From IMG/VR virus record IMGVR_UViG_3300027754_000034, positions 124,001 to 188,000 of that record: a DNA stretch of 64,000 bases; one strand, 5' to 3'. The position numbers were made by a program, and so were the translations under genes. Below are positions 1 through 64,000 of the stretch, one piece after another. The notes beneath the pieces were generated by a model, which saw only the letters and a list, made by a program, of their open reading frames with translations, made no database searches and was not told where the DNA came from. How positions within the stretch are numbered: the stretch's first letter is position 1; each line of letters opens with the position of its first letter.

Positions 1-377
1 GGATCTCTTAATGATTCTAAGGTGACGCCTTCCCAAAAATCTTCATTGATTCGGTTCAGTACCCACGGGATTCCTTTATTAAGTTGCATGGGGCCAAAAG
101 CATTGCACTTTTTTTCCTTGCTCATCCCGTTAAAAAAACAATCTCCGTCAGGAGAATCTGGTCGATGTCTGGATTCTTCATATCCGATGGTAGCCAGTAA
201 AATGGGGTCGATATCTGGAGAGACTATCTTGCCCTCTCGTCCGACTTCCAAGTAATGTTCTGCCATCTCCCGAGCACCATTCAAATACTTGGCGTTTCGA
301 GCAGACCCGTCTTCAATGTTAGGATACTCATATGCCACCATCTTCAAAATGACAGCAAGAAATACTTTGAAATCCAT
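1..377 (-). CDS. Lytic transglycosylase (SLT-like) protein, runs off the window edge
   Basis: My translation from ATG 377: MDFKVFLAVILKMVAY...DPILLATIGYEESR...AFGPMQLN; ES catalytic motif and GxMQ motif of SLT/lysozyme-like fold. Confidence 0.65.
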   Translation of the reverse strand, partial: MDFKVFLAVILKMVAYEYPNIEDGSARNAKYLNGAREMAEHYLEVGREGKIVSPDIDPILLATIGYEESRHRPDSPDGDCFFNGMSKEKKCNAFGPMQLNKGIPWVLNRINEDFWEGVTLESLRD

Positions 378-406
378 AGTTCCTCTTAGTAGTTAGGTTG
401 TTTTAT

Positions 407-889
407 TTATTGTTTATGTAAACGAGCCATTACATTAATGAATGGTTCATAATCTAAGTATAGACTGTGTTGTATCTGTCTAGTTATTTTGTTGCAATCC
501 TGGGTTCCCACGTAGTGAAATCTTTCGTCATTTTCGTTTCCCTTAAACAGAGTCCATACTCCTATTATATTTGAAATTGGATCTATATACTCGAGTTTCA
601 TCCGGAAAATTCCAGGGAACTTGCTACGAATAGCCTGCACAATCTTCAGACTCGGTCGTGAAGATTCATAATTTCCTATTACCCTTTGATACATCTTATT
701 ATTTATTTTTACATTTTCTCTGTCGATGTCGATTGGACCTGGGTCCTTCTCCACATCCCAATTCATGTATGTATCATGTCCAATAGTTTCCGGGAATAAA
801 TGGGGTAACATAAACTGCGACCTATCAATCGCATCAATATCAGGTTCAGACCCGATAAAGATAAACCTATTGTAGCACCATCCAGACAT
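407..889 (-). CDS. YubB/DUF1281(Api92)-like ferredoxin-fold protein
   Basis: MSGWCYN start and NWD motif; paralogous to 4455..5216. Confidence 0.5.
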   Translation of the reverse strand: MSGWCYNRFIFIGSEPDIDAIDRSQFMLPHLFPETIGHDTYMNWDVEKDPGPIDIDRENVKINNKMYQRVIGNYESSRPSLKIVQAIRSKFPGIFRMKLEYIDPISNIIGVWTLFKGNENDERFHYVGTQDCNKITRQIQHSLYLDYEPFINVMARLHKQ

Positions 890-1041
890 TTCTATATTGC
901 ACCGGTTAATTTTTTAATTTTCCTAAACCTCGATTTTTGCTGACTTGAATCGGATCAAATCAGCAGAAAATATTTGTACCTCCGTAGTGCGCTCTGTGTG
1001 GACCGTCACGGAGCTTGTGCCCTGGCATTACCTTGGGTCGG

Positions 1042-1347
1042 TCAGCTAATTCCCAAGCGGTCGGCTTCGGCTTGGGTCAAGCCCATCGAGACCATAACGA
1101 GCGACGCTTCCAACTCCCCCCGGACTGACCCGAATGCATTGAGAATGATCCGCGAACGGACGGACTGATGAAGGTCGTCGAACTTGGACCAAATGACGAA
1201 CAAGTGCGTACAACGCGGCCTCACTCGCCTAATCAATATAATGGGCTCTGGGTTGTCGGTGGGTTCTCGAAGCTCGGCTTCGAGAACCATTTGGAGTTCT
1301 GGCTCCTCGGGTAGGGGGGTATATATCAGGTGGTCTCGGACTGGCAT
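1042..1347 (-). CDS. BolA-like small protein
   Basis: VIWSKFDDL..SVRSRII..A...MGLTxxE pattern; GGAG RBS; GC-richer than flanks. Confidence 0.35.
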   Translation of the reverse strand: MPVRDHLIYTPLPEEPELQMVLEAELREPTDNPEPIILIRRVRPRCTHLFVIWSKFDDLHQSVRSRIILNAFGSVRGELEASLVMVSMGLTQAEADRLGIS

Positions 1348-1446
1348 TTTTATGTCTCCGGTTGTGGTGGCATCATCAAAAGCGGTATGCCATTGAAGTT
1401 TTCTACTTACATGTCTGCATGGACATGATTTTAAAAAAATACATTC

Positions 1447-1872
1447 CTAATGCAATTTGACTACTTCTACTGGTGTTCCCCATATATCTCTTCCTGTGTC
1501 TCCGCTTATAACAAGGCAGTCAAACCCTAACTTTTTAAGCTCAGGCAGAGACTCTTCTATTACTAAAGCTATATCACCCATCACTTCTAGCGGTTTACTC
1601 AGCGATTCTATGAATTCCAGATGATTTGGATTATCTAAATCCAGGAACGCAATTTTCGAACAATTGGGGAGTTTATGTTCCTCAGGAACTCCATAAAATT
1701 CTGCGCCTTCAAAATCTGTGTGATAGTAAGTCCCACTTAAAAGAGACGACGAGCTACCGCTCCTCCATAGCTTCCCGTCCCACTCCTGGTCATAAGCTTT
1801 ATAAGCTTTTTCTATTAATTGTCTTAAATTAGAAAAAGAAAAATTTGTTGGAATACTTAATTTATTTAGCAC
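1447..1872 (-). CDS. Possible ADP-ribosyltransferase-fold protein
   Basis: LWRSG...GTYYHTD...AEFYG...KLGFDCLV...EVV resembles phage ART-fold domains. Confidence 0.35.
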   Translation of the reverse strand: MLNKLSIPTNFSFSNLRQLIEKAYKAYDQEWDGKLWRSGSSSSLLSGTYYHTDFEGAEFYGVPEEHKLPNCSKIAFLDLDNPNHLEFIESLSKPLEVMGDIALVIEESLPELKKLGFDCLVISGDTGRDIWGTPVEVVKLH

Positions 1873-1932
1873 AATTTAACTCAAAATTACATGTAATTGT
1901 ACCATTCATAGTATGAACCCCGAGGCTTCGCT

Positions 1933-3234
1933 TCATGGCGCCTCGAGCGCGCGATCGATCACGGCGTCGCTCCACCTGAGCACGTGCTCGGGGTCGAAAC
2001 AGGCCGCCAGGGCTGCGGGTGTGAGAACCCGCACGACGTCGGGATCGGCCGCTAACAGCGTTTGAAACTCGCCATGCCCTTCGAACGAACGCATTGCCGA
2101 GCGTTGCACGACGACGTAGGCGTCCTGGCGCGCCATGCCCCTGCGGACGAGCTCGAGAAGCACGCCTTCGCTGTAACAGCGTCCGCCCGATAACTCGAGG
2201 TTTCGCAGCATCGTCTCCCCGTAAACGACGAGCCCTTCCGCGAGCCCTGCGGCACGCTCCAGCATGAAGCCGAGGGTTGCGATTGCGTCCGGCGCAATCA
2301 TTCTCTCGACGGACGAATGCGAGATGTCGCGCTCGTGCCAGAGGGCGACATTCTCAAGCGCCGGGATGACTGCCGCCCGCACGACACGCGCGAGGCCGCA
2401 CAGGTTTTCACTTAGGATTGGATTGCGCTTGTGAGGCATTGCGCTCGAGCCTTTTTGGCCGCAGGTGAACGCTTCCTCCGCCTCGGTGACTTCGGTGCGC
2501 TGCCAGTGTCGTACGTTCGTCGCGAGGCGCTCGATCCCTGCGGCTACGAGTGCGAGCGCGGCGAAGAAGGCTGCGTGACGGTCGCGTGCGACGACTTGGG
2601 TGGACACGGTCTCGGGGCGCAGGCCGAGGGTCTCGAGTGCTTTTGCCTCGAGTTCGGGTGAGAGGTGCGCGTAACTGCCGACCGCGCCGGCAAGCTTCCC
2701 GACTGCGATCTCGTCCCGCGCGATTCGCAGTCGATGGCGGCCCCGTTTCAGTTCGGCAAGGTGGCCTGCGAGCACCATGCCGAAACGCAGGGGTTCGGCG
2801 TGGATCCCGTGGCTGCGGCCGATGATCATCGTGTTGCGGTGCTCGTCCGTGCGCTTCGCGAGTGCGGCAATAAGGCGGTCCTGCCGCACGGCGAGGAGGT
2901 CACAGGACTGGACGAGGAGCATCGCGAAGCTCGTGTCGAGCACGTCGCTCGAGGTCATGCCGAAGTGGAGCCAGCGTGCGTCGCTTCCGGCGAGCTCTTC
3001 GACGTGCGTCAAAAATGCGATCACGTCGTGCTTCGTCGTGCGTTCGATCGCATCGATGCGCTCGGGATCGAGCTTGAGCTCTTTTGCGCGAATGTTGGCC
3101 ACGGTTCCAGCGGGGACGACGCCGGCTTCCTCCATGGCCTCACACGCGGCAAGCTCGACGGCCAACCAGGCTCGAAAACGGGTGAGCGGGGACCAAAGCT
3201 CCAGAAATTCGGCAGGAGTGTAGCGGGGGATCAT
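1933..3234 (-). CDS. purB: Adenylosuccinate lyase
   Basis: MIPRY start (ATG 3234), TKHDVIAF, HFGMTSSDV, GRSHGIHAEP, signature GSSAMPHKRNP, ERDISHSSVER; markedly GC-rich. Confidence 0.97.
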   Translation of the reverse strand: MIPRYTPAEFLELWSPLTRFRAWLAVELAACEAMEEAGVVPAGTVANIRAKELKLDPERIDAIERTTKHDVIAFLTHVEELAGSDARWLHFGMTSSDVLDTSFAMLLVQSCDLLAVRQDRLIAALAKRTDEHRNTMIIGRSHGIHAEPLRFGMVLAGHLAELKRGRHRLRIARDEIAVGKLAGAVGSYAHLSPELEAKALETLGLRPETVSTQVVARDRHAAFFAALALVAAGIERLATNVRHWQRTEVTEAEEAFTCGQKGSSAMPHKRNPILSENLCGLARVVRAAVIPALENVALWHERDISHSSVERMIAPDAIATLGFMLERAAGLAEGLVVYGETMLRNLELSGGRCYSEGVLLELVRRGMARQDAYVVVQRSAMRSFEGHGEFQTLLAADPDVVRVLTPAALAACFDPEHVLRWSDAVIDRALEAP

Positions 3235-3407
3235 GGCAGGCGGACGGTGTCCCGCTCCTTCACCGCGACGTCGTGGAACGCTTTGGCACACGCAAGCTCG
3301 GCTTCCAGCAAAACGATTTTCTCGCGTAGGGCGTCACGTTCTTCGACGGCCATAACCGTCTTGCCGCACATCCGTCGAACTAACTCTTGGATGATGTCGT
3401 AACTCAT
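3231..3407 (-). CDS. 58-aa phage-type coiled-coil protein translationally coupled to purB
   Basis: My translation MSYDIIQELVRR...AKAFHDVAVKERDTVRLP*; its TGA overlaps the purB ATG (ATGA). Confidence 0.6.
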   Translation of the reverse strand: MSYDIIQELVRRMCGKTVMAVEERDALREKIVLLEAELACAKAFHDVAVKERDTVRLP

Positions 3408-3450
3408 GGCCCTATTTTACACCGGTTAGAAGGGTCAACACCCTTCTCAA

Positions 3451-4230
3451 TCACTTTAACGCTTCCCGGCACCACGACATTAGATCGCTCCAAGATTGAT
3501 CTGGATCGCTGTCGTATTCCACGACGCGCTGTAGCGCCGCTCTTGCCTCATCAAGCTCCGCTAGCGCCTCCAATTCGCGTTTCTCGGCGGCGCGTAACGC
3601 TTCGCGCATCTTCGCCATGGCGGTACCGAACTCGCTTTTTGCCGCATACCAGTCTCGCTCGTACTCGGCGGCTTTTGCTTTCGCATCGTCGCGTTCATTT
3701 TCGGCAGCGGCGGCTCGCGCGCCAAGCTCTCGGTAGCCGTCCAGCTTTTCGTTTGCGGCGCGCTCAACCATGAATGCGTAGTTGGCCCGCGCCTCGTCGC
3801 GCTCTTTTGTTAGGCGCTGGATCTCCTCCTCGTGCGCCACATTCAGCGTGTACGTCCCGGTCGGCGCGAGGCGATGCAGTTGCTCAAGTTCTTTGTGTAA
3901 CTCGTCGCGCTCTGCCCGAGCCGCACGCGCGTCGGCGCGTAGGTTACGAATGGCGTTTTCGACGTGCATCGCCGCGTGCAGGTAGCTCGTGTCGCTCCAG
4001 CCAAACTCACTGACGAGCATATGCACCAGCGTGTCGCGCTCTGCTTTCAGCGAAACGAGTTTCACCGTCGCTTCGGCAAGACGCTTTGCCATACGACCGA
4101 CTTCGCTTTCGAGTGAGCGGACGTCGGCGAGTAGCATCAATTCGACTTCCTCACTCATCTTCGGCTCCATGCATCGCGCTCGCGAGCCGCCCTCCAGCTC
4201 GGTACGCCTCGACAGCGTGAAGCAACGCAC
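3451..4230 (-). CDS. Coiled-coil phage protein (probable start near 4158, MSEEVEL)
   Basis: Repeated ERDEARA/ERDDAKA heptads; part of the GC-rich island. Confidence 0.6.
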   Translation of the reverse strand: MRCFTLSRRTELEGGSRARCMEPKMSEEVELMLLADVRSLESEVGRMAKRLAEATVKLVSLKAERDTLVHMLVSEFGWSDTSYLHAAMHVENAIRNLRADARAARAERDELHKELEQLHRLAPTGTYTLNVAHEEEIQRLTKERDEARANYAFMVERAANEKLDGYRELGARAAAAENERDDAKAKAAEYERDWYAAKSEFGTAMAKMREALRAAEKRELEALAELDEARAALQRVVEYDSDPDQSWSDLMSWCREALK

Positions 4231-4414
4231 CGGCAGCGCGGAGCGTCTCGCCCCTCTGGCTGGTTAAAAGACACTGAGCGTCCACGATTTGGTGCAAATC
4301 GCCGCCTTCGCGATCTATCGCACGCGCCCTATTTTCTATGCGGTGTAAGTCTGCTGATGCGTCGTAATATCGCTCAGCAGCGTCGATCAGTTCTTTGATA
4401 ACGTCAGGTTCCAC
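4151..4414 (-). CDS. Hypothetical protein
   Basis: AGGAG RBS before GTG; overlaps next gene. Confidence 0.5.
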   Translation of the reverse strand: MEPDVIKELIDAAERYYDASADLHRIENRARAIDREGGDLHQIVDAQCLLTSQRGETLRAAGALLHAVEAYRAGGRLASAMHGAEDE

Positions 4415-4454
4415 TTGACCACTTCTCCTGAATCACAAATGGGTCAGGTCTCAT

Positions 4455-5216
4455 TCAATTCTTCTTCTTGGCCTTGACAGCAGTCTTCTTGATAGCCTTG
4501 GAGGTCAACTTCTTCTTGGTAGCAGACTTCTTGGTAGCAGACTTCTTGGTAGCAGACTTCTTGGTAGCAGACTTCTTGGTAGCAGGCTTCTTGGTAGCAG
4601 GCTTCTTGGTAGCCTTCATAGTTCCGGATACTTTTTTAATTTCAGCATCAGCAAGAGCACGCTCGTCAGCTTCCCGTTCCAACACATATTCAGCTTCGCT
4701 TCGGGCCATTTCACTTCCAATAGTATCCGCCCAGGCTAAAAGGTCATCTCCGCTCTCATACTCGATATGATCGTCAGACCATAACCCATCACGGCCTTTG
4801 CAAAGGCCAGCCAATTTTTGTCCGGCTTCGTGATATTCACAGAATAAAGTTAACCCTTTGTCCTTATACTTCTCATATAGTAACTCCAGACCTTTATCCG
4901 GTGGTCCCCATGCAGATTCAAAGGTGGCATAAAGCTCCCATACTTTTGACTTACCTACCGGAGGGGTTACGGTTATATCCGGCTGGATATCCCACTTGGT
5001 ACCCCAGTTCTTGGTGCACCAATTCCACCAGTCTGCGCTCCCATATTTCTTCTCTAATGATTTAGCTAACTTCTTGTTCGTATTTGGTGAAGGACTCTCT
5101 CGAAGTTCAGTAGGACAAGGAAGAATGACTTCCAGAGATAACTCAAAGTCCTCGATTTCTTGAATAATCTTCTTAGGACCAGTAAGAATCAGGCTATTTT
5201 GACACCAGTTAGGCAT
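4455..5216 (-). CDS. YubB/DUF1281-like protein with histone H1-like KK[PS]AT tail
   Basis: [29 protein letters not shown]; C-terminal Lys-rich pentamer repeats. Confidence 0.75.
4513..4615. repeat. 15-bp tandem repeat (cttcttggtagcag[a/g]) encoding KK[SP]AT
   Basis: About 6-7 consecutive units visible. Confidence 0.85.
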
Positions 5217-5222
5217 AATTCT

Positions 5223-5525
5223 TCACTTCTTAGCCGTCTTGAGGACCGATTTCTTACGGGGCTTTTTAGGTGCAGACTCCTGCTTCTTCGGGATGTCGCC
5301 CAAGTTAGACATGGACCTTGGGCGAAAAATTGATTCTCCCATGAGAGTCAGGTCGTGTTCGAACACGGGGGCGTAAACGCGCTTCATGATATCCCATGAT
5401 GATTTATTTACGGGTTCAAACCCGGCATCGCGCAGGAGTTTACGTGCCTGTCGAAGTGTCAGCCCTCCCAGAAGTGCTGCGTACGTGATTGCTCTCTCTG
5501 CCGGTTCCTTATTGCGGGTCTTCAT
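5223..5525 (-). CDS. Hypothetical basic protein
   Basis: GAGGAG RBS, operon-like overlap. Confidence 0.55.
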   Translation of the reverse strand: MKTRNKEPAERAITYAALLGGLTLRQARKLLRDAGFEPVNKSSWDIMKRVYAPVFEHDLTLMGESIFRPRSMSNLGDIPKKQESAPKKPRKKSVLKTAKK

Positions 5526-5769
5526 GATTTCTCTCCTCAGTCTCGTTTACTTCGTAAATCACCGGGATTGGTTCTTTACCAGTTATGCTCGGATTCTTGT
5601 TAAACACACCTGGATCACTCGTACGAGGTCCGAATTTCTTCTTCAAGTAATTGTAATGCTCGGCAGATTCTACGGCCCGCATGATTTGTTCTGCTTGCTC
5701 TTGTTCCTTCACTGCCTTATTAAATGGATTTTCCCACTTTCCGCGGTTGTTATCCTTCACCTTATCCAC
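5509..5769 (-). CDS. Hypothetical protein
   Basis: Overlapping operon arrangement. Confidence 0.45.
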   Translation of the reverse strand: MDKVKDNNRGKWENPFNKAVKEQEQAEQIMRAVESAEHYNYLKKKFGPRTSDPGVFNKNPSITGKEPIPVIYEVNETEERNHEDPQ

Positions 5770-5983
5770 TCTTTCCTATTATTAAGTTCTTCCAACACTC
5801 GGTTCAGCTTCTTGAGTCTTGCTTCATGAAGCGACGGATGACTGATTGGAGCCAGGAGAGAAAACTTCAAAATGGTGGATTTAAGAGATTCAATCACTTC
5901 ATCCAAGATTTTCATCTGGCTTCCCCGGCTAATACTTCCATTCATCGGTCCGCTACGAGTCGTATTATGAGAGTACGGCGGGT

Positions 5984-6184
5984 TCATGATTTCTCTACCA
6001 TCAATTCATTCAAACTCATTCCGGTTATCATCTTCATGATGCGGTCTAAATCCTCAATGAAAATTTGATCCTCTTGATATAGTTCCTCCAGTAATTGAAA
6101 CATCAAGGATTTCTTTTCCGATAAACTTAGAGAGGAAATTGGGTTCAATGTTACCTCCTCATTAATCCGCTGATAACGAACCAT
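5984..6184 (-). CDS. Hypothetical protein
   Basis: ORF track; strand and packing consistent. Confidence 0.45.
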   Translation of the reverse strand: MVRYQRINEEVTLNPISSLSLSEKKSLMFQLLEELYQEDQIFIEDLDRIMKMITGMSLNELMVEKS

Positions 6185-6223
6185 ATTATGTATTTGGTGA
6201 ATATATAACTGATATAAGTAAAA

Positions 6224-6267
6224 AACTTCCCCTCCACCGAAGGGTATCCTACGATGGAGGGGAAGTT
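6224..6267 (-). terminator. Rho-independent terminator
   Basis: aacttcccctcca...tggaggggaagtt stem with minus-strand U tract, just after 6288..6974. Confidence 0.7.
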
Positions 6268-6287
6268 CCGCCCACGCCTGGACGGAA

Positions 6288-6974
6288 TCAGAATTTCAGG
6301 CCAGGCTGCGCTCGGCTGACTGCCTGGACGAGGATGGTTCGAATCTCATCAGGAGCTTGGGTTTCCTGCTGCTCGAAATCATCACGGGTAGTGACCTTAG
6401 TGTCGACCTCGAAGAGCGCCTCCATAGCGCTATCCAAGGCTTCACCCTGCAGACCCAACTCAGAGAAGATATTACGAACCATCCCCTCCGCATCTGGACG
6501 CAGCTTCTTAGTCACGTCGAACTTGAAGAGCCGCTCATTCCAACCACCGAGAGCGTCCCGATTGTTCAACACCACATCACGGGCCACCGAGTATTTGTTG
6601 GAGCAGATGACGCTCACGTACTTGGTTTCGGGACCCTCGGGAGTCTCTACTGAGTAGGGTACTCCAACCGTTGTGACATTAGCCTTGTAAGTGTCGTTAT
6701 AAACCTTGCGCTTATCACGACCATAATCGCGAAGCTCTGCCTGCACGATTTCGAAATCGGACTGGGCACGCTCCAAAGCTTCTTTGAGTTTCGCCCCGTA
6801 GGCTGCTTTCTCATGGAAGTTCGGGTCTTGGCCCAGCTTCACTGTCGCCTTATCCCGCTTAGCCCCTGCAATCGCAGGGTCGGTCACTTGGATCGTCAGA
6901 CTCGGGGCCTGGGGAGCGGGCTTCTTCTGTGCGAGGTTACGGAGGGCTTCAATAGCAGAGGTCTTGTTTTCCAT
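6288..6974 (-). CDS. Conserved-looking phage protein of unknown function
   Basis: 228 aa, GGAG RBS, promoter motif upstream (7105), terminator downstream. Confidence 0.7.
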   Translation of the reverse strand: MENKTSAIEALRNLAQKKPAPQAPSLTIQVTDPAIAGAKRDKATVKLGQDPNFHEKAAYGAKLKEALERAQSDFEIVQAELRDYGRDKRKVYNDTYKANVTTVGVPYSVETPEGPETKYVSVICSNKYSVARDVVLNNRDALGGWNERLFKFDVTKKLRPDAEGMVRNIFSELGLQGEALDSAMEALFEVDTKVTTRDDFEQQETQAPDEIRTILVQAVSRAQPGLKF

Positions 6975-7104
6975 AGTCAGTTTCTCCGAGGGTCTGTAAA
7001 GAGCACCGGAAGTGGGGTTTATCAGGTCAGCTTATTCTGCCCAATTATCCCAAATCGTGTGTCCACGTCGCCTGTGCGGTCGCTGGTCGCCAGCGCCAAT
7101 CAGT

Positions 7105-7129
7105 AGACGCTGCCGCGCTGCCGATTTTC
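7105..7129 (-). promoter_or_regulatory. ECF-like promoter motif, variant GAAAA-N15-CGTCT
   Basis: plus strand agacg-15nt-ttttc; same variant at 28080. Confidence 0.55.
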
Positions 7130-7289
7130 GCTGTCGCTTTAGAAATTTACATTTAAAACTGGTTTTTTCAATAACCCATCATTAATACTGACGGAGCCGA
7201 AACCTAAATACTGAGGGTAGGTCATCCCGAGAACCATTCGTAATCCGCCAAAGTAACTCTTTAATACTTTTACTTTCGGCATACTTGGG

Positions 7290-7361
7290 CTCCGGGGGTA
7301 CGGATCGAACGTACGACCAGTGCATTAACAGTGCACCGCTCTACCACTGAGCTACCCCGGA
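7290..7361 (-). tRNA. tRNA-Asn(GUU)
   Basis: TCCGGGG/CCCCGGA acceptor, GTGCA-CTGTTAA-TGCAC anticodon arm, GTTCGATCC T-loop. Confidence 0.93.
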
Positions 7362-7387
7362 ATTTAATTCACCGTACCAACAAAATG

Positions 7388-7421
7388 AAAAAGGCGACCC
7401 CGGATAACCAAGGTCGCCTTT
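7388..7421 (-). terminator. Rho-independent terminator
   Basis: aaaggcgacc...ggtcgccttt. Confidence 0.65.
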
Positions 7422-7443
7422 CCTATCAGTCAGTTCGAGTTAA

Positions 7444-7848
7444 TCAGAAATGATTATCCTCGTTGTGGTCGTGCGACGGGTACTGGAGGGTATCAGTCTC
7501 GTTCTCCCCGCGCACATAATCGACCTGTACGCCTCCACGGTCGGTGCGTGGAAAACGCTTCCGGTAACCACCGGAAGATCGACCATCGTTCATCTTGAAC
7601 TTCAGGTAAACGGGAGCGGTGGTCTTCCCTTCTTCTGGAATGTTGCTAATCGCAACCAGCTTGAATGGCCCGAGTTCGACCTCGAAAACCATTGCTTCTC
7701 CGTCGCGGACGGAGATGATACGTCCATCTACGGTCGACTCGTAAACCACTTCATTGTAACGCGGATTTGAACTCTGATTCTGATTCTGATTCTGATTCTG
7801 ATTGGAATACTGATTCTGATTCTGATTGGGATACTGATTCGGGTACAT
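7444..7848 (-). CDS. Protein with Q/N/Y-rich low-complexity N-terminus and acidic C-terminus
   Basis: MYPNQYPNQNQNQYSNQNQNQNQNQ; hexamer ctgatt repeats at about 7774-7840. Confidence 0.7.
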   Translation of the reverse strand: MYPNQYPNQNQNQYSNQNQNQNQNQSSNPRYNEVVYESTVDGRIISVRDGEAMVFEVELGPFKLVAISNIPEEGKTTAPVYLKFKMNDGRSSGGYRKRFPRTDRGGVQVDYVRGENETDTLQYPSHDHNEDNHF

Positions 7849-8066
7849 TTTTTCTTCTTTCTAGTAAGGGGATTTCCCCATAATTATGGTGTCTGATTTC
7901 TGGCCTGAATTACACTGGAGTCCAGTGTTGATATAAACTTTACCTGCTTAGGAAGGTGTTCGTTTATATATGTGTCATACTCCTATAATATCACATATAT
8001 GTGAGTATGCTTGGTATAAATCCTCCGATTTCTTACACTTGAAGGACGTATCGTCCCCGATAATTT

Positions 8067-8528
8067 TCATGCTTCGTGGACTTTATTAATTAAACGAATC
8101 TTCCGGCATGCAGAAAGAAAAGAGCTTTTTGTCGTCTTCCACCACCAAGTCTTTTCTAAATAACCTTTACTCAGCATGACTTTTACCATCTCTTGATCGA
8201 GAGTATATGAATACATCTTAGATCTGTCGAATTCGTCTGGTATGATATTTAGTCCCTGTAGGATTACTTCATCCATGAAACCGGCACCGAACTTTTTAAT
8301 ACACTTATCGATATAACCAAGATGATTAACAATCACCCTCATTACTTTTTCCCTGGATGAACTCCCACTAGTAAGTTCCGCCAGGCGATCTGCGCCGATT
8401 TTATTTAGCACTTCGTTAATCTGTTGATGAATTGGTGATAAATAATCAATGCGAGATAAGAATGAAATTGCACAGGCTTCCCCTGCGCCCTTCATAAATT
8501 TGTCATTCCAATATCCACTATTTGCCAT
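8067..8528 (-). CDS. Hypothetical protein with shared C-terminal tag
   Basis: Ends RLINKVHEA*. Confidence 0.65.
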   Translation of the reverse strand: MANSGYWNDKFMKGAGEACAISFLSRIDYLSPIHQQINEVLNKIGADRLAELTSGSSSREKVMRVIVNHLGYIDKCIKKFGAGFMDEVILQGLNIIPDEFDRSKMYSYTLDQEMVKVMLSKGYLEKTWWWKTTKSSFLSACRKIRLINKVHEA

Positions 8529-8553
8529 GTTATTTGCCTTGTAAAGTAATGAT

Positions 8554-8748
8554 ATGAAGTTTATGGTCCGTTATGACTTGAATGGAAACGTGAAAGAAAA
8601 TATACTGGATATTCCTGCTAATAAATATTGGAGTTCACAGAAAATTTTAAGAGTAGCCTCGGAGTCTCTTCTGCAATTAGTGGGTCATCACACTCTTCTA
8701 AGAGTGAAATCACTCAATGAGTCGGATCCAGTTGCAGCTGAATTATGA
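8554..8748 (+). CDS. Small hypothetical protein, probably leaderless
   Basis: G-TAAAGT 6 nt before ATG. Confidence 0.45.
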   Translation: MKFMVRYDLNGNVKENILDIPANKYWSSQKILRVASESLLQLVGHHTLLRVKSLNESDPVAAEL

Positions 8749-9069
8749 TTCCATCACATCATGAATACTGAAGTAGTCGTTAATACTTGCGGCGTCTTGG
8801 GGATTCATCTGTGCCACTGACTTTGGGAATTTCCTAGCGAATGCTTGAATTTCCTCGATCTCTATCCTATACTCATTATATAATTTTGCTAGATTTATTA
8901 CCTCCTGCACTGAAAATTTATTAAGTATTCTCTTCCTACCACCCCACTTACCAGATGCAGAAAAAAATTCTGTAAAATTACTATGATTCTTTTTCGTTCT
9001 TTTCTCTGGTAATCCAGGAGAGAATGAATCGAAATCGTAGTTATGAAATATTATCTTTCGCTGTGACAT
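8743..9069 (-). CDS. Hypothetical protein with shared C-terminal tag
   Basis: Ends SIHDVMES*. Confidence 0.65.
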   Translation of the reverse strand: MSQRKIIFHNYDFDSFSPGLPEKRTKKNHSNFTEFFSASGKWGGRKRILNKFSVQEVINLAKLYNEYRIEIEEIQAFARKFPKSVAQMNPQDAASINDYFSIHDVMES

Positions 9070-9103
9070 GGGACGTATATCATGAAGATTCTGGTTACAT
9101 ATC

Positions 9104-9150
9104 CTGAGGATTCGGGTGGGTATTCATTTTAACCCCACCCGAATCCTCAG
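9104..9150. terminator. 17-bp stem hairpin after 9152..9967
   Basis: ctgaggattcgggtggg...cccacccgaatcctcag. Confidence 0.65.
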
Positions 9151-9151
9151 A

Positions 9152-9967
9152 TCAGCCACCGCTCATCCCACCAAACCACTCTGGGGTGATTTTGTGGGAC
9201 CCCTTCGGCGTCTTGATGTAGAGTCCATTGTAAAACTCCACCAAGAGCTGAGCCAAGAACAAACGGTGCTTCTTAGGTACGATAGTCGCCTTCTTCGGGT
9301 ATCTCGTCATATGAACACCATCTTGGCCCCTCAGACGGTTCCAGAAGGACCAGCTGAAATCGGCCTTCTTGATCCACATACCGTAGGACTCCGGGTTATC
9401 GGTAAGCTCGTAAAGCTCCACCGCCGAGATTGACTCTCGGAGAGCTGATGCCAGCTTCTCATATCCGAGTGCCCCTATGGCGTCGGTGCAAGCCGCATGC
9501 ACCGGGGTGCGACGATTGAGAGAAGCCGTACGGGTTAAGCCGTTGACGAGGCCACGATTCCCCTTCGGCTTATACTTCTTGACGAGGTAGTCTACAAGCT
9601 CGGGGTACTCAGCCAAAGCCATCATGGCCTCAACATCATCCTTGGGTTCCACTTCCTCCTTGTAACCCTTCTTGGAGCATATAGGGCCGATACCCCGCTC
9701 AACAGACTCCGAATCCGTGAGGGGTTGCCCACAATGGGCACATGAGGTGCAAATTCCCTCGAGCACTAGCTGGTAGCGGCTACCACCGCTGAAGTAGCTA
9801 CTCGCGACGGGGACCAGGACGGGTCCGGTCACGAGGGTCATCTGAGTCATGGGGGTAGCCTCTTCTGGCGTGGTGGTGGTGGTGCTTTCGATCGGAATTG
9901 TGTTCATGGGTACCTCATCATTAAACATTTCGTCCATCATATCAATAATGTTCTTCATTGCGCTCAT
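9152..9967 (-). CDS. DUF6011-like Zn-ribbon protein
   Basis: CAHCGQPLTDSESVERGIGPICSKK. Confidence 0.7.
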   Translation of the reverse strand: MSAMKNIIDMMDEMFNDEVPMNTIPIESTTTTTPEEATPMTQMTLVTGPVLVPVASSYFSGGSRYQLVLEGICTSCAHCGQPLTDSESVERGIGPICSKKGYKEEVEPKDDVEAMMALAEYPELVDYLVKKYKPKGNRGLVNGLTRTASLNRRTPVHAACTDAIGALGYEKLASALRESISAVELYELTDNPESYGMWIKKADFSWSFWNRLRGQDGVHMTRYPKKATIVPKKHRLFLAQLLVEFYNGLYIKTPKGSHKITPEWFGGMSGG

Positions 9968-10019
9968 TGTATTACCTATTTGCTGTGTGTTGTGTGTGCG
10001 TGTCGCTCGCCCACCAGGA

Positions 10020-10044
10020 AGACGCAGCGCGCGCGCCGACTGTC
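10020..10044 (-). promoter_or_regulatory. ECF-like promoter motif (GACAG-N15-CGTCT) in a ~55-bp repeated cassette
   Basis: cgcccaccaggaagacgcagcgcgcgcgccgactgtcaccattctcttcagaat, near-identical at 15.57, 31.41 and 35.36 kb. Confidence 0.75.
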
Positions 10045-10147
10045 ACCATTCTCTTCAGAATGTTCCTCCATCAATTCTTGGATTTCTGCCTGGATAATAT
10101 TTAATTCTTGGACGTAATTTTTATAAAAATCGACGAGATCCTTCATA

Positions 10148-10729
10148 TCAATCCACCATAACTTCTTGAACAACCGCTAATTTTAAAATTTCTTCAATTT
10201 CTTTAGGAGAAATTCCTACTGTAAGCGCTTCGTTGATCCAATTGGGAAGAGCTACTTCAGCTTTCTTCCTCCGAATTTGATTTTTATGGATTCGAATTTT
10301 GTTTTGATCCGACAGTAATTTGTCAATTTGACATGTGGTATTTTCTAATAAACACTCGATATGTTCCTTTGACTTAGGGTTTAGACTACCAACTTTCACA
10401 CTAAGTTCAGATACAACTTCATCTCTAACATCTCGCAAAGTTCGTTTTTCTGAATTGAATCCTTGTTTATTGAGTAATTCATATGTTTTAATCCACCAAT
10501 TAGCAAGACCAGAAATTTCAATTATGAAATTTCTGGTCGATGGTGGTGGAGAAGTACGATCACTTCGAGATGAATAGTAACCCGTTATTCTTTTCCCATT
10601 TTCAACTCGCGAGATCCTAGTCCCTATTTTATCGCCGTTACCAACGATTGTCGTGGACTTGAGAGTCATGGTCGGTATAGAATCAATAACATCCTGTATT
10701 TTCTTCTGAATAATCTGATGGTGAATCAT
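10148..10729 (-). CDS. Hypothetical protein with shared C-terminal tag
   Basis: Ends SPKEIEEILKLAVVQEVMVD*. Confidence 0.7.
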   Translation of the reverse strand: MIHHQIIQKKIQDVIDSIPTMTLKSTTIVGNGDKIGTRISRVENGKRITGYYSSRSDRTSPPPSTRNFIIEISGLANWWIKTYELLNKQGFNSEKRTLRDVRDEVVSELSVKVGSLNPKSKEHIECLLENTTCQIDKLLSDQNKIRIHKNQIRRKKAEVALPNWINEALTVGISPKEIEEILKLAVVQEVMVD

Positions 10730-10997
10730 TCTTTTCTTTCTTCTTTTTCATTCTAATCGCTCTAAGCTCTAATCTAGAAAGCTCTGGCGGAAATTTATCC
10801 GTTCTTGCAATATAATACATCGTCAAGAAACTCAACCTCGCAAACCACACCTTATTACTTTCATTAATTTTGTCGTAATAGTCCAGAATCATTTGACAAT
10901 CTTCTGGACTGTGATACCATAAACCAAATCGAATTTTTTCTTGGTAGAATATTGATTCTACTAGTTTTTCAACACTATGATTCATGATGATCCGCAA
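10683..10997 (-). CDS. Hypothetical protein
   Basis: Operon overlap. Confidence 0.45.
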   Translation of the reverse strand: MRIIMNHSVEKLVESIFYQEKIRFGLWYHSPEDCQMILDYYDKINESNKVWFARLSFLTMYYIARTDKFPPELSRLELRAIRMKKKKEKNDSPSDYSEENTGCY

Positions 10998-11308
10998 ATT
11001 AAATCGTAAAAGTCTTTCTCACTGATAGTTTTCACACCCTTTTGGATGGCTTTCTGAAATTTAGAAGCCACATTTCCAGCGGCATTTGTCCAGTCCGCAT
11101 TGGTGAGAAGCAAGTCTGTGTTCCACTTCACGCTATTATGGAATACCCCGCCGGCAAGACCGATGATGTTTACGATATCCTTCCTTGGTCGGCCAAGATG
11201 ACCCGTGATACAAATGTTCTTCCCCCTAAGAGTGTCGGAGACTTCCATGATTTCCACAATAGTCGCCATGTCGGTAAATTCATTAATTCTTGCCATGATT
11301 CTCTCCAT
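10982..11308 (-). CDS. Stand-alone BRCT domain (NAD-ligase type)
   Basis: LRGKNICITGHL..PR.......GG....SV...TDLLL...SKFQKA...GVKTISEKDF. Confidence 0.8.
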   Translation of the reverse strand: MERIMARINEFTDMATIVEIMEVSDTLRGKNICITGHLGRPRKDIVNIIGLAGGVFHNSVKWNTDLLLTNADWTNAAGNVASKFQKAIQKGVKTISEKDFYDLICGSS

Positions 11309-11457
11309 GATAACGTTGATGCATTGGTACTCGTCTTGACACTCATTTGGCCGAGACGAGTGAATGAACTGATAACTGGGAAAGCTGCTAGGATAAGAAG
11401 CAGCTCATCCATATAGAAATGCGGGCCGAGGTTCCTCCGCTGTTCTCGTTACCGAAC

Positions 11458-11482
11458 AGACGCAGCGTCCTACCCGATTGTC
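11458..11482 (-). promoter_or_regulatory. ECF-like promoter motif (GACAA-N15-CGTCT)
   Basis: agacg-cagcgtcctacccga-ttgtc. Confidence 0.7.
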
Positions 11483-11513
11483 GCAGTTGATTTCGTGATA
11501 TGGAGCTAAAATT

Positions 11514-12212
11514 TCAAAGTAAACTTAAGCATTTCTTGTGAAATTTCTCTTGCTGGCCAGGGTGAAATATTTGAAAAGAATGCCAAAACTCTTCCACCCC
11601 ATTACCACTTTTAAATGTAGTACCCCTACCAAATTCCGGCATACCGTCTTTTAAATTCCAAGACGGGGCTTCTTGGGGAGCTTCATCAAATCTAGACGGG
11701 ATATAAAATTCTATTGGAACCCCGTTATCCTCTGCTAAAAAGGTATACTCCTCGGCCACATCAGATCTATAAGTTTCTACAGCACTCGGGCTTCCCATTT
11801 CCTTAAAGACTTCACGGTGGATTGCCATGCAAGAAGGAGCTACGAATAGGTGCTGATTATTCGCTATATGGTTTGACCTTTGAACGTTTCCTATTAGGAC
11901 ACCAGAATTGGCTTTATGGGCCAAGTTATTAATGGCTTCACAATTTAGAGGAACGCAATCAATATCTAAAATCACTACGACATCATGGTCACAATGATTT
12001 TGTACTTTTAAACTCTTAAAATATTCATTATCTGCACCATTCATTGCCCAAAAATGATCAATGCTGATCCCGTGCCTCGTATTGGTCTTTATTGAATAAT
12101 GAGGGAATTTAGAAGGGTTAAATTTCTCAACTACCTTTCTTTGTAATTCGACCGTATTATGGTCAATGTTATCCATATAAAAACTAATTATGCATGCATT
12201 CACTTGATCCAT
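11514..12212 (-). CDS. GT-A fold glycosyltransferase-like protein
   Basis: VVILDIDCVPL DxD motif; adjacent to a GT2. Confidence 0.65.
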   Translation of the reverse strand: MDQVNACIISFYMDNIDHNTVELQRKVVEKFNPSKFPHYSIKTNTRHGISIDHFWAMNGADNEYFKSLKVQNHCDHDVVVILDIDCVPLNCEAINNLAHKANSGVLIGNVQRSNHIANNQHLFVAPSCMAIHREVFKEMGSPSAVETYRSDVAEEYTFLAEDNGVPIEFYIPSRFDEAPQEAPSWNLKDGMPEFGRGTTFKSGNGVEEFWHSFQIFHPGQQEKFHKKCLSLL

Positions 12213-12955
12213 GGGAGTTTCCCTTCGTGTCTTTCCAGCATTACTTTATTCCCGTTCAGGAAAAAATCCTTTTTCACAGAGGTATCTGTGTTTCCTGCCG
12301 TATAATTAACCGAGTATTCATGAGTCGAACCATAATTTGGAAAGTCCTTATTCAGAATATTAAATATTGCTCTATCAGCTTCCAGGATCCCCAATTTTCG
12401 GGTTTGACGATGCCATGTGGGGGCAACTCGGATAGCAACGAATTTCCGTAGAAGATAACAATTCGTATCTACTAGATGATCGTTCTGATTCATAAAACTG
12501 CTCCATATCCCCAAAGACTCGCAGTTGTCTTGGCAAATGAAATTTCCCTCAGAATCCGTAATATTTCTAAAAGAATAAACCCAATCCCGCTTAGGATTAT
12601 CAAGAGACTTTATGCTCTTCTCTAAATGACCCTCTATGTAGGTATTATCATCATCTAGATATGAAACATATTCCCCTTCTGCGAAGAAGGGAGCACCGCC
12701 GTAAATTCGGTGGCAAAGATAGCCACTTTTGCCGGTCGAGTATGGTAGTGGGATTATATCCAGCCTACGGCCTGGTGATGGCAAGAATTGTGAGTTACTT
12801 ACTGCTTCTTGCACTTTATTTAAATGTTCTGCTCCATCTACTATTATTAGATGTTGAATATTGGGGTAAGTCTGATTAAAAACACTATTTATGCATTTAA
12901 CAGCTAAAGGATTTCCTGTGCTTGCTGTTATTACAGTAATAAACGGCTTTTTCAT
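12200..12955 (-). CDS. Glycosyltransferase family 2
   Basis: ITVITAS...CINSVFNQTYPNIQHLIIVDG...YVSYLDDDN. Confidence 0.88.
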   Translation of the reverse strand: MKKPFITVITASTGNPLAVKCINSVFNQTYPNIQHLIIVDGAEHLNKVQEAVSNSQFLPSPGRRLDIIPLPYSTGKSGYLCHRIYGGAPFFAEGEYVSYLDDDNTYIEGHLEKSIKSLDNPKRDWVYSFRNITDSEGNFICQDNCESLGIWSSFMNQNDHLVDTNCYLLRKFVAIRVAPTWHRQTRKLGILEADRAIFNILNKDFPNYGSTHEYSVNYTAGNTDTSVKKDFFLNGNKVMLERHEGKLPWIK

Positions 12956-13007
12956 CTATTTACTTTACGGGTAAAATATACTAAATCTTTAAAATGAGAA
13001 ATTTGGT

Positions 13008-13253
13008 ATGGATATGATGAGTGTAATCGCAAAACTAAATGGAGAAGGACAACTTATTTGGATAATAAAATCCAATGATTACTTAGTGATATATAATTGC
13101 GAATCCGGAAAAATAAGCGGAAATTGGAAAGAAGGAGTGTTTGCACCAATAGATGCCGTCATAGGTGCTCTGATTGAGTGGTATGAAATAGATAAAGTCA
13201 GTTATGGTGGAGAAAATATTAAGAAGGTTAAAGACTCACTTCATTCTATTTGA
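13008..13253 (+). CDS. Hypothetical protein
   Basis: ORF track. Confidence 0.4.
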   Translation: MDMMSVIAKLNGEGQLIWIIKSNDYLVIYNCESGKISGNWKEGVFAPIDAVIGALIEWYEIDKVSYGGENIKKVKDSLHSI

Positions 13254-13693
13254 ATGGATTCTATCTTAGTAAGCCTATATAAATCAATTATGTAGGCTTC
13301 TTCGAAGTCATGCTTTTTGAATACTTTTTTGAGGGAGTTAACCCCCTCAAAATCCATTTTCGCCGTGACTCTTTTTGCTTTTTTAAGAGACTTTCCGAAT
13401 TCTGAAAAATTTACGCAACTATTCTTTATTAAATCATTAAGTTTCACACTTTTACTGAGTCGTAGAACTTCTTCTTTACTATCTTTAATCCATAAAGTAG
13501 GATGATCTATCTTGATGCAATATTTAACTATATCGGATTGAGTGTTAGAGTTGTAAATAAAACTCTTTATATTTCCTTTATACTTTATTTGTACATTCTG
13601 AAATATTTTATCACTTTTAACAGTCCAAAAACTAGTAAGTATTAGGTTAGTTAATACTTCCTTTTCAAAATTCTCATATAATTTATGGGACAT
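13241..13693 (-). CDS. Hypothetical protein with shared C-terminal tag; paralog of 13717..14307
   Basis: Ends KHDFEEAYIIDLYRLTKIESIQIE*. Confidence 0.65.
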   Translation of the reverse strand: MSHKLYENFEKEVLTNLILTSFWTVKSDKIFQNVQIKYKGNIKSFIYNSNTQSDIVKYCIKIDHPTLWIKDSKEEVLRLSKSVKLNDLIKNSCVNFSEFGKSLKKAKRVTAKMDFEGVNSLKKVFKKHDFEEAYIIDLYRLTKIESIQIE

Positions 13694-13716
13694 TAGTCCA
13701 ATTTACATCACCTGAT

Positions 13717-14307
13717 TTATTCGTTCTGGATTTTATGGATTTGGCTTTCTCTTAAAAGGTTCAGTACTTGTTCTTCTTCAAAGTCATGACTTTCAAACAT
13801 CTTTCTGAGCCTCTTAATCTTCGTGGACTCAGCCATTTCAACTTTCTTGGTCTGAACCTTCTTGACTATGGCCTGTGCCGGTCCTTGTCCTATTGCTTGA
13901 TTGATGGCATGATCGATTTTGGCGATGAGGGTTGGGTTCACGTAATTTTTCTCCACTGTGTTCACATACTCCTCTGACCATCCGTTCTGTGTGGCAATCC
14001 AAGACAGGTCACCCTGCCTCCCGTAATAACAAATATACCCCATGATGTAAAGGGCCGCTCTCTCGGTATCGGGAAGAGAGAAGCCAAATCTTTGGATTTC
14101 ATTTCTGAGACGGTAAGCAGGAGGAGCAATTCGTTGCTCATATCCGATTTTAATTTCCTTGATTCTCACCCCAGAGAGAACTGGAAATTTCATTTTCACA
14201 GAGAGCTTCCTAATAATCTGGTATCCAGACGTCGTCCAATAAGCTGATAGCTGCAAATCATTGATGATTTCCTGCAGTTCTTTTTCTGTATACTGGTATT
14301 TATGCAT
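13717..14307 (-). CDS. Hypothetical protein with shared C-terminal tag
   Basis: Ends SHDFEEEQVLNLLRESQIHKIQNE*. Confidence 0.7.
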   Translation of the reverse strand: MHKYQYTEKELQEIINDLQLSAYWTTSGYQIIRKLSVKMKFPVLSGVRIKEIKIGYEQRIAPPAYRLRNEIQRFGFSLPDTERAALYIMGYICYYGRQGDLSWIATQNGWSEEYVNTVEKNYVNPTLIAKIDHAINQAIGQGPAQAIVKKVQTKKVEMAESTKIKRLRKMFESHDFEEEQVLNLLRESQIHKIQNE

Positions 14308-14325
14308 GATGAATCCCTTGGTCTT

Positions 14326-14568
14326 TCACGGGAGAACGTCCAGATATTGGATTCCGATCAGCTTTGGATTTGTTCGAGCCCACCTCTTCGCCTCGGTGTA
14401 CGTCAGCCCGCCCGGACTGAATACGGTGTGGTCAAGGTAATCGGGCTTGTTCGTATAATACTGATCGCAGAAGGCCCAGCTCCCTCGGCCTCGGGGAGGC
14501 TTCTGATGAGAGTTCTCATATGGAGCGGTATTAAAGATTTTTGCCGACACGATTCTCTCCTTCACCAA
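14326..14568 (-). CDS. Small phage protein (PRGRGSWAF family)
   Basis: PY..SH.K.PRGRGSWAF...TYTEAKRWA. Confidence 0.55.
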   Translation of the reverse strand: MVKERIVSAKIFNTAPYENSHQKPPRGRGSWAFCDQYYTNKPDYLDHTVFSPGGLTYTEAKRWARTNPKLIGIQYLDVLP

Positions 14569-14652
14569 TCATACTAATTTTGGACTCTCTGGATTCTTAA
14601 AAGCTACGCTTTCGACCGTCTATTCAGGCTCAATTGCTGTTCCAGTACATAT

Positions 14653-15075
14653 TTAATTTGTATCGAGAAAAACTTCAATCAATTCAAATGGTCTAATGAG
14701 TATTTCTTTTACTAAATCTTGTATTAAACTCCATTCAATGTTGTTTACAATATGTTCGAATATTGCACAGATGTCTTCACATTGTGGGTCATCGGGGTTG
14801 AAATCTTTTATATTTAGTTCATTTTGAATACTCAGTATCGAGTATAATTCGACAAGTTTTTCTATTCCTTCCTTAGTGATTATTCCTTCTAGGTCTTCGG
14901 AAAAATCATAAAGACGCGCGGAACTGCTTCGATAAAACTCACGTTCTTTTTCTTCTAATGCTTCCTCCGCTTTCTCTTTTGACTTGTAAAGAGTATGTGG
15001 TTTACTATATCCCGCCCTCGTGTAAGTTTGATCATCATAGTCATATTCAGATTCAATTACTCCATAAACTATCAT
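14653..15075 (-). CDS. Hypothetical acidic protein
   Basis: Coupled to upstream gene. Confidence 0.55.
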   Translation of the reverse strand: MIVYGVIESEYDYDDQTYTRAGYSKPHTLYKSKEKAEEALEEKEREFYRSSSARLYDFSEDLEGIITKEGIEKLVELYSILSIQNELNIKDFNPDDPQCEDICAIFEHIVNNIEWSLIQDLVKEILIRPFELIEVFLDTN

Positions 15076-15452
15076 TAGTCAACAAGCTCCACATGTGTTT
15101 CACTCATGGTGATTTTTAATGGCACGCCTTTGAAGGTCTTGGATCCCATCCAAGGTTCAACTGGCATACCCGACATACACTTCTCAAGTGTCGGGATATG
15201 ACCTAGGTCATCTACCACATGCTGTTCAAGGACGTCCCTGACAGAAACATCCTTGCCGTCCGAATTTTTAAAATATACTCCATGGATCTGCTCGGCCAGC
15301 ATGATCCCCCAGGCATTGTGGAGAATCATCCGATGGCGCATGTCCGGAACGTAACCTTTGGTAGAATCCATCCAGTTGTGGAGTGGAATATAGTCATCGA
15401 CCTTCCCCCCAAATTTACGAACTGAGATCTTGGCATGAATGAGTGGTTTCAT
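15075..15452 (-). CDS. DUF6915-like His-rich protein
   Basis: PLIHAKISVRKFGG..DDY..LHNWMDSTK...DMRHR..LH..WG...EQHV.DDLG.IPT. Confidence 0.7.
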   Translation of the reverse strand: MKPLIHAKISVRKFGGKVDDYIPLHNWMDSTKGYVPDMRHRMILHNAWGIMLAEQIHGVYFKNSDGKDVSVRDVLEQHVVDDLGHIPTLEKCMSGMPVEPWMGSKTFKGVPLKITMSETHVELVD

Positions 15453-15577
15453 TATACTCTGAAAAACCTCGTATCAACAAATTGCATATAGAGTAGTTTG
15501 ATCACCCCCATTGGGGGAGTCTCCGCTTATCGTAAATTCAATACTTACCTATGCTGTGTGTGCGTCGCCCACCAGAG

Positions 15578-15602
15578 AGACGCAGCGCGCGCACCGACTG
15601 TC
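15578..15602 (-). promoter_or_regulatory. ECF-like promoter motif
   Basis: agacg-cagcgcgcgcaccga-ctgtc. Confidence 0.75.
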
Positions 15603-15627
15603 ACCGTTTTCTTCAGAATATATCTGT

Positions 15628-16725
15628 TCATTCGTAGTTTCGTTCCCCAACGAAGGCAGGAAATCTTGGGATACCATCCTTCGTAGTTTCCTGAAATCGA
15701 AACGTAATCATTGCACCGACGATCGGCGGAGAACGCCGATTATTATCAGTCAGTCCGGACCCGATTTCAAACCGGGTTCCTGCAGCCAGGATAGCTTTCT
15801 TCCCTCCAGCCTGGAGTGTGGTCGGCTGATTAATAATGCACTCCAGCCCCCCGGTCATTCCTTTATATTTTCCTTTTCCCGGAAAGTGACCTGTGACTTG
15901 GGCTTCAGTATCAAAGAAAGTCTTCACTTTTAGTAAAGAACCGGATCGCCCGATCTCGTAGTGGGACCCGGGCATGCGTGCCATAACACCTTCCCCGCCC
16001 AGCGTTTCAATATCTGCCAGGTATTTCCGCAAATGTTCATTCCCCTCGCATTCATGGCTCGGTAGCATCTGAACGAAATCCGGGAATGATAACGAGTGAG
16101 TTCGAAGAACAGACATTCGGGTTTCGAACGTCCCATCGACCTTCGGGGCGTCGAACACCTGAAATTGAATTCGCTTCCACCTGTCATCCGGAGTCATTGT
16201 CCGAACGATCGAAATGGTTTCCTGGAACATTCCCCGTCCACATGTTAGTTCCCCGTCGAGCGGAATCTCTGGCATTTGGTCCAGAAACCATTGCGGGGCG
16301 TTGAACACATTCGACCTCTTCGTTACCGCATTCTCTCGACTCCAGAACTTCTTACCATCCCATAGAGCCCGAACTCCATCCAACTTTTCCGAGAGCCACC
16401 AACCGGTCAGGTCTTGTGTGTTATCCCATGAGTGTGCCAATAAACAGTTTCCCTTGCTGGAACTGAGTGCAGTTGCTGTGACTGAACTCTTCAGGGGTGC
16501 ACTTTCCTGAAGCAGGACACCAAGACGGGTGTCCTCAAAGGCAAGGCCGTTTTCGACCTTGAGATGTTTACAAGTTCTTTTATCGGGACTTGACTGGCCC
16601 TGGTTTCTCCAGGCCGGGCAATCACACGAAAAATGACCCCCATGGTTTTTAAGTTTATAAGGATTTTTTCCAGATCCTTGGAACAACACTATAGTTCCAA
16701 GACCCCCATCAATCAATTTACCCAT
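15628..16725 (-). CDS. ATP-dependent DNA ligase with N-terminal SWIM zinc finger
   Basis: SEKLDGVR, LDGEL, FQVFD, EGVM, LLKVK, PRFP; N-terminal CDCP...CKH. Confidence 0.93.
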   Translation of the reverse strand: MGKLIDGGLGTIVLFQGSGKNPYKLKNHGGHFSCDCPAWRNQGQSSPDKRTCKHLKVENGLAFEDTRLGVLLQESAPLKSSVTATALSSSKGNCLLAHSWDNTQDLTGWWLSEKLDGVRALWDGKKFWSRENAVTKRSNVFNAPQWFLDQMPEIPLDGELTCGRGMFQETISIVRTMTPDDRWKRIQFQVFDAPKVDGTFETRMSVLRTHSLSFPDFVQMLPSHECEGNEHLRKYLADIETLGGEGVMARMPGSHYEIGRSGSLLKVKTFFDTEAQVTGHFPGKGKYKGMTGGLECIINQPTTLQAGGKKAILAAGTRFEIGSGLTDNNRRSPPIVGAMITFRFQETTKDGIPRFPAFVGERNYE

Positions 16726-16820
16726 TTAATTTTCCTAGCTTGTAAATAACATTATATGTGTTATGAAATGAAGACGTGTGCGCCCGCCGCGCCGAGCGCC
16801 GCGAATTGCCCGCACCGGGA

Positions 16821-16845
16821 AGACGCGCTGATCGCGCCGATTGTC
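16821..16845 (-). promoter_or_regulatory. ECF-like promoter motif
   Basis: agacg-cgctgatcgcgccga-ttgtc upstream of the ligase. Confidence 0.7.
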
Positions 16846-16874
16846 GCGGAATCTTGAAGCACATATATAATACC

Positions 16875-17687
16875 CTAATTCAGGTGTACGTCCGCGATTT
16901 GCAGCCTTCTCAACAAATCACTAAAATCAACACAGTGCCCTTCCATAAAGCTGCCCGCTGACAGTTCAGCCAGTAATTCTTTTTCCACAAGCTCTTTCCA
17001 ATGAGGGCTCGGATATTCGTGTTCCGAAACCGCCTTGACTAGCAGTTCGGTCCAATCGGAGAAAGTAGCAATTCCATGTTTATTTCTTTCGAAATGTTCA
17101 TCTCTTTTGAAGATCATGTGGATTCGTTCTTCAAAAGAGATAACCACTTTCGTCTTCTTGCGAACCAAATCCCCAAGATCTTTCAGGATCGCCCCGGTCA
17201 GGATCGCCCCGGTCAGATTCGCCCCGGTCAGGTCCGCCCCGCTCAGGTTTGCCCCGCGTAGATTTGTCAGCATCAGGTTCGCGTTGGTCAGGATCGCCCC
17301 GGTCAGGTTCGCGTTGACCATATACGCCCCGCTCAGGTCCGCCCCGCTCATGTCCGCATTGGTCAGGTCCGCCCCCCGCAGGGCCGCATGGTTCAGGGAC
17401 GCATGGCTCAGATTCGCCATACTCAAGTCCGCACTATTCAGGTTCGCCCCGAACAGGTTCGCCAAACTCAGGTTCGCCCCGAACAGGTTCGCCAAACTCA
17501 GGTCCGCATCAGTCAACATTGCCCCAGTCAGGTTCGCACCACATAAGTTCATCCCGCTCAGGTTCGCATCGGTCAGGTACGCATTGCGCAGGTCCGCCTT
17601 GGCCAGGTCCGCCTGCTTTTCCCCCTCCTGACGGCTGAGCCGGATGGCGTGTTGCACTAAAACTGCTTCGAGTTCTGCCTTTTTCAT
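16875..17687 (-). CDS. Pentapeptide-repeat protein with C-terminal domain and shared tag
   Basis: A(D/N)LxG repeats; ends RLQIADVHLN*. Confidence 0.9.
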   Translation of the reverse strand: MKKAELEAVLVQHAIRLSRQEGEKQADLAKADLRNAYLTDANLSGMNLCGANLTGAMLTDADLSLANLFGANLSLANLFGANLNSADLSMANLSHASLNHAALRGADLTNADMSGADLSGAYMVNANLTGAILTNANLMLTNLRGANLSGADLTGANLTGAILTGAILKDLGDLVRKKTKVVISFEERIHMIFKRDEHFERNKHGIATFSDWTELLVKAVSEHEYPSPHWKELVEKELLAELSAGSFMEGHCVDFSDLLRRLQIADVHLN

Positions 17688-17816
17688 AATATGCTTCCTC
17701 TTGGATATCGTGCGGGGAGAAGATGAACTAAAAAGAGTTATTCATAACTTCGCTTTCCAACGAATGTCGGGAACATTAGCATAGGATTACTTTTACGTTG
17801 GTTTTATCTGAGGTAT

Positions 17817-17857
17817 AGATTCCTGCCACCCATTCCTCATTAGGATGGCAGGAATCT
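17817..17857. terminator. Hairpin after the VWA gene
   Basis: agattcctgcca...tggcaggaatct. Confidence 0.6.
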
Positions 17858-17859
17858 TC

Positions 17860-19341
17860 TTACTGCCGGGTAGGATTGAGCTGAACTACCCGACCGAAGT
17901 TCGGCTTAAAATGCCGCTTATTCGTGATAATCCACAGGCAATCCGCTCCCCTCGGCATCAGATTAATCGGGACTTCACCACAATCTCCATCGGTCAGAAT
18001 GATCACTAGATCAATCTTGTCACCAAATTTCTGCTTCGGCAGATCCTGGAAGAACTCGGTAAATACCGTGCCTCCACGACCCACCACCTGCGTACGCTCC
18101 AAAGAAGTCTTGCCGCTAACCCGAGTCGCTTTATCCCAATAGGGGACCGCATCACATGGCACGATCCAACCTTCAGCGACATCCGCCACCAATTGAAGCT
18201 CCTTCACCCCGTTCGCAATATCGTCATCCGACATTGACCCGGAGGTGTCCATCAAACAAACCCACCTAGGGAGGAAGTCGTGCTTCTTGGGTGTGTAGAG
18301 CTGATGCTTTGGGACGAATTTCCCATTCTCGTCCTTCGAGTAGATGTAGCTCGGACGACGGCGGAATCGCTTCCAGTCATTAATGTTTCCGGCATTCGCC
18401 TTCTTCTGTGCAATAGCCATTCGGATGATATCTCGTGCCGAGAGTTCTGGCTTCTTGAGTCGACCCAATGCCTGTTCGATACCCTCCGGTACCTCTCCAC
18501 GACCCATGGCACGGGTCTGGTCAGCAGCCCTCATCATATCCCCAAAGGTCTCCTCCTTGGTTTGGGAGGGAGGCATATGAGAATCGAGAGACCCCGGTCC
18601 ATCACAACAACCGGGCTTAGCCCCGCACTTCTGGCAACATTCTGGTCCCCAGGGCTGCGGGATTGTGCTCTGACCAGTCTTCGGGTCAAGAGACATGGCA
18701 CCGCAACCTCCTGCGTGCTCCTTGCAACGACGAGGGGAGTTCATTTGAGCCTTGCGGATCTGCTCGTAGATGGACTCCGGGCTTCGCCCGTAGACCGTGA
18801 CGTCTGCAAAGCATCCGGGTTGGGGGAGGTCATCCCGCGTTCCACCAATCCACTCCAAGTACATTTGGAGCGAAATCGGAGTTCCGAGCGGACCTGTCCA
18901 GATCTTCGGGAATTTCTGGTTCCGACCGGACTTCTCGTGCTCGGTCTCGATCGTGGCGTTCACCACGTAATCGACCGAGATGTTCCAGCATTGTCCGTCC
19001 AGACCACCGGCCCGTTCGGGGGAACAGTGGAAGAAGAGTACATGGTAGCTCTCGTGAGACATGACGGTCGTCACCTCTTCGGGAGACAGGGATTCCAGGA
19101 ACTCGGGGTTCCAATAGTATTCCTTACCGTTCGTGGCTGCTGTCTTGATTTCTTGTCCCCCGAGCTGCTTCGCCAGCTTATGGGGTTTAGGACCACTGAG
19201 GGCGAACAGGAAGGGATTTCCCCCTCCTGACGGCTGCCGGAACATCCTGGTTAAACATGAATTGATTTTATCCTGACAGTCCTGCAACTGTCGGGGGCTT
19301 GAGGCCACATTGTACGGATCAGCCAGTCGTGTGTATTGCAT
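17860..19341 (-). CDS. DUF2201-type metallopeptidase-VWA protein (MoxR partner)
   Basis: TAATNG, HESYH (HExxH), DYVVN, MIDAS DTSGS, GRGGT, ILTDG. Confidence 0.88.
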   Translation of the reverse strand: MQYTRLADPYNVASSPRQLQDCQDKINSCLTRMFRQPSGGGNPFLFALSGPKPHKLAKQLGGQEIKTAATNGKEYYWNPEFLESLSPEEVTTVMSHESYHVLFFHCSPERAGGLDGQCWNISVDYVVNATIETEHEKSGRNQKFPKIWTGPLGTPISLQMYLEWIGGTRDDLPQPGCFADVTVYGRSPESIYEQIRKAQMNSPRRCKEHAGGCGAMSLDPKTGQSTIPQPWGPECCQKCGAKPGCCDGPGSLDSHMPPSQTKEETFGDMMRAADQTRAMGRGEVPEGIEQALGRLKKPELSARDIIRMAIAQKKANAGNINDWKRFRRRPSYIYSKDENGKFVPKHQLYTPKKHDFLPRWVCLMDTSGSMSDDDIANGVKELQLVADVAEGWIVPCDAVPYWDKATRVSGKTSLERTQVVGRGGTVFTEFFQDLPKQKFGDKIDLVIILTDGDCGEVPINLMPRGADCLWIITNKRHFKPNFGRVVQLNPTRQ

Positions 19342-19385
19342 TTGATATTACCTCCGTGAGCGAACCTGCGCGGCTCGCACCGGAA

Positions 19386-19410
19386 AGACGCCGCGACACG
19401 CACGACTGTC
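19386..19410 (-). promoter_or_regulatory. ECF-like promoter motif
   Basis: agacg-ccgcgacacgcacga-ctgtc. Confidence 0.7.
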
Positions 19411-19466
19411 GATATTCCCTTTGATCAATTATATGAATTTTTATCGGGAAGGTAAAGTAAATAATC

Positions 19467-20192
19467 ATGCCAGCATTCGTCTCTAAATTAGATAGTTGCG
19501 TCATTCACAATACGGGATTCGTTGAAATTCCCGGGGGATTAGAAATTTCAAAGTTCCCGGTTTGGGATCGCGACAATGATTTAATCGCTAGATTAGGTCC
19601 TGGAATTTCATCGACTTGGGCAGAATCTAGTGGTTTTAGACTCCCTAGTGTTGCCGAGTATGACGCTTTACATAAAATTTCAGTCTACATATCTCCTTAT
19701 ACCCTTCCTACTTCTGATATGTTAAAAACTGCTGGTGTTTCTGCTAACGATGTAACCTCAATTAATAATTTTAGAAATAATAATATGCGGTCTAAAGAAT
19801 GGTGTGAAAAACACGATAAGGGGGTACTTGCCAGATTAGCTGATGTTAATTGGATAGACCAACCAGTAAGCAATGCAGGGAAACATTGGGTACAAGGTGG
19901 AGTAATATATGGATGGTGGAAAAAGGATGGGACTAAAATCCAAAACCCAAGCACTGCTCATCGGGCTGATGTCGGATTTACAGATTACGCAACTAATTTT
20001 CATGTCGTAAGGAAGTGTGCAAACCCGAGTTCTCCAGTTCTTCCGAAGAGAACGAAATTGGGAGATAAAGGCCCAGACGTCATTGCCTGGCAGAACTTTT
20101 TGATAACGAGTGGTTTTAACCCCGGAACTCCCGATGGAATTCATGGGAAGAAAACAGAAGACGCAGGTTTGGCCTGGAGTAAGTCAAAATGA
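19467..20192 (+). CDS. Protein with FGE/C-lectin-like N-terminal part and C-terminal peptidoglycan-binding domain
   Basis: GFRLPSVAEY; LGDKGPDVIAWQNFL...G.PDGIHGKKTEDA. Confidence 0.6.
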   Translation: MPAFVSKLDSCVIHNTGFVEIPGGLEISKFPVWDRDNDLIARLGPGISSTWAESSGFRLPSVAEYDALHKISVYISPYTLPTSDMLKTAGVSANDVTSINNFRNNNMRSKEWCEKHDKGVLARLADVNWIDQPVSNAGKHWVQGGVIYGWWKKDGTKIQNPSTAHRADVGFTDYATNFHVVRKCANPSSPVLPKRTKLGDKGPDVIAWQNFLITSGFNPGTPDGIHGKKTEDAGLAWSKSK

Positions 20193-20929
20193 CTATTGTA
20201 GCACCGAAGAGAACGAAATTGGGAGATAAAGGCCCAGACGTCATAAGTTGGCAAAAATACTTAGTGAGTGCTGGTTTTAACCCCGGAACTCCCGATGGTA
20301 TTCATGGGAAGAAAACAGAAGACGCAGGTTTAGCCTGGGAAAAAGCGTCAACTGCTTCCACAATTCCGCCCGAATCTACTCTTTTTAGTCAGCACATTCA
20401 GTCTCGTAATTTCACGAAAGCTAACCGTAAGAAGGTAGACTTGGTGGTTCTCCATAGCACAGAAAACCCGATAAAGGCCGGAGTCGCGAAGAGCGTCGCT
20501 TTGTGGTTCAGCGGCGAGTCTTCACCTCGTGCGTCCGCTCATTACATCGTCGGCCCCGACGCCACGTTCCGGTGCGTCCGGGAGGACGACGTGGCGTACG
20601 CCGCACCAGGAGCGAACAACAACGGCGTGCAGATAGAGCAAGTCGGGCAAGCTTTTAAAACTCAGTGGCTCAAAGACGGGACTGGAGTCACCGATGGTTA
20701 CCAGGTTTTTAAAAATTCAGCTAAACTCGTCCATGATATTTGCCTTCGTTGGGACATTCCGATGGAGAAAGTGGATGCTATAGGTTTATTAGCCAAAAAA
20801 CGCGGCATTACCACTCACGCAGCAGTCAGCGAGGCATTTAAAAAATCAGATCATGTGGACCCAGGTTGCAAAGGCGATATTCGTTGGCCTTGGGCAGAAT
20901 ATCTTGACCTAGTAAATCAATCGTCCTGA
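20189..20929 (+). CDS. Endolysin: PG-binding domain plus N-acetylmuramoyl-L-alanine amidase (Amidase_2)
   Basis: VVLHSTE, ASAHYIV, AYAAPGAN..GVQIE, ITTH, HVDPG..WPW. Confidence 0.9.
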   Translation: MTIVAPKRTKLGDKGPDVISWQKYLVSAGFNPGTPDGIHGKKTEDAGLAWEKASTASTIPPESTLFSQHIQSRNFTKANRKKVDLVVLHSTENPIKAGVAKSVALWFSGESSPRASAHYIVGPDATFRCVREDDVAYAAPGANNNGVQIEQVGQAFKTQWLKDGTGVTDGYQVFKNSAKLVHDICLRWDIPMEKVDAIGLLAKKRGITTHAAVSEAFKKSDHVDPGCKGDIRWPWAEYLDLVNQSS

Positions 20930-21345
20930 ATACTGCTTATTGTCTTTAACTTGGCTTTGATGGATTTTATCTCCTTTAAATTTTCAGTCCACCAAGTACA
21001 AGTTTTCAGTCGTCTTCCCAAATCACGAGCGATTCTCGGCTTACTATATAACTCAAAATCACCGACACCCACCACGTTATAGCAGAATTCACCGAATCCA
21101 TGGCTCTTTGTGAATTCGGTGAATTCTGCTTCTAAATTCCCGTACTCGAGTAAGATAATCCCCAAGTGTTCATCGTGAAATGATCCAGCCAATAGCCCTA
21201 AAGGAATTTTTCGACATATTAAATCCAGATTATCCAAAATCCCGGATTCTTTATACCAATATCCCACCATGGTGACTACCAAGGTTTCCAAGTCAATTTT
21301 AATGGTAATGAAATTACGATTACTTATCATGATATTACCTCGCAC
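20917..21345 (-). CDS. Hypothetical protein with shared C-terminal tag
   Basis: Ends KLKTISSIQDD*. Confidence 0.55.
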   Translation of the reverse strand: MRGNIMISNRNFITIKIDLETLVVTMVGYWYKESGILDNLDLICRKIPLGLLAGSFHDEHLGIILLEYGNLEAEFTEFTKSHGFGEFCYNVVGVGDFELYSKPRIARDLGRRLKTCTWWTENLKEIKSIKAKLKTISSIQDD

Positions 21346-21350
21346 AAGAA

Positions 21351-21366
21351 AGACGCCGCGACTGTC
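21351..21366 (-). promoter_or_regulatory. Deleted copy of the promoter motif (spacer 6 instead of 15)
   Basis: agacg-ccgcga-ctgtcgatatt; equals the 19386 copy minus cacgcacga. Confidence 0.65.
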
Positions 21367-21435
21367 GATATTTCCTTTGATATGTGGTCATTATAAAACT
21401 ATATATGATATATTTGCAAAATATATGAAATACGT

Positions 21436-21479
21436 ATGAGTCGACCCCAACACCCTTTCGGGCGTTGGGGTCGACTCAT
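21436..21479. terminator. Long hairpin after the MoxR gene
   Basis: atgagtcgaccccaac...gttggggtcgactcat, GAAA loop on minus strand. Confidence 0.7.
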
Positions 21480-21492
21480 GTTCATCTTAAGA

Positions 21493-22593
21493 TCATTTCA
21501 AGACCTTCCGGACGGCCAGGTAGGTGGCCATTACGGATGGGATCTTCTGCATGCTGAAAGACTTTATCAAGTCCATGTTCAGCGCGGATTTCACCGCCGC
21601 GACCTGGAATTCAGTGGGGATTTCCTGCAACCAATTGAAGACATTGGTAGCTACCTTGTCGACGGATGCCTGGTGTTTCGTCTTATCCTTGAAGTCCGTT
21701 CGACGGCACTCCTGGGCAACGGCAGACACGGAGCCGATCGCGCAGACCAATTGCTTATCAATCGTCATCGTGTCCATGTTCGGCTTGGTCCCATCTGCCA
21801 CCAGCTTGTCGATGATAGGCTCGACGTGGCGGTAGTGGTCCAGCCAAACCCGGAACTTTACCGCAGCCTCACTCCCGACCCGGCCTGCAACCAGCATGGT
21901 CTGGAACTCGACCGAATCTTTGGACGTCGTCTGGTCCACTTCCCGAGCCGCCAGGCTCCAGGAGCGGGGAGACGGCCTGCAATAGGCAGTGGGGTCACCC
22001 TCAACCGAAGGACGGCTGAGGAATTCCTGATTCTTGCTCAGGAATCCGACCACAAGCGGATTTAGACCCGCGTCCTGTGCCCATTGCCTCCATGGTTCAA
22101 AGCTGTGTGTCAGCTTATACACCTTGCAACGGTTAGTCAGCGCGTGCGACACGGGCTGGCTGTGTGCCCCCTCGTCGGGTAGATTACCCGTTGCGATGAT
22201 GGCTTGAATCGAAAGCTTCGTCCCATTGAGGGTATGGGACTGGAACAACTCCAGGAGAGGATTCTGAAGCTCAGGCTTCGACTTGTCAACCTCATCCACG
22301 AGGAGGACCACCGGTCGATCCACCCTACCCTCAATGGGTAGGAAACGGGGTCGAGCATAGTCCACGCTCTGGTCCTCGGTGATGATGGGGAGACCGAGCA
22401 AATCCGGTGCTTCAAGCACCGACAAGTTCAGGTAGTACACCCCAAACCCCTCTGCCTCAGCGGCTTGGACCGCCATTTCGGTCTTGCCGATCCCCGCCTG
22501 ACCGAAAACCATGAGGTTTCCACCCGTTCGGACATTGAAGCGTAGAACCTCGGCGTAGGTATCCTGGGTGATTTCGACAACATTGGTGAGCAT
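21493..22593 (-). CDS. MoxR-like AAA+ ATPase
   Basis: Walker A GQAGIGKT, DLLGLP, Walker B LLVDEVD, ATGN, ALTNR, PSPRSW. Confidence 0.92.
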   Translation of the reverse strand: MLTNVVEITQDTYAEVLRFNVRTGGNLMVFGQAGIGKTEMAVQAAEAEGFGVYYLNLSVLEAPDLLGLPIITEDQSVDYARPRFLPIEGRVDRPVVLLVDEVDKSKPELQNPLLELFQSHTLNGTKLSIQAIIATGNLPDEGAHSQPVSHALTNRCKVYKLTHSFEPWRQWAQDAGLNPLVVGFLSKNQEFLSRPSVEGDPTAYCRPSPRSWSLAAREVDQTTSKDSVEFQTMLVAGRVGSEAAVKFRVWLDHYRHVEPIIDKLVADGTKPNMDTMTIDKQLVCAIGSVSAVAQECRRTDFKDKTKHQASVDKVATNVFNWLQEIPTEFQVAAVKSALNMDLIKSFSMQKIPSVMATYLAVRKVLK

Positions 22594-22653
22594 TTTTGTA
22601 TTACCTTTTATATAACGTGTTGGCGGAAAGCGCCACCGATCGGCGCACTAGAA

Positions 22654-22678
22654 AGACGCAGCGACAGCGACAGTTGTC
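22654..22678 (-). promoter_or_regulatory. ECF-like promoter motif
   Basis: agacg-cagcgacagcgacag-ttgtc. Confidence 0.72.
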
Positions 22679-22757
22679 GCTATTAACTTTAAGATATAAT
22701 AACTGAAAGATTTGGAGGATGGGAAGATTACAACCTATTACCATCCTCCATTAGATA

Positions 22758-23414
22758 TCAATCTTTCATAATTTCATGCATAACATAGGAGTCAAGTGCC
22801 CTTTTGAGCACTTCTGGTGAAGCATCTTTGGCCCATCTGTCCAAACACTCCACAATTTTCTCTACGACGTGATCTTCCCGGGCTTTTCGGAGGCCACTCT
22901 TGTACTCATCCCCCGATTGGTCTTCGGCAACCAGGAGACAAATCTTTTTAGAAGCTTCTTGAAATTCGGTCTCCAGGTTATAAAACTCTTGGTGAATATC
23001 TTCCCACATCATCTGCAATAGCCTATCCGGCTTGCAGAAATAAGTAGGAACCCGAGGCTTCCTCTCTCCCTCCCGAATGACGCCGAAATTATCTAGAATG
23101 ATCTTCTCCAGATCCTTCTTGTGGAAGACCATACTGAAGTTCGTTCGGCACTCGAATTGAAATTCGCCCCCAGAAATCTTGTTATGGTGGAAGCCGGAAA
23201 TGACATTTTCCTCGTTCTCTCCAAATCCAACTACAAGTATTGGGTATGACACCCCACTATAATCGACTTGGAAATCCCATTTTACGATGGACGGCGTTGC
23301 AAGTCTCCTTTTTGCAATGGCTATATAATTTTTAAAATCTTCAGTCTCCTGAATGAGACTTGAAACCTTCTTATAACTTTCACCACTCTTCAGCTTTCGC
23401 GGATTACGGGACAT
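22758..23414 (-). CDS. Hypothetical protein with shared C-terminal tag (start revised to MSRNPRK)
   Basis: AAGGAG RBS after promoter motif; ends SPEVLKRALDSYVMHEIMKD*. Confidence 0.7.
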   Translation of the reverse strand: MSRNPRKLKSGESYKKVSSLIQETEDFKNYIAIAKRRLATPSIVKWDFQVDYSGVSYPILVVGFGENEENVISGFHHNKISGGEFQFECRTNFSMVFHKKDLEKIILDNFGVIREGERKPRVPTYFCKPDRLLQMMWEDIHQEFYNLETEFQEASKKICLLVAEDQSGDEYKSGLRKAREDHVVEKIVECLDRWAKDASPEVLKRALDSYVMHEIMKD

Positions 23415-23435
23415 CGTGTTCTCCTTCACCCGGCG

Positions 23436-23460
23436 AGACGCAGCGACGCGGGCAATTGTC
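23436..23460 (-). promoter_or_regulatory. ECF-like promoter motif
   Basis: agacg-cagcgacgcgggcaa-ttgtc. Confidence 0.72.
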
Positions 23461-23490
23461 AGTATTTCGTTTCGATGCATTTACTACTAT

Positions 23491-23841
23491 TTAAGCAGCA
23501 CTATTAACTATTTTATTGATATAATGAGAAATGATTTTAGCATCTTTAACGCAAATGTCCATTTTCTCCGCAACATAATAACAGTTCGGGTTAGTGCCTT
23601 TTCCAACAATCATTGCAGAATTTTTCTGATAATTTATCCAGGTAACCAGAAATCCATCCGTTATCATTAGCTCAGAATTTTCACTTGCTTTCGGTCCGTT
23701 TACCGGAGTAATCATTAAAAGGTATCTGGTTCCATTACCGGGTTGTATTTCATGAAGACTAACTATAGCTGACCACGCATTTATTTTAACCATAAGTCCT
23801 ATATTTAGTTTTATTAAATAACAATCTGATACCAAGTTCAA
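23491..23841 (-). CDS. Hypothetical protein
   Basis: QPGNGTRY-containing ORF; start uncertain. Confidence 0.45.
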   Translation of the reverse strand: MNLVSDCYLIKLNIGLMVKINAWSAIVSLHEIQPGNGTRYLLMITPVNGPKASENSELMITDGFLVTWINYQKNSAMIVGKGTNPNCYYVAEKMDICVKDAKIISHYINKIVNSAA

Positions 23842-23902
23842 GAAAAGCTAAGAAACGACATCAAGACGCCTGTGATTAAGTGTCTTTTAGGTATTAATTA
23901 TT

Positions 23903-24556
23903 ATGAAGATTTATCCCATAGCCATCCGAATAGCTGGATTGGAGTCATACTTTGATGATATTTGCATCTATGTAGATTTAGATAATACGCTAATATGTGC
24001 CAGAGAAAAAAGTTCTCTGGATGAAGAGGATTTTAAAGAAATATCTGATTCAGGATACGAATACAAAGAAGTGGTAGCAGGGAAAAAATGGATAGTAGGG
24101 TTGAGACCTGGTGCAAAAAGTTTTCTTGAAGCAGTAGGTGAACTTGGTGAAGTCAAGCTATGTACTGCAGCCACTAAACCTTATGCGAATGCCATGCTCA
24201 GAGCATTCGAGTTAACTAGATATTTCAGCGAAATAATAAGCAGAGAGAACTTAGATTCAAACGAAATGAAAGAAAAGTACCCGTGCTCCATACTAGTGGA
24301 CGATTTACCGTCAGGTATGCCAGATATAAAGAGTAAACTAAAAGTTATGGGTATACCGTGGGATAACTCTGAATTCTATCGTAATAATCCTAATGGTGGC
24401 TTATTAGAAGAGCATAAAGCTGAAATGGCTCACCATAAAAACCACCACGTAAATGTGGCGGGTTTTTATGGTGGTATTGATGATGGCGATATTAATTTAA
24501 ATGAAGCTCTTGCAAAAGTAAAAATCGTTCTTGGTCGTATTAATAGAACGATGTAA
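23903..24556 (+). CDS. HAD-family (NIF/FCP1-like) phosphatase with N-terminal 'RIA' leader
   Basis: DLDNTLI, LRPG..FL, CTAA...YA, LVDD. Confidence 0.8.
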   Translation: MKIYPIAIRIAGLESYFDDICIYVDLDNTLICAREKSSLDEEDFKEISDSGYEYKEVVAGKKWIVGLRPGAKSFLEAVGELGEVKLCTAATKPYANAMLRAFELTRYFSEIISRENLDSNEMKEKYPCSILVDDLPSGMPDIKSKLKVMGIPWDNSEFYRNNPNGGLLEEHKAEMAHHKNHHVNVAGFYGGIDDGDINLNEALAKVKIVLGRINRTM

Positions 24557-24896
24557 AAGTACCCTTATTTGGATTTTAAGCCTAAACCGGGCAATACATC
24601 CCAGCATTTATCTATATTTTTTGAAGATCTTCCGCCATACTCTTTATATCTTTAACTACTTTTTCTATGCGTTCTGGACTTACATCTTCTCCGTCCAATA
24701 AAGATTTTGCTTGACTTATTATCCGATTAATATATCCTGCTGACGGATCAAAAAAGAATTGGTTCAAACTTGTTTTCTTACCTGTCGATATTCGGGAAAT
24801 GAGTGCTAGTGAACTGTCTACCTTTAAATAAAGTACACCGAAGAATGAATTTTATGTTCCGAAGTATAAAGTCCACTGGTCATATGCTTTTTATTA

Positions 24897-25493
24897 TTGT
24901 TTTTTAACGTGAAACCTCGTGAATTATCAAATGCCCTTCGTCGTATAGCTGCAGCCATAGAGGGTTCTAAAAACCCATCTCGTAAACTTGTAACTGCGGA
25001 TTTAAAAGGGGTTATTTCACGTTTATCTTCTGATAAAATATCAAAAGATAAACTTGAAGAAATTATCAAGCAGCACGCCCTATGGGTCAAAAAAGACCCC
25101 GCAGGGGTGGAGGCGGACCTTAGCGGGATGGACCTTAGCGGGATGGACCTGGAGGGGGCTAACCTGAAGGAGGCTAACCTGAAGGAGGCTAAACTGAAGG
25201 GGGCTAACCTGAAGAGGGCTAACCTGCTTCATGCGGACCTGACCGGGGCGGACCTGACCGGGGCGGACCTGACCAAGGCGGACCTAAGCGGGGCGGACCT
25301 GGACCGGGCGTTCCTGACCGATGCGAATCTGACCGGGGCGCGGCTGGTCAATGCTAACCTGAAGGGGGCTAACCTGGACGGGACGAACGTGCACGATGCG
25401 GACTTTCGTGGGGCGAACCTGAATAATATATCCTTGGACAAAACGAAGGGCAAACCCAAAGAGGAAGGGATGCGAACCTTCGGACGGATCTAA
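24897..25493 (+). CDS. Pentapeptide-repeat protein with N-terminal 'LRRIAA' module
   Basis: ANLKE/ADLTG repeats; out-of-frame repeats continue to about 25540. Confidence 0.85.
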   Translation: MFFNVKPRELSNALRRIAAAIEGSKNPSRKLVTADLKGVISRLSSDKISKDKLEEIIKQHALWVKKDPAGVEADLSGMDLSGMDLEGANLKEANLKEAKLKGANLKRANLLHADLTGADLTGADLTKADLSGADLDRAFLTDANLTGARLVNANLKGANLDGTNVHDADFRGANLNNISLDKTKGKPKEEGMRTFGRI

Positions 25494-25590
25494 CCGATGC
25501 GATCCTGCGCTATGCTAATCTGACCGGGGCGGACCCGTATCATTCCTTTTAATACTAACTGGTGATTCGCCTAACGACATACCGTACTCT

Positions 25591-26166
25591 TCACGAATTC
25601 ATGACTCGCTCAGAAATGATAAGGTTCATAGCTGAAGCGAAAACTTCGTCATTAAGTTCAGACTTAGATAATATCATCTTTTTAAACTTCGTCCACCAAA
25701 AAATAGCATCCCCGAAACGGCTATTGGAAATATTATATTCCATCCAACCATTAAAATCCCTTACGGTGTGAATCTCAGGATATTCAAGAGACACGTATGA
25801 AGATGGATATTTAAGAGATCTCAGATTATTCTCTTGAATTAACTTGTCAAGCTCTTGAAGACGACTAAAGATCATCTTCGTCAGAACACTGTTAGGGACC
25901 GGTGCCTTCTTTTTCGGCTCCCACTCCTCAATCAATTTCTTGGTTGCCTCGAAGTCCATCCTAAAAAATAAAATACAATTTGGTATTGTCACCATGGTGA
26001 CATCTTCCAAGGTCAGGAAGTTCTGCTCTTGCAGAACTCTGATGTGAGACAAGTTCCCGCCTTGGAGGATGGAATTGGCCAACTTTCGAAGCTGACCCAT
26101 ACCTCCAAAGATGGAATCTGCTTTGGTTTGCGCAATACTATCGAGTTTATAATCGTGGTAAAACAT
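25591..26166 (-). CDS. Hypothetical protein with shared C-terminal tag
   Basis: GGAG RBS; ends NLIISERVMNS*. Confidence 0.7.
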   Translation of the reverse strand: MFYHDYKLDSIAQTKADSIFGGMGQLRKLANSILQGGNLSHIRVLQEQNFLTLEDVTMVTIPNCILFFRMDFEATKKLIEEWEPKKKAPVPNSVLTKMIFSRLQELDKLIQENNLRSLKYPSSYVSLEYPEIHTVRDFNGWMEYNISNSRFGDAIFWWTKFKKMILSKSELNDEVFASAMNLIISERVMNS

Positions 26167-26226
26167 ACTCTCCTATACATGGTGTAAAACGGCGCGGAGC
26201 GACGCACCAGCGGAGCGCCAACAGCA

Positions 26227-26251
26227 GGACGCAGCGGCAGCGGCAGCTGTC
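26227..26251 (-). promoter_or_regulatory. ECF-like promoter motif (GACAG-N15-CGTCC)
   Basis: ggacg-cagcggcagcggcag-ctgtc. Confidence 0.7.
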
Positions 26252-26504
26252 ACTCACTCATTGTAAGTTCAATTATTGAAAGACGTATAGCATCTTCTTG
26301 AAGTTCATACAATCTGGAGGATCTTGCACGAGGCCACAATTTCTGCCCTCCAATCGTTAAAATCCAGTATGAAGTTTGAAAATCAATACATTCCGATATG
26401 CAAAATTCTTCTCCTCTAAATTTAAAAGTAGTGTGTGAATGAATTTTAAGACGGTTTATGGCGTTTCGTATTACAAGAGAAAAAGCACTCGGGATTTTCT
26501 TCAT
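26250..26504 (-). CDS. Hypothetical protein with tag-like C-terminus
   Basis: Ends RLSIIELTMSE*. Confidence 0.5.
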   Translation of the reverse strand: MKKIPSAFSLVIRNAINRLKIHSHTTFKFRGEEFCISECIDFQTSYWILTIGGQKLWPRARSSRLYELQEDAIRLSIIELTMSE

Positions 26505-26813
26505 TGGTCATAGGCCATAAAGTGGGTTAATTTCGAATTAAAACTTCCCATATGGATTCATACCATGAATATCAGTCGAAAGACTGCTTTGACTCATGGT
26601 TGGTCTTCATATTCACGAAATCATGAAGAGCTTCATCAAGATTAATACCTGTGGCAACGAATTGCCAATTACCGACAGTCCAAAGACCGTTTTTCCGAGT
26701 CATCTTGATGGGACCAAATTCAGTAACTAACTTTTCCATAAACCACCATGTATGTATTATATAGATGTGGGGGCAACCTCATTCGGTTTACCCCCATATT
26801 TCAAATTCAATTA

Positions 26814-27182
26814 CTAAATCAGAAAGTATTTAGCTTTACCTTTGATACCTTCCATCCGAATTGATCCTTGACTCCGAAGTGTCCGCAACCAGGATTTAAC
26901 TTCATTCCGGTCACATCCAAGTTGGGTTATGAGGTCTCCCATCCCCACCCCAGCGGCGTGCATTTTCACAGTTTCAAGAACCGCTGACAGTCCTTGCTTG
27001 GATTTCGGAGCCTCGTGTTGTCGCTCCGTTATTAGCGGAGGTTGTGACTCGGCGCTGATGCTGGTGGAGAAGTCACCTAGAAGGTCCGCTATAGCAGATT
27101 CTACCTGGGACTGAACGATCTCGCGAACGCGCTCTTCCACGACAGCCATAAACCGATTGAACTCAAATGTTACTCTATCCAT
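26814..27182 (-). CDS. Winged-helix DNA-binding protein
   Basis: VLETVK...GMGDLITQLG.DRNEVKSWLRTL...G.I...G.K.KAKYF. Confidence 0.65.
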   Translation of the reverse strand: MDRVTFEFNRFMAVVEERVREIVQSQVESAIADLLGDFSTSISAESQPPLITERQHEAPKSKQGLSAVLETVKMHAAGVGMGDLITQLGCDRNEVKSWLRTLRSQGSIRMEGIKGKAKYFLI

Positions 27183-27283
27183 TTTTCTTCCTTTTGTGTT
27201 TCAGACATCGAACAAACGCAAACAAACTGATAATTTTCTTAGTGTTATTGGCGATACCTCTCGGTAAAACCCGAGGAACTACT

Positions 27284-27599
27284 TGGTGCGACAGGAGGGA
27301 CTTGAACCCCCGACCCGCTGATTATGCTTACCACTTCGACTTTCGCCGCCCTCTTTCGAGGTTCGTGGTCTGGACTATACCTTGCCTCTCGGCCCTAGCG
27401 TCTAGTCTCTACACCTTCCTGATAAATCAGGCTTGGCTCGGGATTGGCATGCCGGTTTCCCAGTTTAGCGTTCCCCGAATTTGCCAGGTTCTACCGGGGT
27501 GTTTCGCCCGGCAACCCTACCCATTCAAACATAGGCGTAAAACCTTTAGTCGGAATTGGTCTTAAGTCAGCTGCTACTAACCTACTGAGCTACTGTCGC
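27284..27599 (-). tRNA. tRNA with CAU anticodon (Ile2 or elongator Met), split by a group I intron
   Basis: Exon 1 27565-27599 (GCGACAG...GCTGA-CT), exon 2 27284-27326 (CAT-AA-TCAGC...GTTCAAGT...CTGTCGC-A-CCA). Confidence 0.9.
27327..27564 (-). mobile_element. Group I (IC3-like) self-splicing intron, 238 nt, ORF-less
   Basis: P AAATTCGGGGAA, Q AATCCCGAGC, R GTAGAGACTAGACG, S AAGGTATAGTCC; 5' exon ends in U33, intron ends in G. Confidence 0.92.
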
Positions 27600-27741
27600 A
27601 TGAATTATTGTAAGTGCGGAACTTAATCCCTCGCCAAGCTATGCGGCAAAACGAGAGATCCTCTCAATCGAACCCGGATGCCTTATTATCTTCCTTTCGG
27701 TGAAAGAAATTACATCAAACTTAATAACAGTCTCTCACCAG

Positions 27742-27814
27742 AGCGGGATGACGGGTTCGAACCGACGACATGGAGGTTGGAAACCTCCTGCTCTACCAAC
27801 TGAGCTAATCCCGC
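27742..27814 (-). tRNA. tRNA-Gly(UCC)
   Basis: GCGGGAT acceptor, GGAGG-TTTCCAA-CCTCC arm. Confidence 0.92.
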
Positions 27815-27890
27815 GTTATTTTACTTTACAATGAAGAGTCGCCTTAATTCAGTTCTTAAAAGTCTATCATTTTACACCAATAGCATTCTT

Positions 27891-27966
27891 TGGTGGCCAT
27901 GGTGGGACTCGAACCCACACTTTATCGATTTTAAGTCGATTGCCTCTGCCTTTGGGCTACATGGCC
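27891..27966 (-). tRNA. tRNA-Leu(UAA) with short variable loop
   Basis: GGCCATG acceptor, ATCGA-CTTAAAA-TCGAT, 5-nt variable region, encoded CCA. Confidence 0.88.
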
Positions 27967-28079
27967 AAGTTTACTTAACAATACCGAGAGGGTAACGGCC
28001 ATGGAGCCGACCAAAGCTCAACCGCTACCCTCTCGGGTCTGCCGCAGAGGACGAGACGTGCTCGTCTCCTGCGATCGGA

Positions 28080-28104
28080 AGACGCAGCGACCGGGCCGAT
28101 TTTC
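28080..28104 (-). promoter_or_regulatory. ECF-like promoter motif variant upstream of the tRNA cluster
   Basis: agacg-cagcgaccgggccga-ttttc. Confidence 0.6.
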
Positions 28105-28127
28105 GCCGTCGCTTGCCTACAGGACTT

Positions 28128-28514
28128 TTAAAATTGGAGAATTTTCCCATCCTTCTTGAGGATGACATTTCGCTCCACAGGATCAATTTCAGCATCAATT
28201 CCCGCATACTTCTTCATCAAGTAGATATAAACTTCGTCAGTTCTGATGGAATCTTGCATTCCTTCATTGCACCACATATAAGAATCATGTCCTATGATTA
28301 GATATGGTGCCCACTCATCGGCTACTTGAATACAATAAAAACCACCATGGCTGAACTCTCCGAGCTTCCATTTTATACCAAGAGGCTCTAAGACGGACTT
28401 GGTCATTCCCCTTACATGAGGAGATAAATCAAATAGTCTTGCATTATCAAATTTCATGGGAGGTTCCAAATGCAATCTTTCTTTGAAAACCTCCGCAGCC
28501 TCCCGAATGTGCAT
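28128..28514 (-). CDS. Hypothetical protein
   Basis: ORF track. Confidence 0.55.
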   Translation of the reverse strand: MHIREAAEVFKERLHLEPPMKFDNARLFDLSPHVRGMTKSVLEPLGIKWKLGEFSHGGFYCIQVADEWAPYLIIGHDSYMWCNEGMQDSIRTDEVYIYLMKKYAGIDAEIDPVERNVILKKDGKILQF

Positions 28515-28527
28515 AAGGGAACTTTAC

Positions 28528-28809
28528 TTAATTCAAAAGATAGCGAAGTTCCTTCAATTTTTCACAACATTGTTCAGCCTGATCAAGGAGTCGATGCCAC
28601 ACCATAGTGGGTTCTCCCAACTCTTTACAATTAAAATAGGCAATACCAGCCACAAATTCCGCTGTCGTGCCTTCGAGATTCATAGTATTCTCAGTAATTT
28701 GAATATTATGGATCGTATCAAGATGACCAACGATTTTTCGACCATCCTTCAATTCAACAGTAACCCAGTCCCCATCGTTTATTTTGGATGTTTTTATTGA
28801 TGCTAACAT
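28528..28809 (-). CDS. Hypothetical protein (Sm/Hfq-like beta start)
   Basis: GGAG RBS; VTVELKDGRKIVGHL. Confidence 0.5.
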   Translation of the reverse strand: MLASIKTSKINDGDWVTVELKDGRKIVGHLDTIHNIQITENTMNLEGTTAEFVAGIAYFNCKELGEPTMVWHRLLDQAEQCCEKLKELRYLLN

Positions 28810-28816
28810 GTTCTCC

Positions 28817-29269
28817 CTAACTGCTCATGATGTCAGATAACACTTGCGATCCACAATTTAAGTCAACACTGCTCTCTTCGCAAGCCTCAACCAGAGTTTG
28901 ATCTCGGCGTACGTTCACCCATTTAAGACATCTTCGGCACCTAAATTGGTATGCTTCATCAGAATAGATAGATTCTCTTGCAGATGCCCAATCATGGTTA
29001 TTAAAATTTCCTTTTGCCGGGTTGTACTTCTTTCTCTTCTCTAAACTTACATCAACACCTTCGGATTCAAGCAGAGAATCAAGCATGAAGGAAAATTGGT
29101 CTTTTTCAACCGTATCTTCCTCAGGGTCTACCGGCTTTTCAGCGTCGTATTCATCTTCTGCAATTTCTGATTGTACTTGTACATGAGTACCCTGATTAAG
29201 AATCAGATCTTCTTTCTTGGCTTCCGGTTTGCTAATGCCGAATAGATCATCCATTTCTTTGCTAAACAT
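28817..29269 (-). CDS. Acidic Zn-finger protein with shared C-terminal tag
   Basis: HDW...CRRC...C; ends QVLSDIMSS*. Confidence 0.65.
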   Translation of the reverse strand: MFSKEMDDLFGISKPEAKKEDLILNQGTHVQVQSEIAEDEYDAEKPVDPEEDTVEKDQFSFMLDSLLESEGVDVSLEKRKKYNPAKGNFNNHDWASARESIYSDEAYQFRCRRCLKWVNVRRDQTLVEACEESSVDLNCGSQVLSDIMSS

Positions 29270-29294
29270 GTAAACCTCGCTCTCTCCGTGGTAC

Positions 29295-29319
29295 AGACGC
29301 GGAAGAATCGCAGACTGTC
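29295..29319 (-). promoter_or_regulatory. ECF-like promoter motif
   Basis: agacg-cggaagaatcgcaga-ctgtc. Confidence 0.65.
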
Positions 29320-29498
29320 ACCCTTTATATTTCACCATCATCATCTTCGATTACATAATCGTGATGGGTTAGTTTTATTTTATTCTTGGTGCGTTCTAAA
29401 TCTAAAAGATATAAAGTATATTCTAATGCAGACACTTCTGTTTTTCTCTCTTCTAAGTATTTTCTAACCCTTCCCTCATCCCAGTATTTCATTTCCGG

Positions 29499-29571
29499 CA
29501 CCCCGTACGGGACTTGAACCCATTTACATGATTTGAAAGGACGCTGGCCTGACCGGGTAGTCTAACGGGGT
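29499..29571 (-). pseudogene. Degenerate tRNA-Glu(UUC)
   Basis: Acceptor ACCCCGT/ACGGGGT and T arm intact; anticodon stem GCGTC/ATCAT mostly unpaired. Confidence 0.7.
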
Positions 29572-29584
29572 ACATTCCTTTACT

Positions 29585-29884
29585 TTACTGTTTCTTTTTA
29601 TAAGGCAAAGGCGCCTCACCATTCCGAGCTAATTTACATACTTCTTCGTGCCCCAATCGGGCAGAATCCTCATCTTTATATTTAACCGTAAGTAACTCCG
29701 TTTTATTACTTACGGTTACGAATTCATGAACTTCTAAAATGCTCTCCATCCGTGGATTTTCATAATTATTAAAGAAAACCATAGTCTCGTAAGGATAACT
29801 AAGATTAATAGATAATGATGGAAGGAAATTCGTAGAAACGAGATAAAATACCCCGTTGCATAAAATGTCATCTTTCAGGTTCAT
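29585..29884 (-). CDS. Hypothetical protein, paralog of 33364..33735
   Basis: YPYETMVF...KY..E..A..GH. Confidence 0.6.
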   Translation of the reverse strand: MNLKDDILCNGVFYLVSTNFLPSLSINLSYPYETMVFFNNYENPRMESILEVHEFVTVSNKTELLTVKYKDEDSARLGHEEVCKLARNGEAPLPYKKKQ

Positions 29885-30327
29885 GATTCCATCACATTCT
29901 CGATCACCAGTTCATCCGTCGCTTCTTGAAAGGCTGCGAACCAAACTTCACGTGAAACCTTAGAAGTCCACTTACTTTTCATGATATCCTTGAATTTGGT
30001 TTTGATCCGTTCGACCATCACGTCTTCTAGATATAATTTGGCTTCGGTTTCCTGAATAGTGGTGACCGATGCAGGCACAATCCAGAGCCTCCATACCGAC
30101 CCTTCACCATGATTTTTGCCCGGGTCCCAATTATGCGGTTCTGACATTCCTTTGTTGCAGTCGGAACAGAACCCGTAAACTTTGCGAGACATTAGCCATG
30201 GTGAGGTATTGACACCCGAAGAATACGTGACTCTATAAAAATGTCTTGATTTTTTACGACAAAAATCAATTTCCGGGGTGCCATTTTGTCTTTTCGTTCC
30301 GCGATCAACATTCTTAAAACAGCGCAT
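29881..30327 (-). CDS. Hypothetical Cys-rich protein with shared C-terminal tag
   Basis: AGGAG RBS; ends DELVIENVMES*. Confidence 0.7.
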   Translation of the reverse strand: MRCFKNVDRGTKRQNGTPEIDFCRKKSRHFYRVTYSSGVNTSPWLMSRKVYGFCSDCNKGMSEPHNWDPGKNHGEGSVWRLWIVPASVTTIQETEAKLYLEDVMVERIKTKFKDIMKSKWTSKVSREVWFAAFQEATDELVIENVMES

Positions 30328-30348
30328 CTTTTTCTCCTATGGATGCAT

Positions 30349-31044
30349 TTACTTCATCAAATCATCGGAAATAATATTCAATTTGTTAATAATATCTGGA
30401 GATTTCTCTTGCAGCAGGGGAATTAAGATATTGCGAACCCACACCCTAAGAAATTCTTCATTATTATTAGAAGGATCTTCTGCACATGTCAGATCCCATC
30501 GTTTAGCATATCCCAGGATATCTTGCTTACTTGCCTTCAAGAGGGGTCGAAATAAGGCCAAATGAGTATCCCGCACAGGGATGTATTGGATTTCCGGAAG
30601 AACCGCTAAACTTCCAGCAGAAGTCGCTCGCATCATTCGAATGAGAACAGTTTCTGCTCTATCATCTCGATGATGGGCAGTTACCAGATTCGCCCCAATT
30701 TCATATGCCTTATTCCACAAGGCACAATAACGACCTTCTCGAGCTCGGGCTTGTAAATTGCCACCCTTCTCGATAGTGATTCTTTCTCGAATGAACGGGA
30801 TGGACTCATGTCGGCAAAGCGATTCTGCTGAATCCAGTTCAGAATCCGCCTCCGGTCGGAGTCCATGATTCACACCCATGGCCCATATACGGTGTCCCTG
30901 GGCTTTCGCGACGTGAGAAAAGCCCTTGATTAACACTTGACTATCTGAGCCGCCAGAGACGGCCAAGAGAAAGCGGAAAGGGCCATCGAAGTGCCTCTTC
31001 AGAGCAGCTTCAATTTCCTGATTGATGATGGCCCTCCCGCTCAT
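30349..31044 (-). CDS. tilS: tRNA(Ile)-lysidine synthetase (catalytic domain only)
   Basis: AVSGGSDS PP-loop, VNHGLR, AREGRY, TAHHRDDRAET, RPLL, EDPSN, R..VRN. Confidence 0.92.
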   Translation of the reverse strand: MSGRAIINQEIEAALKRHFDGPFRFLLAVSGGSDSQVLIKGFSHVAKAQGHRIWAMGVNHGLRPEADSELDSAESLCRHESIPFIRERITIEKGGNLQARAREGRYCALWNKAYEIGANLVTAHHRDDRAETVLIRMMRATSAGSLAVLPEIQYIPVRDTHLALFRPLLKASKQDILGYAKRWDLTCAEDPSNNNEEFLRVWVRNILIPLLQEKSPDIINKLNIISDDLMK

Positions 31045-31049
31045 TTTTA

Positions 31050-31394
31050 TTAGGCCTCCCCGATCGTTCCGAAAGTCTCAGCCGCCACCCGTGGTCCTTC
31101 ACCACGAACAATCACTGACATGTAATTGCCTGGCACTCCAAACATGTCGAAGAATGACTGGGTTAGAGTACCTCTTGCCATCAACGGAATATGCTTAGCA
31201 TCCTTGAGGGCTGCAATTTGTTCGTCCGAGATACGCGATCCAGATCGGATCTCGGTAGCTCGCGACATCTGGTGAATCACCAAGATGAGGTTTTCGAATT
31301 CCTCATCACTGCAGACAACGCTCGTCATGGTCCAAGGACCCGGATCTCCATTTGGGGAAGTTTCATGAAAGACATAATCGTGTAGTGTTGCCAT
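31050..31394 (-). CDS. Hypothetical protein
   Basis: Directly after promoter cassette and AC-rich leader. Confidence 0.6.
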   Translation of the reverse strand: MATLHDYVFHETSPNGDPGPWTMTSVVCSDEEFENLILVIHQMSRATEIRSGSRISDEQIAALKDAKHIPLMARGTLTQSFFDMFGVPGNYMSVIVRGEGPRVAAETFGTIGEA

Positions 31395-31425
31395 GTGTTT
31401 ACCTGTGTGTGTGCGCCCACCAGGA

Positions 31426-31450
31426 AGACGCAGCGCGCGCGCCGACTGTC
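31426..31450 (-). promoter_or_regulatory. ECF-like promoter motif in repeated cassette
   Basis: Matches the 10020 copy over more than 50 bp. Confidence 0.75.
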
Positions 31451-31484
31451 ACCATTCTCTTCAGAATATGTAAATATATGTATG

Positions 31485-31829
31485 TCAGAGTTTGACCCAA
31501 TGCGCAAACTTTTCTGCGGGAAGATTGTCTGGGATACTTGTGTCAGCTATCACCACCATTTTGTCAGGATCCCACATAATTTGTCCAATGGCCTCCTGAA
31601 CAACGGAATCTGCCATACAGGCCCCCGTAACTATTATGAAATCTCCCGGATTGTAACTCGACCAGAATGAATTCAAAATAGAGTCGTCCAGGATTTCAAT
31701 ATCCAGAATGCGAGGCTCCTTTCCCTTTTTCCAAGCCTCCTCCTTGGCCATCATTTCTGCAGCATTCTGAGATACTGCCGTTAGCAGGATCGGCTTTCCG
31801 AAAATAATTTGATCACTAAGCGTCGTCAT
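31485..31829 (-). CDS. Hypothetical protein (start revised to MTTLSDQ)
   Basis: GGAGG RBS after promoter motif. Confidence 0.55.
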   Translation of the reverse strand: MTTLSDQIIFGKPILLTAVSQNAAEMMAKEEAWKKGKEPRILDIEILDDSILNSFWSSYNPGDFIIVTGACMADSVVQEAIGQIMWDPDKMVVIADTSIPDNLPAEKFAHWVKL

Positions 31830-31846
31830 GCGGACCTCCACCGGAC

Positions 31847-31871
31847 AGACGCAGCGGCAGCGGCGACTGTC
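31847..31871 (-). promoter_or_regulatory. ECF-like promoter motif
   Basis: agacg-cagcggcagcggcga-ctgtc. Confidence 0.7.
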
Positions 31872-32033
31872 GTCACCGCTTCATTACATGCTGTATTTGA
31901 GCTTTGGGAATACAATTCTCCATCCTTGTAGCGAGATCCCCATCCATGTTTTCTCTCAGGAGATCTTTCCAAATATTAAGTTCATCCGGAGATAAAACCG
32001 ACACATTCTTGATCAAATCCTCGATTTTGTCTT

Positions 32034-32360
32034 TCATGAATTTTCGCCTTCCTTCATAAACCGGGCAACTTCAAGCAATCTACGTATGGCGCTATCCTTT
32101 TGTGATAGTGCCATACTCCAATGATCACGGCAGTCTTGAGACTTCTCGTAAATCTGCGTGTCTACGGTGCGTGGGTACAGAACGAAGTGTTCATTGACCA
32201 CATTTTCGGCATCCAGAAGGCCCATAAGAGCAACCTCAACATCCTGTGTGGTATTTGGGAATGTACGTACATTCTTCTTCTCTACCTCAATTTCCCTCCG
32301 AAGATTCGCCACGGCAACTTCCAAAATTGCCAAGTTCACGTTCAGGTTATGATCGTTCAT
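32034..32360 (-). CDS. Hypothetical protein
   Basis: ORF track. Confidence 0.5.
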   Translation of the reverse strand: MNDHNLNVNLAILEVAVANLRREIEVEKKNVRTFPNTTQDVEVALMGLLDAENVVNEHFVLYPRTVDTQIYEKSQDCRDHWSMALSQKDSAIRRLLEVARFMKEGENS

Positions 32361-32399
32361 ATTTATTCCACTCTGGTTTTTTAATCGGGGTGTTAAATT

Positions 32400-32894
32400 A
32401 TGATTAGGTTAGCGGCTTTAGTAGAAAGTCTCTTCGGCAAATTTGGGACCAGTGATATTGCAAATGCATTCTGGGGGATGGCATTCGACTGGGCTGATAA
32501 AAACCGTGCTTCCCTGCGGGTAAGTGTTCGTAAAACTGCCGGTGAGATTCACAAAAGATCAGTAACAGACGATGAAGCTGATGATATTGCAGACCACATA
32601 ATATATTACATACTGGAAAGAATAGACGTTTCGAACCCCATGGCCAATTCTCTTAAGCAGAAGTTAGAGAATCTTGGTCCAAGGGACGATAAAGAAGACA
32701 TCATATTAGAATTTGTGAAGTCATACTTGAATGAAGATCGTCTTTCTACTCTCTGGGACAGAAACGAAATCGAAGGATATTTAGACCGGGAAAAGCACCC
32801 TGTGCTACGCCAAGTATCCAGCATGATTACGAATCTAAAGAAGATGGAAAGTAATCAAATGAAAAAGTTCGCTTCAATCTTAAAGCATAACTGA
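32400..32894 (+). CDS. Hypothetical protein with 'RLAA' N-terminus
   Basis: Plus-strand gene within the minus-strand arm. Confidence 0.55.
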   Translation: MIRLAALVESLFGKFGTSDIANAFWGMAFDWADKNRASLRVSVRKTAGEIHKRSVTDDEADDIADHIIYYILERIDVSNPMANSLKQKLENLGPRDDKEDIILEFVKSYLNEDRLSTLWDRNEIEGYLDREKHPVLRQVSSMITNLKKMESNQMKKFASILKHN

Positions 32895-32951
32895 TGATTA
32901 CTTCAGCTTACCGGCCATTTCTCTAAATATATGGCATATGCAAGTGAAATT

Positions 32952-32995
32952 AATGTGTCCGAAAGCGGCTTGCAGATGCCGCTTTCGGACACATT
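32952..32995. terminator. Bidirectional hairpin between convergent genes
   Basis: aatgtgtccgaaagcggc...gccgctttcggacacatt. Confidence 0.7.
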
Positions 32996-32999
32996 CCGC

Positions 33000-33260
33000 T
33001 CAGAATTCCGAATCTTTGAATGAGTGACCCTTGACGCCGACCATGATCGCCCTGGTCAGCTGCGCCCCCTCCCATTCAGCCCCGGTCAGATCCGCCCTGG
33101 TCAGGTCCGCCCTGGTCAGGATCGTGTTGCTCAGGTTCGCGAAGGTCAGGTTTGTGTCAACCAGACACGCCCCGCTCAGGTTCGCGAAGGTCAGGTTTGC
33201 AAAGTGCAGGTTTGCTCCGCTCAGGTTCGCGTTGAGCATCCACGCATCGCTCAGGTTCGC
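33000..33260 (-). pseudogene. 5'-truncated pentapeptide-repeat gene fused to a promoter cassette
   Basis: ANLSD/ANLTF repeats start immediately after the motif copy, with no N-terminal domain. Confidence 0.6.
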
Positions 33261-33267
33261 AACAGGA

Positions 33268-33292
33268 AGACGCAGCGAGTGCGCCGACTGTC
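33268..33292 (-). promoter_or_regulatory. ECF-like promoter motif (duplicate of 34017 copy)
   Basis: cgcaacaggaagacgcagcgagtgcgccgactgtcgcgaatttttcgaacccaaa. Confidence 0.72.
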
Positions 33293-33363
33293 GCGAATTT
33301 TTCGAACCCAAAAACTCTGTGTCTTTCGACTGATATTGTTACCTTCTAACTATATACGGGTGG

Positions 33364-33735
33364 TTAGGTTCGCGTTGAGAATATGGCGACAAGGCGAGTT
33401 ACCATCGATTCATGTCCGCCGACAGCTTCAACCTCATTGATATACCTGTCCGATTCTATTTCGGACCAGTTGATCTGTTCGCCTTCCACGGAGGCGTACA
33501 CCATGGTCTCCCATGGATATTCCAATGGATCGTAGTGATCATTTCTGACCTTATATGTTGTTACCACCGCTTCCCCCGTGGGGGATGCACTGGTATTAAT
33601 AAACGTTTTCATTTGTTCTGCCTGTCGTTCCACATGCTTGATTGGTTGCCCGCTTTGACTCACCATCCACGATTTCTCCGTCAGCCACTTTTTAATCATG
33701 GCAGAATGCCCAGCTGCAGCTACTTGTTCGTCCAC
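33364..33735 (-). CDS. Hypothetical protein (YxxETMV family)
   Basis: YPWETMVY...RY..E.EA..GH. Confidence 0.6.
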   Translation of the reverse strand: MDEQVAAAGHSAMIKKWLTEKSWMVSQSGQPIKHVERQAEQMKTFINTSASPTGEAVVTTYKVRNDHYDPLEYPWETMVYASVEGEQINWSEIESDRYINEVEAVGGHESMVTRLVAIFSTRT

Positions 33736-33790
33736 ATAACTGACAAGCTCGAGATCGAGGAAATTGAGGGCTTCGTCCGTGAGACTGGAG

Positions 33791-33979
33791 TCACTTCTTC
33801 GGCACGAGATCGAAGTTTAGCCGGAGATACTCGAGCATGTAGTGGAGGTCGGCGGCATCGCTCTCGACCGTGGTGCGGCTCTTGTGGGCCGTGTGGGTGA
33901 GGCCATTGGCCATCTTGCAGGCCTTCTCGAGGCCTGCATCGTGGAGGTCGGGATGGAGGTGGGACTTGTCGTTGCTCAT
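33791..33979 (-). CDS. Small GC-rich hypothetical protein
   Basis: Directly downstream of promoter motif. Confidence 0.5.
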   Translation of the reverse strand: MSNDKSHLHPDLHDAGLEKACKMANGLTHTAHKSRTTVESDAADLHYMLEYLRLNFDLVPKK

Positions 33980-34016
33980 GGTTCTACCCTAGCTGCTATG
34001 GCCCGCCGCAACAGGA

Positions 34017-34041
34017 AGACGCAGCGAATGCGCCGACTGTC
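34017..34041 (-). promoter_or_regulatory. ECF-like promoter motif
   Basis: agacg-cagcgaatgcgccga-ctgtc. Confidence 0.72.
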
Positions 34042-34139
34042 GCGAATTTTTCGAACCCAAATATTTATGATATATGATACGAAGTCATGCCATCCTTCGC
34101 GAACCGTGCGGCAGTGCCTTATGGATGGGTGAAAATATT

Positions 34140-34493
34140 CTAGTTCAATTGCAAAACTTCAAAAGAATCGGGTCCGGTCGAATAAACAACCTTCCGGACT
34201 CCACGACGACGAAGCATACGCTCACAGTTATGGCATGGTTTAGCCATTGCCAAATCCCCATTCCTAGACGCTCTCGCCACCCAGACGATAGCGCCAACAT
34301 CAAGTTTGGAACAAAGCCGGGTTTCCGCATGAATCATCGCACACTTATCTCGTGCGGCACCATTATAACTAGAAACAAAAGCACCATCTGCCCGAAGCCC
34401 TAAGGCACCAACCCAGAAAGAACGTTCATCCTTCCTCTTGGAGCCGAGACGAGCTGCCTGCTCCAGCAGGCCCAGGTCTTCTTTTCGCGACAT
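34140..34493 (-). CDS. Zn-dependent deaminase, CDA/TadA/dCMP-deaminase superfamily
   Basis: VGA...N...HAE...KPCHNC...GVRKVVYS. Confidence 0.88.
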   Translation of the reverse strand: MSRKEDLGLLEQAARLGSKRKDERSFWVGALGLRADGAFVSSYNGAARDKCAMIHAETRLCSKLDVGAIVWVARASRNGDLAMAKPCHNCERMLRRRGVRKVVYSTGPDSFEVLQLN

Positions 34494-34494
34494 A

Positions 34495-34917
34495 TCAATA
34501 ATGTTTCACAAGTCGCGCATTCACTATTCCGAGTTCCAGTACTCCGAAGTTTGTGTCAAATCGGCAAGCGATAATGTCGCCGTGATATTCTATCATTTGT
34601 CCTTCACGAACCCTCAGCGTCTGCTCGTCATTCGAAAGACGCAAGTAAATATCCGGGACGGATACTATTGCCTCGTCCATGTCTGCAGTGATTTTCCCTG
34701 AACGGCTCACATTTACCACGTAGCTGTTCAGATGAGCTTCGTGCCCTGTGAGGGCTTCACAAGCTTTTTCGGCTTGGAATCCGGTAAGCTTACGCATTCG
34801 GAATTCTGAACGAATTTGGAAATATTCCGATGTAGTAAGTACCGAACTCGCCTTGGCTAACGGATCGATGAAAAGGATTGAAAATGCTAGAACGGCTGCT
34901 GTTGCGATCTTCTTCAT
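34495..34917 (-). CDS. Secreted OB-fold-like protein
   Basis: Signal peptide MKKIATAAVLAFSILF...AKA; L..GQ.I...G. Confidence 0.5.
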   Translation of the reverse strand: MKKIATAAVLAFSILFIDPLAKASSVLTTSEYFQIRSEFRMRKLTGFQAEKACEALTGHEAHLNSYVVNVSRSGKITADMDEAIVSVPDIYLRLSNDEQTLRVREGQMIEYHGDIIACRFDTNFGVLELGIVNARLVKHY

Positions 34918-34944
34918 AATTCCTCCAGAAGATTAGAATCTTCG

Positions 34945-35018
34945 CGCCCTCGGGTGGACTCGAACCACCGACCTGTCGCTTAGAAGGCGAATGCTCTATC
35001 CAATTGAGCTACGAGGGC
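34945..35018 (-). tRNA. tRNA-Arg(UCU)
   Basis: GCCCTCG/CGAGGGC acceptor, TCGC-CTTCTAA-GCGA. Confidence 0.92.
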
Positions 35019-35107
35019 AATTTTTGGTTTTCATTTACCGCGAACGTAAAACCAATAAAACCGTACTCCGTCCAATTAGGACGAATACCATGTTCACGAG
35101 CGGGATT

Positions 35108-35326
35108 TTAAAATCTCATCCAGTTCTCGGGTTCACCTGAAGAAATGGCTTTTTTGGCCTCTTCCTCGGTTTCGAAGTAGATAGACTCCCGAGAGTAGGG
35201 TCCACAGTAACAAGCTGTTCCGAGGTACCACCCCGCGCCGGAACGGAGCGGTTGGAGGACCAGCTTAATATTACAACTGCCGCAGGTATCAGCGGCTCCA
35301 GACAGTATAGTTTCGCCTGCAATCAT
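35108..35326 (-). CDS. Small Cys-containing phage protein (start revised to MIAGET)
   Basis: SGAGWYLGTAC.CGPYSRES.YF.T.EEA. Confidence 0.65.
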   Translation of the reverse strand: MIAGETILSGAADTCGSCNIKLVLQPLRSGAGWYLGTACYCGPYSRESIYFETEEEAKKAISSGEPENWMRF

Positions 35327-35362
35327 TTGTGTTCTTCCTGTGTGTGTGTGCGTCTCTCGGGT

Positions 35363-35387
35363 AGACGCTGCGCGCGCGCCGACTGTC
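35363..35387 (-). promoter_or_regulatory. ECF-like promoter motif in repeated cassette
   Basis: agacg-ctgcgcgcgcgccga-ctgtcaccattctcttcagaat. Confidence 0.72.
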
Positions 35388-35429
35388 ACCATTCTCTTCA
35401 GAATATTTCTCCATCAGGACATTTTTGGG

Positions 35430-35993
35430 TCATTTATTCAAAAGGTGTCGATTCAGCAAATGCTGAAAAGGGCGGATTTCAAACATGGCTTCCTGAACCA
35501 TTCTCACCCAGGTAGAAGAATGGAAAAAATTGGGTCCAGGTTTTTCCAGGAAATTCCAGAACCCCAGGAAATCGGTATTATGTCCGATTTTCCGATTCAT
35601 CCGGTCGGTCGGATCTACCCAGGGGTTTGTCACCATCCATGATGGTCTGCCTCTTCGAATTTGAAAAAGACAGGGTTCCCAGTCCAATATATGACACATA
35701 CTGGACGAAAATAATATATTATTTCGGTTTAAATCTCCATGCACTAGACCGAAATAATAAGCTAAATCCAAAGATTTGGCTAGGCTGATTTTTTGCCTAG
35801 AGGACAACTCACCATAGTTTATTTTTTCGCCGGGCGAGCGAGAAGATTCCCTTACTACATTATCCTTCAATACAGTAAATTTTACTTGAACAGGAATCCT
35901 GACCGAAATCTTTTCAATCACGGCGATTCTATCTAGAACTTGGTCCCAAGGGCAAAGAAGGTCTTCTCTTTTATAAGATTTTTGGAAGATCAA
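35430..35993 (-). CDS. Protein-kinase-like (APH/PKL) protein
   Basis: VHGDLNRNNILF...ILDWE. Confidence 0.7.
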   Translation of the reverse strand: MIFQKSYKREDLLCPWDQVLDRIAVIEKISVRIPVQVKFTVLKDNVVRESSRSPGEKINYGELSSRQKISLAKSLDLAYYFGLVHGDLNRNNILFSSSMCHILDWEPCLFQIRRGRPSWMVTNPWVDPTDRMNRKIGHNTDFLGFWNFLEKPGPNFFHSSTWVRMVQEAMFEIRPFQHLLNRHLLNK

Positions 35994-36199
35994 CCGAGCT
36001 TCCTTAGTTTATCATTCAATTCTTCAATTTTATCTCGCAAAAATTTGCGCATCGCCTGATTGGCTTTCGACTCTTCCTGGAACGTTAAGTCGTTCTTTAC
36101 GTATCCGTGTCCCACGATGTGATAACCATCGGGGTCACTACGGATTGCATCCGAACGCTTCACTTCTTCTTTTGACGAGTCGATAAACCAAAGCTTCAT
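35990..36199 (-). CDS. Hypothetical protein
   Basis: ATGA-coupled operon. Confidence 0.5.
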   Translation of the reverse strand: MKLWFIDSSKEEVKRSDAIRSDPDGYHIVGHGYVKNDLTFQEESKANQAMRKFLRDKIEELNDKLRKLG

Positions 36200-36624
36200 T
36201 TTATATGAACTTTACAAGTCCGTTTATTATGACCGAGTTCGTAACAAATCGAACATCGATTGAAGCCGATTTGGGTTCTCGGCGGACTTGAAATTCGCAT
36301 CCTAGAATTCTTCTTTTTAAAGAATTCCGGGGGTTTGGGTCTGCAAGTTTCCATTATGTCGATTTCAAGACCCAAAACGAATAAAACTTTTCGAAATACA
36401 AGTTCGCTGATTGATTCTTGTCGAAGCATTCCACGAATTCTTGCAGAAGTCACACCGACTCTGCGAGCCAAATCGCTCTTGGTCCAATTTAGATCTTTTA
36501 GCCTGAAATCAATGACCTCTGAAAAAGTAAAATTTTGATTCAAATTACTACCATTTGGGAATACGTTTCCAAATGTAATGATAGCCTTTCTCACCCGGTA
36601 AATTACAACGGCAAAGACTCCCAC
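36196..36624 (-). CDS. XRE-type HTH regulator with C-terminal zinc knuckle
   Basis: WTKSDLARRVGVTSARI; CSICYELGHNKRTC. Confidence 0.75.
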   Translation of the reverse strand: MGVFAVVIYRVRKAIITFGNVFPNGSNLNQNFTFSEVIDFRLKDLNWTKSDLARRVGVTSARIRGMLRQESISELVFRKVLFVLGLEIDIMETCRPKPPEFFKKKNSRMRISSPPRTQIGFNRCSICYELGHNKRTCKVHIK

Positions 36625-36690
36625 TGTATTTGATACAATATATCAGCATGCCGTGTCAAATATGTGCTATATATTTGACACGGCATTCGG

Positions 36691-36775
36691 CGGAAGAAGA
36701 GGGATTCGAACCCACGGTGGGTTTCCCCACGGCTGATTAGTAATCAGCTGCCTTAAACCACTCGGCCATTCTTCC
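36691..36775 (-). tRNA. tRNA-Ser with rare ACU anticodon
   Basis: GGAAGAA acceptor, GCTGA-TTACTAA-TCAGC, long variable arm GTGGG-GAAA-CCCAC, G73. Confidence 0.9.
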
Positions 36776-36780
36776 TAGTA

Positions 36781-37221
36781 TCAGCCGTAATTTCGGACGA
36801 TGTGGAAGTTCCACCATTTGAGAGGTCGGAACCTTCGCAAACGGTCGGAAAGATCCATGATCGTCCGAAGCGGGACATTATGAATGTTCCGATCGGAGCA
36901 CAGATCCACATCAGCGTCGATTCGGATGATGCGGGAATCACATCCAAACGCGTTGGCGAGCGCCATGTAAGGCGCGCATTCAAGCTCAGTGGTGTTTGTA
37001 TTATCAATGATCACCTCTGGGGCACCAGAGGTTACAGCTTCTACTGCTCTCTTGAAGCAGTTCCCATGAGCCCATGATAGCTGCGTTTTATCGAATTTGT
37101 AAACCCCATTCACTTCAAAGAAGTGTTCGGAGCTACAAATTACGGCGTTCTGAAAGTGGGCTTTCGTGTAATGGGTTTTACCTGAGCCAGGAAGACCCTG
37201 CATAATGTATAATTTAGTCAT
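36781..37221 (-). CDS. P-loop kinase, polynucleotide-kinase/AAA_33-like
   Basis: MQGLPGSGKT, IIDNTN, RNIHNVP. Confidence 0.85.
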   Translation of the reverse strand: MTKLYIMQGLPGSGKTHYTKAHFQNAVICSSEHFFEVNGVYKFDKTQLSWAHGNCFKRAVEAVTSGAPEVIIDNTNTTELECAPYMALANAFGCDSRIIRIDADVDLCSDRNIHNVPLRTIMDLSDRLRRFRPLKWWNFHIVRNYG

Positions 37222-37275
37222 AACCTATTTTACAGACCAAACTGGTAGTAGAATTTTCTCTTTCTAGTATCCATC

Positions 37276-38273
37276 ATTAAGTGAGGTATATGGAATATTG
37301 AGAAAATATTCCATATACCTCACTTAATTTTTCACAAATTCTAGGCCTCAGTTGATTTCTATGACCTTCCCCTCTTCCAAGAGTACTATATACTCTTTCT
37401 GGCCGAATCCGCAGAAAGTAACGGTATTCCTTTCACTATCATGATGCCCTATATAGAAGAAAGGTATATTATACCTCACTCTAAGATAGTCTAATGAATC
37501 TTGATTCATGGGATCCTATTTCTTAGAATAGGCTTAATCCTCACAATTTCTCTTTCGAGAATATATGGCATGAATGCTAGAAATTCATGCCATATATGTT
37601 TCACTTGCCGATGAATGCGAGTCCAGTTAGAATGATGCCTCTTTCAGTACCAATTAATCACTTGATCAGGTTTTATTTTTCCGGGTGTGGTGGGTTGGGG
37701 ATCGAGCAAGAGATATGGCATAAATTTTAGAAACCTATGCCATATCTGTGCGTGTGTGTTTGTTGTGTGGTGCTATGGGGATCGGTCTCGCTACCCATCT
37801 CCATTCAAGTTTGGCTCGCTTTGATCTCAAATCTCGATCCTAACCCAGGGGTCTTCCGCCTGGGTTAGGATCGAGCAAAATATATCCTAGGGGTTCAAGC
37901 GAATCCTGCCACCCATCCGGCGACTTCTCGGCCTTGGGCAGACATGACGATCCCATTGATTCGAATGAGTGCCAATGGGTTCCGATGTAAAAGTTCTCCC
38001 CGTCCACCGTCAGAGCAAGATGGAGTGCTTCTCCTCGAGCCAGTGTATCCCCCCTAGGAATGCTTCGAATTTCTTTTATAGTTCCTCCAAATGTATGGCA
38101 TAAATGTTAGAAATCTATGCCATACATGATGTGTGTTTGTAGGGTGGTGCTTTGTTATTTAAATATCAAGTAACCGGATATTTAAATAACAGAGCACCAC
38201 CACCCTTTCGGATGGTGGTGCTCAGGTTCGCCCGGTTCAGATGGGCCGGTCTTGCGACCGGCCCATCTGAACC
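37276..38273. other. Hairpin-dense, apparently non-coding ~1-kb region
   Basis: 24-bp stem at 37276-37328; three 37-nt related inverted repeats (37561, 37711, 38091); further stems at 37833, 38152, 38192, 38234. Confidence 0.75.
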
Positions 38274-38279
38274 TCCTCC

Positions 38280-38891
38280 TCAGATCTCGGGGGAGATCAC
38301 CCGGGCCTGGTCTCGAAGCGCGGGATCAGCTGCCATCAGCTGGTCTCGAACCACGACCAAGGTGGCCTTGCTGTAACGTGTGCCCACCAATGTTGCGTAA
38401 CCAAGCATCCCATGCTTGGTGGTTGCAAACCGGATCCCATCGGCCTTGAGCTGCCCGAGTGGCTTGCCATCCTTGTCCGTTGGGACCTTTAGATCTCCCT
38501 CCCAGGCCTTCTCGAAGGCCTGGGCCGGTTCCTCACCAGCGGTGGTGAGTGCCTCGAAGGAGGCCATGATTTGGGAGGCGATGCCAGTGCTCGCGAGAGC
38601 GTGGCTCGACATGAACCCCCTCCGGTTCTTACTTGTGGTCTCTTTCGAGGCCACCTCGTCTTGTGTCTGGAGGAGGAAGGTCAAGAGGAAGACGCAGCGC
38701 GCGGCGGCATCGTCGTTCGAGACTCTGTGCCGCAATTCTTCGACCCCGATGAAGGGCCACTGGCGGAAGCCAGGGGAAGGGACCTTGATCTGGACGAGGT
38801 TGTTGATGAGCATGGAAATGGTCTTGATGTTGTTGTTCACGGTCGGCTCCAATGCAGGTGAAGGTGAAATGTCCGAAAGCGGCACCTGCAA
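38280..38891 (-). CDS. First gene after the tandem promoters; unknown function (likely GTG start at 38840)
   Basis: GC-rich coding bias, GGAG RBS before GTG, hairpin after stop. Confidence 0.65.
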   Translation of the reverse strand: MQVPLSDISPSPALEPTVNNNIKTISMLINNLVQIKVPSPGFRQWPFIGVEELRHRVSNDDAAARCVFLLTFLLQTQDEVASKETTSKNRRGFMSSHALASTGIASQIMASFEALTTAGEEPAQAFEKAWEGDLKVPTDKDGKPLGQLKADGIRFATTKHGMLGYATLVGTRYSKATLVVVRDQLMAADPALRDQARVISPEI

Positions 38892-38904
38892 GCCGCTCTC
38901 GCAT

Positions 38905-39112
38905 CAGGAGGACGCAGCGCCCGGTGCAGCTGTCGCTGCGACCGGATCACCGCTCCCTCACACAAGGAGGACGCAGCGCCCGGTGCAGCTGTCGCTGCGA
39001 CCGGATCACCGCTCCCTCACACAAGGAGGACGCAGCGCCCGGGGCAGCTGTCGCTGCGACCGGATCACCCCGTCTCCCTCACAAGGAGGACGCAGCGCCC
39101 GGGGCAGCTGTC
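38905..39112 (-). repeat. Four tandem 59-60 bp repeats, each carrying the promoter motif
   Basis: aggaggacgcagcgcccgg[t/g]gcagctgtc with ggacg at 38910, 38969, 39028, 39088. Confidence 0.9.
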
Positions 39113-39121
39113 ACCCAGTGA

Positions 39122-39250
39122 CAATCTCCATCCCCCTATATATATAGGGGGATGGAGATTGGGTGAAAATTGGTATACCCCCCTATATATATAGGGGGAT
39201 GGAGATTGGGTGAAAATTGGTATACCCCCATATGTATAGGGGGGATGGGG
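39122..39250. repeat. 40-bp perfect palindrome plus ~46-bp direct repeats
   Basis: caatctccatccccctatat|atatagggggatggagattg; ccccctatatatataggggg recurs at about 39178. Confidence 0.85.
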
Positions 39251-39363
39251 TATAGGGAAAATTAGGTAGGGATCAGTGAACCCCTTTGGGAGGGGAAACC
39301 GTGAGCCTGGTAAAATGGGGGGTCCCCGGTGAAAATTGGGTACGATTCAGTTTACACGGTAGT

Positions 39364-39583
39364 GGTCCCGTTTCAAACATATCTGGGTATTTGACATCAC
39401 GATAAAAAACGGTCCCATTTCAAACATATCTGGGTATCCTGAATGCTAATAACTGGGTATCATGAATGCTGATACAAGTGGATTCCACCCTAGAAATGTT
39501 TAACTTGTAACTCCGCATTCATAACGATCCTGACGTATTCAGGTATTTGCGGAATTAAAGTGGTCCCATTTCAACCATATTTT
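39364..39583. repeat. Iteron-like repeats ggtccc[a/g]tttcaa[a/c]catat
   Basis: Copies at about 39365, 39411 and 39562. Confidence 0.7.
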
Positions 39584-39907
39584 GGAATGTAAAGCCATAA
39601 TATCCGGGTTTTTAAAACCGGTTATGCTTTATCTCTTTAAATGATAATCCTGAAAGTTCATCCAAAAATCTGAATATATCGAGATAAACGACTCTAAATA
39701 AAAACCTTTTTGGAGAAGAAATTAAACGGGAAATTCTTTTTTGGGTCCCCCTTCCCACATTATACATTATGTAATTTCATTTTTGTTCTATCACAGAACA
39801 TCCTGATATTGACGCTTCACAAGCATGCTTTTTAAGTGTTTATGGGTCCCGCAGTTTAAAATCACCGGGTCAATCAGTATGGTGTGTAGATTATATGGAG
39901 GCAGTAA

Positions 39908-40117
39908 ATGAAAGAATTTCAAATATGGAGTGAAGGTTTTAGTATGGGCAATAAAATCACACGAGCTAGTTATATGGGGATTTCTAGAGGTGCTTCCTTT
40001 CATGAAGCGTGTGATTATTTTTTCCGAAAAAATCCTCGTTATAATTCGTCAGACATTACTCATTGGGGATGCAGGCTTTTCGAGGATGAAAAATCTGCTA
40101 GAAGCCGATTTGGGTGA
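39908..40117 (+). CDS. Small conserved phage protein
   Basis: GGAGG RBS; IWSEG...G.SF.EAC...WGCRLF.DE..AR..FG. Confidence 0.6.
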   Translation: MKEFQIWSEGFSMGNKITRASYMGISRGASFHEACDYFFRKNPRYNSSDITHWGCRLFEDEKSARSRFG

Positions 40118-40120
40118 TCG

Positions 40121-40528
40121 TCAAGTCATTTGTTCCAACATATCTTGAGCCTTATCGGACATCTCACCTTTACCTTTACCTTTACCTTTTTTCTGGTCTC
40201 TACGGTTTACCTTTTTTAGCTCTTTCTTTTCCTGGTTCACTTGAGTAGTAGTCATTACCGTATTTTGGCTAGGTCGAGCCATATTTTTACATAACGGACA
40301 ATATACACCAGAAGTCTTCACGGTATCCAGGTACACTTGGAAATCAGCGTTACATTTTTCACATTTATAATCCCACAATTTCATAGCAAGTCTTTTTGAC
40401 GTCGCATTCCTAAAATTGTAAGTTTTACCAAGTAACTCGATAGAACGTCGAAATTCATCCATACAAAGGCTCACCATTAAGGGTGTAACCTTCCGAATGG
40501 ATTTAACCGAACACTTCATTCGGACCAT
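40121..40528 (-). CDS. FmdB-like zinc-ribbon protein (true start probably MKLWDYKC)
   Basis: YKCEKC...F...CPLC. Confidence 0.5.
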   Translation of the reverse strand: MVRMKCSVKSIRKVTPLMVSLCMDEFRRSIELLGKTYNFRNATSKRLAMKLWDYKCEKCNADFQVYLDTVKTSGVYCPLCKNMARPSQNTVMTTTQVNQEKKELKKVNRRDQKKGKGKGKGEMSDKAQDMLEQMT

Positions 40529-42179
40529 TCCTGATTCACATGAGTACCAAGAACGTTTAAAATTAGAACTTTCTTGGTTTCGGGGTAGCGCGGCTGAACC
40601 TTATTTATTAACCGTCGCCCAAATATGCAGAGCAACAGTCGATATACCTCGAATTATTCGCGGATCAGCAGGTTCCAGTCTTGTCGTCTACGCCCTCGGG
40701 ATTTCAGACATTGATCCCGTTCATTGGAACATTGAGCCAGAACGGTTCTTCCATCCCCGACGACATTCTCTTCCCGATATCGATTTAGACTTCCCCGACA
40801 ATCGTCGTGACGAAGTCTTCGAACGCATCTACAATTTATTTCCCGGAAGAGCAGCTCGAATCTCTAATCATTCTCAATTTTCCGACGCCGGGTCCATTCG
40901 ACAAGCCGTTCGGTTTCTCGGTTATCGACACCATTTACCCAGTAAATTCCTTCTTTCCGACGTCGTTCCCGGTCTTGAATCTCGCGCCGTCGAAATCGCT
41001 TCAGAGTTACGACACCAAGTCTACAACATATCGCTTCATTGCGGCGGAGTCGTCGTTTTCGACCACCAGGTTCCACCACATCTTCTAACAGATTCCCCCC
41101 GACAAATTCGACTCGATAAGTTGGAAACCGAACATCATCAATTTATGAAAATCGACATTTTATCTAACATTTCGCTCACCCAACTCCACGCAATATCGGA
41201 CGCTCCCTTTTCCTCATATTCTGAAAAGGACGAACTCACATCCCGTCTCTTATCTAGCGGGCGTTCTCTCGGCATCACTCAAGCGGAGTCTCCCGCTTTC
41301 CAGAAGCTCCTTCGAGCACTTCGTCCTAATTCTCTTCCAGACGTCGTTCTCGCTATGGCTCTCATTCGTCCAGCATCCGCTTGGCGAGCCCACAGGCGCG
41401 ATTTTCTTAATCAGTGGCATCAAAATAGAAGAACTTCTCTCATGGTTTATGAGGACGACGCTACGCAGGTAATATCACGCCTCACAGGTTTACCAGGTCC
41501 TGAATCCGATGAAATTCGCCGCGCCTTTATAAATCGTCATCTGGAAATAACCAAAACATTAAGAGACAAATTAGAATTAACAGAAGAAGGTAACGGGATA
41601 ATCCAGGATATAGAGGCTTTTCGCACATTTTCAATGTGCAAGTCTCATTCAGTATCTTACGGGCGAGTTGTATGGGCACTCGCATATCATAAAGCCCACA
41701 ACCCCTCCGCTTTTTGGTTATCCACCATCAACCATGCAAAGTCCATGTGGCGTGATTGGGTGCACATTGAAGAAGCGAAACTGTCAGGACTCGACATAAA
41801 GCCGGGGAAAAAACCCTTCATCCTATCCGGTTCTACTTTATATCCTTCGGGATATACACCAACACTTTTCCTTCCGGATCCCCTTTGGGAGCTTAAAACT
41901 TACGGGATGTGGTCCGGCAATACGTTTCCAGCCGGATGTGGTCACAGTTATGATGAGACTCGAATCTCTTTCAAAGGAATAATCGGTACTTCTCGAATTT
42001 TAAAATCAAAAGATGGAGACGCCACTACATTTGTTACCATTGGGACTTCTCCCGGCGTATACCGCGATCTAATCTTAGAGGGAGCGATCGATACGACTCG
42101 CCGGAACTTTATCGAAGGTACCGGGGATTCGTATGTAACAAATGGGAGTGAATCTGTTAAAGTAACTCATTACGAGTTA

Positions 42180-42185
<6 letters not shown>
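40497..42185 (+). CDS. dnaE: Minimal C-family DNA polymerase (DnaE alpha-like, lacking PHP domain)
   Basis: [49 protein letters not shown]. Confidence 0.88.
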
Positions 42186-43986
<1,801 letters not shown>

Positions 43987-44005
43987 TAATGACCTATAGT
44001 CCGTA

Positions 44006-44896
<891 letters not shown>

Positions 44897-45131
44897 TTAC
44901 ATATGTTTTTTTATAAACAATTCACTTCAGATCATTATTTATTAGTTTATTAGTATGTAGGCACATACTTAACTTATGCTTTATGAAATCATTCTAAGGT
45001 AAGTTCGATCAATGAAACATAAATCATATGCAAGATTCTAGTCCGACTAGTTCTTAGTAAACCCCGGAACTCCTTTTACATATTTATTCTAGATTAATCA
45101 TAATAGAAAAGTCCCGAGTATTTATAATAAA

Positions 45132-45344
45132 TTAGGGAGAATTAGGGATATTGATTCCCATTTGTTTCAAAGCGTCCACCAATACTCTTAAGTTTTCTTC
45201 TACTGAGTTATTCTTAATATCTGGAATGCCTATGCTTTCTAATCCAGCCCTCTTCTTCACTTCTGCACTGGCTACATTAACAATATCTAGAAGTTCATCA
45301 TCGGGTATAATAGACATATTAGCTTTTAAAGATTCTAGGATCAT
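45132..45344 (-). CDS. Hypothetical protein
   Basis: Leaderless-type -10 box upstream. Confidence 0.5.
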   Translation of the reverse strand: MILESLKANMSIIPDDELLDIVNVASAEVKKRAGLESIGIPDIKNNSVEENLRVLVDALKQMGINIPNSP

Positions 45345-45357
45345 ATTTTATTGTACA

Positions 45358-46452
45358 TTAAGAAATGGTTATTGTTATCAAATTGGACTCAACCGGATTG
45401 TAATTAGAATTACCATTAAATTCGCATTTCAAGGATTGATTCATATCCCAGGATAATGAAGAATTATATTTCACCATTATAATTTCTGGATTCTGATTTA
45501 CCAGTCTTGTTTCTAACTTCCTTCTAGTCATTCCCTGTAATGATGTTACCTCGACCGTATAAGGAATTTCTAAATCATGTATTAAATTGATGGTAATCCA
45601 TTCATTGGTTGAAATTGTGGTCTTATTTGGCGAGATAGTGATATTCTGGTTTCCCTTGGAGACGTTAACGTTAAAATATTTTTTTGATTTTAAAAATGTG
45701 AATAAATCATCATCACCTGGATAGAAAGATACTGAATAATCCTGACTTCCAGCATCTTTTGGAATGTATGTTAAAGAAGCACTGTTATTTATCAAAGCTA
45801 TTCTAGGTCCATCATTCAATCTAACTTCTCCTTTTACGCTTATCGGTATTTCATTAAACAATGATACAGCTGTCACATTAATTACGTATGGAGACTGAAC
45901 TTCCGGAATCATCATCGGTGTAATCTGAAATTCTACAGATAATTTAGGGGATGAATCGAAAACATATTGACCATATATAGGAAATTCATGATCGTATAAT
46001 GTAATATTATTCCAAATCCAGGAATTTTTCAAATCAACCTTTTTAAATTCCTCTGCGGCATTTATTTCGTTTAAACTAGCGATTTCTTTGAACGCGTAGG
46101 CTGGGATGCTGTCTGTTACTAGTAAAACTGAGTATTGATTTTCTGCGATTCTGTCTACTCTAGATACATGTACTTTGGATATTATTTCATCTTGTAATTG
46201 ATATCCCTCTAAATACCAGTTAGTAACGAGTCCATTTTTAAATAATTTTATTGCGTTTTGTTCGGCAGTCTTGGAGTCTAGAGCAGATATGAGTATGCTA
46301 GCTCTAGCAAAGTATTTTTTACTAAATACAGTCAATACATAATTATTCATAACAAAATATCCGATAAAAATTCCGACTTGGATATTTTTATGTAATATTT
46401 TGATGTAATATTTTGTGTGGAAAGACACACTACACTTGATCAAAATTACCAT
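45358..46452 (-). CDS. Protein with C-terminal Ig-like domains (probable start MNNYVL)
   Basis: V.FYPGDD and F.GNSNYNP.ES Big_3-like endings. Confidence 0.55.
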   Translation of the reverse strand: MVILIKCSVSFHTKYYIKILHKNIQVGIFIGYFVMNNYVLTVFSKKYFARASILISALDSKTAEQNAIKLFKNGLVTNWYLEGYQLQDEIISKVHVSRVDRIAENQYSVLLVTDSIPAYAFKEIASLNEINAAEEFKKVDLKNSWIWNNITLYDHEFPIYGQYVFDSSPKLSVEFQITPMMIPEVQSPYVINVTAVSLFNEIPISVKGEVRLNDGPRIALINNSASLTYIPKDAGSQDYSVSFYPGDDDLFTFLKSKKYFNVNVSKGNQNITISPNKTTISTNEWITINLIHDLEIPYTVEVTSLQGMTRRKLETRLVNQNPEIIMVKYNSSLSWDMNQSLKCEFNGNSNYNPVESNLITITIS

Positions 46453-47106
46453 AAATACGCTCCATCAGAATGTCTAAACCCCAAAGAATGGTTCGAAAAG
46501 GCATTCCAGTTCGGTCATGAATATTATGGTTCAGAAATAACTAGAGCTAGTGCAGTAGATTTTAAAAAGGTTTCCCCCAGTTTATTCTTCTCAGAATATA
46601 TCTGGGTAGTTCATGCGACAGGCTTTTCAGCAAAAGCAGTTAGTAAATTTATCGAACGTCTGTCGAAAGCATATGGGGAGTATGATACACTAAGCCAAAA
46701 ATCCATAGAAGAGGCACTAATGATAGTAACTCCTGTCGTGAATAACCCTCCTAAAATTAGAGCCATATGGGAGACATCAAAATTACTTAATCATGGCATT
46801 ATACTTATGGGTTGGGAGGAGTTCAAAAATACTAAATTAAACGACCTAGAAAAACTGCAATCACTTCCATATATAGGAAAAGTAACTAAATATCATTTAG
46901 GCAGAAATATTGGAATGTTAGATTGTGTAAAACCAGATTTACACTTAGTGAGATTGAGGAAAAAATTCGGGTACGAATCTGAAATAGAAATGATAAGAGA
47001 TATGTCTATGGGTCACGAATTACCACTAGGAATCGCTGATATGATTGCTTGGTACTATGCTTCTACCTTTGGAACCAGCCATATGAAAAATAAAGGAGAC
47101 CGATAA
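46417..47106 (+). CDS. HhH-GPD DNA-glycosylase-fold protein
   Basis: LQSLPYIGKVT HhH; KPDLHLVRL. Confidence 0.75.
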   Translation: MERHTTLDQNYHKYAPSECLNPKEWFEKAFQFGHEYYGSEITRASAVDFKKVSPSLFFSEYIWVVHATGFSAKAVSKFIERLSKAYGEYDTLSQKSIEEALMIVTPVVNNPPKIRAIWETSKLLNHGIILMGWEEFKNTKLNDLEKLQSLPYIGKVTKYHLGRNIGMLDCVKPDLHLVRLRKKFGYESEIEMIRDMSMGHELPLGIADMIAWYYASTFGTSHMKNKGDR

Positions 47107-47915
47107 TGAATTATATTTTTGGAATATCTGGATTCGCAGGTATTGGTAAAGATGAATTTTGTAGAAGACTTGTGTCGAATTACGGGGCAACGCATATTGG
47201 ACTCATAGATCCAGGTAAAAGAACATTGCACGAAATATATGGATTCTCGGAAAAACAGTTATTTGGTCCTTCGAAGTATAGGAATTACGGTGACTTGAGA
47301 TATCCTAAAGCGCCATTTTTTGAGGAGAAACTCATTAGAACGAACATCAAGAATGAAACAGGCAAACACTTTTGGGTTAAATCTCTAAATTCCCATATCG
47401 ACAGTCAAGACTGTATTTCAGAAGGAGACCCAAAGTACTGGCTATCTCCTAGAGAAGCATTACAACAAGTGGGGGAACTTTTAAATAATTTATATCAAAA
47501 TACTTGGATAGATTTAGGATTGAAGACCCATCAAGTATTAGCTGAGGGAGGATATAAATATTCTAGAATGGAAGGGTTAAAAAAAGATAATTCAATACCA
47601 AAACCGAAGACATTCATTTCCTGTTTTTCAGATTTTAGACATCATAATGAAATTCATGCTACTAGAAAATTAGAATCTGCGGATTTGAAGACTATTTTAA
47701 TAAGAATTAAATCCTGTAAAATTCCGCAACCACAACATGATCATAAATCTGAGATAGAACAAACGACTATTCCAGATTCACATTTCGATTTTATCATTCA
47801 AAATGACGGTACTCTAATGTTATACCATGAAATGATAGATAAAATATTATATGAAGTATTTAATACTAATCATCTGGAATCTCCTGAATCATCAATGATC
47901 AATGGAAGTACTTAG
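47106..47915 (+). CDS. Deoxynucleoside monophosphate kinase (T4 gp1-like)
   Basis: GISGFAGIGKD, PREALQQVG, SDFR..NE, HKSE, IQNDGT. Confidence 0.88.
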   Translation: MNYIFGISGFAGIGKDEFCRRLVSNYGATHIGLIDPGKRTLHEIYGFSEKQLFGPSKYRNYGDLRYPKAPFFEEKLIRTNIKNETGKHFWVKSLNSHIDSQDCISEGDPKYWLSPREALQQVGELLNNLYQNTWIDLGLKTHQVLAEGGYKYSRMEGLKKDNSIPKPKTFISCFSDFRHHNEIHATRKLESADLKTILIRIKSCKIPQPQHDHKSEIEQTTIPDSHFDFIIQNDGTLMLYHEMIDKILYEVFNTNHLESPESSMINGST

Positions 47916-48741
47916 TGATTATCCATTGCAAAAAGGCTATAGCAGCTGCCATGGTTCCCACAGGAATAGTAATTTTTCGAGTCAATCCTTTTCCGGATTG
48001 ATCAGCCTGATCAATAATCTGCGTTAAAGCTTCAGTTGTGGTTTTCTTAACATGACCTTCAAAGGTCGCCATTCGCGAATCATGTATCACATCGGATGTC
48101 ATTAGTTTCATTATTTCCTTCGTATGTATATTAAACTGGTTTATTACTTGATTTTTTAGTTCTTCTAAAGCATCTTTATTTTGTATAGCTGCGGCCTCCG
48201 CCTTTTTTGAGGCTGCAACCGCTTGATTTAAATCTTCTCTTGTCTTTATGATTTCTTCTTTAAGAGTATCATTGATGTCTAAAATCTCCTTTTTTATAGA
48301 TTTTAACTCCATGAGTGCAGCTGAAGTCTGAAACGTATTGTCTGCTGACATCTTTGCGAACTTAAATCCTATGTCCGCCTTTTCTGTTAAAACCATTAAT
48401 TCCACGTGGAAAATTAAATATTCATCATCTTTATATTCTATGCTCATCATCCACCATGCTATTTTATGTTTAGCGCATGAAATAGGCCACAACGTTTTTA
48501 GTGGGACACTGTGTGGGGAATAGCCAGTAAGTAATCTTGATAATCTACCCCTAAAGGTTTCGTCCACCAAGCCGAATATACTAGTATTAAGAATAGAGTT
48601 TAATTCCCCATTGCACTTTTCTGTTAAGGAGGTATTCACCCAAGTAACAGTTCCTGAAAGACATTCTAACTCAAAGTATGATTTTTCAGAGTATGCCTTG
48701 TCTTCTTTAAATAATTCTCTAGATGCATTTGACTCTTGCAT
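47899..48741 (-). CDS. PAS-like domain, coiled coil and C-terminal transmembrane helix
   Basis: G.V.WVN.......G......LN.SI..LV pattern; hydrophobic C-terminus. Confidence 0.4.
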   Translation of the reverse strand: MQESNASRELFKEDKAYSEKSYFELECLSGTVTWVNTSLTEKCNGELNSILNTSIFGLVDETFRGRLSRLLTGYSPHSVPLKTLWPISCAKHKIAWWMMSIEYKDDEYLIFHVELMVLTEKADIGFKFAKMSADNTFQTSAALMELKSIKKEILDINDTLKEEIIKTREDLNQAVAASKKAEAAAIQNKDALEELKNQVINQFNIHTKEIMKLMTSDVIHDSRMATFEGHVKKTTTEALTQIIDQADQSGKGLTRKITIPVGTMAAAIAFLQWIITKYFH

Positions 48742-48782
48742 TATTCTGTAAAGTATATTAACGATTAAACACTGAAAGAATC

Positions 48783-49115
48783 ATGATTTTAGAAATGAGA
48801 TGTGAAAAATGCAGAGTATCTGATTATTGTCCTTCGAAGGGTTCGTCTCCTGGCGTCCTTAAAAATGGAAAGCATGCGTTATGTAGATTAGTAGGGGGAT
48901 ATGGACGAAAAACTCTTCCTGAAAAAATCCTTTCTAAGGAATCGAAAGAATTGTCAGCAAACGGTAGGAATTGTCTAACAATAGCTGAAATTCCCATTAT
49001 TTTAGGAAATGATGTATTTTACAAAATAGAAAAGATATTCTCGCCCCCAGTTTTACATGAGAGAGAATCTCTCTCATGGCATCAGAAAATGTTAATGCCT
49101 AAAAGAAAATCATAA
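48783..49115 (+). CDS. Cys-rich hypothetical protein
   Basis: CEKC...CP...C. Confidence 0.5.
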   Translation: MILEMRCEKCRVSDYCPSKGSSPGVLKNGKHALCRLVGGYGRKTLPEKILSKESKELSANGRNCLTIAEIPIILGNDVFYKIEKIFSPPVLHERESLSWHQKMLMPKRKS

Positions 49116-50423
49116 ATGATCACCTATTTCGTCTGGGGAGATCGCGTTGCACCACTGCATTAATTCAGGAAATTTATTATTTACTTCTTCAAACATTTTA
49201 AATGCTATTCTTCTATATGAAATATGACCTTGAGGCTTAGTTCTCAATTCAGTGATATAATATAACTCCGCTAGGTCCATCTTAAATATACTACGATGTA
49301 AATAACCCATGGGAATGATGTACTGGTATATGTCATTGTCATGAATTACTGTGTCTTCTTCGTAATTCAATAACTGATCCATAACGTTCCTATATTTTTC
49401 CTCCAGGGGTGTGTTAACAAAGTCATCCGGCACTGAGTACCCATAGTATGTAGTTAAAGGTTCAGGAAATTGTTCACACCTTCGATGTCTTTGTAAGTCT
49501 CTATATGCCCCATAATCCATTATTATCTCTAATGTGAAATCTACTAATCTAAATATTTCAACAGTTCTTCTATTTCCTCTTTTATTCATCAGTGTATTCA
49601 ATTCCCCCCATTCCATACCATATATGCTCTTTGCATATTTCTTCATTTTCTCGAAGGACTTAAGGTCGCAATTTAGTATCTTTACTGATTCTTTATCTTT
49701 TACAAAATAATCTGGTATGATCGCCTTCAACCTTGGTTCAAAATTATCTGGTTCAATTCCCCCCAATAATGAAGGACATAATTCCGAAGCACATTTTAAA
49801 ACCTCTGCACCTATGGTTCGTATCTCCGGATTTTTATGCCCTAAAGCCTCCGATATCAAATATCTTAAATCCCTAAGATTTATTACGCAAGCCAAGTTGG
49901 TTCCTGTTCCAGCTGGTAATAAGTATCTAAGACTATCAAAAGCCCTGGCTTTTACTCTATTTTCATTAATGTCTTGAGTTCCAATGAGGCATGCTGCTCT
50001 ATCTAGAGCAGCATGATGCATTTCATCATACGCTTCATAATATCTTTTAGCAAAGTTCGTAAGTGTTGTATTACCAGGTAAGGGATTAATAAAACTATCC
50101 TTACTAAAATATTGATATCTGGTACTTTTCTCTGAATAGCCTGCTCTTTGATATTTTTCTATGAATTTAGATGCAATTATACTAATTCCTTCAAAGCAAA
50201 TAGGGATTACAGCTAGCTCTGCAACACTAGAATGACCATAACTTATAGTCCATTTAGAATGGAATTTATTCGCTTCTTCGTTAGTTAACGTGTTTATTAT
50301 ATCCTTTGCAGATAAGGACGACCTAGAATACTTAGCAAGAGTAGTGGCTTGAATGGAAGGAGGTAATAAATTTCCATCCTTAGATTTAAGAACATATATA
50401 TCCATAAAGAATCCTACATTCAT
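49110..50423 (-). CDS. thyX: FAD-dependent thymidylate synthase, tandem-domain type
   Basis: YGHSSVAE, SEKSTRY, RYLLP, RDLQRHR, ELRT..QGH..YR. Confidence 0.9.
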   Translation of the reverse strand: MNVGFFMDIYVLKSKDGNLLPPSIQATTLAKYSRSSLSAKDIINTLTNEEANKFHSKWTISYGHSSVAELAVIPICFEGISIIASKFIEKYQRAGYSEKSTRYQYFSKDSFINPLPGNTTLTNFAKRYYEAYDEMHHAALDRAACLIGTQDINENRVKARAFDSLRYLLPAGTGTNLACVINLRDLRYLISEALGHKNPEIRTIGAEVLKCASELCPSLLGGIEPDNFEPRLKAIIPDYFVKDKESVKILNCDLKSFEKMKKYAKSIYGMEWGELNTLMNKRGNRRTVEIFRLVDFTLEIIMDYGAYRDLQRHRRCEQFPEPLTTYYGYSVPDDFVNTPLEEKYRNVMDQLLNYEEDTVIHDNDIYQYIIPMGYLHRSIFKMDLAELYYITELRTKPQGHISYRRIAFKMFEEVNNKFPELMQWCNAISPDEIGDHL

Positions 50424-50455
50424 ATAATGATTCTAACAATGGAATTGGTAAGGTA

Positions 50456-51025
50456 ATGCTGGAGATTACAAAAATGTTAAATGCGGAACTAATAGAGAGA
50501 ATATCTAAAACGAAAATAAATGTGAACCCTGAAGTTTATTCACATGAAATTCAAAAAGCTTTTCTACCATGGGATGTAGATTTATCTCCCTCTGCCTTAT
50601 ACGGGTGTAGTGTTGGATGCAGGAAGTCCATGGGAATTAAAACCCCAGAAGTAAAATGGATAAGTGTTAAAAGATGGGTGAATATAACACCAATGGGTGT
50701 TACCCTCCCACCAGGGTGTTATTTATCAATTAAAAGAAAAGAAACATTTGAAGCCACTCCGACACCCAAATTCATAAAACAAGATTTCGTTTTAGTATTA
50801 TTTCCACATGGGAATGTGTGGTCACAAAAAGAAGAAGATGATCCAATTACGGAAGAATGGTTATGGTCAGAAGAAAACGGAAAAACCATCTTCGAAATGC
50901 TCATAAATAAGGATTATGACAGACCGATATCTGGATATTTTTCTTCCTGCTATGGATATATGAAGAAAAATCCTGAACAAATCGGAATACACCTAAAGAG
51001 AAAGAAAAATCTCACTAAGGTGTGA
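50456..51025 (+). CDS. Hypothetical protein
   Basis: ORF track. Confidence 0.55.
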   Translation: MLEITKMLNAELIERISKTKINVNPEVYSHEIQKAFLPWDVDLSPSALYGCSVGCRKSMGIKTPEVKWISVKRWVNITPMGVTLPPGCYLSIKRKETFEATPTPKFIKQDFVLVLFPHGNVWSQKEEDDPITEEWLWSEENGKTIFEMLINKDYDRPISGYFSSCYGYMKKNPEQIGIHLKRKKNLTKV

Positions 51026-51027
51026 AA

Positions 51028-51237
51028 TCATTCAAGTCGTATGAAAGGAAGTCCCACTAAATTTCTCCTTATGGACTCTCTTTCTTCTGATGAATTCGTT
51101 TTTATTATTAAATGACTGTCGGACCAATGAATACTTAGGGCTTCATATGGTAACTCGGTGGTTCCGATCCATAATCTTATTCCATTCTGATTTATCGCTA
51201 TAGTTACTGAGTCCATCGAAAATACCTTAGGCTTCAT
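51028..51237 (-). CDS. Hypothetical protein
   Basis: ORF track. Confidence 0.4.
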   Translation of the reverse strand: MKPKVFSMDSVTIAINQNGIRLWIGTTELPYEALSIHWSDSHLIIKTNSSEERESIRRNLVGLPFIRLE

Positions 51238-51261
51238 AAAGACATTTTGAGTATAAAAGAA

Positions 51262-52296
51262 TTACTTTTTATATAACCTATTCACATTATTCAAGGCCCA
51301 TTCTTCCAATTCTGATTTTCCTAGTCTTTTTGCCGACCACCTAATTATATCATAGGGTCCTTCATGTAAGGCTGCTGGATGTCGAAAACCTATTCTATAT
51401 ACCGATGTTCCAAGTCCACTATCTAGTCCCATATTAATCGCTTGTCTCGACCAGATTATTGCTTTATCAAACATGTTGAGATGATAACTACAAAATCCTG
51501 CCAACCAATACAACTCCGCGATGCCAGGATGTCTACCTATCCCTCTCGCACATGATTCCAAAGCTTTCTGATATTCATTTTTCTTAATAAAGCAACCAGC
51601 CATTTTGAACATACTCCAAGCAGATTCTTCATCCCAGCCGTTCAAATTATGGCAAGATTCATAAGCTAGTATGGCGTCATCTAATTTATTTAAATTATTG
51701 TAAGTGTCTCCTAAATAATAAAACCACCTCGGATCTTTCGCATTTTCCTTTGTATGCTTTTCTAAAATTTCGGCATCTCTCTTTAGTTTGTGCTGCATCT
51801 GTTCAGCAGTCTTACGTAACTCACTAAAATTAGCATTAGGGGCATTGTGGCACCCCACAGAATGTGCAGGGTAAACCTCATGGGTAGGACCATAAAAAGC
51901 ACTGGATATAGGCAACCGAAAACATCGTGCTTTATAATATGTCTTCCCAACATCCATTATGGATATGCAGTTTTCTTTTGTAAGAGACATTAGTTTTCTT
52001 AAGTCATCGTTATTCTGGTGAATTCTTTCGTCCGTATCTAGAATTATCGCCCAATCACCACCGTGGTTATGCGCCGACAATAGTGTGAAATTCCGAGCAG
52101 CTGCAAAGTCATTGATCCATGGGAAAGATTCTATTATGAGTCTTTCTCCACATACATCTTTAGCTACTTCTAAAGTTTGGTCTGTAATGCCTGTATCAAC
52201 CACCAAGAATTTATCGACTATATCATATACGCTTTTTAAGGCATCTGATATTATACTCTGATTATTTCCAGATAGAGTTACACTTATGACCTTCAT
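51262..52296 (-). CDS. GT2 glycosyltransferase with TPR repeats
   Basis: VVDTG.TD.T, W.NDFAAARN, LDTDE, HE, DPRW.YYLG. Confidence 0.9.
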   Translation of the reverse strand: MKVISVTLSGNNQSIISDALKSVYDIVDKFLVVDTGITDQTLEVAKDVCGERLIIESFPWINDFAAARNFTLLSAHNHGGDWAIILDTDERIHQNNDDLRKLMSLTKENCISIMDVGKTYYKARCFRLPISSAFYGPTHEVYPAHSVGCHNAPNANFSELRKTAEQMQHKLKRDAEILEKHTKENAKDPRWFYYLGDTYNNLNKLDDAILAYESCHNLNGWDEESAWSMFKMAGCFIKKNEYQKALESCARGIGRHPGIAELYWLAGFCSYHLNMFDKAIIWSRQAINMGLDSGLGTSVYRIGFRHPAALHEGPYDIIRWSAKRLGKSELEEWALNNVNRLYKK

Positions 52297-52349
52297 AACT
52301 AAGTTATTTTACTAATTGAGTTGTCGCATCATTACTTTATTTATGGTAT

Positions 52350-52766
52350 GTGAAAATCATGGGAATTTTTAGCAAGTTAAAACATAAAATAGCCGTAACC
52401 AAAAGCAATAGAAGAGAAAAAAGAAAAGAAAAACTCCGTTCCCCTAAGTGGTCTTCTACCAGGGATTCATTTTTAAAAAGTCACAATACTTGCTCTGTGT
52501 GTATGGGAACCAGTAATCTACAAGTACACCACATAAAACCATTCCATAAATATCCCGAACTAGAATTAGACTCTGAAAATCTTATTACATTATGTATGGG
52601 CGACAAGGATTGCCACTTAGGAATAGGTCATGGAGGATCCTTTGATTTTTATAATCCAAAGGTTCGAGAAGATGTAAAACTGCTTACGGAAAAATTGTCT
52701 TTATTTGATAAATTGAAAACAGAAATAAAGCAAAGAAGATTTTCTAATACTAATAAATCCCTCTAA
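52350..52766 (+). CDS. HNH endonuclease
   Basis: CSVC...LQVHHIKP...NLITLC....CH...H. Confidence 0.88.
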   Translation: MKIMGIFSKLKHKIAVTKSNRREKRKEKLRSPKWSSTRDSFLKSHNTCSVCMGTSNLQVHHIKPFHKYPELELDSENLITLCMGDKDCHLGIGHGGSFDFYNPKVREDVKLLTEKLSLFDKLKTEIKQRRFSNTNKSL

Positions 52767-53047
52767 TCTCCAATAACGATATCCAAAGACAATAAATTTA
52801 GAGAATATGTGAGTTGCATTTGCGCCACTACGTGGAGGCCATTACTTGGTGTTTCCATGACCTCCCGTATTGATTTTATGTCTTCAGATTCTTGAGCCAG
52901 CTCACATTTATCTAAACTATAACTCTCAATTAATCCTTGCTTACATAATGATTCTAAAAGAATATTAATTTTAACCCGATGAGTTTCTAACGATTTATCT
53001 GTAATTATATAATTAGATATCGTATCACGAATCATTTGCTCTATCAT
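52763..53047 (-). CDS. Hypothetical protein
   Basis: Leaderless-type box; internal tag-like IREVMET. Confidence 0.45.
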   Translation of the reverse strand: MIEQMIRDTISNYIITDKSLETHRVKINILLESLCKQGLIESYSLDKCELAQESEDIKSIREVMETPSNGLHVVAQMQLTYSLNLLSLDIVIGD

Positions 53048-53135
53048 AAATGAAGTTACACAAAGAATTTCATTTACACCGGATTTGAATTTGTCATATA
53101 CCCTAGTAGTTCCCCGAGCATATGTTCAGGTGAAA

Positions 53136-53185
53136 CGACGCCGTGATCGATCGAGTGTATTCGGGCTCGAACGATCACGGCGTCG
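53136..53185. other. GC-rich hairpin in AT-rich intergenic DNA
   Basis: cgacgccgtgatcg...cgatcacggcgtcg perfect 14-bp arms plus inner tcgag/ctcga. Confidence 0.7.
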
Positions 53186-53280
53186 AACGTGAATCCCATT
53201 CTTTTAACATTGGCTTTAAACCTTGATTAAGGCTGCGGAGTCTCACCACGGTTTTTATCTTTTAATGTATACTTCATAGT

Positions 53281-54174
53281 ATGAACCCCGTAAATGCATC
53301 TAATATGATGAAGAGAATGGCTGCCGCGTTAGCGGCATCCAAGTCTCCCAATAAATCTGCCGTAGCAAAAGATCTTATGGCATTATCTGACGCCATAAAC
53401 GGAAATAGAAAAGCTGAGGCTTATTTAACAAATAAATTGGCGGGAGGAAGGACTCACAAAGGAAACATACCACCCCTCCCCATGCAAGGGGAGCGTTTGG
53501 ATTTTTCTGGTATGATCCCTTTAGATAAGGATTTTCATGGGAAGGACCTGTCCGTACTGAACTTCATCGATGAGGATTTACGCAGGGCGCAATTACAAAA
53601 CGCGAAACTTAACGGGAGGGACCTGTCCGGGGCGGACCTGTCCGGGGCGGACCTGACCGGGGCGGACCTGAGCGGTGCGAAACTTAACGAGGCAACCATG
53701 AAAGGGGCGAACCTCACCGGGGCGGACCTGACCGGGGCGGTCCTGACCAACGTAAACCTGTCCGTGGCGAAACTGACCGAGGCGAACCTGTCCGGGGCGA
53801 ACCTGTCCGGGGCGAACCTGTCCGGGGCGAACCTCACCGGGGCGAACCTGTCCGGGGCGAATCTGGACGAGGCATTTCTGATTGATAAGCGGCACCCCGC
53901 ACCCACAGTAAGAGCTGAAGGACACCCAGAAATAGAATTGTTCATCCAAGAAAATCTCAGCAGAAATTATGGAGTTCATACTCTCAATGACTGGTCTGAT
54001 CTCTTGACTGATGCGGTATATGAGGCGTCCGGTGCCTACCATGGTAGTAATTTGAAAGAGCGTGTAAAAGAGGAGCTGATAAAGGAACTATTAGCGGGCA
54101 ATTTTATGAGAGGCATTATAGACTTCAGTGATATTCTGAAAAGACTTCAAATTTCGGATGTAATGATGGCATAA
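53281..54174 (+). CDS. Mosaic pentapeptide-repeat protein (N-module of 24897, C-domain and tag of 16875)
   Basis: KRMAAAL..SK.P N-terminus; ends DFSDILKRLQISDVMMA*. Confidence 0.88.
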   Translation: MNPVNASNMMKRMAAALAASKSPNKSAVAKDLMALSDAINGNRKAEAYLTNKLAGGRTHKGNIPPLPMQGERLDFSGMIPLDKDFHGKDLSVLNFIDEDLRRAQLQNAKLNGRDLSGADLSGADLTGADLSGAKLNEATMKGANLTGADLTGAVLTNVNLSVAKLTEANLSGANLSGANLSGANLTGANLSGANLDEAFLIDKRHPAPTVRAEGHPEIELFIQENLSRNYGVHTLNDWSDLLTDAVYEASGAYHGSNLKERVKEELIKELLAGNFMRGIIDFSDILKRLQISDVMMA

Positions 54175-54248
54175 TAGTAAAAATGCAACTGAACCATAAT
54201 GATCACCAAACAGAAAACACGTGGATTATTATGGCACCTCACTTGTTG

Positions 54249-54824
54249 TCACTTATTTGATGACCACACCACACGCCGACGACCTTTATCCTTAATATAG
54301 GCTCGAACTATGGATGATATTGGAATGTTTCCAGGATATCTTGCTGTCAAAGCCCCCAATCCCCCTTGCCCATCATCGATCAACAAAGGGTCAGGGGTAA
54401 TCTTCATGGAGTTAATAACCTGAATGATTACATCATTAGGTTCACCCCCGTTTTCGATGAGCTTCATGATCTCGGCCCCAGCTTCTGGATATTCATCCAT
54501 GAACTCGTCAGATGGCGGGTCTCCAAGACTATAACAGTTCACGGAGTCCTCATCCATCAAGAGAGGTCCAGGTGGAACCACCTCGATGATTACAACCTCA
54601 TCGTCTGATAGTTTTAGAATTTCCTGATAATTGTTGGCCCCTTTCATATTATTTATGAGATAAACCCCTTCTCCCGTCTTATATCCTCCCCATTTAACAT
54701 TATTAGAAGTCTTTTTCAGTCCGCTCTTAAGAATAGATTTCAACAACTTCCGATTCGTAACATGAAACCATTTATTACCGCCAGCAGCCACCCGATAGGC
54801 AACAGTGTAGAGATTCATAGACAT
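54249..54824 (-). CDS. ADP-ribosyltransferase-fold (Tpt1/DarT-like) protein with 'RVAA' leader
   Basis: WFHVT....LKSILKSGLK...GVYL...IP.S.I. Confidence 0.65.
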   Translation of the reverse strand: MSMNLYTVAYRVAAGGNKWFHVTNRKLLKSILKSGLKKTSNNVKWGGYKTGEGVYLINNMKGANNYQEILKLSDDEVVIIEVVPPGPLLMDEDSVNCYSLGDPPSDEFMDEYPEAGAEIMKLIENGGEPNDVIIQVINSMKITPDPLLIDDGQGGLGALTARYPGNIPISSIVRAYIKDKGRRRVVWSSNK

Positions 54825-54991
54825 CCTTGTTGAGATAGTAGTATGCTGAATTTTATTATTACGGTGATACTTTTCTTCCTGTTATTTTAAAAAAAAATTC
54901 AGTATCATTTAGCCTTGTTGGTGTTTATCCAGTATAATCTATTTGCGTTTTACTAATTGACTTTTTTGATACGTAGTGTTACAATGGTTAC

Positions 54992-56515
54992 ATGATTGAG
55001 TTTTTAGATTCTGAATTTACTCTTAGAGAGTTTGGTTATTCAGTTCCTAAAAGATCAGATGATAAATGCTATGCCAAATGCTCACTTGGGAATCATTCTG
55101 TAATAACCACGTTAAGAGCTTTGAAGAGAACTCTTAAGAAGCGTGGGTTATATAGATGTTCTAAGTGCGTTTCTAACTCAGAAGAAGGCAAGCGACACCG
55201 ATCTTTGCAGGCCATTACTTTATGGTCTAATCCAGAAATAGCAAGTTTGATATCTGAAAAATCTAAGGAGTTAGCGAATAGCGAGAAGGGAAGAGCACAA
55301 CGTTCTCTTCAATCAAAGAAGGCGTGGGAGTCAGAACCCTATTCCAGAGTTCAAAAAGACCGAATCGCTAGTTTATTTAAGTCAGAAGAACATCGTAAAT
55401 TAGTATCTGAACGGAATAAAAAGGATTACCAAGAAAATCCTATTAAATATATTGAAGATAAAGTATCCGCGATGTGGTCGGATGCTGCAAAGAAAAAACA
55501 TAAAGAAGCTCTGGCTAGTCCCGAATATAGAGAAACTCACCGCCAGTTAGCCAAAACCAGGTTTGAAAACGATGAGTATAAAGAAAAAATAGCTAAGGGA
55601 CTAGAAAACTTTCCTCGTGGTGGGAAGATGTCCACGCCGGAAAAGCAGGTAAAAGATATTTTAGAAGCTCTTGTACTAGAGTATGTTTATAACAAGGCGG
55701 TAGGCCCTTATAACTTTGACTTCTATATCGAAAAACTTAACCTATATGTTGAGGTACAAGGTGAATATTGGCACAGTCTACCAAATAACGAAAGACGAGA
55801 TCGGGCTAAGTTTTCATACCTAAGAATGGCTTTTCCAGAAGCCAAATTAATTTATCTGTGGGATTATGATTTTAACTCCGGAAACGCTGAATATAAAATT
55901 CGAGAAGCATTAGGGTTATCCCTTAATTCAGCAATCGAGTTTAAGTTCTCAGAATGTTCATTGAGAACAGTTAATTCAACTGAGGCTAAGCCGTTTCTTA
56001 ACAGCTGGCATTACGCGCAATATGGAAAGGCTGCTAAATTTCTCTATGGTGTTTATTTAAACGAGTTATTAATATCAGTTTGCAAAATTGGTCCGGTGAG
56101 CCGTAAAGAAGTCGCTTCGTCAGAAGGATTCACTCCTAAAGAATGCTTCGAACTTGATAGGTTCTGCATTCACCCTTTTTATCATAAGAAAAACCTCGGG
56201 TCTTTTCTATTGAGCCGATCGGTAAAAACTTTCTTTAATGAATTTCCGCAATCTAAAGCATTAGTTAGCTTTTCTGATTCTACCTTCGGGCATGAGGGAA
56301 CTATTTATCGAGCTAGTAATTGGACGGAAGTCAGAAAAGTAAAACCTGATTACATTTATGTGGCTTCTGATGGATGGATTTTACATAAGAAAACCCTATA
56401 TAATCAAGCCGTTTCGGTACATATGACCGAAACGGCTTATGCTTCTAAGCATGGTTATAAAAAAGTATTCGGAAAAGAAAAAACGAAATTCATCACCAAA
56501 CGCTCATGTCGATAA
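54992..56515 (+). CDS. Fusion: helical repeats, DUF559/Vsr-like endonuclease and Mom-like (GNAT) domain
   Basis: S.PE...FDFYI...VEVQGEYWH...RD..K; FL..WHY, ELDRFC, SFLLSRS, LVSFSD...GHEGTIYRASNW. Confidence 0.78.
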   Translation: MIEFLDSEFTLREFGYSVPKRSDDKCYAKCSLGNHSVITTLRALKRTLKKRGLYRCSKCVSNSEEGKRHRSLQAITLWSNPEIASLISEKSKELANSEKGRAQRSLQSKKAWESEPYSRVQKDRIASLFKSEEHRKLVSERNKKDYQENPIKYIEDKVSAMWSDAAKKKHKEALASPEYRETHRQLAKTRFENDEYKEKIAKGLENFPRGGKMSTPEKQVKDILEALVLEYVYNKAVGPYNFDFYIEKLNLYVEVQGEYWHSLPNNERRDRAKFSYLRMAFPEAKLIYLWDYDFNSGNAEYKIREALGLSLNSAIEFKFSECSLRTVNSTEAKPFLNSWHYAQYGKAAKFLYGVYLNELLISVCKIGPVSRKEVASSEGFTPKECFELDRFCIHPFYHKKNLGSFLLSRSVKTFFNEFPQSKALVSFSDSTFGHEGTIYRASNWTEVRKVKPDYIYVASDGWILHKKTLYNQAVSVHMTETAYASKHGYKKVFGKEKTKFITKRSCR

Positions 56516-57710
56516 TATCATCATGAACTGCCCCTGTTCCTATTAGGATAACAGGCACCCCAGCAGTTTCTTCTACTTTGTTAATGAAATCGCGGGATTC
56601 TTTAGAAAGACTCTTTAGAGCCTCCTTTCCTCCACGAATCCCATTATCATTCCAGTTTAGATATTGAACGAAGTTCACCGAGATCTTGGTAACCCCGTTT
56701 ACGCGAACGGCGTCTTCCAAGCCTATCCAAGAAAATGTAGAAACTCGTCGAATACGTTTTGTAACTGTTGTACGCTCGCGTTCTGCTAGTTTTTCTGCCT
56801 CTTCTTTAGGCATTCCCGCGTTTTTTGCTACTTGATCCCAGGTCAGCTCTTTACAATCATCGTAAAAGCCTCCTGAATACCCCTTCTGCTCTCCGTCATC
56901 CTCCACCACATTGCCTACGCGGATTGGGTAGGAGCGAAGATTCAGCCAAACATCACCCAGCATACTGGGAGGTACCGCCATGTAGTCCATAGCGGCTTGC
57001 AGGGTGCAGTTCCGACTCGTGCAGAATGGATAATGAGACCCATGGTCTATTGACAGTGCATAACCTTGGCTTCCTTCATGGAGCCAAGTATTACCTTCAT
57101 TAATCAATGAATGCGTGAGATTCCGAAATTCCATGGCAGACACCACCTGAATTTTCTCAAGTGCTTCTGCAATCCCGTTTTCTCCAATATATTTTTGGCA
57201 TTCCGAATCAGATGAAAGCAAGTCTGAGAACACATCTTCTAACTTGCGAGAAGCCACCACTGAGGCGTTTGGCTTTCGAAGAATCTTATCAGACAAAGCC
57301 GTTCCTGATCCCTGCATCGTGGAGGCAATGTGTTTGGTGGACTCCATACCATCTCGCTCACGAGAGGCATGTTCATCTGTCACATAAAGAGCTCGATCAT
57401 GAATGAAGAGACGAGGATTGCCACATTCATGCCATTCCTTCAAAAGCTGCTTCGGGGCAAATCCGGAACCTGGGCTTACAAATCCCACCATTCCAATCCC
57501 ATTCACCTTCTTAAGGATCAGAGCCGTTGGAATGGCCTTGGATACGAATTTTGTTCCATCTGCAAATATGGCGGAGTGACCGGCATTCGGAAGATTCGCG
57601 GAGGAGACGTTCACCACCCCATATTTATCAGCCAGGTATGTTGATATCTTTCCTTTCCCACTCGATCCCCACGCCTGATCCAAAATTACGTTAAATTTAC
57701 CGTTCTTCAA
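56493..57710 (-). CDS. purZ: PurZ-like 2-aminodeoxyadenylosuccinate synthetase (PurA paralog)
   Basis: WGSSGKGK (Ser where PurA has catalytic Asp13), PNAGH, EGSQG, YPIRVG (Ile, not Thr), TTVTK, NFVQY (not TKLD); TTG start with GGAGG. Confidence 0.8.
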   Translation of the reverse strand: MKNGKFNVILDQAWGSSGKGKISTYLADKYGVVNVSSANLPNAGHSAIFADGTKFVSKAIPTALILKKVNGIGMVGFVSPGSGFAPKQLLKEWHECGNPRLFIHDRALYVTDEHASRERDGMESTKHIASTMQGSGTALSDKILRKPNASVVASRKLEDVFSDLLSSDSECQKYIGENGIAEALEKIQVVSAMEFRNLTHSLINEGNTWLHEGSQGYALSIDHGSHYPFCTSRNCTLQAAMDYMAVPPSMLGDVWLNLRSYPIRVGNVVEDDGEQKGYSGGFYDDCKELTWDQVAKNAGMPKEEAEKLAERERTTVTKRIRRVSTFSWIGLEDAVRVNGVTKISVNFVQYLNWNDNGIRGGKEALKSLSKESRDFINKVEETAGVPVILIGTGAVHDDIIDMSVW

Positions 57711-57739
57711 TGCAACCTCCGTGTTTAGAGACTATACAT

Positions 57740-58507
57740 TCAGTCTTTATCTTCAATATCATTTTTAACCGGCTTTAAATCCGAAATCAGAATTTCCGAT
57801 TCAACGCCCGAAACTCTATATAAGGTAGTTTTTTCGTATATCTTATCAAGATCTTTTTTCTCTACATATCTGGCTAGACTTCTACGAGGGTCATTTTTAA
57901 AATGACCCAAGGCAAATATTCGGGCACCCGCTAGTTGTTTAAAAGTGAATTCTCTCCCTTCTAATTTAAATTCTTTTCTTTTATGGTATCTATTTAGTTC
58001 TCTTACCTTCAAATGCCTTCTGAGAGAACGTTCACTCACGAACATCACTCGAATGGAAATGTCACTAGGTATTTTCTTAAATAATCTTAAGGAAATTCTC
58101 AAAGCATAATCGCATGCTAATGCAAAAGCATCTTGATATGAATTGGCCCTAATTAAGACACTCGCCATTCCGAAAGATTCATGCAATATGACTCGCCAGA
58201 TTTTCATATCGGGGTCTATACTTTCACCCACCAGCCTTCTAAGGGTATTTATTTTGTAATCAGGGAATGCTAATTTTTGAGCAGCATCAAATATCTGATC
58301 AAATTTAGTTTTCCCTGATTTTGCAGGATGAATCGGAATCTCTTCTAAAATACTATAATGTATAGCATTGTTTTTTATTAGTTCCGTGAGCACTTCCCTG
58401 AAGTATTCTTCATCCTTTTTACCAGACATTCTAAATATGCATTTTTCTATCGCTTCCAGGGCCTCTTCAGATAAAGGATCAACAGAACGAATTTTGGGAC
58501 TACTCAT
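57740..58507 (-). CDS. Hypothetical protein
   Basis: 255-aa ORF upstream of purZ. Confidence 0.6.
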   Translation of the reverse strand: MSSPKIRSVDPLSEEALEAIEKCIFRMSGKKDEEYFREVLTELIKNNAIHYSILEEIPIHPAKSGKTKFDQIFDAAQKLAFPDYKINTLRRLVGESIDPDMKIWRVILHESFGMASVLIRANSYQDAFALACDYALRISLRLFKKIPSDISIRVMFVSERSLRRHLKVRELNRYHKRKEFKLEGREFTFKQLAGARIFALGHFKNDPRRSLARYVEKKDLDKIYEKTTLYRVSGVESEILISDLKPVKNDIEDKD

Positions 58508-58865
58508 AAACTGTATAGTTTTAGCACAGAAGACAGACTCTGGGTACTTTACCCAATGGGATTAAATTACTTACTCGAAAAATTAATTTAATCCTAGCCT
58601 AATAAGGGAGCGGTTTTAAACCAGGAAGACCTAAGAAAAAAATAGGATCATCAGAATCGAGATTTTTCTGATTATCTGAAAATAAAGCATCTCATGATCC
58701 TTTATTTTCTTTTTCTTTTTTTGATCTGATCTTTTGTTAATTGAAATGAAATGGAAATGAACAAAGTAGATTCCTTCGTAGCAGGACACCCAGAGAAGGT
58801 AGAAGAGAAGTCAGTGAAGAAGAACGCCAAGTAAGTAGAACGCCAAGTAAGTAGAAGATTTAGAA

Positions 58866-59135
58866 ATGAAAGATTTTATTATAAGTAAAGAAGAGGGGAT
58901 ATTTCCTACTTTCTTTATTTTTATGGATCTTCCGAAGCATCTAGAGTATAGAGTGCAAAATATGCCCCTTTTAAAAGAAGGTATGATCGTTGATTTTAAT
59001 CTAAACATCAATGATCTTAGGTCTTTTAGACATCCCAAGATTATTAAGGGTAACCATATAATAAATAAATGTGTTTTCAAATATGGGGGAAAAAGGCCCG
59101 GTTTGGTGCAGTATGTGGAGTGGAAAGCTATTTAA
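58866..59135 (+). CDS. Hypothetical protein
   Basis: ORF track. Confidence 0.5.
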   Translation: MKDFIISKEEGIFPTFFIFMDLPKHLEYRVQNMPLLKEGMIVDFNLNINDLRSFRHPKIIKGNHIINKCVFKYGGKRPGLVQYVEWKAI

Positions 59136-59552
59136 AATTTATGAAACTTATGTAGGATAGTATTAAATAAAAATATTTATTGTGTAAATTGTATATGAGA
59201 AAGTATCCTCTTATATAAAGGGTCAATTTACGAAAAAATATTTAAATCACTATTCATTGAAGGGGGTCTACACACGAGAGCGTCACTTCTCTGGGATTCG
59301 CTGGTTATTTTCCTAAATGAAAGAATGGTGTGCCAATATGCTGAAGACTGGGGTATATGGGAAAGGAGCAGTGGGGAGAAATTTTATGAAAATTTGGCGA
59401 AAATTCTTATGCTTGTTTAGTATTTACTGAACAGATATTTACTTTACTATTGACTTTAAAAGAGGGCTATGTTAGACCTCTTTTATCCGATGTTGATCGG
59501 TTCTAACCATAACTCCGATAAGTCGGCGTAGCATTCGCCGCATGGGGACTAC

Positions 59553-60851
59553 ATGAATTCTGAAAAAGCCGATATTTCGGCAAGTTCTTCTGTGCGTGTC
59601 ATTATTCCTACAACTTCGGAATTTTTGACTAAATGGAATGCCTGGATTCACGGCAAAGTGAGCAAGCATTATAAGCGAGATAAAGAAAGAATCCCTGACA
59701 CTGCTCAAAGGGTAAGGCTTCGTTTACTCTCCAAGGATTTCATTTCTCGTTGGTTTTTTAAACATCTCACTGACGATCTCGTTGATCTGTCAGAGGCAAT
59801 CAGTATGACTGGCAATCCTAGGATTAATTTTTCACCTAGGATTAGCCCAGTTCATGGGGGTCGCAAAGATCCTAATTCTCTTTGGAGAATTTCAGATATT
59901 CTGAATTTCAGTAATTTTGATTATGAAAGGTATTTTTATAGTACTCAGAATCACACTATAGAGACTGATAAATTTCTTCGTTTATTGGGTTACGGATCTA
60001 AAAGTACTGTTACAGGTAAGTGGGAAATAAACACCGAGGATTATAGTGTACTGGAGTCATTATATCGACAAGGTAGAATCAAACCTGCTGAACTTACGGA
60101 ACATACTTGTTCAGAATCTAACATCAAGAAGAATTCTGACGGAACATGTTTAGTAGGTGGTTGTTCAGAAAAGCATTTTAGCAAGGGTTATTGTAAACCT
60201 CATTATAGAAGTACTCGCGCCAATGCATGTTCTGAATGTGAAAAAGGAAGAAATGTACTCAAAAGTAAGGGTATTTCTCTTGCTCATAGATGGAATGACC
60301 CTGAAGTAATAAAGTCTGTTTCGAAGCTTCGTTGGAACGATTCTCAGCTGGTTCCATTCTTGCGGGATTGGAAAAGTGGAAATCTTATTAAGCATCCACC
60401 TCGCTACATTATGAGAAAGCCTTCTGAGGCTACGGTGGATGCTGGATTACTCAAATACGCTAATATGGTGATTGATAATGACGTTTTCAATCATTTTAAG
60501 AGTATGATCAGATCGGATGATGTCTCTTACATCTCATTAGATATAAAATCTGACCCTGATGGGTCTACATTTGAGAAAATGTATTGGGAGACTAGTGAAG
60601 AAGGTTCAGGAAGAACAGCAGTATTTATCGATCATAACGCTCAAAATGAATTTATTGTGACTGAAGACAGATATACTATTATTTCATTAATAAGAAAGGC
60701 GAATTTAACACAGATTGAAGAGAATATCATCAAATTTGTGGATCTAGAAGAGTCTACCATATCTGAAGTAGCAGATAAATTAGGACTAGCCCCGGCTAAA
60801 ATTAATAAAATTCGTTTAAACGCTATGAATAAAATAAGAAGTTTAGCTTAA
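59553..60851 (+). CDS. ECF-like sigma factor with large Zn-finger-containing insertion in region 2
   Basis: DTAQ (DxxQ of sigma2.2), LLKYANMVIDNDVFNHFK (sigma2.3/2.4-like), LTQIEENII...TISEVADKLGLAPAKINKIRLNAMNKIR (sigma4). Confidence 0.65.
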   Translation: MNSEKADISASSSVRVIIPTTSEFLTKWNAWIHGKVSKHYKRDKERIPDTAQRVRLRLLSKDFISRWFFKHLTDDLVDLSEAISMTGNPRINFSPRISPVHGGRKDPNSLWRISDILNFSNFDYERYFYSTQNHTIETDKFLRLLGYGSKSTVTGKWEINTEDYSVLESLYRQGRIKPAELTEHTCSESNIKKNSDGTCLVGGCSEKHFSKGYCKPHYRSTRANACSECEKGRNVLKSKGISLAHRWNDPEVIKSVSKLRWNDSQLVPFLRDWKSGNLIKHPPRYIMRKPSEATVDAGLLKYANMVIDNDVFNHFKSMIRSDDVSYISLDIKSDPDGSTFEKMYWETSEEGSGRTAVFIDHNAQNEFIVTEDRYTIISLIRKANLTQIEENIIKFVDLEESTISEVADKLGLAPAKINKIRLNAMNKIRSLA

Positions 60852-60879
60852 ATTTTTCATGATTACCTAATGTAGGATC

Positions 60880-63183
60880 ATGAATACTCGTATATCTGCT
60901 GCGGAGATCATCCATCTTTATAGAACCAGAATAGCGTCACTAGAGGATGATTTAGGAAATCGAGTAAGATTGTACCTGGAATCGAAATTTCCAGGTACAA
61001 ATATCGAATTATCACCTAAGCGAATAGGTGTCAGATTATATAAGATACTTAGCCAAAATACTAAAAGTGATATCGATACACTAATTGAATCACTATTTGA
61101 AAAGTTAGAGTCCAAATCTTTAAGTGCGAATGATGTGGACGAAGCATATGCGAATCTAATAACGGTTGCTAAGGGAGTGGCCTCTGGCGCGACGTCTTCC
61201 AAGGATCCCGTTCAGAAAAGTACAAAGACCTCCATCCCGGAGATCGATACAGATGCTATTAAGGCCAGAGATTTCGGAAATTCTCTAATCGCTGTCCTAC
61301 AAAGGAATTCATTTTTAGGGGAATTCGCTAATGATTCTCCAGAATCTATAGGCAGAAGATTAATATCGATTGCAAAGTATCAGTTGGCAGGGAATTTACA
61401 AAAGGCATATGATGCCATACAGGATTTACTGAAGTATTATGTAACTTCCGATTATGACTTTACGAAAAGAGCAGACAATATAAATCAGGCAATATTAAAA
61501 GTATTTGGAGATTTAAAAAGTAGATCGATGTCGCGCTCTAAATCTGAGCGTCAATATAAGCACAAGAGTGATATAGACGAGATGTCTGCACTGTTGTGGA
61601 AAAAGAATAAAGTAGAATCAAAATCACTGTTCAAAGGAATTCCAATAAAATGGACAAGTAAAGATGAACAGAGATTTAGGAGTTTAGGCGAAAAACTGAA
61701 GGGTGATGGAATAGATAGTTCTATCATAACTCCAAAGCCTCCAGATATGACTTCGGAGCGCAAAGAAGAATTCGCAGAGGAAGCATTTGGGACTCGTTCA
61801 GATAGTGGAGTATCTGAGGGAGGGATTGATAAAATACCGGAGGGGGCTCAAAAGTTTCTAGAAATAGGCGATGCTGAGGTAGATACTTTAAGTGGGGAAA
61901 AGCATTTCATAAAAATACTTCAGAGTCATTTTCCTGAAATTAAATCAACACTGGATGATAAAGAAAAATTATTATTTGAATTAATTGTAGAACAGGGATC
62001 AGGGTTTTACAATTCAGCGAAGGAAATAAAGAAAAAGGATGGTACTACGGAGATCGTAGAATCAAAGAAAAAATGGTCAGGGAGTTTGCTTCCTGGCGAA
62101 GAACATAATATGAATTTAGGAGGGGCATGGAAAGAAGCATGTCTGCTCGAAAATCCGACTTGGGTATCTTGGTATCAAGACAGACCTGGTCGGTTAACAA
62201 AATTACGAGAAGTTCTCTTAGATAAGATTCAGAGCTATCTCGATAATAAATTACCTAAAGAAGATTACGAGGTATTGTACTCAACATGGAATACTTCTGG
62301 TGGTAAGGTAATAGATAAAGATTTAGAAAGATTTCAATATGAAAGAGGTCGCTTAGAAAGGAAAAAACAAAAATTAGAGGAGAGTATAACGACCAGAGGT
62401 CTTTCTCCTCAAGAGGAAGCAGAAATTGAGCGTTATAACGATAAATTCATTTTAGAAGATGAATATGGTAAACTAAAGTACTATGATGATATTAGGGAAT
62501 TAACTCATAAAGAAGAACGGAGGTTAGAGGAACTGCCGTTACTTTTAAAGAAATATAATGTAAATCTTAATAGTATACCCAAGATTCCACCTAAGACGCC
62601 GACACCAGTGGAACATCTAATGTGGCTTAATAAATTAGAAGACACAAGAGCGTTAACTCCTTCTTTAGATATTCTGATGGATAAGGTATATGATGAAGTG
62701 TTGGATATGTTCGATGGGAAGGGGTCAATAGTCCGTTCCATAATTTCGGAAATGCCTTCTTCTTCGAATCTGTCTCTATTAAATTCGATGGCGAAGGGAT
62801 TACAAAAAGTACGAGAAGAGAAAGTACGAATAAAGGATCTTCCTGCTCAGAAGGAAAAAGAATCCGAGAATGGATCAAGAGATTTTGAAGATTCAGAAGA
62901 AGACTCGGTAAAGAAAGAATCCATTAAAAAAATTAAAGATATGCTTGCTCAAATCAAGCGAGCTGTTCCCCTAAAATATCTAGATCTCTTGAATGATGTA
63001 AAAGCATTTGCAGATGGAAACCCTCCATCTAGACTCCGAGATAAGAATTTTTGGAAGGATCTGGAGCCCAGTGACTTTCGAGATATTTTAAATGCAATAC
63101 CTGGAGCGAATCAATTATTAGAAGAATCTTTAGGTGTCAAAAAGGCGTCATACCTAGAACGGATTGCACTAAGTATCATGTAA
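60880..63183 (+). CDS. Large protein with degenerate sigma2/sigma4-like segments and terminal 'RIA' motifs
   Basis: RRLISIAKYQLAGNLQKAYDAIQD; LDDKEKLLFEL; N-terminal YRTRIAS, C-terminal KKASYLERIA. Confidence 0.45.
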   Translation: MNTRISAAEIIHLYRTRIASLEDDLGNRVRLYLESKFPGTNIELSPKRIGVRLYKILSQNTKSDIDTLIESLFEKLESKSLSANDVDEAYANLITVAKGVASGATSSKDPVQKSTKTSIPEIDTDAIKARDFGNSLIAVLQRNSFLGEFANDSPESIGRRLISIAKYQLAGNLQKAYDAIQDLLKYYVTSDYDFTKRADNINQAILKVFGDLKSRSMSRSKSERQYKHKSDIDEMSALLWKKNKVESKSLFKGIPIKWTSKDEQRFRSLGEKLKGDGIDSSIITPKPPDMTSERKEEFAEEAFGTRSDSGVSEGGIDKIPEGAQKFLEIGDAEVDTLSGEKHFIKILQSHFPEIKSTLDDKEKLLFELIVEQGSGFYNSAKEIKKKDGTTEIVESKKKWSGSLLPGEEHNMNLGGAWKEACLLENPTWVSWYQDRPGRLTKLREVLLDKIQSYLDNKLPKEDYEVLYSTWNTSGGKVIDKDLERFQYERGRLERKKQKLEESITTRGLSPQEEAEIERYNDKFILEDEYGKLKYYDDIRELTHKEERRLEELPLLLKKYNVNLNSIPKIPPKTPTPVEHLMWLNKLEDTRALTPSLDILMDKVYDEVLDMFDGKGSIVRSIISEMPSSSNLSLLNSMAKGLQKVREEKVRIKDLPAQKEKESENGSRDFEDSEEDSVKKESIKKIKDMLAQIKRAVPLKYLDLLNDVKAFADGNPPSRLRDKNFWKDLEPSDFRDILNAIPGANQLLEESLGVKKASYLERIALSIM

Positions 63184-63184
63184 A

Positions 63185-63514
63185 ATGGATGGAAGTTCAA
63201 AAAATAGTGTAGTAGATGGTGTTTTATTCAGACCCGTATCCTTGTCATATGCCCTATCTGAATTTCCTGTATTAATATATGACATGATTTGTAGAAGAGT
63301 TCATATAAACCCAATATCTACTGCAAATGGTTTATATGGAGTAAAGATATTTGGCCGCAATAATAAAATATGGACTCTGAGAACTGAAGATTATGATAAG
63401 TGTCTTAATATCACAAGAAAATTCAGTTCATCCGCTCTTTTTCCTTCTTCTATTGAATCTACTCTAGAAATTGTAAAAAGTTTCATCTCTGTTGAATTTG
63501 CAGGTAGAGTATGA
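63185..63514 (+). CDS. Hypothetical protein
   Basis: ORF track. Confidence 0.45.
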   Translation: MDGSSKNSVVDGVLFRPVSLSYALSEFPVLIYDMICRRVHINPISTANGLYGVKIFGRNNKIWTLRTEDYDKCLNITRKFSSSALFPSSIESTLEIVKSFISVEFAGRV

Positions 63515-63701
63515 CATGAAGAATAAAGAAGAAGTATTTGTAGTTTGTAAGCGTGGTAAAGACAATGCTACTGCTGGTCAGCATTGTTCAAGCAACCTTG
63601 CATATAAGATGTCGGAGGATGGATCTCATTCAGTAATATTCAGGTGTGTAAAGTGTAGCTACCAATGGAGCACTCCTATTGGTGGTTCTGTTAGTTTATG
63701 A
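63492..63701 (+). CDS. Zinc-ribbon protein (TFIIS/RNAP-subunit-like)
   Basis: CKR...C...IFRCVKCSYQW. Confidence 0.55.
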   Translation: MNLQVEYDMKNKEEVFVVCKRGKDNATAGQHCSSNLAYKMSEDGSHSVIFRCVKCSYQWSTPIGGSVSL

Positions 63702-63880
63702 TATTTTTTTGCCCGGATTGTAACAGCAAACTAGATCAGTCTGCGTTTCCGGGTAAATTATACTGCAATCTTTGTGATTGTAATTTCTCATTGGAGATTA
63801 AATTTATAAAAGAAAATAATGAACACTCTTTATATAGGAAACAAACATGCGCAAGAATTGACGAGAAGAGTAATAGATGA
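63698..63880 (+). CDS. Small zinc-ribbon protein
   Basis: CPDC...LYCNLC. Confidence 0.45.
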   Translation: MIFFCPDCNSKLDQSAFPGKLYCNLCDCNFSLEIKFIKENNEHSLYRKQTCARIDEKSNR

Positions 63881-64000
63881 TGGCTTAGGTCCAGTTTTAC
63901 TCCAAGGACCGGGAGGAATAGGAAAATGTTCTTTTATTAAAGAAATTCTTTTATCACAAGAGTATAAAGTTAGTATATTGAATAAAGAAAGTAAGATAGA
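63819..64000 (+). CDS. Clamp-loader-like AAA+ subunit, partial
   Basis: My translation MNTLYIGNKHAQ...VLLQGPGGIGKCS (Walker A in DnaX/HolB-like position). Confidence 0.6.
   Translation, partial: MNTLYIGNKHAQELTRRVIDDGLGPVLLQGPGGIGKCSFIKEILLSQEYKVSILNKESKI

What the first reader, a model, noticed from the sequence alone, without database searches (positions are those of the whole stretch)
7105..39112. 22-copy ECF-sigma-like promoter regulon confined to one arm
Seen: minus-strand GACA[G/A]-N15-CGTC[T/C], usually with CGCTG just before CGTC, at 7105, 10020, 11458, 15578, 16821, 19386, 21351, 22654, 23436, 26227, 28080, 29295, 31426, 31847, 33268, 34017, 35363, 38690, 38910, 38969, 39028 and 39088. 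Three copies have variant upstream boxes (7105, 28080, 38690). 21 of 22 have exactly 15 nt between the boxes. All face the same way, nearly all are intergenic and upstream of a gene start, and I saw none after 39.2 kb. Established: a -10 CGTC element with a fixed spacer is typical of ECF sigma promoters (e.g. ECF41 TGTCACA-N16-CGTC). Inference: early transcription uses an ECF-type sigma rather than sigma70, which is unusual for phages.
Basis: partly seen in the sequence, partly recalled or inferred. Interest (0 to 1): 0.8.

Follow-up and report, generated by a model that had tools for sequence, protein, structure and literature searches.

The report
Phage promoter set with ECF-like boxes
About twenty copies of a two-box DNA signal sit in front of the genes of one 32-kb block of an uncultured 257-kb freshwater phage. 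They look like promoters read by an alternative (ECF-like) sigma factor, probably the phage's own, a known strategy seen here in an unstudied phage group.

Summary
GACAR-N15-CGTCY occurs 18 times, all on the minus strand (0.27 expected). Three copies have variant boxes and one has a spacer deletion. The conserved block is about 35 nt: GyGACAGyyG, a G/C-rich spacer, CGCTGCGTCT, then tcCyGGTG.

Fifteen of 22 sites are fully intergenic, and most lie 18-150 nt upstream of a start codon or tRNA. The window is part of a 257,205-bp jumbo-phage contig. All 14 strict matches in that contig fall at window 10-39 kb.

A close relative keeps the boxes at orthologous genes while the spacer drifts. Four distant relatives carry their own two-box motifs before the same gene block. 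Each has a CGTA/CGTC core and an upstream box starting exactly 20 nt before it, and orientation follows gene direction.

ORF 59553-60851 is a divergent sigma-70-family protein. It is a core gene of this PurZ-encoding jumbo-phage clade.

Best reading: a phage-specific promoter class with ECF-like geometry, most likely served by this phage sigma. That would make the block middle rather than early genes. No transcript data exist, so start sites, timing and the sigma assignment remain inferred. This is a new member of a known kind (compare phiEco32 gp36, SPO1 gp28).

The parts
39088..39112 (-). Promoter-like site, copy 1 of a 4-copy tandem array (59-60 bp period) at the head of the block
   Evidence: Exact match; PWM 50.2; tandem repeat 38906-39112
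39028..39052 (-). Promoter-like site, tandem copy 2
38969..38993 (-). Promoter-like site, tandem copy 3
38910..38934 (-). Promoter-like site, tandem copy 4
38690..38714 (-). Variant site (GACGA box), 79 nt upstream of ATG 38612, which has a GGAGG Shine-Dalgarno sequence
   Evidence: PWM 26.6; downstream starts; gene calls are unstable here
35363..35387 (-). Promoter-like site upstream of a small ORF and tRNA-Arg
34017..34041 (-). Promoter-like site (paralogue of 33268)
33268..33292 (-). Promoter-like site upstream of a pentapeptide-repeat ORF
31847..31871 (-). Promoter-like site, 18 nt before ATG 31829
31426..31450 (-). Promoter-like site (cassette family with 10020, 15578 and 35363)
29295..29319 (-). 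Promoter-like site with a weak spacer and extended -10
   Evidence: Exact match; PWM 19.4
28080..28104 (-). Variant site (GAAAA box) upstream of tRNA-Leu and tRNA-Gly
   Evidence: PWM 34.7; tRNAs; context
26227..26251 (-). Promoter-like site, 61 nt before ATG 26166
23436..23460 (-). Promoter-like site, 23 nt before ATG 23414 (GGAG Shine-Dalgarno); lies inside the longer JGI call
22654..22678 (-). Promoter-like site upstream of the AAA-ATPase gene
21351..21375 (-). Degenerate copy of 19386 with a 9-nt spacer deletion (GACAG-N6-CGTC); probably not functional as such
19386..19410 (-). Promoter-like site upstream of the DUF2201/VWA gene; the orthologous site is kept in relative L048
16821..16845 (-). 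Promoter-like site upstream of the DNA ligase gene
15578..15602 (-). Promoter-like site upstream of the DUF6915 gene
11458..11482 (-). Promoter-like site upstream of the BRCT gene; the orthologous site is kept in L048
10020..10044 (-). Promoter-like site upstream of the DUF6011 gene; the orthologous site (GACGA variant) is in L048
7105..7129 (-). Weak variant site (GAAAA box, poor extended -10), 131 nt before ATG 6974
   Evidence: PWM 12.5, near the shuffle maximum of 10.4
59553..60851 (+). Divergent sigma-70-family protein (432 aa). Sigma4, and probably part of sigma2, lie in the C-terminal ~190 aa; there is a ~240-aa family-specific N-terminal extension. Candidate reader of the motif.
   Evidence: Pfam Sigma70_r4 E 0.0018; 182 homologues, some with PF04545/PF08281; profile hit to FliA sigma4 E 2.8e-4; top Foldseek hits are sigma factors; TIGR02937 on residues 297-430
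60880..63183 (+). 767-aa protein of unknown function, immediately downstream of the sigma-like gene in 12 of 16 relatives' loci; possible partner
   Evidence: No Pfam, PHROG or NCBIfam hit; conserved synteny at 23-45% identity
39113..39800 (.). Repeat-rich non-coding region directly upstream of the tandem promoters: a 47-bp repeat holding the palindrome CCCCCTATATATATAGGGGG, and repeated TGAAATGGGACC-type boxes. It marks the boundary of the block.

Best explanation
The motif copies are promoters of one phage-specific class. Each has a -35-like box (GyGACAG), a G/C-rich spacer of fixed length but free sequence, an extended -10-like element (CGCTG-CGTCT), and a conserved GGTG where transcription would start 6-9 nt further on.

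Together they drive the minus-strand block at window ~7-39 kb. That block holds the DNA ligase, nucleotide-metabolism genes, an AAA ATPase, a DUF2201/VWA protein, tRNAs and many small ORFs, in units of about two genes. Four tandem copies sit at the head of the block.

The geometry is that of ECF (group 4) sigma promoters. It implies a two-domain sigma bound to a bacterial-type core RNA polymerase. The most likely sigma is the phage's own conserved sigma-like protein (59553-60851), acting on host core polymerase. In that case the block is a middle class, switched on after the sigma is made, unless the sigma travels in the virion.

Shown: the motif, its statistics, its placement, its conservation, and the sigma-family nature of the ORF. 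Inferred: promoter activity, the start site, which sigma reads the sites, and the timing.
For: - Statistics and strand: 18 exact sites against 0.27 expected, all co-oriented with the genes. A PWM scan adds 4 weaker sites and finds nothing elsewhere in the window.
- Placement: 15 of 22 sites are fully intergenic (P = 2e-6). Most lie 18-150 nt upstream of a start codon or a tRNA.
- Confinement: all 14 strict matches in the 257-kb contig lie in the block.
- Footprint: in relative L048 (DUF2201 protein 89% identical) the three orthologous sites keep the boxes at 27/30 positions, with the -10 box at 15/15. The spacer keeps 27/45 (Fisher P = 0.008) and the upstream flank 49/90.
- Clade pattern: four distant relatives have their own two-box motifs before the same block genes. 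L052 has 12 sites, L051 has 6, L050 has 5 and L053 has 4, each far above shuffle expectation. All have a CGTA/CGTC core (in L053 partly AGTA) and an upstream box starting 20 nt before it. In L052 the sites occur on both strands and follow gene direction.
- Geometry: it equals ECF41 TGTCACA-n16-CGTC (PMC3426412).
- Sigma: the 59553 product is sigma-like. It is a core gene in a syntenic module (PurZ, p255, p89, sigma, p767, p109) present in the 16 jumbo relatives' loci examined. Its N-terminal part is well conserved and its sigma4 part is variable, in line with a constant -10 and variable -35 boxes.
Against: - No transcript 5' ends are available. No RNA run was listed.
- The -35 box lacks the AAC typical of ECF promoters.
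- All sigma hits are weak and below curated cut-offs. The N-terminal 150 aa alone gave no sigma2 fold match.
- There is no motif upstream of the sigma gene.
- About 190 kb of the genome was not inspected, so another sigma or a phage RNA polymerase cannot be excluded.
- Two intermediate relatives (L044, L046) carry almost pure G/C repeats with no evident CGT box at the same places. The element can therefore change beyond what one conserved -10 reader would predict.
- Several copies are recent duplicates, so the count of 22 overstates independent support.
Confidence: 0.6

Rival explanations
1. The sites are true early promoters read by a host alternative (ECF-type) sigma bound to host RNA polymerase. 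No phage protein is needed.
For: The geometry is ECF-like. Four tandem copies head the block next to a repeat-rich non-coding region, as in strong early promoter clusters. The block contains typical early or middle functions. There is no motif in front of the phage sigma gene.
Against: The CGT core and the 20-nt geometry are kept in relatives whose fetched loci range from 43% to 64% G+C, and the wider clade runs 35-65% G+C, which implies very different hosts. The clade does share a phage sigma gene. From general knowledge, host ECF sigmas are usually scarce and held by anti-sigma factors. The host is unknown, so its promoters could not be scanned.
Confidence: 0.2
2. The sites are promoters for a phage-encoded RNA polymerase, single-subunit or multisubunit, encoded outside the window. 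No sigma factor is involved.
For: The sequences are phage-specific and change between relatives, as among T7-group phages. About 190 kb of the genome was not examined. Some jumbo phages encode their own polymerases (PMC7598289, listed).
Against: The motif is bipartite with a free spacer rather than one continuous conserved stretch. No polymerase-like ORF was found among the large ORFs of the window. In a survey of 224 jumbo phages, no sigma factor was found in the group that encodes its own polymerases, and the phages with sigma factors lack an RNA polymerase (PMC7824862). There is no hairpin of the N4 type.
Confidence: 0.08
3. The sites are not promoters. They are binding sites for a regulator or recombinase, an RNA-level leader element, or a G/C-rich repeat cassette that spreads between genes.
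For: Several copies share long flanks and look like duplicated cassettes. Relatives L044 and L046 have near-identical 50-60-bp G/C-only repeats at the same places, and some L044 copies are followed by T-runs. One copy carries a slippage deletion.
Against: The motif is asymmetric and always co-oriented with the downstream gene, including on both strands in L052. The boxes are conserved while the spacer drifts. ssDNA folds are no more stable than shuffles for seven of the eight elements folded (z from -1.3 to +1.4) and only marginally for a tandem copy (z = -2.1), and no common hairpin appears. Rfam finds no family other than tRNAs. Terminator-like sites are not enriched.
Confidence: 0.1

Closest known systems
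ECF (group 4) sigma promoters, e.g. ECF41 TGTCACA-n16-CGTC (PMC3426412)
   Same: Both are bipartite, with a CGTC -10 core and an (A)CA-N16-CGTC distance. The spacer length is fixed and its sequence is free. Relatives of this phage even show GGAAAC/GTAAAT-type -35 boxes with CGTA.
   Different: The window's -35 box is GACAG, without AAC. The AAC-to-CGT distance in relatives is about 14 nt, against a usual 16-17 (the usual figure is from my own knowledge). There is an extra conserved CGCTG before CGTC and GGTG after it. The sites sit in a phage, in about 20 copies, rather than in a small bacterial stress regulon. There is no copy in front of the sigma gene.
phiEco32 gp36 system: a phage two-domain sigma directs host RNA polymerase to middle and late promoters (PMC12276001)
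   Same: A phage-encoded sigma2/sigma4-type factor and a phage-specific promoter class would switch host core polymerase to one block of phage genes.
   Different: gp36 is about 214 aa and its promoters are centred on AATGTA near -11. The protein here is 432 aa with a ~240-aa N-terminal extension, and its promoters are G/C-rich with a CGTC core. gp36 needs the helper gp79; here a conserved 767-aa neighbour of unknown role exists. Nothing here has been tested experimentally.
Bacillus phage SPO1 gp28 and gp33/34 sigma cascade (mentioned in PMC13401047; details from my own knowledge)
   Same: Temporal classes are defined by phage sigmas that recognise phage-specific -35 and -10 boxes.
   Different: The consensus sequences and sigma families differ. 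SPO1 early genes use host sigma A. No cascade has been shown here.
T4-type mobile early-promoter cassettes (PeSL; from my own knowledge, not checked here)
   Same: Repeated promoter-bearing cassettes with shared flanks precede small ORFs in a plastic early region. Here four copies share about 90 nt, including a CA-rich leader and an AGGTAA Shine-Dalgarno sequence.
   Different: PeSLs carry sigma-70 early promoters plus a stem-loop. No stem-loop is conserved here, and the boxes are not of sigma-70 type.

Membership tests
ECF-sigma-dependent promoter | Two conserved boxes separated by a spacer of fixed length and free sequence | tested here: met
   21 of 22 sites have a 15-nt spacer. The spacer is variable within the phage and between orthologues.
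ECF-sigma-dependent promoter | -10 element with a CGT core | tested here: met
   CGTC is invariant in the 18 exact sites. CGTA or CGTC is present in relatives L050, L051 and L052, and (C/A)GTAT in L053. The element is absent or unclear in L044 and L046.
ECF-sigma-dependent promoter | -35 element containing AAC | tested here: not met
   The window box is GACAG. Relatives L051 and L052 have GGAAAC, GTAAAC or GTAAAT.
ECF-sigma-dependent promoter | Transcription start a few nt downstream of the -10 element | not testable with these tools
   No RNA run was listed for this DNA.
ECF-sigma-dependent promoter | Autoregulation: the same promoter upstream of the sigma gene | tested here: not met
   There is no PWM hit anywhere after 39.2 kb, including upstream of 59553.
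Sigma-70 family, ECF-like two-domain sigma (the 59553-60851 product) | Sigma region 4 helix-turn-helix | tested here: met
   Pfam PF04545 on residues 384-429, E 0.0018, below cut-off. The family profile hits FliA sigma4 at E 2.8e-4. Homologues carry PF04545 or PF08281. Foldseek sigma4 hits reach target-normalised TM 0.6-0.88.
Sigma-70 family, ECF-like two-domain sigma (the 59553-60851 product) | Sigma region 2 (core binding and -10 recognition) | tested here: inconclusive
   TIGR02937 aligns residues 297-430 to model positions 50-163 at E 2.4e-4, below cut-off. The full-length model's best PDB hit is ECF sigma L over 203 columns at E 0.02. The N-terminal 150 aa alone gave no sigma2 match.
Sigma-70 family, ECF-like two-domain sigma (the 59553-60851 product) | Binds core RNA polymerase and directs initiation | not testable with these tools
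   This needs biochemistry.
T7-type single-subunit polymerase promoters | One continuous conserved stretch of about 20 nt, plus a phage single-subunit polymerase gene | tested here: inconclusive
   The spacer is not conserved. No polymerase-like ORF is among the ten largest ORFs of the window. About 190 kb of the genome was not read.
N4-type hairpin promoters, intrinsic terminators, structured RNA | A conserved stem-loop | tested here: not met
   Eight elements folded as ssDNA give z-scores from -2.1 to +1.4 with no common hairpin. There is no Rfam hit. Terminator-like sites are not enriched.

The most novel reading that the evidence does not exclude
The whole clade encodes PurZ next to the sigma gene, so its DNA may carry 2-aminoadenine (Z) in place of adenine. 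The conserved sigma-like protein and its G/C-rich, CGT-core promoters could then be an adaptation for transcribing Z-DNA. On such DNA, A/T-rich sigma-70 -10 elements would no longer melt easily or fit the adenine pocket. The rapidly changing -35 boxes would give each phage a private, orthogonal promoter code.
Probability: 0.1. Interest if true: 0.8.

Novelty: new member of a known kind. Interest (0 to 1): 0.5.

Why it matters
If confirmed, this defines the transcription programme of an unstudied clade of PurZ-encoding jumbo phages. The clade would have a core, unusually built sigma factor and a promoter class whose -10 core is constant while the -35 box is re-invented from phage to phage.

That offers a natural series of sigma and promoter pairs for studying how specificity evolves, and for building orthogonal expression parts. 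It also gives a concrete handle on how a genome that may contain 2-aminoadenine is transcribed. For annotation, the motif marks transcription units and corrects several gene starts in the block.

Tried and rejected
- Near-identity DNA search of both arms against 50,697 phage records gave no match. The best protein-level neighbour of the DnaE-like polymerase is a 484-kb uncultured phage at 34% identity.
- Public RNA runs: none was listed, so start sites could not be mapped.
- Strict motif scan of IMG/VR: other contigs give only single, apparently chance hits.
- The 20-kb neighbourhoods of the sigma gene in 17 jumbo relatives contain no motif. They were still useful for synteny.
- Hairpin, cruciform or RNA-structure reading: rejected.
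- Sigma-70-type promoter and terminator scans: no enrichment in either arm.
- A single-protein search for relatives of the DUF2201 gene in IMG/VR found only the phage itself. Relatives came from the protein database instead.
- Folding the N-terminal 150 aa of the sigma-like protein alone gave no meaningful fold match.
- The 240-aa ORF 22758-23480 is not related to the sigma4-only protein found in relative L051.
- The idea that the -10 box avoids adenine because of Z-substitution is weakened, since relatives use CGTAT and CGTACC.
- The 767-aa neighbour: the protein atlas gave only sub-threshold 'terminal protein' leads.
- Cluster look-up gave no sample accessions to link sigma orthologues to the short early-block contigs.

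Full report
**Observation.** Dinucleotide-preserving shuffles give a mean of 0.27 and a maximum of 2. It runs G[C/T]GACAG[T/C][C/T]G, then a G/C-rich stretch of free sequence, then CGC(T)G-CGTC[T/C], then tcC[t/c]gGTG. There is also a weak A-rich patch 8-12 nt upstream.

- 28080 scores 34.7.
- 38690 scores 26.6.
- 7105 scores 12.5, close to the shuffle maximum of 10.4.
- 21351 is a copy of 19386 that lost 9 nt of spacer, leaving GACAG only 6 nt from CGTC.

The scan finds nothing comparable on the plus strand or beyond 39.2 kb. The copies are not all independent. Four share about 90 nt including a CA-rich leader, two form a pair, and four make a 59-bp tandem array at 38906-39112.

**Genomic setting.** The window is bases 124,001-188,000 of a 257,205-bp contig from a freshwater metagenome. 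The contig is JGI 3300027754 Ga0209596_1000003, also held as IMGVR_UViG_3300027754_000034. It has no close relative among deposited phage genomes.

A stricter pattern, GACARYYG-N7-CGCTGCGTCY, has 14 matches in the whole contig, and all lie at window 10-39 kb. The signal is therefore confined to one ~32-kb block of a jumbo-phage genome.

That block is transcribed leftward. JGI minus-strand and 10 plus-strand genes in the stretch examined. They include:
- a DNA ligase;
- a DUF2201/VWA metallopeptidase-like protein;
- an AAA ATPase;
- a dCMP deaminase;
- a PP-loop protein;
- a glycosyltransferase and a BRCT protein;
- pentapeptide-repeat proteins;
- six tRNAs and many small ORFs.

The other arm holds a DnaE-like polymerase, collagen-like tail fibres, ThyX, a Mom-like protein and PurZ.

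**Placement.** Fifteen of the 22 sites are fully intergenic in a block that is 80% annotated (binomial P = 2e-6). Most of the rest overlap doubtful calls or over-extended 5' ends. Most sites lie 18-150 nt upstream of a start codon, in many cases with a visible Shine-Dalgarno sequence such as AGGTAATA or GGAG. Site 28080 precedes tRNA-Leu and tRNA-Gly, and site 35363 precedes a small ORF and tRNA-Arg. Four tandem copies head the block, directly after a repeat-rich non-coding region.

**Rival structural readings.** Folded as single strands, seven of the eight elements tested are no more stable than shuffled sequence, one tandem copy is marginally more stable (z = -2.1), and they share no hairpin. 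Rfam finds only the tRNAs. Terminator-like and sigma-70-like sites are not enriched. The motif is asymmetric and strictly co-oriented with the genes. This argues against a palindromic operator, an N4-type hairpin promoter, a terminator or a structured leader.

**Comparative evidence.** The DUF2201 protein of the block has hundreds of homologues on phage-like contigs.

In the closest relative (L048, 89% protein identity) three orthologous intergenic regions keep the motif. Summed over the three pairs:

| Segment | Identical positions |
|---|---|
| Two 5-nt boxes | 27/30 (-10 box 15/15) |
| 15-nt spacer | 27/45 (Fisher P = 0.008 against the boxes) |
| 30 nt upstream | 49/90 |
| 20 nt downstream | 39/60 |

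This is the footprint expected of a two-box protein-binding signal.

Four distant relatives, with DUF2201 identity of 44-60%, carry their own repeated two-box signals in front of the same block genes:

| Locus | Contig size | Motif | Sites |
|---|---|---|---|
| L052 | 436 kb | G[T/C]AAATTC-N12-CGTA[T/C] | 12 (shuffle mean 0.03) |
| L051 | 242 kb | GGAAACC or GTAGGTT-N13-CGTACC | 6 |
| L050 | 382 kb | GGAG-N16-CGTACC | 5 (0.06 expected) |
| L053 | 377 kb | GGAGCT-N14-(C/A)GTAT | 4 |

In each of these the downstream core is CGTA or CGTC (partly AGTA in L053), usually preceded by G. The upstream box begins exactly 20 nt before it, as in the window. In L052 the sites occur on both strands and always point at the adjacent gene. 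In these relatives the core is followed after about 8-10 nt by GGAGGTGA and the start codon, which implies very short leaders.

Two relatives of intermediate distance behave differently. L044 (80% identity) and L046 (70%) have, at the same places, near-identical 50-60-bp elements made almost only of G and C. Both share an upstream TTCAAAG-like patch, and neither has an evident CGT box. This remains unexplained and tempers the model.

**Which polymerase.** The geometry ACA-N16-CGTC equals that of ECF41 promoters, TGTCACA-n16-CGTC. The authors of that study call CGTC typical of ECF -10 regions (PMC3426412). The relatives' GGAAAC/GTAAAT ... CGTA boxes look like textbook ECF promoters, though with a spacer about 2 nt shorter than I recall as usual.

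The window encodes a candidate reader, ORF 59553-60851 (432 aa). The evidence that it is a sigma factor is as follows:
- It has a weak Pfam Sigma70_r4 match at its C-terminus.
- Its 182 or more homologues, of 370-570 aa, sit on contigs of up to 436 kb. Some carry PF04545 or PF08281, and JGI names several 'sigma24 family'.
- A profile of the family hits FliA sigma4.
- NCBIfam's sigma70-ECF model aligns residues 297-430.
- An AlphaFold model (pLDDT 84) finds sigma factors among nearly all of its top matches, both in the PDB (best is M. tuberculosis ECF sigma L) and among viral models.

All these scores are below curated thresholds. The first ~240 aa form a family-specific extension with a Cys-rich insert. 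The first 150 aa of it, folded alone, have no recognisable fold match.

The gene is part of a syntenic module: PurZ, a 255-aa protein, an 89-aa protein, the sigma-like gene, the 767-aa protein and a 109-aa protein. PurZ, p255 and p89 are found in 14 of the 16 jumbo relatives' loci examined, and the 767-aa protein in 12. The G+C content of these relatives ranges from 35% to 65%.

Three points make the phage sigma the most economical reader. The -10 core and box geometry are conserved across phages that must infect very different hosts. The same phages share this sigma gene. And the sigma's N-terminal part is conserved while its sigma4 part is variable.

By analogy with phiEco32, the block would then be a middle class rather than 'early' unless the sigma is injected. 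In phiEco32, host sigma-70 serves the early genes and the two-domain phage sigma gp36 serves the middle and late ones (PMC12276001). A survey of jumbo phages likewise found that the phages encoding sigma factors lack their own polymerase (PMC7824862).

**What is not shown.**
- There are no transcript data. No RNA run was listed.
- The host is unknown.
- About 190 kb of the genome was not read, so further sigma factors or a phage polymerase cannot be excluded.
- The -35 box lacks AAC.
- The sigma gene is not preceded by the motif.

I therefore put 0.6 on 'promoters of ECF-like architecture read by a sigma-type factor, probably the phage's own'. The rivals get 0.2 for a host ECF-type sigma (true early genes), 0.08 for a phage polymerase, and 0.1 for 'not promoters'.

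**Novelty.** Phage-specific promoter classes served by phage sigmas are well known (SPO1, T4, phiEco32). This is a new member of that kind in an uncultured clade. Three features stand out:
- an unusually large sigma;
- a constant CGT core with -35 boxes that are replaced between relatives;
- co-occurrence with PurZ throughout the clade.

The idea that the system is an adaptation to 2-aminoadenine DNA is not excluded. It has no direct support, however, and the simplest version (a -10 box free of adenine) fails in the relatives.

Noticed in passing
window 56493-63514; loci L028-L043: A syntenic module (PurZ, 255-aa protein, 89-aa protein, sigma-like gene, 767-aa protein, 109-aa protein) recurs in the jumbo relatives' loci. 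PurZ, p255 and p89 are in 14 of 16 loci, with PurZ at 55-68% identity. The best NCBIfam hit is succino-amino-deoxyadenylate synthase PurZ, though below its cut-off. The clade may therefore have 2-aminoadenine (Z) genomes.
   Followed up: partly
window 1933-4230: An adenylosuccinate-lyase (PurB-like) gene lies in a 62.7% G+C island within a genome of 35-50% G+C. It looks like a recent acquisition, and it could act after PurZ in the 2-aminoadenine pathway.
   Followed up: no
L044:1-10698, L045, L046:1-17267, L047: Relatives at 70-80% DUF2201 identity carry near-identical 50-60-bp elements made almost only of G and C in front of the same block genes (at least 5 and at least 12 copies, one orientation). 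Both share an upstream TTCAAAG-like patch. Some L044 copies end in T-runs. How these relate to the CGT-core motifs is unexplained.
   Followed up: partly
window 39113-39800: A non-coding region holds a 47-bp repeat (2.5 copies) that includes the palindrome CCCCCTATATATATAGGGGG, and several TGAAATGGGACC-like boxes. It lies between the two arms and may be an origin or control region.
   Followed up: no
window 29497-29571 and 36689-36775: ARAGORN calls a tRNA with anticodon TCA (it would read UGA; labelled SeC; Rfam tRNA score 30.5, just above threshold) and a tRNA-Ser with the unusual anticodon ACT. These could be a suppressor or recoding tRNA.
   Followed up: no
window 21351-21375: The spacer-deletion copy places GGAAAT at the -20 position relative to CGTC. 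That resembles the -35 boxes of relatives L051 and L052. This may be coincidence.
   Followed up: no
window 40000-59000: Many genes of the other arm have no Shine-Dalgarno sequence and A/T-rich upstream regions. At 54957-54985 a near-consensus TTGACT-17-TACAAT with a TG extension ends 6 nt before the ATG of the Mom-like gene, which suggests a leaderless transcript. Translation signals therefore differ between the two arms.
   Followed up: no
window 16875-17687, 24897-25493, 33000-33239, 53281-54174: There are several pentapeptide-repeat proteins, visible as 15-nt tandem arrays. A relative (L046) also has them.
   Followed up: no
L051:13592-14314: A relative encodes a 240-aa protein with only a sigma region 4 inside its early block (TIGR02937 at 44 bits, above the cut-off). 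No homologue was found in the window apart from the C-terminus of the 432-aa protein.
   Followed up: partly
window 54992-56515: A 507-aa protein combines a Mom-like DNA-modification domain with an N-terminal part that matches HNH and homing-endonuclease PHROG families, plus a weak Vsr-like match.
   Followed up: no
window 38200-39150: Gene calls disagree between assemblies in this ~60% G+C stretch. One has a plus-strand 242-aa ORF running across the tandem promoters, and the other has short ORFs. ATG 38612, with a GGAGG Shine-Dalgarno sequence downstream of site 38690, looks like the best start. A strong terminator-like hairpin follows at 38192-38223.
   Followed up: partly

Follow-up and report, generated by a model that had tools for sequence, protein, structure and literature searches.

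A short C-terminal tag is shared by a large set of proteins in a huge phage, and its extent is much larger than was first noted. It was found in a window, the whole stretch of 64,000 nucleotides that was analysed, which is part of the 257-kb genome of an uncultured freshwater phage. We propose, with a probability of about 0.6, that the tag is a short linear motif anchored at the C-terminus, which would mark clients of one common, putative reader.

Tag carriers in the window

The 13 ORFs of the original prediction were all present at their coordinates, and each ended with the heptapeptide that had been read. Proteins are named by their first coordinate, and their genes lie on the minus strand except for that of 53281. 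Protein 8067 (8067–8528, 153 aa) ends INKVHEA. Its C-terminal module, WWxK followed by the tag, is also found in a flanking 14th member (L003:18198–18614). This member lies just outside the window and links 8067 with 20917 (20917–21345; ISSIQDD; likely start at the ATG at 21330), which is its full-length paralogue. Beyond the window, about 40 kb of this genome yielded one further member, ending INTIKKVMKD. Protein 8743 (8743–9069, 108 aa) ends IHDVMES, and the tag was kept in orthologues of many related phages. Protein 10148 (10148–10729, 193 aa; VQEVMVD) has an S-P-x-E helix cap at −20, and its family was found in 11 related ORFs. Proteins 13241 (13241–13693, 150 aa; IESIQIE) and 13717 (13717–14307, 196 aa; IHKIQNE) are paralogues. 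The same was true of the pentapeptide-repeat proteins 16875 (16875–17687, 270 aa), whose C-terminal helical domain ends IADVHLN, and 53281 (53281–54174, plus strand, 297 aa; ISDVMMA).

Protein 22758 (22758–23480; MHEIMKD) is likely 218 aa long, from the ATG at 23414. Its family is clade-wide and adjoins an AAA+ gene, and its confident AF2 model showed no fold match in the PDB. In the case of 25591 (25591–26166, 191 aa; SERVMNS), there is no hydrophobic residue at −7, and the tag was kept in 7 orthologues. Protein 26250 (26250–26504, 84 aa) ends IELTMSE, with Thr at −4, a variant also present in relatives. The Cys-rich protein 28817 (28817–29269, 150 aa; LSDIMSS) has a conserved Cys at −14 and 10 orthologues. 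Protein 29881 (29881–30327, 148 aa; IENVMES) has 14 orthologues, and two more copies of the motif (LEDVMVE and FKDIMKS) lie inside it. Most carriers belong to orthologous families common to related phages. The carriers had been called mostly unrelated. This has to be qualified, since several are paralogues (13241 and 13717; 16875 and 53281; 8067 and 20917 through the 14th member).

The motif frequency at C-termini was compared with that at internal positions, and the two were far from equal. The pattern [ILVM]xx[VI][MHQ]xx-stop ended 11 of 116 greedy non-overlapping ORFs, where 0.27 were expected from the internal frequency. When T was allowed at −4, there were 12 ORFs against 0.38 expected. 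Two tests that were independent of the pattern first read gave an excess of Ile at −7 (18 versus 6.0 expected, p = 2e-5) and of Met at −3 (9 versus 2.3 expected, p = 5e-4). In addition, the similarity of anchored C-terminal 8-mers, computed after BLAST-detectable paralogues were dropped, was 13.6, compared with 8.2 ± 0.7 for random internal 8-mers, and none of 300 controls reached 13.6.

Register and spread in related phages

Relatives were reached solely by an exhaustive search with the DUF2201 protein of the window, which served as a clade marker. This gave about 20 loci from related huge phages with GC contents of 41–68%. Megablast against cultured phages gave no match, and tblastn found no close relative among them (DUF2201 at most 23% identical). 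A profile search of genome contigs with the DUF2201 alignment gave no matches. Contigs of near-identical strains were at least 99.96% identical and provided no usable diversity.

The tag was found throughout this clade. In the approximately 20 loci, 196 ORFs ended with [VILM]-x-x-[VI]-[MHQ] and exactly two residues, versus 4, 1, 3 and 6 ORFs with 0, 1, 3 and 4 residues after [MHQ]. The fixed distance to the stop codon, which had been noted in one genome, thus held clade-wide. In one relative, 26 of the 45 pipeline-called genes in a 21.5-kb locus were tagged. In eight outgroup loci, 5 of 515 ORFs matched, which is the background level, despite the presence of the neighbouring AAA+ and DUF2201 genes.

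The family-weighted consensus was V/I/L-x-(E)-V/I-M/H/Q-(E)-S/T/A-COOH, with E frequent at −5 and −2. Positions outside the selection pattern were also biased: V/I/L made up 77% at −7, E 32% at −2 and S/T/A 66% at −1 (S 46%, T 11% and A 9%). BLAST grouped 160 tagged ORFs into 104 clusters, of which 78 were singletons. Within families the tag was the best-conserved part, whereas between families similarity was confined to the last seven residues. A larger common C-terminal domain was rejected, because leave-one-out HMMs built on the last 24 residues missed the left-out members. A binding surface would therefore have no such domain to sit on, which weighs against a common reader. The literature searched contained no account of a motif of this kind.

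The tagged genes are concentrated in one plastic region, whose neighbourhood consists of replication and nucleotide-metabolism genes, not structural genes. An intergenic repeat was tested as an RNA hairpin, and no consensus structure was obtained.

Properties of the tagged proteins

The carriers are fast-evolving, soluble and mostly small. A TM-like segment was found in 1.6% of tagged versus 12% of untagged proteins. As had been proposed, the N-terminal domains differ: the tag was located on pentapeptide β-helices, ankyrin repeats, Cys-rich mini-proteins and an alpha/beta family without a PDB fold match. A Pfam scan of 98 clade carriers assigned a domain (ankyrin) to one. Ten window carriers gave no family below an E value of 0.001 in Pfam and none in PHROGs. 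The pentapeptide-repeat matches of 16875 and 53281 were limited to the N-terminal part. Searches of 5.8 billion proteins with 22758 and with the 53281 C-terminal domain each returned the query only, and atlas searches for 20917 and 10148 stayed at noise level. Recognisable enzymes of the window were free of the tag, consistent with the original prediction. A RecD-like helicase encoded just downstream of the window has a near-miss end, NAVMIS.

The helix-(S-P-E)-helix cap described earlier was present in several families, with an S/T/N-P-x-E N-cap at about −20. The last 18 residues contained 0.08 Pro and Gly in tagged versus 1.8 in untagged proteins, and among the window carriers Gly occurred there in one only. 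The AF2 model of the 22758 family showed a helix at 169–193, a loop and a helix at 200–216, and the tag lay inside this well-predicted terminal helix (pLDDT 82–94). The Pro/Gly-free tail of approximately 17–20 residues is thus predicted to be a terminal helix in this one family, and a helical tail is likely for the carriers. As to amphipathicity of the tail, the hydrophobic moment of the last 14 residues was not elevated (0.24, versus 0.29 in untagged proteins and 0.26 in internal segments).

Candidate readers

Two untagged proteins encoded among the tagged genes were considered as candidate readers. One is a divergent AAA+ ATPase (21493–22593, minus strand) with weak AAA_5, AAA_2 and ClpA-D2 similarity; its closest solved relative is ClpA D2, which was a weak match (E = 5e-4). 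The other is the DUF2201 protein (17860–19341, minus strand), in which an HExxH metallopeptidase-like N-domain is combined with a VWA-like domain carrying a DxSxS motif. The two genes are linked in every related locus and sit mid-array among tagged genes in every locus of the clade. A MoxR/VWA pair had been suggested as one of several possible partners, and its position agrees with this. However, the pair also occurs in outgroup phages without the tag, and it is therefore not sufficient for the tag. In addition, the preference for M versus H at −3 showed no significant covariation with AAA+ or DUF2201 alignment columns (p about 0.1 and 0.2). A GT2-TPR protein within the window (51262–52296) was considered as a possible clade-wide reader; a pattern-based search detected it only in the nearest relatives.

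Discussion

The tag had been proposed to be a docking or sorting signal that sends its carriers to one partner. The motif is genuine, is selected as a peptide, is tied to the C-terminus, sits on different folds, is missing from recognisable enzymes and is kept by selection clade-wide, all of which would be expected of such a signal. We infer a single reader, whose clients, within one clade of huge phages, would be the many accessory proteins that carry the tag; these are non-enzymatic, fast-evolving, soluble and mostly small. Such a reader would grip the free α-carboxylate and the side chains at −3, −4 and −7, as the receptors of PTS1, EEVD, HbYX and ssrA do. This would explain the constant distance to the stop codon.

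As to the outcome of reading, we tentatively prefer, with low confidence, a hand-over to the co-located pair of AAA+ ATPase and DUF2201 VWA/metallopeptidase, which would remodel or remove the clients in a timed manner. A common reader would also fit virion loading, sorting to a phage-made compartment, docking to a hub of the host, or a modifying enzyme that recognises the tag. It is possible, although doubtful, that the clade has a protein-sorting system of its own, in which a phage receptor dedicated to the C-terminal zip code V-M-x-S-COOH would send dozens of effector-like proteins to one destination. This destination could be a compartment built by the phage, the virion (for co-injection), or an unfoldase or protease dedicated to clearing clients on schedule.

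One alternative is a nucleotide- or translation-level signal at the 3′ ends of genes, such as a ribosome-binding site or a termination and re-initiation context that serves the following, often overlapping gene. The motif in the peptide would then be a mere by-product; E-V-M can spell GAGGTGATG. The next start was overlapped as ATGA by 57 of 189 tagged genes, and in GC-rich relatives GTG at −4 was more frequent than its share of the Val codons across long ORFs (15 of 31 in one example, versus about 25%). However, synonymous codons were freely used: the −4 codons include all four for Val and three for Ile, CAY or CAR takes the place of ATG at −3, and Ser at −1 draws on all six of its codons in genes with and without an overlap between the stop and a downstream ATG, being equally frequent without the ATGA overlap. 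The tag codons of the window share no nucleotide string, and no conservation was found in the DNA downstream of tagged-gene stops. Given this full synonymous usage for Val, Ile and Ser and the lack of conservation downstream, selection acts on the protein. The tag was also retained in genes that precede gaps of 50–200 nt or convergent genes, and the hydrophobic −7 and the helix context are features of a peptide. We therefore regard a nucleotide signal as highly improbable. A link to an opal-suppressor-like tRNA(UCA) (29497–29571) was not shown either; TGA closes 42 of 79 genes, more than any other stop codon, and its share among the tagged genes (8 of 13) was no different. Equally little weight is given to a relic of common ancestry or module shuffling, in which recombination would have carried a short 3′ cassette from one accessory gene to another, without a present function. 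It would fit the grouping of tagged genes in one plastic region, the three tandem motif copies of 29881 and the jackhmmer search from 8743, which joined families of different length through their last ~30–40 residues. No DNA-level repeat was found at the gene ends, where codons have turned over inside the tag. Across GC contents of 41–68%, the tag was kept with synonymous turnover while the remainder of the proteins fell to 22–41% identity between orthologues, versus 44–72% for DUF2201 and 47–78% for AAA+. A kept tag, turned-over codons and a diverged remainder require purifying selection.

An intrinsic structural or assembly element without a common reader, which is unlikely in our assessment, would be a favoured helix end (a cap, a packing face, or a helix for homo- or hetero-oligomerisation) that goes back to old duplications and has been reused. 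The tag of the 22758 family forms part of a confident terminal helix after a long helical hairpin, which fits a packed element at least as well as a free tail. The last 18 residues free of Pro and Gly, the recurring N-cap at about −20 and the paralogues in the window point the same way, and outgroup homologues of the 22758 family end in similar off-register helices (YDVLED and STMDID). However, a helix end gives no reason for exactly two residues after M, H or Q in approximately 100 clusters and several folds, and between-family similarity stops at −7. In the pentapeptide model of 53281, pLDDT was below 50 over the last five residues. For packing, the residues M, H and Q at −3 cannot stand in for one another, although one pocket could accommodate all three. 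The common reader is thus our preferred explanation.

Comparison with known systems

A common reader would resemble several known systems. PTS1 is the peroxisomal signal [SAC]-[KRH]-[LM]-COOH, which is read by the TPR domain of Pex5. Like the tag, it is very short, fixed in register to the free carboxylate and found on many unrelated soluble carriers, as an address label for one receptor (for the tag, a putative one). However, the tag lacks this tripeptide, having a small polar last residue and key residues at −3, −4 and −7, and PTS1 is eukaryotic and organelle-based, unlike a phage tag. In the degrons of ssrA (LAA-COOH) and ClpX C-motif 1, FtsH and Tsp, the α-carboxylate and the last few residues are read, and the terminal residues are small, as in the tag. 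The AAA+ ATPase and HExxH protein encoded among the tagged genes extend this parallel. However, V-[MHQ]-x-[STA] is not LAA-like and is genome-encoded on native proteins, and the AAA+ protein is only weakly Clp-like and also present where the tag is absent. Unfoldase degrons are usually unstructured, as is the ssrA/ClpX tail, whereas the tag is helical in the 22758-family model and free of Pro and Gly. A phage sorting system of the kind considered above would be the viral counterpart of PTS1/Pex5 or ssrA/ClpXP, and to our knowledge none has been described in a bacterial virus.

Phages are known to load cargo into a protein shell by short peptides, and T4 capsid targeting, encapsulin and microcompartment signals likewise place one short peptide on unrelated cargo. 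However, the T4 sequence is N-terminal and removed by the prohead protease, whereas the tag is C-terminal. The encapsulin peptide near the C-terminus, on cargo encoded next to an encapsulin shell gene, is GSL-rich (about G-S-L-x-I-G-S-L-K), while the tag is nearly Gly-free with another consensus. The microcompartment peptide is an amphipathic helix of ~18 residues with a flexible linker; the tag tail is likely helical, with a moment of 0.24 versus 0.29 and 0.26. Both peptides are without a fixed register to the terminus, unlike the tag. No shell genes were seen in the ~100 kb read.

In EEVD (Hsp70/Hsp90 and TPR co-chaperones), HbYX and the ESCRT-III MIM (Vps4 MIT), a C-terminal tail or helix of several proteins docks onto one machine, and for EEVD and HbYX the register to the terminus matters, as in the tag. 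These motifs each have another consensus and occur on few paralogues, whereas the tag occurs on half the genes of a genome region. HbYX requires hydrophobic-Tyr-any-COOH, and Tyr is outside the six commonest residues at −2 of the tag; EEVD was also absent. PDZ-binding motifs (classes I–III) need class-specific residues at −2 and a hydrophobic last residue, but that of the tag is S, T, A, E or D in most carriers. Dot/Icm type IV effectors are fast-evolving like the carriers and include ankyrin and pentapeptide repeats, and their C-terminal signal, like the tag, is enriched in Glu and has small polar residues, with a hydrophobic one near −3/−4. However, those signals are compositional, without fixed register, and are part of secretion systems of bacteria.

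In huge phages, most genes are ORFans that offer no handle for study. Here, a label of seven residues brings together as one functional class up to half of the genes in a genome region, and it provides a direct experimental entry point to a putative reader and to what becomes of its clients. Should this reader be a sorting receptor or a tag-specific protease, phage cell biology would gain a new principle, and proteins in infected cells could be directed with a compact, portable tag. In metagenomes, the motif can also serve as a simple signature of clade members and their accessory proteins; the clade occurred in many freshwater and sediment metagenomes.

Statistics of the C-terminal tag

The tag, a C-terminal motif h-x-x-[VI]-[MHQ]-x-x-stop, had been described on 13 ORFs of the window (starting at 8067, 8743, 10148, 13241, 13717, 16875, 20917, 22758, 25591, 26250, 28817, 29881 and 53281). 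Each of the 13 ORFs was found, with the seven terminal residues as originally written. Equal frequencies at C-termini and internal positions, which the original prediction had named as evidence against the tag, were not observed. The strict pattern [ILVM]xx[VI][MHQ]xx-stop ended 11 of 116 non-overlapping window ORFs, with 0.27 expected from the internal frequency, and 12 against 0.38 expected when T was permitted at -4 (-1 being the last residue). Since the strict pattern was chosen post hoc, two pattern-independent tests were run. Counted position by position over the last 15 residues, the window proteins had 18 Ile at -7 where 6.0 were expected (p 2e-5) and 9 Met at -3 where 2.3 were expected; -4 Val and -3 Gln also stood out. 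The anchored similarity of C-terminal 8-mers, calculated after removal of BLAST-detectable paralogues, was 13.6, compared with 8.2 ± 0.7 for internal 8-mers drawn at random from those proteins, and none of 300 controls reached 13.6.

The 13 proteins had been called mostly unrelated. Not all were independent, because 13241/13717 and 16875/53281 were paralogue pairs. A 14th member (L003:18198-18614), which ends in INTIKKVMKD, lay immediately beyond the window; the 20917 protein was paralogous to it over the full length, and 8067 had a 30-residue 'WWxK...tag' end in common with it. This 14th protein was the only extra tagged member in about 40 kb of the same genome beyond the window, so the tagged genes cluster in a single region, where most genes are small and lie on the same strand. 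Profiles built from the last 24 residues in a leave-one-out scheme did not recover the left-out members. The shared part of the carriers is short and is set by the distance to the C-terminal end. The protein at 29881-30327 (minus strand) carried two more in-frame motif copies, 27-49 residues before its end (LEDVMVE and FKDIMKS), in addition to the terminal IENVMES.

The tag in related phages

With single carriers as queries, a word-indexed protein search found no homologues, and there was no Pfam family below E 0.001, no PHROG family and nothing in Atlas. Relatives (40-62% identity) were reached when the neighbouring DUF2201 protein served as query in an exhaustive HMMER search, and further loci by a DUF2201-alignment search of IMG/VR and JGI metagenomes. 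The contigs that carried the related loci measured up to 190-410 kb; ligase, AAA+, DUF2201 and DUF6011 made the loci syntenic with the window. The original prediction had proposed a check of related phages, and their loci proved full of small ORFs with the same ending. One locus (L010, 21.5 kb, GC 64%) had 26 of its 45 pipeline-called genes ending in V/I/L-x-x-V-M-x-S/T/A/E. His was preferred at -3 in another (L012, GC 47%; VHNS, VHDS, VHEA), and M, H and Q were mixed in the window and its closest relatives.

Where DUF2201 identity was at least 44%, each locus had 2-28 tagged ORFs, compared with 0.05-0.6 at shifted registers. At 41% identity or below, 0-2 tagged ORFs were found per locus, and eight outgroup loci had 5 tagged among 515 ORFs. 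The register to the stop codon was fixed, as had been claimed. Across about 20 clade loci, exactly two residues followed [MHQ] in 196 ORFs, whereas 0, 1, 3 or 4 residues followed in 4, 1, 3 and 6 ORFs, respectively. The 22758 orthologue in two loci (L060:5825-6505 and L034:4449-5129) kept ...HAIMES, with 16 further residues after it. Here the tag is naturally internalised, through either a lost stop or an assembly error.

Selection at the protein level

Sequence downstream of the tagged-gene stops was not conserved, the information within the tag lay at first and second codon positions, and stop-codon usage was ordinary. These results argue against a DNA signal. Val at -4 drew on each of its four codons, the Ile codons occurred there too, and ATG alternated with CAY and CAR at -3. 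Ser at -1 had the same frequency with or without an ATGA stop/start overlap, and all six Ser codons occurred where there was no overlap. Family-weighted bias was also seen at positions outside the selection pattern: V/I/L at -7 (77%), S, T and A at -1 (46%, 11% and 9%), E at -2 (32%) and E at -5 (25%). Different families resembled each other only in their last seven residues; inside a family, the positions -4, -3, -7 and -9 were among the best-conserved of the last 30. Tagged orthologues had only 22-41% identity where DUF2201 had 44-72% and AAA+ 47-78%.

Carriers and the structure of their ends

A collection from 20 loci contained 189 tagged ORFs of less than 60% mutual identity, with a median of 128 aa and many of 55-95 aa. 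When 160 tagged ORFs from eight loci were clustered by BLAST, 104 clusters were obtained, of which 78 were singletons. Nine of the 13 window carriers had relatives in other clade loci, and these mostly retained the tag. There were 7-26 relatives each for 22758, 29881, 28817, 25591, 8743, 10148 and 20917, and one for 8067; the ninth was 26250, which by eye was similar to the T-M variant of the 10148 family. Jackhmmer searches, which covered the carriers other than 13241 and the two pentapeptide proteins (16875 and 53281), gave no match for 13717 and 26250. BLAST gave no tagged relative of the pentapeptide pair outside the window.

The carriers were soluble. A Pfam scan of 98 tagged proteins found a domain in one only (ankyrin repeats). 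Two window carriers consisted of pentapeptide repeats followed by a helical domain with the tag at its end. Half of the small carriers were Cys-rich, with a conserved Cys near -14. The claim that recognisable enzymes lack the tag proved correct in the window; one near-miss was a RecD-like helicase just downstream of it, ending NAVMIS.

The 22758 family was modelled by AlphaFold2 with 18 homologues (mean pLDDT 86.6). The model showed an alpha/beta N-terminal part, a long helical hairpin and a terminal helix at 200-216 with the tag inside; Foldseek gave no PDB relative (best E 1.5). The helical end domain of the 53281 model had a pLDDT of 73-88, with the last five residues below 50. Pro and Gly were almost absent from the last 18 residues of window carriers (0.08 versus 1.8 in untagged proteins). 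The helix module proposed earlier was recovered as an S/T/N-P-x-E helix cap at about -20, its scope being several window carriers. The hydrophobic moment of the window carriers' ends was not raised.

Possible function of the tag

One exact distance to the carboxyl end was kept over about 100 sequence clusters, several folds and a wide GC range, and recognition by one reader is the best explanation of this. We infer, with a probability of about 0.6, that the tag is a client label on its carriers, recognised at the C-terminus by one reader. Such a reader would recognise both the free C-terminus and the -3, -4 and -7 side chains. That the tag is instead an intrinsic structural or oligomerisation element appears unlikely on the same evidence, and a translation-level by-product and a functionless relic are both very improbable. 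The docking or sorting role first proposed was supported in part, namely as to the reality of the signal, and the observation itself was greatly extended.

Several outcomes of recognition were considered. Hand-over to the pair of AAA+ ATPase (21493..22593, minus strand) and DUF2201 protein (17860..19341, minus strand) for timed remodelling or removal is preferred among them, though doubtful. The pair sits among tagged genes in every clade locus, the DUF2201 protein keeps its HExxH and VWA metal-site motif, and the AAA+ is weakly ClpA-like. However, the pair is also present in tag-less outgroups, the M-versus-H preference showed no significant covariation with either protein, and the tag appears, in the 22758 model, to be helical and not a loose tail. 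Loading into the virion seems improbable, and sorting to a phage-made compartment slightly more so; the remainder falls to a docking hub in the host or to a modifying enzyme as reader.

Candidates for such an enzyme include a GT2-TPR protein and a Kelch-repeat protein. The former (51262-52296, minus strand) is a GT2 glycosyltransferase, with similarity to SunS-like peptide glycosyltransferases, fused to TPR repeats, and a pattern search found homologues in the two nearest relatives only. Reading C-terminal peptides is a classical role of TPR domains. The latter is a 637-aa beta-propeller protein of the same genome (L007:6824-8737, about 17-19 kb upstream of the window), and it is a further candidate since eukaryotic Kelch propellers read C-terminal degrons.

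In its principle the tag resembles the PTS1, EEVD, HbYX and ssrA tails and the peptides that load cargo into protein shells. It lacked the sequence features by which these are defined, and so does not appear to belong to any of them. No account of such a motif was found in the phage literature within the searchable library. We classed the tag as a C-terminal recognition motif, from a setting in which no other is described.

Other elements and genomic setting

A bipartite strand-specific motif, GACAG(T/C)..-N8-CGCTGCGTC(T/C), occurred in window 10020-39112 in 16 copies, all on the minus strand, with 0.04 expected. Sites included 10020, 11458, 15578, 19386, 22654, 23436, 26227, 28080, 31426, 31847, 33268 and 34017, and four tandem copies at 59 nt spacing lay in a gene-poor stretch (38910-39112). 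Distances of 5-130 nt separated it from the minus-strand genes, and from the tRNA-Leu/Gly pair, downstream. Because no RNA fold was conserved among the copies, the motif probably serves as a promoter or operator of the phage. An RpoD-like sigma factor is encoded in the phage genome, about 19 kb upstream of the window.

ARAGORN called a 'tRNA-SeC' with anticodon UCA amid the tagged genes (29497-29571, minus strand). A true selenocysteine tRNA would be longer than its 75 nt, so it is probably an opal suppressor. Of the 79 window ORFs with 80 aa or more, 42 end in TGA, which makes it the most frequent stop codon there. ARAGORN also called a tRNA-Ser with the unusual anticodon ACU (36689-36775, minus strand). 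A stand-alone TilS N-terminal domain (tRNA lysidine synthetase PP-loop; 30349-31044, minus strand) adjoins the tRNA cluster, and the phage may modify a tRNA anticodon.

An adenylosuccinate-synthetase-like protein (56493-57710, minus strand) scored best against the PurZ model (E 3e-56, under the curated cut-off). Together with PurB (1933-3291, minus strand), a Mom-like domain protein (54992-56515, plus strand) and ThyX (49110-50423, minus strand), it hints at 2-aminoadenine or another DNA base modification. Two adjacent genes at 19467-20929 (plus strand) had a common 50-residue segment, 82% identical, and 19467-20192 gave a marginal Pfam match to a peptidoglycan-binding domain (E 1.7e-4, under the cut-off). 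Also found, at 42180-44896 and 4455-5216 (minus strand), were two collagen-like repeat proteins and one protein built from tandem 15-nt repeats, its tail rich in Lys and Ala.

The window (bases 124001-188000) derives from a 257,205-bp uncultured phage contig of a freshwater metagenome (IMGVR_UViG_3300027754_000034 = Ga0209596_1000003), and three other samples held copies at least 99.96% identical to the contig. Besides the genes already named, the window encodes a DNA ligase, a DnaE fragment and six tRNAs, and its DUF2201 protein combines an HExxH metallopeptidase-like domain with a VWA-like domain. Cultured phages gave no megablast match to window 8000-31000, and tblastn with the DUF2201 protein never exceeded 23% identity among them, indicating no close cultured relative. 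GC content along window 1-64000 was strongly mosaic, with 63% at 2-4 kb around PurB, 34-36% at 44-52 kb and 40-50% elsewhere, which suggests recent acquisitions from different sources.

What the first reader, a model, noticed from the sequence alone, without database searches (positions are those of the whole stretch)
27284..27599. Group IC3 intron in the anticodon loop of a phage tRNA(CAU)
Seen: a 238-nt insert between U33 and C34 with P/Q/R/S elements closely resembling the Azoarcus tRNA-Ile intron (GAAGGTGTAGAGACTAGACG, CGAGCCAAGC, ATAGTCCAG). Splicing restores CT-CAT-AA. The G1-C72 pair and lack of three G-C pairs in the anticodon stem argue against an initiator. Established: phage group I introns usually sit in protein genes, and a U33/C34 site is reported for cyanobacterial tRNA-fMet. 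With tilS 3 kb away, this tRNA may need both splicing and lysidination to read AUA.
Basis: partly seen in the sequence, partly recalled or inferred. Interest (0 to 1): 0.68.

Follow-up and report, generated by a model that had tools for sequence, protein, structure and literature searches.

The report
Self-splicing intron in phage tRNA(CAU)
A freshwater jumbo phage carries a tRNA gene split by a small, probably self-splicing RNA intron just before its anticodon; once spliced, the tRNA is probably modified by the phage's own TilS enzyme so that it reads AUA, the phage's most used isoleucine codon.

Summary
On the minus strand, 27599-27284 is a tRNA gene: a 35-nt 5' exon, a 238-nt insert and a 43-nt 3' exon that ends in CCA.

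**The insert is a group I intron.**
- Rfam RF00028 scores 37 bits, E 8e-8, which is below the gathering score.
- A profile built from 19 relatives, without the window, hits only this place in the 257-kb genome (E 2e-41).
- The core helices, including the P3/P7 pseudoknot, show strong covariation across 20 homologues.
- The window agrees at 75 of 76 near-invariant columns.

**The splice site is fixed.** Only CU|CAUAA gives a U before the 5' splice site and a G at the intron's end. The anticodon is therefore CAU, not ARAGORN's UAA. The tRNA is not an initiator.

**The tRNA is probably tRNA-Ile2 (about 0.65) rather than elongator Met.**
- An N-domain-only TilS gene lies 2.75 kb away on the same strand.
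- In other viral contigs such a TilS is often followed directly by a tRNA(CAU).
- AUA makes up 41% of the phage's Ile codons.

**Novelty.** The kind is known: IC3 introns in tRNA anticodon loops, and the U33/C34 site in cyanobacterial tRNA-fMet. A phage host and an elongator CAU tRNA are not described in the papers I could search, yet more than 120 viral contigs carry such introns. No RNA evidence for splicing exists.

The parts
27284..27599 (-). Whole split tRNA(CAU) gene: 316 nt in the DNA, 78 nt after splicing, with CCA encoded
   Evidence: ARAGORN -i; sequence read. Seven-pair acceptor stem from G1-C72 to G7-C66, A73, and the T-loop GGTTCAAGTCC. The D-arm is irregular, with one extra U in its 3' strand.
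27565..27599 (-). 5' exon, G1 to U33 (35 nt); it ends ...GCUGA-CU
   Evidence: U33 (27565) is the U(-1) that forms the wobble pair in P1.
27327..27564 (-). Group I intron, 238 nt, no ORF; begins UAAGACC and ends GUGGUAAG
   Evidence: RF00028 37.1 bits; leave-one-out nhmmer E 2e-41; covariation; agreement at 75 of 76 near-invariant columns.
27284..27326 (-). 3' exon, C34 to A76 (43 nt); begins CAUAA-UCAGC. The anticodon C34 A35 U36 is at 27326-27324.
27514..27517 (-). Internal guide GGGU (intron 48-51), directly before P2. It pairs with A31-C32-U33 and intron U+1, giving the U33.G wobble. Alternative guides are GGGU at 27522-27519 and GGUU at 27545-27542.
   Evidence: Homologues all have GGGU at this place, and the pair U(-1).G is found in 20 of 20. 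nhmmer aligns this copy. All three alternatives keep U33.G.
27519..27563 (-). P1 extension: two hairpins, AAGACC/GGUUUU (27563-27558 with 27544-27539) and GCCUAU/AUGGGU (27536-27531 with 27524-27519)
   Evidence: Thermodynamic fold. The region varies in length among homologues. Inferred, with no covariation support.
27492..27513 (-). P2: UGCCGGG / CCCGGUA, with a loop that holds GAAA
   Evidence: Homologues have a P2 at the same place with compensatory changes.
27483..27488 (-). P3 5' strand CCUGGC, which pairs with 27399-27394
   Evidence: helix 3: five of six pairs show changes on both sides.
27413..27479 (-). P4-P5-P5a-P6-P6a domain. P4 pairs 27478-27473 with 27443-27438; P5a is CUGG-GAAA-CCGG; P6/P6a is 27437-27413. 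There is no P5abc.
   Evidence: (helices 4-7, 94-100% of cells paired, 10 pairs with double changes).
27394..27412 (-). J6/7, the P7 5' strand (G156, bulged A157, G158-A162; 27409-27403), J7/3 and the P3 3' strand GCUAGG (27399-27394). G158 (27407) with C192 (27373) is the expected guanosine-binding pair.
   Evidence: helices 3 and 8. That this is the G-binding pair is inferred by analogy with the bulged-A P7 of other group I introns (my own knowledge).
27384..27393 (-). P8 hairpin GCC-GAGA-GGC
   Evidence: helices 9-10.
27372..27383 (-). J8/7 (AAGGUAU) and the P7 3' strand UAGUCC
   Evidence: helix 8 (100% paired).
27327..27369 (-). P9 three-way junction: P9.0 ACCAC/GUGGU, and two GAAA hairpins, CCUC-GAAA-GAGG (27361-27350) and GGC-GAAA-GUC (27347-27338). 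It is followed by UAAG, whose last G is the omega G at 27327.
   Evidence: helices 11-13: P9b has four of four pairs with double changes, and P9.0 is invariant..
30349..31044 (-). Phage TilS, catalytic N-domain only (231 aa, PP-loop SGGSDS). It is the probable partner enzyme, 2.75 kb upstream on the same strand.
   Evidence: PF01171 9e-41. TIGR02432 147.1 bits against a cut-off of 93.6. The full-length TilS model NF007942 is matched only at positions 4-209 of 439.

Best explanation
A 238-nt group I intron of the tRNA-borne IC3 type interrupts a jumbo-phage tRNA gene between U33 and C34.

**Proposed splicing mechanism.** The gene is transcribed on the minus strand together with its neighbouring tRNA genes. 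The intron folds into helices P1 to P9. The 5' exon end A31-C32-U33 pairs with an internal GGGU so that U33 forms the U.G wobble. Free guanosine bound in P7 attacks after U33. The terminal G (27327) then takes the same site, and the freed U33 3'-OH attacks before C34. The anticodon stem GCUGA/UCAGC holds the exons together, because no P10 pairing is evident.

**Product.** Splicing gives a 78-nt elongator tRNA with loop CU-CAU-AA, discriminator A73 and an encoded CCA.

**Probable next step.** I think it most likely that this tRNA is the phage's tRNA-Ile2. Only after splicing does C34 sit in an anticodon loop. The phage's own N-domain TilS (30349-31044) would then convert C34 to lysidine. This switches charging from Met to Ile and reading from AUG to AUA, the phage's commonest Ile codon.

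**Shown:** the gene anatomy, the intron fold with covariation, the unique splice site, the non-initiator features, the TilS family membership, the genetic linkage and the codon usage.

**Inferred:** that the intron splices, and that the tRNA is lysidinylated.

**Sub-confidences:** intron at U33/C34 giving CAU, 0.93; elongator and not initiator, 0.9; Ile2 rather than Met, about 0.65. The confidence given for this field (0.6) is for the whole chain, including the Ile2 step.
For: **Gene and intron**
- ARAGORN -i gives the same ends and a 238-nt insert.
- RF00028 matches over its full length with E 8e-8 and 6.7e-9.
- The leave-one-out profile gives E 2.1e-41, a single hit in 257 kb.

**Splice site**
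- Of the eight possible positions, only CT|CATAA has U(-1) and a terminal G.
- U(-1).G is present in 20 of 20 homologues.
- An intron-less paralogue in an Opitutus genome has both exons abutting with no gap, reading GGACT-CATAATCC.

**Fold**
- Of 49 pairs including the P3/P7 pseudoknot, 95.0% of cells are paired, against 30-43% when the partners are slid.
- 28 pairs show double changes, and 0 of 500 shuffles reach the observed values.
- RNAalifold independently finds 27 compensatory pairs.
- The core is intact: the window agrees at 75 of 76 near-invariant columns, and the one difference is in the P8 loop.

**Identity of the tRNA**
- It has G1-C72, and there is no GGG/CCC in the anticodon stem.
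- It is the only CAU tRNA in the 257 kb.
- TilS scores over the TIGR02432 cut-off.
- In other loci fetched here with a short TilS, a tRNA(CAU) lies 2 to 900 nt away, three of them split by a group I intron: L246, L107/L366 and L367.
- In the 80 best of 405 viral contigs with a short TilS, 17 have any tRNA within 10 kb. In 10 of those 17 (7 of 12 after merging near-identical contigs) the gene 14-65 nt downstream is tRNA(CAU). All nine proteins tested pass the TilS cut-off.
- In Halotalea alkalilenta the intact CAU tRNAs are one Met-like and two fMet-like. Its intron-split CAU tRNA, whose intron is 77% identical to ours in the core, is therefore the only candidate for tRNA-Ile2.

**Codon usage**
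- AUA is 41% of Ile codons, 29 per 1000, against 18 per 1000 for AUG.
- The other phage tRNAs (Arg UCU, Leu UAA, Gly UCC) also read the phage's most used or near most used codons.
Against: - **No RNA data.** No RNA run holds the locus, so neither splicing nor lysidine is observed.
- **Rfam score.** It is below the gathering threshold (37 against 50 bits).
- **P1 is ambiguous.** Three possible guide sequences exist, though all keep U33.G.
- **tRNA body.** It has an irregular D-arm. It has G27-C43 and G44, where most bacterial relatives of the class have G27.U43 and U44. The variable loop GGGUC resembles that of the Met-like tRNA of Halotalea.
- **Weak discriminators.** TilS-adjacent phage tRNAs share no single feature that separates them from Met tRNAs.
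- **Linkage is looser here.** TilS is 2.75 kb away, not adjacent. 63 of the 80 TilS loci have no tRNA within 10 kb, so phage TilS may also act on host tRNA.
- **Incomplete record.** It is only about 60% complete, so another CAU tRNA could lie in the missing part.
Confidence: 0.6

Rival explanations
1. The same intron and the same splice site, but the spliced product is an ordinary elongator tRNA-Met. It keeps C34 and reads AUG. The phage TilS acts on the host's tRNA-Ile2 or on a phage tRNA in the unsequenced 40%.
For: An unmodified CAU tRNA is a MetRS substrate (established knowledge). The window tRNA has G27-C43 and a GGGUC variable loop, as in the Met-like tRNA of Halotalea. 63 of the 80 phage TilS loci have no tRNA within 10 kb. 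The record is about 60% complete.
Against: A phage gains little from extra tRNA-Met, since AUG use cannot differ much from the host's. AUA, by contrast, is its top Ile codon at 29 per 1000 and no UAU tRNA is present. Where phage TilS genes have tRNA neighbours, the neighbour is typically tRNA(CAU). The closest intron relatives sit in Ile2-type tRNAs.
Confidence: 0.28
2. ARAGORN's reading: a tRNA-Leu(UAA) whose intron lies after the anticodon (loop CUUAAAA).
For: ARAGORN -i prints tRNA-Leu (taa) i(39,238). The program simply assumes an intron position on the 3' side of the anticodon.
Against: That junction would put an A before the 5' splice site and a U at the intron's end, against the U/G rule met by 98.5% of mapped bacterial tRNA introns. 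The homologues align CT|...G|CATAAT in all 20 sequences. The body has a 5-nt variable loop, and an intact tRNA(UAA) already lies 300 nt away.
Confidence: 0.01
3. A decayed intron that no longer splices, so the tRNA gene is dead.
For: The Rfam score is below gathering. The D-arm is irregular. The L2 loop is not a clean GAAA tetraloop.
Against: The window agrees at 75 of 76 near-invariant core columns. All helices pair in the window row. A relative about 96% identical in another lake sample keeps the intron, and the one listed difference falls in the P8 loop. Rfam's seed holds no bacterial introns, so low scores are expected.
Confidence: 0.05
4. An initiator tRNA-fMet with the classical cyanobacterial fMet intron.
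For: The insertion site is the same (U33/C34) and so is the anticodon.
Against: The tRNA has a G1-C72 Watson-Crick pair, and its anticodon stem is GCUGA/UCAGC without three G-C pairs. The fMet-like tRNAs retrieved here have a mismatched first pair and GGG or AGG before, and CCC or CCU after, the anticodon loop.
Confidence: 0.02

Closest known systems
Cyanobacterial tRNA-fMet group I intron (class fMet.2Ug)
   Same: Both are IC3-type introns in the anticodon loop at exactly the same place, CU/CAUAA between U33 and C34, with U(-1) and a terminal G.
   Different: The host tRNA here is an elongator (G1-C72, no three G-C pairs), the genome is a phage, and there is no ORF. Some fMet introns carry a homing endonuclease (reference list of PMC3984707).
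Azoarcus tRNA-Ile(CAU) intron (class Ile2.5Ug)
   Same: A small IC3 ribozyme of about 200 nt in a CAU tRNA that is read as Ile2. Phage versions of this class lie directly downstream of phage tilS (L107/L366 and L367).
   Different: That intron sits after U36 (CUCAU/AA), so its P1 uses the anticodon itself. Ours sits before C34. I made no direct sequence comparison with Azoarcus, because no tool gave me that sequence.
tRNA-Leu(UAA) intron of cyanobacteria and plastids (Leu.3Ug)
   Same: The core 20-mer is identical, and the P9 end ...AGUGGUAAG is the same. Most of the 90 viral split tRNAs found with the 20-mer are of this class.
   Different: It is inserted between U34 and A35 of a Leu tRNA.
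Elongator CAU tRNAs split at U33/C34 in bacteria (Comamonas testosteroni, Halotalea alkalilenta, Opitutaceae, Accumulibacter, Casimicrobiaceae)
   Same: Same site, same 3' end and same fold. Core identity to the window is 63-78%, with Comamonas and Halotalea closest at 77-78%. In Halotalea the tRNA is Ile2 by exclusion.
   Different: These are bacterial chromosomes. Their exons are of the GGGCC... type with G27.U43. I could not see whether this class is among the 17 new classes of the 2020 preprint, because its table is an image.
Phage group I introns in protein genes (T4 td, nrdB and others)
   Same: [quoted passage not shown]
   Different: They sit in protein-coding genes, often carry homing endonucleases, and are mostly subtype IA2 (PMC11835236; PMC3984707).
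TilS of Pseudomonas jumbo phages PA5oct and MIJ3
   Same: A short (about 200 aa) phage TilS in a jumbo phage, with a tRNA(CAU) gene in the tRNA cluster 7 kb away. Its function was stated as unknown in PMC6892783.
   Different: It is only 29% identical, and the PA5oct tRNA is not split.

Membership tests
Group I intron | Significant match to the Rfam RF00028 covariance model | tested here: inconclusive
   37.1 bits over model positions 1-253, with E 8e-8 and 6.7e-9, but below the gathering score of 50. The Rfam seed holds no bacterial introns, and the 2020 preprint used thresholds of 18-20 bits.
Group I intron | Conserved core helices P3-P9 with the P3/P7 pseudoknot | tested here: met
   49 pairs, 95% of cells paired, 28 pairs with double changes, 0 of 500 shuffles reach the observed values, and slid controls give 30-43%.
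Group I intron | U(-1) in a U.G wobble pair in P1 at the 5' splice site | tested here: met
   U33 pairs with a G of the internal GGGU. The pair is U.G in 20 of 20 homologues.
Group I intron | Terminal guanosine (omega G) before the 3' splice site | tested here: met
   G at 27327. The column is invariant in the alignment.
Group I intron | Guanosine-dependent self-splicing | not testable with these tools
   No RNA run holds the locus.
IC3 subgroup (tRNA introns) | No P5abc extension; a compact intron of about 200-250 nt | tested here: met
   P5 carries only a 4-bp P5a hairpin, and the intron is 238 nt. IC3 lacks P5(a-d) according to PMC11835236.
IC3 subgroup (tRNA introns) | Sequence kinship with classical tRNA anticodon-loop introns | tested here: met
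   It shares the 20-nt core and the P9 end with viral tRNA-Leu(UAA) U34/A35 introns. A direct comparison with the Azoarcus and Anabaena reference sequences was not made.
fMet.2Ug class | Insertion between U33 and C34 of a CAU anticodon loop | tested here: met
fMet.2Ug class | The host gene is an initiator tRNA (mismatched 1-72 pair, three G-C pairs closing the anticodon stem) | tested here: not met
   G1-C72 and stem GCUGA/UCAGC. It is therefore not filed as fMet.2Ug, but as an elongator CAU tRNA split at the same site.
tRNA-Ile2 (lysidine tRNA) | Anticodon CAU with A37, A38 and discriminator A73 | tested here: met
   Read from the exons. tRNA-Met shares these features, so they do not discriminate.
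tRNA-Ile2 (lysidine tRNA) | Scores as Ile2 and not Met with isotype-specific models | not tested
Feature comparison was inconclusive.
tRNA-Ile2 (lysidine tRNA) | C34 converted to lysidine; charged by IleRS | not testable with these tools
   Needs mass spectrometry and aminoacylation assays.
TilS | N-terminal PP-loop catalytic domain over the curated cut-off | tested here: met
   TIGR02432 147.1 bits against 93.6; PF01171 9e-41; SGGSDS motif.
TilS | C-terminal tRNA-binding domains of the full-length enzyme | tested here: not met
   The protein is 231 aa, and NF007942 matches only positions 4-209 of 439. It is an N-domain-only variant, as in 405 other viral contigs.

The most novel reading that the evidence does not exclude
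The intron is not a neutral passenger. It may be part of a phage AUA-decoding cassette made of an N-domain TilS and a split tRNA-Ile2. The intron sits directly 5' of C34. The precursor would therefore have no anticodon loop and would be invisible to MetRS, TilS and host anticodon nucleases until the ribozyme splices. Splicing would then set when the phage's commonest Ile codon becomes readable. More broadly, IC3 introns would be a common, so far unrecorded feature of phage tRNA genes, contrary to the review statement that phage introns sit only in protein genes.
Probability: 0.15. Interest if true: 0.75.

Novelty: new member of a known kind. Interest (0 to 1): 0.55.

Why it matters
**Phage introns in tRNA genes.** The 2014 review still cited for bacterial group I introns states that every phage intron known then lay in a protein gene, despite the many phage tRNA genes. 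This locus is a clear counter-example, and so are the more than 120 viral contigs found with its core, along with an isolate, Gordonia phage Daredevil. tRNA finders miss or mislabel such genes: the default ARAGORN run missed this one, and the intron mode called it Leu. Phage tRNA repertoires are therefore under-counted.

**A role for phage TilS.** The locus also suggests a concrete role for phage-encoded TilS, which the literature I found leaves without one. Together with a phage tRNA(CAU), it would supply AUA decoding to an AT-rich phage whose top Ile codon is AUA. That idea can be tested with two small RNAs and one 231-aa protein.

Tried and rejected
- **RNA evidence.** No RNA run holds the locus.
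- **Reads.** Laying contigs from four DNA runs showed the source contig, plus a relative about 96% identical that also carries the intron. No intron-less allele appeared. The listed 'joints' between 27315-27324 and 27787-27790 come from other organisms' tRNA genes that share T-arm sequence, so they are not splicing.
- **Exon search.** An exact search for the 3' exon in viral contigs found nothing.
- **TilS searches.** The TilS protein alone found no close viral relatives. A seven-protein alignment was too diverse to search with. A three-protein alignment worked.
- **Pattern noise.** The 15-nt junction pattern mostly gave chance hits in both collections. Only 27 of the 235 matching places passed the split-tRNA filter.
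- **Covariance model.** I used a leave-one-out nhmmer profile instead.
- **Promoters and terminators.** The scan was at or below the shuffled expectation.
- **Plus-strand ORFs.** The ORFs across the locus (27167-27565 and 27444-27626) and the small neighbouring ORFs have no Pfam match, so I take the plus-strand ORFs as spurious.
- **Met versus Ile2 by features.** Comparing 27-43, 30-40, position 44 and the acceptor stem did not separate the two. TilS-adjacent phage tRNAs are too diverse.
- **Halotalea.** Two extra pattern hits there are not tRNAs.
- **Literature.** Paquin et al. 1997 (PMC179611) is not held. Seven of the ten literature searches looked for a description of group I introns in phage tRNA genes and found none.
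- The exons were compared one by one.
Full report
**What is there**

On the minus strand, 27599-27284 reads as a tRNA gene in two pieces.
- The 35-nt 5' piece has a seven-pair acceptor strand, a D-arm and the 5' anticodon-stem strand GCUGA, followed by CU.
- The 43-nt 3' piece starts CAUAA, then has UCAGC, a five-base variable loop, a normal T-arm, the acceptor strand, A73 and CCA.
- Between them lie 238 nt.

ARAGORN in default mode misses the gene. With its intron option it finds exactly these ends and a 238-nt insert. The window is positions 124001-188000 of a 257-kb IMG/VR virus record that CheckV rates as about 60% complete. It encodes tail-fibre proteins, a DNA polymerase, a ligase and a thymidylate synthase, so calling it a jumbo phage is justified. 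The source sample is a freshwater metagenome.

**Is the insert a group I intron?**

Several independent lines say yes.
- **Rfam.** The general model RF00028 aligns over its whole length with 37.1 bits. That gives E 8e-8 in the local search and 6.7e-9 in the genome. It is below the gathering score of 50, so the default scan was silent. This is expected: the author of the 2020 preprint on bacterial tRNA introns notes that none of the Rfam seed sequences was bacterial, and he worked with thresholds of 18-20 bits.
- **Relatives.** The core 20-mer occurs in more than 120 viral contigs. In 90 of the 121 stretches examined (the window's own included) ARAGORN sees tRNA halves around it. A junction pattern then brought in further homologues split at the same site as the window. 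About 16 are viral and nine bacterial: Comamonas testosteroni, Halotalea alkalilenta, three Opitutaceae, Accumulibacter, Casimicrobiaceae, a Planctomycetia MAG and a proteobacterial MAG.
- **Leave-one-out profile.** A profile built from 19 of these, without the window, finds one place in the 257 kb. It is window 27567-27320, with E 2.1e-41, and spans from exon A31 to exon CATAATC.
- **Covariation.** I wrote out a structure on the 20-sequence alignment with the anticodon stem, P1, P3, P4, P5, P6/P6a, P7, P8 and the P9 three-way junction, and with P3 and P7 as a pseudoknot. In it, 95.0% of cells pair, against 30-43% when the partners are slid by one to three columns. 28 of 49 pairs show changes on both sides, and none of 500 shuffles reaches any of the five measures. 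RNAalifold independently predicts the nested helices, with 27 compensatory pairs.
- **Intact core.** The window agrees with its relatives at 75 of the 76 columns where at least 18 of 19 agree. The single difference is in the P8 loop, so the core shows no sign of decay.
- **Fold energy.** The MFE is -82.4 kcal/mol, z -2.93.

**Where are the splice sites?**

A seven-base loop can be made in eight ways from the two ends. Only CU|...G|CAUAA puts a U before the 5' site and a G at the intron's end. The preprint reports that 98.5% of mapped bacterial tRNA introns obey this rule, and gives 40% as the chance of meeting it at one of the eight positions at random.

ARAGORN's own placement gives anticodon UAA ('Leu'). 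It would need an A at -1 and a U at the end, so I reject it.

In all 20 homologues U(-1) faces a G of a conserved GGGU. In the window three guide sequences are possible:
- GGGU directly before P2 (27517-27514), favoured by homology and by the nhmmer alignment;
- GGGU at 27522-27519;
- GGUU at 27545-27542.

All three keep the U33.G wobble. The P1 model is therefore uncertain in detail, but the splice site is not.

An Opitutus genome holds both an intron-split copy and intron-less copies of nearly the same tRNA. Matching the two exons separately, they abut with no gap in the intact copy and read GGACT-CATAATCC. This shows the DNA-level insertion point for the class. I found no intron-less allele of the window's own tRNA.

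**Which tRNA is it?**

It is not an initiator. Positions 1-72 form a G-C pair, and the anticodon stem is GCUGA/UCAGC. The fMet-like tRNAs fetched from five bacterial genomes have a mismatched first pair and GGG or AGG before, and CCC or CCU after, the loop.

Sequence features did not separate elongator Met from Ile2. Context favours Ile2.
- **A TilS gene nearby.** An ORF 2.75 kb upstream on the same strand (30349-31044) is a TilS catalytic domain. TIGR02432 scores 147 bits against a cut-off of 93.6, and the PP-loop reads SGGSDS. The C-terminal tRNA-binding domains are absent.
- **The only CAU tRNA.** The split tRNA is the only CAU tRNA in the 257 kb, and there is no UAU tRNA.
- **Recurrent pairing of short TilS with tRNA(CAU).** Among loci already fetched for other reasons, seven plus phage PA5oct carry a short TilS (an eighth locus gave only a partial match).
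  - All eight have a tRNA(CAU) within 7 kb. It lies 2 nt away in L094, about 110 nt in L107, 218 nt in L246, about 440 nt in L010 and about 800 nt in L091.
  - In L107, L246 and L159 that tRNA is itself split by a group I intron.
  - A search with a three-protein alignment found 405 viral contigs with such a TilS. Of the best 80, 17 have any tRNA within 10 kb. In 10 of those (7 of 12 after merging near-identical contigs) the gene 14-65 nt downstream of tilS is a tRNA(CAU), two of them with an intron after U36.
  - All nine proteins tested pass the TilS cut-off.
- **Halotalea by exclusion.** In Halotalea alkalilenta the only intact CAU tRNAs are one Met-like and two fMet-like. Its split CAU tRNA is therefore the sole candidate for the essential tRNA-Ile2. 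Its intron is among the two closest to the window's, at 77% core identity.
- **Codon usage.** In 234 long ORFs covering 86.5% of the genome, AUA is the commonest Ile codon: 41%, or 29 per 1000 codons, against 18 per 1000 for AUG. The phage's other tRNAs read AGA (37% of Arg, the commonest), UUA (36% of Leu, the commonest) and GGA (34% of Gly, just behind GGU).

Against Ile2:
- The window tRNA has G27-C43 and G44, where most relatives have G27.U43 and U44.
- TilS is not immediately adjacent.
- Most phage TilS genes have no tRNA nearby.
- 40% of the genome is missing.

I put Ile2 at about 0.65 and elongator Met at about 0.3.

**How it most likely works**

The steps below are inferred from the anatomy.
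1. The minus-strand tRNA cluster is transcribed.
2. The intron folds.
3. Guanosine attacks after U33.
4. The terminal G at 27327 swaps into the P7 site.
5. U33 is joined to C34, with the exons aligned by the anticodon stem. I see no P10 pairing, and the Anabaena tRNA intron is reported to need the anticodon stem (title cited in PMC3984707).
6. Only the spliced molecule offers C34 in a loop.
7. TilS then makes lysidine, and IleRS charges the tRNA.

**Comparison with what is known**

The preprint lists four classical tRNA intron classes, all IC3: Leu.3Ug, Arg.5Ug, fMet.2Ug and Ile2.5Ug. It adds 17 more from bacterial genomes, but its table is an image, so I cannot tell whether an elongator CAU class at position 2 is among them.

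The window's intron shares its site with fMet.2Ug but fails the initiator test. It probably shares its tRNA kind with Ile2.5Ug, but not the site. It lacks P5abc, as IC3 introns do.

The 2014 review says all phage introns then known were in protein genes. A 2025 database paper finds viral group I introns to be mostly IA2. None of my searches for it found a paper describing a group I intron in a phage tRNA gene.

Phage TilS was first noted in MIJ3 and PA5oct in 2019, with its function left open.

**Verdict**

This is a real, well-formed member of a known kind of ribozyme in an unrecorded setting, and it is one of many such cases in viral metagenomes. The link to TilS is plausible, statistically supported across loci and testable, but it is not shown.

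**Limits**
- There is no RNA evidence.
- The P1 extension and P2 loop rest on thermodynamic folding only.
- The MAFFT alignment is imperfect in P2 and P3 for one subgroup, which lowers the P3 pairing to 76%.
- Codon counts come from a crude ORF set.
Exons were handled one by one.

Noticed in passing
window 27891-27966 (-): A tRNA with anticodon UAA (Leu) is only 76 nt long and has no long variable arm. It is a class I body with a leucine anticodon. It scores 67 bits with the Rfam tRNA model.
   Followed up: no
window 29497-29571 (-): A tRNA-like gene has anticodon UCA, which would read UGA. ARAGORN calls it 'SeC', and Rfam gives 30.5 bits, just over the gathering score of 29. Yet TGA is the commonest stop of long ORFs (115 of 234). 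Reading TGA as sense raises ORF coverage only from 86.5% to 89.4%. I see no case for another genetic code.
   Followed up: partly
window 36689-36775 (-): An 87-nt 'tRNA-Ser' has anticodon ACU. An unmodified A34 is unusual.
   Followed up: no
window 40497-42185 (+), 17860-19341 (-), 54992-56515 (+): The DNA polymerase ORF matches only profile positions 360-828 of 1190, and two large HNH or homing-endonuclease ORFs lie in the window. The polymerase may be a split gene. RF00028 finds no second group I intron in the 257 kb at E up to 1.
   Followed up: no
L048 / L445 (Gordonia phage Daredevil NC_048021.1, about 41.8-42.0 kb): A cultured phage carries the same intron core inside a split tRNA-Lys(UUU), with a 238-nt intron at CUU|UUAA. 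It lies in an unannotated gap next to the integrase gene.
   Followed up: partly
L094 (281-kb viral contig), 925-5058: ARAGORN calls three intron-split tRNA genes (Arg UCU, Leu UAA and one more) within 2 kb. Two near-identical tRNA(CAU) genes are also present, one ending 2 nt before a short tilS.
   Followed up: partly
L246 (Planctomycetia MAG contig), 2814-4330: A 341-aa TilS gene lies 218 nt downstream of a CAU tRNA split at U33/C34. The contig is only 8.5 kb, so it may be a mis-binned mobile element.
   Followed up: partly
viral contigs L366-L444: At least 405 IMG/VR contigs encode an N-domain-only TilS of about 195-230 aa. Most of the best 80 have no tRNA within 10 kb, so the role of TilS there is open.
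   Followed up: partly
window 24897-25493 (+) and 23903-24556 (+): A pentapeptide-repeat protein (E 3e-35) and an NIF-type phosphatase (E 2e-13) lie just downstream of the tRNA cluster.
   Followed up: no
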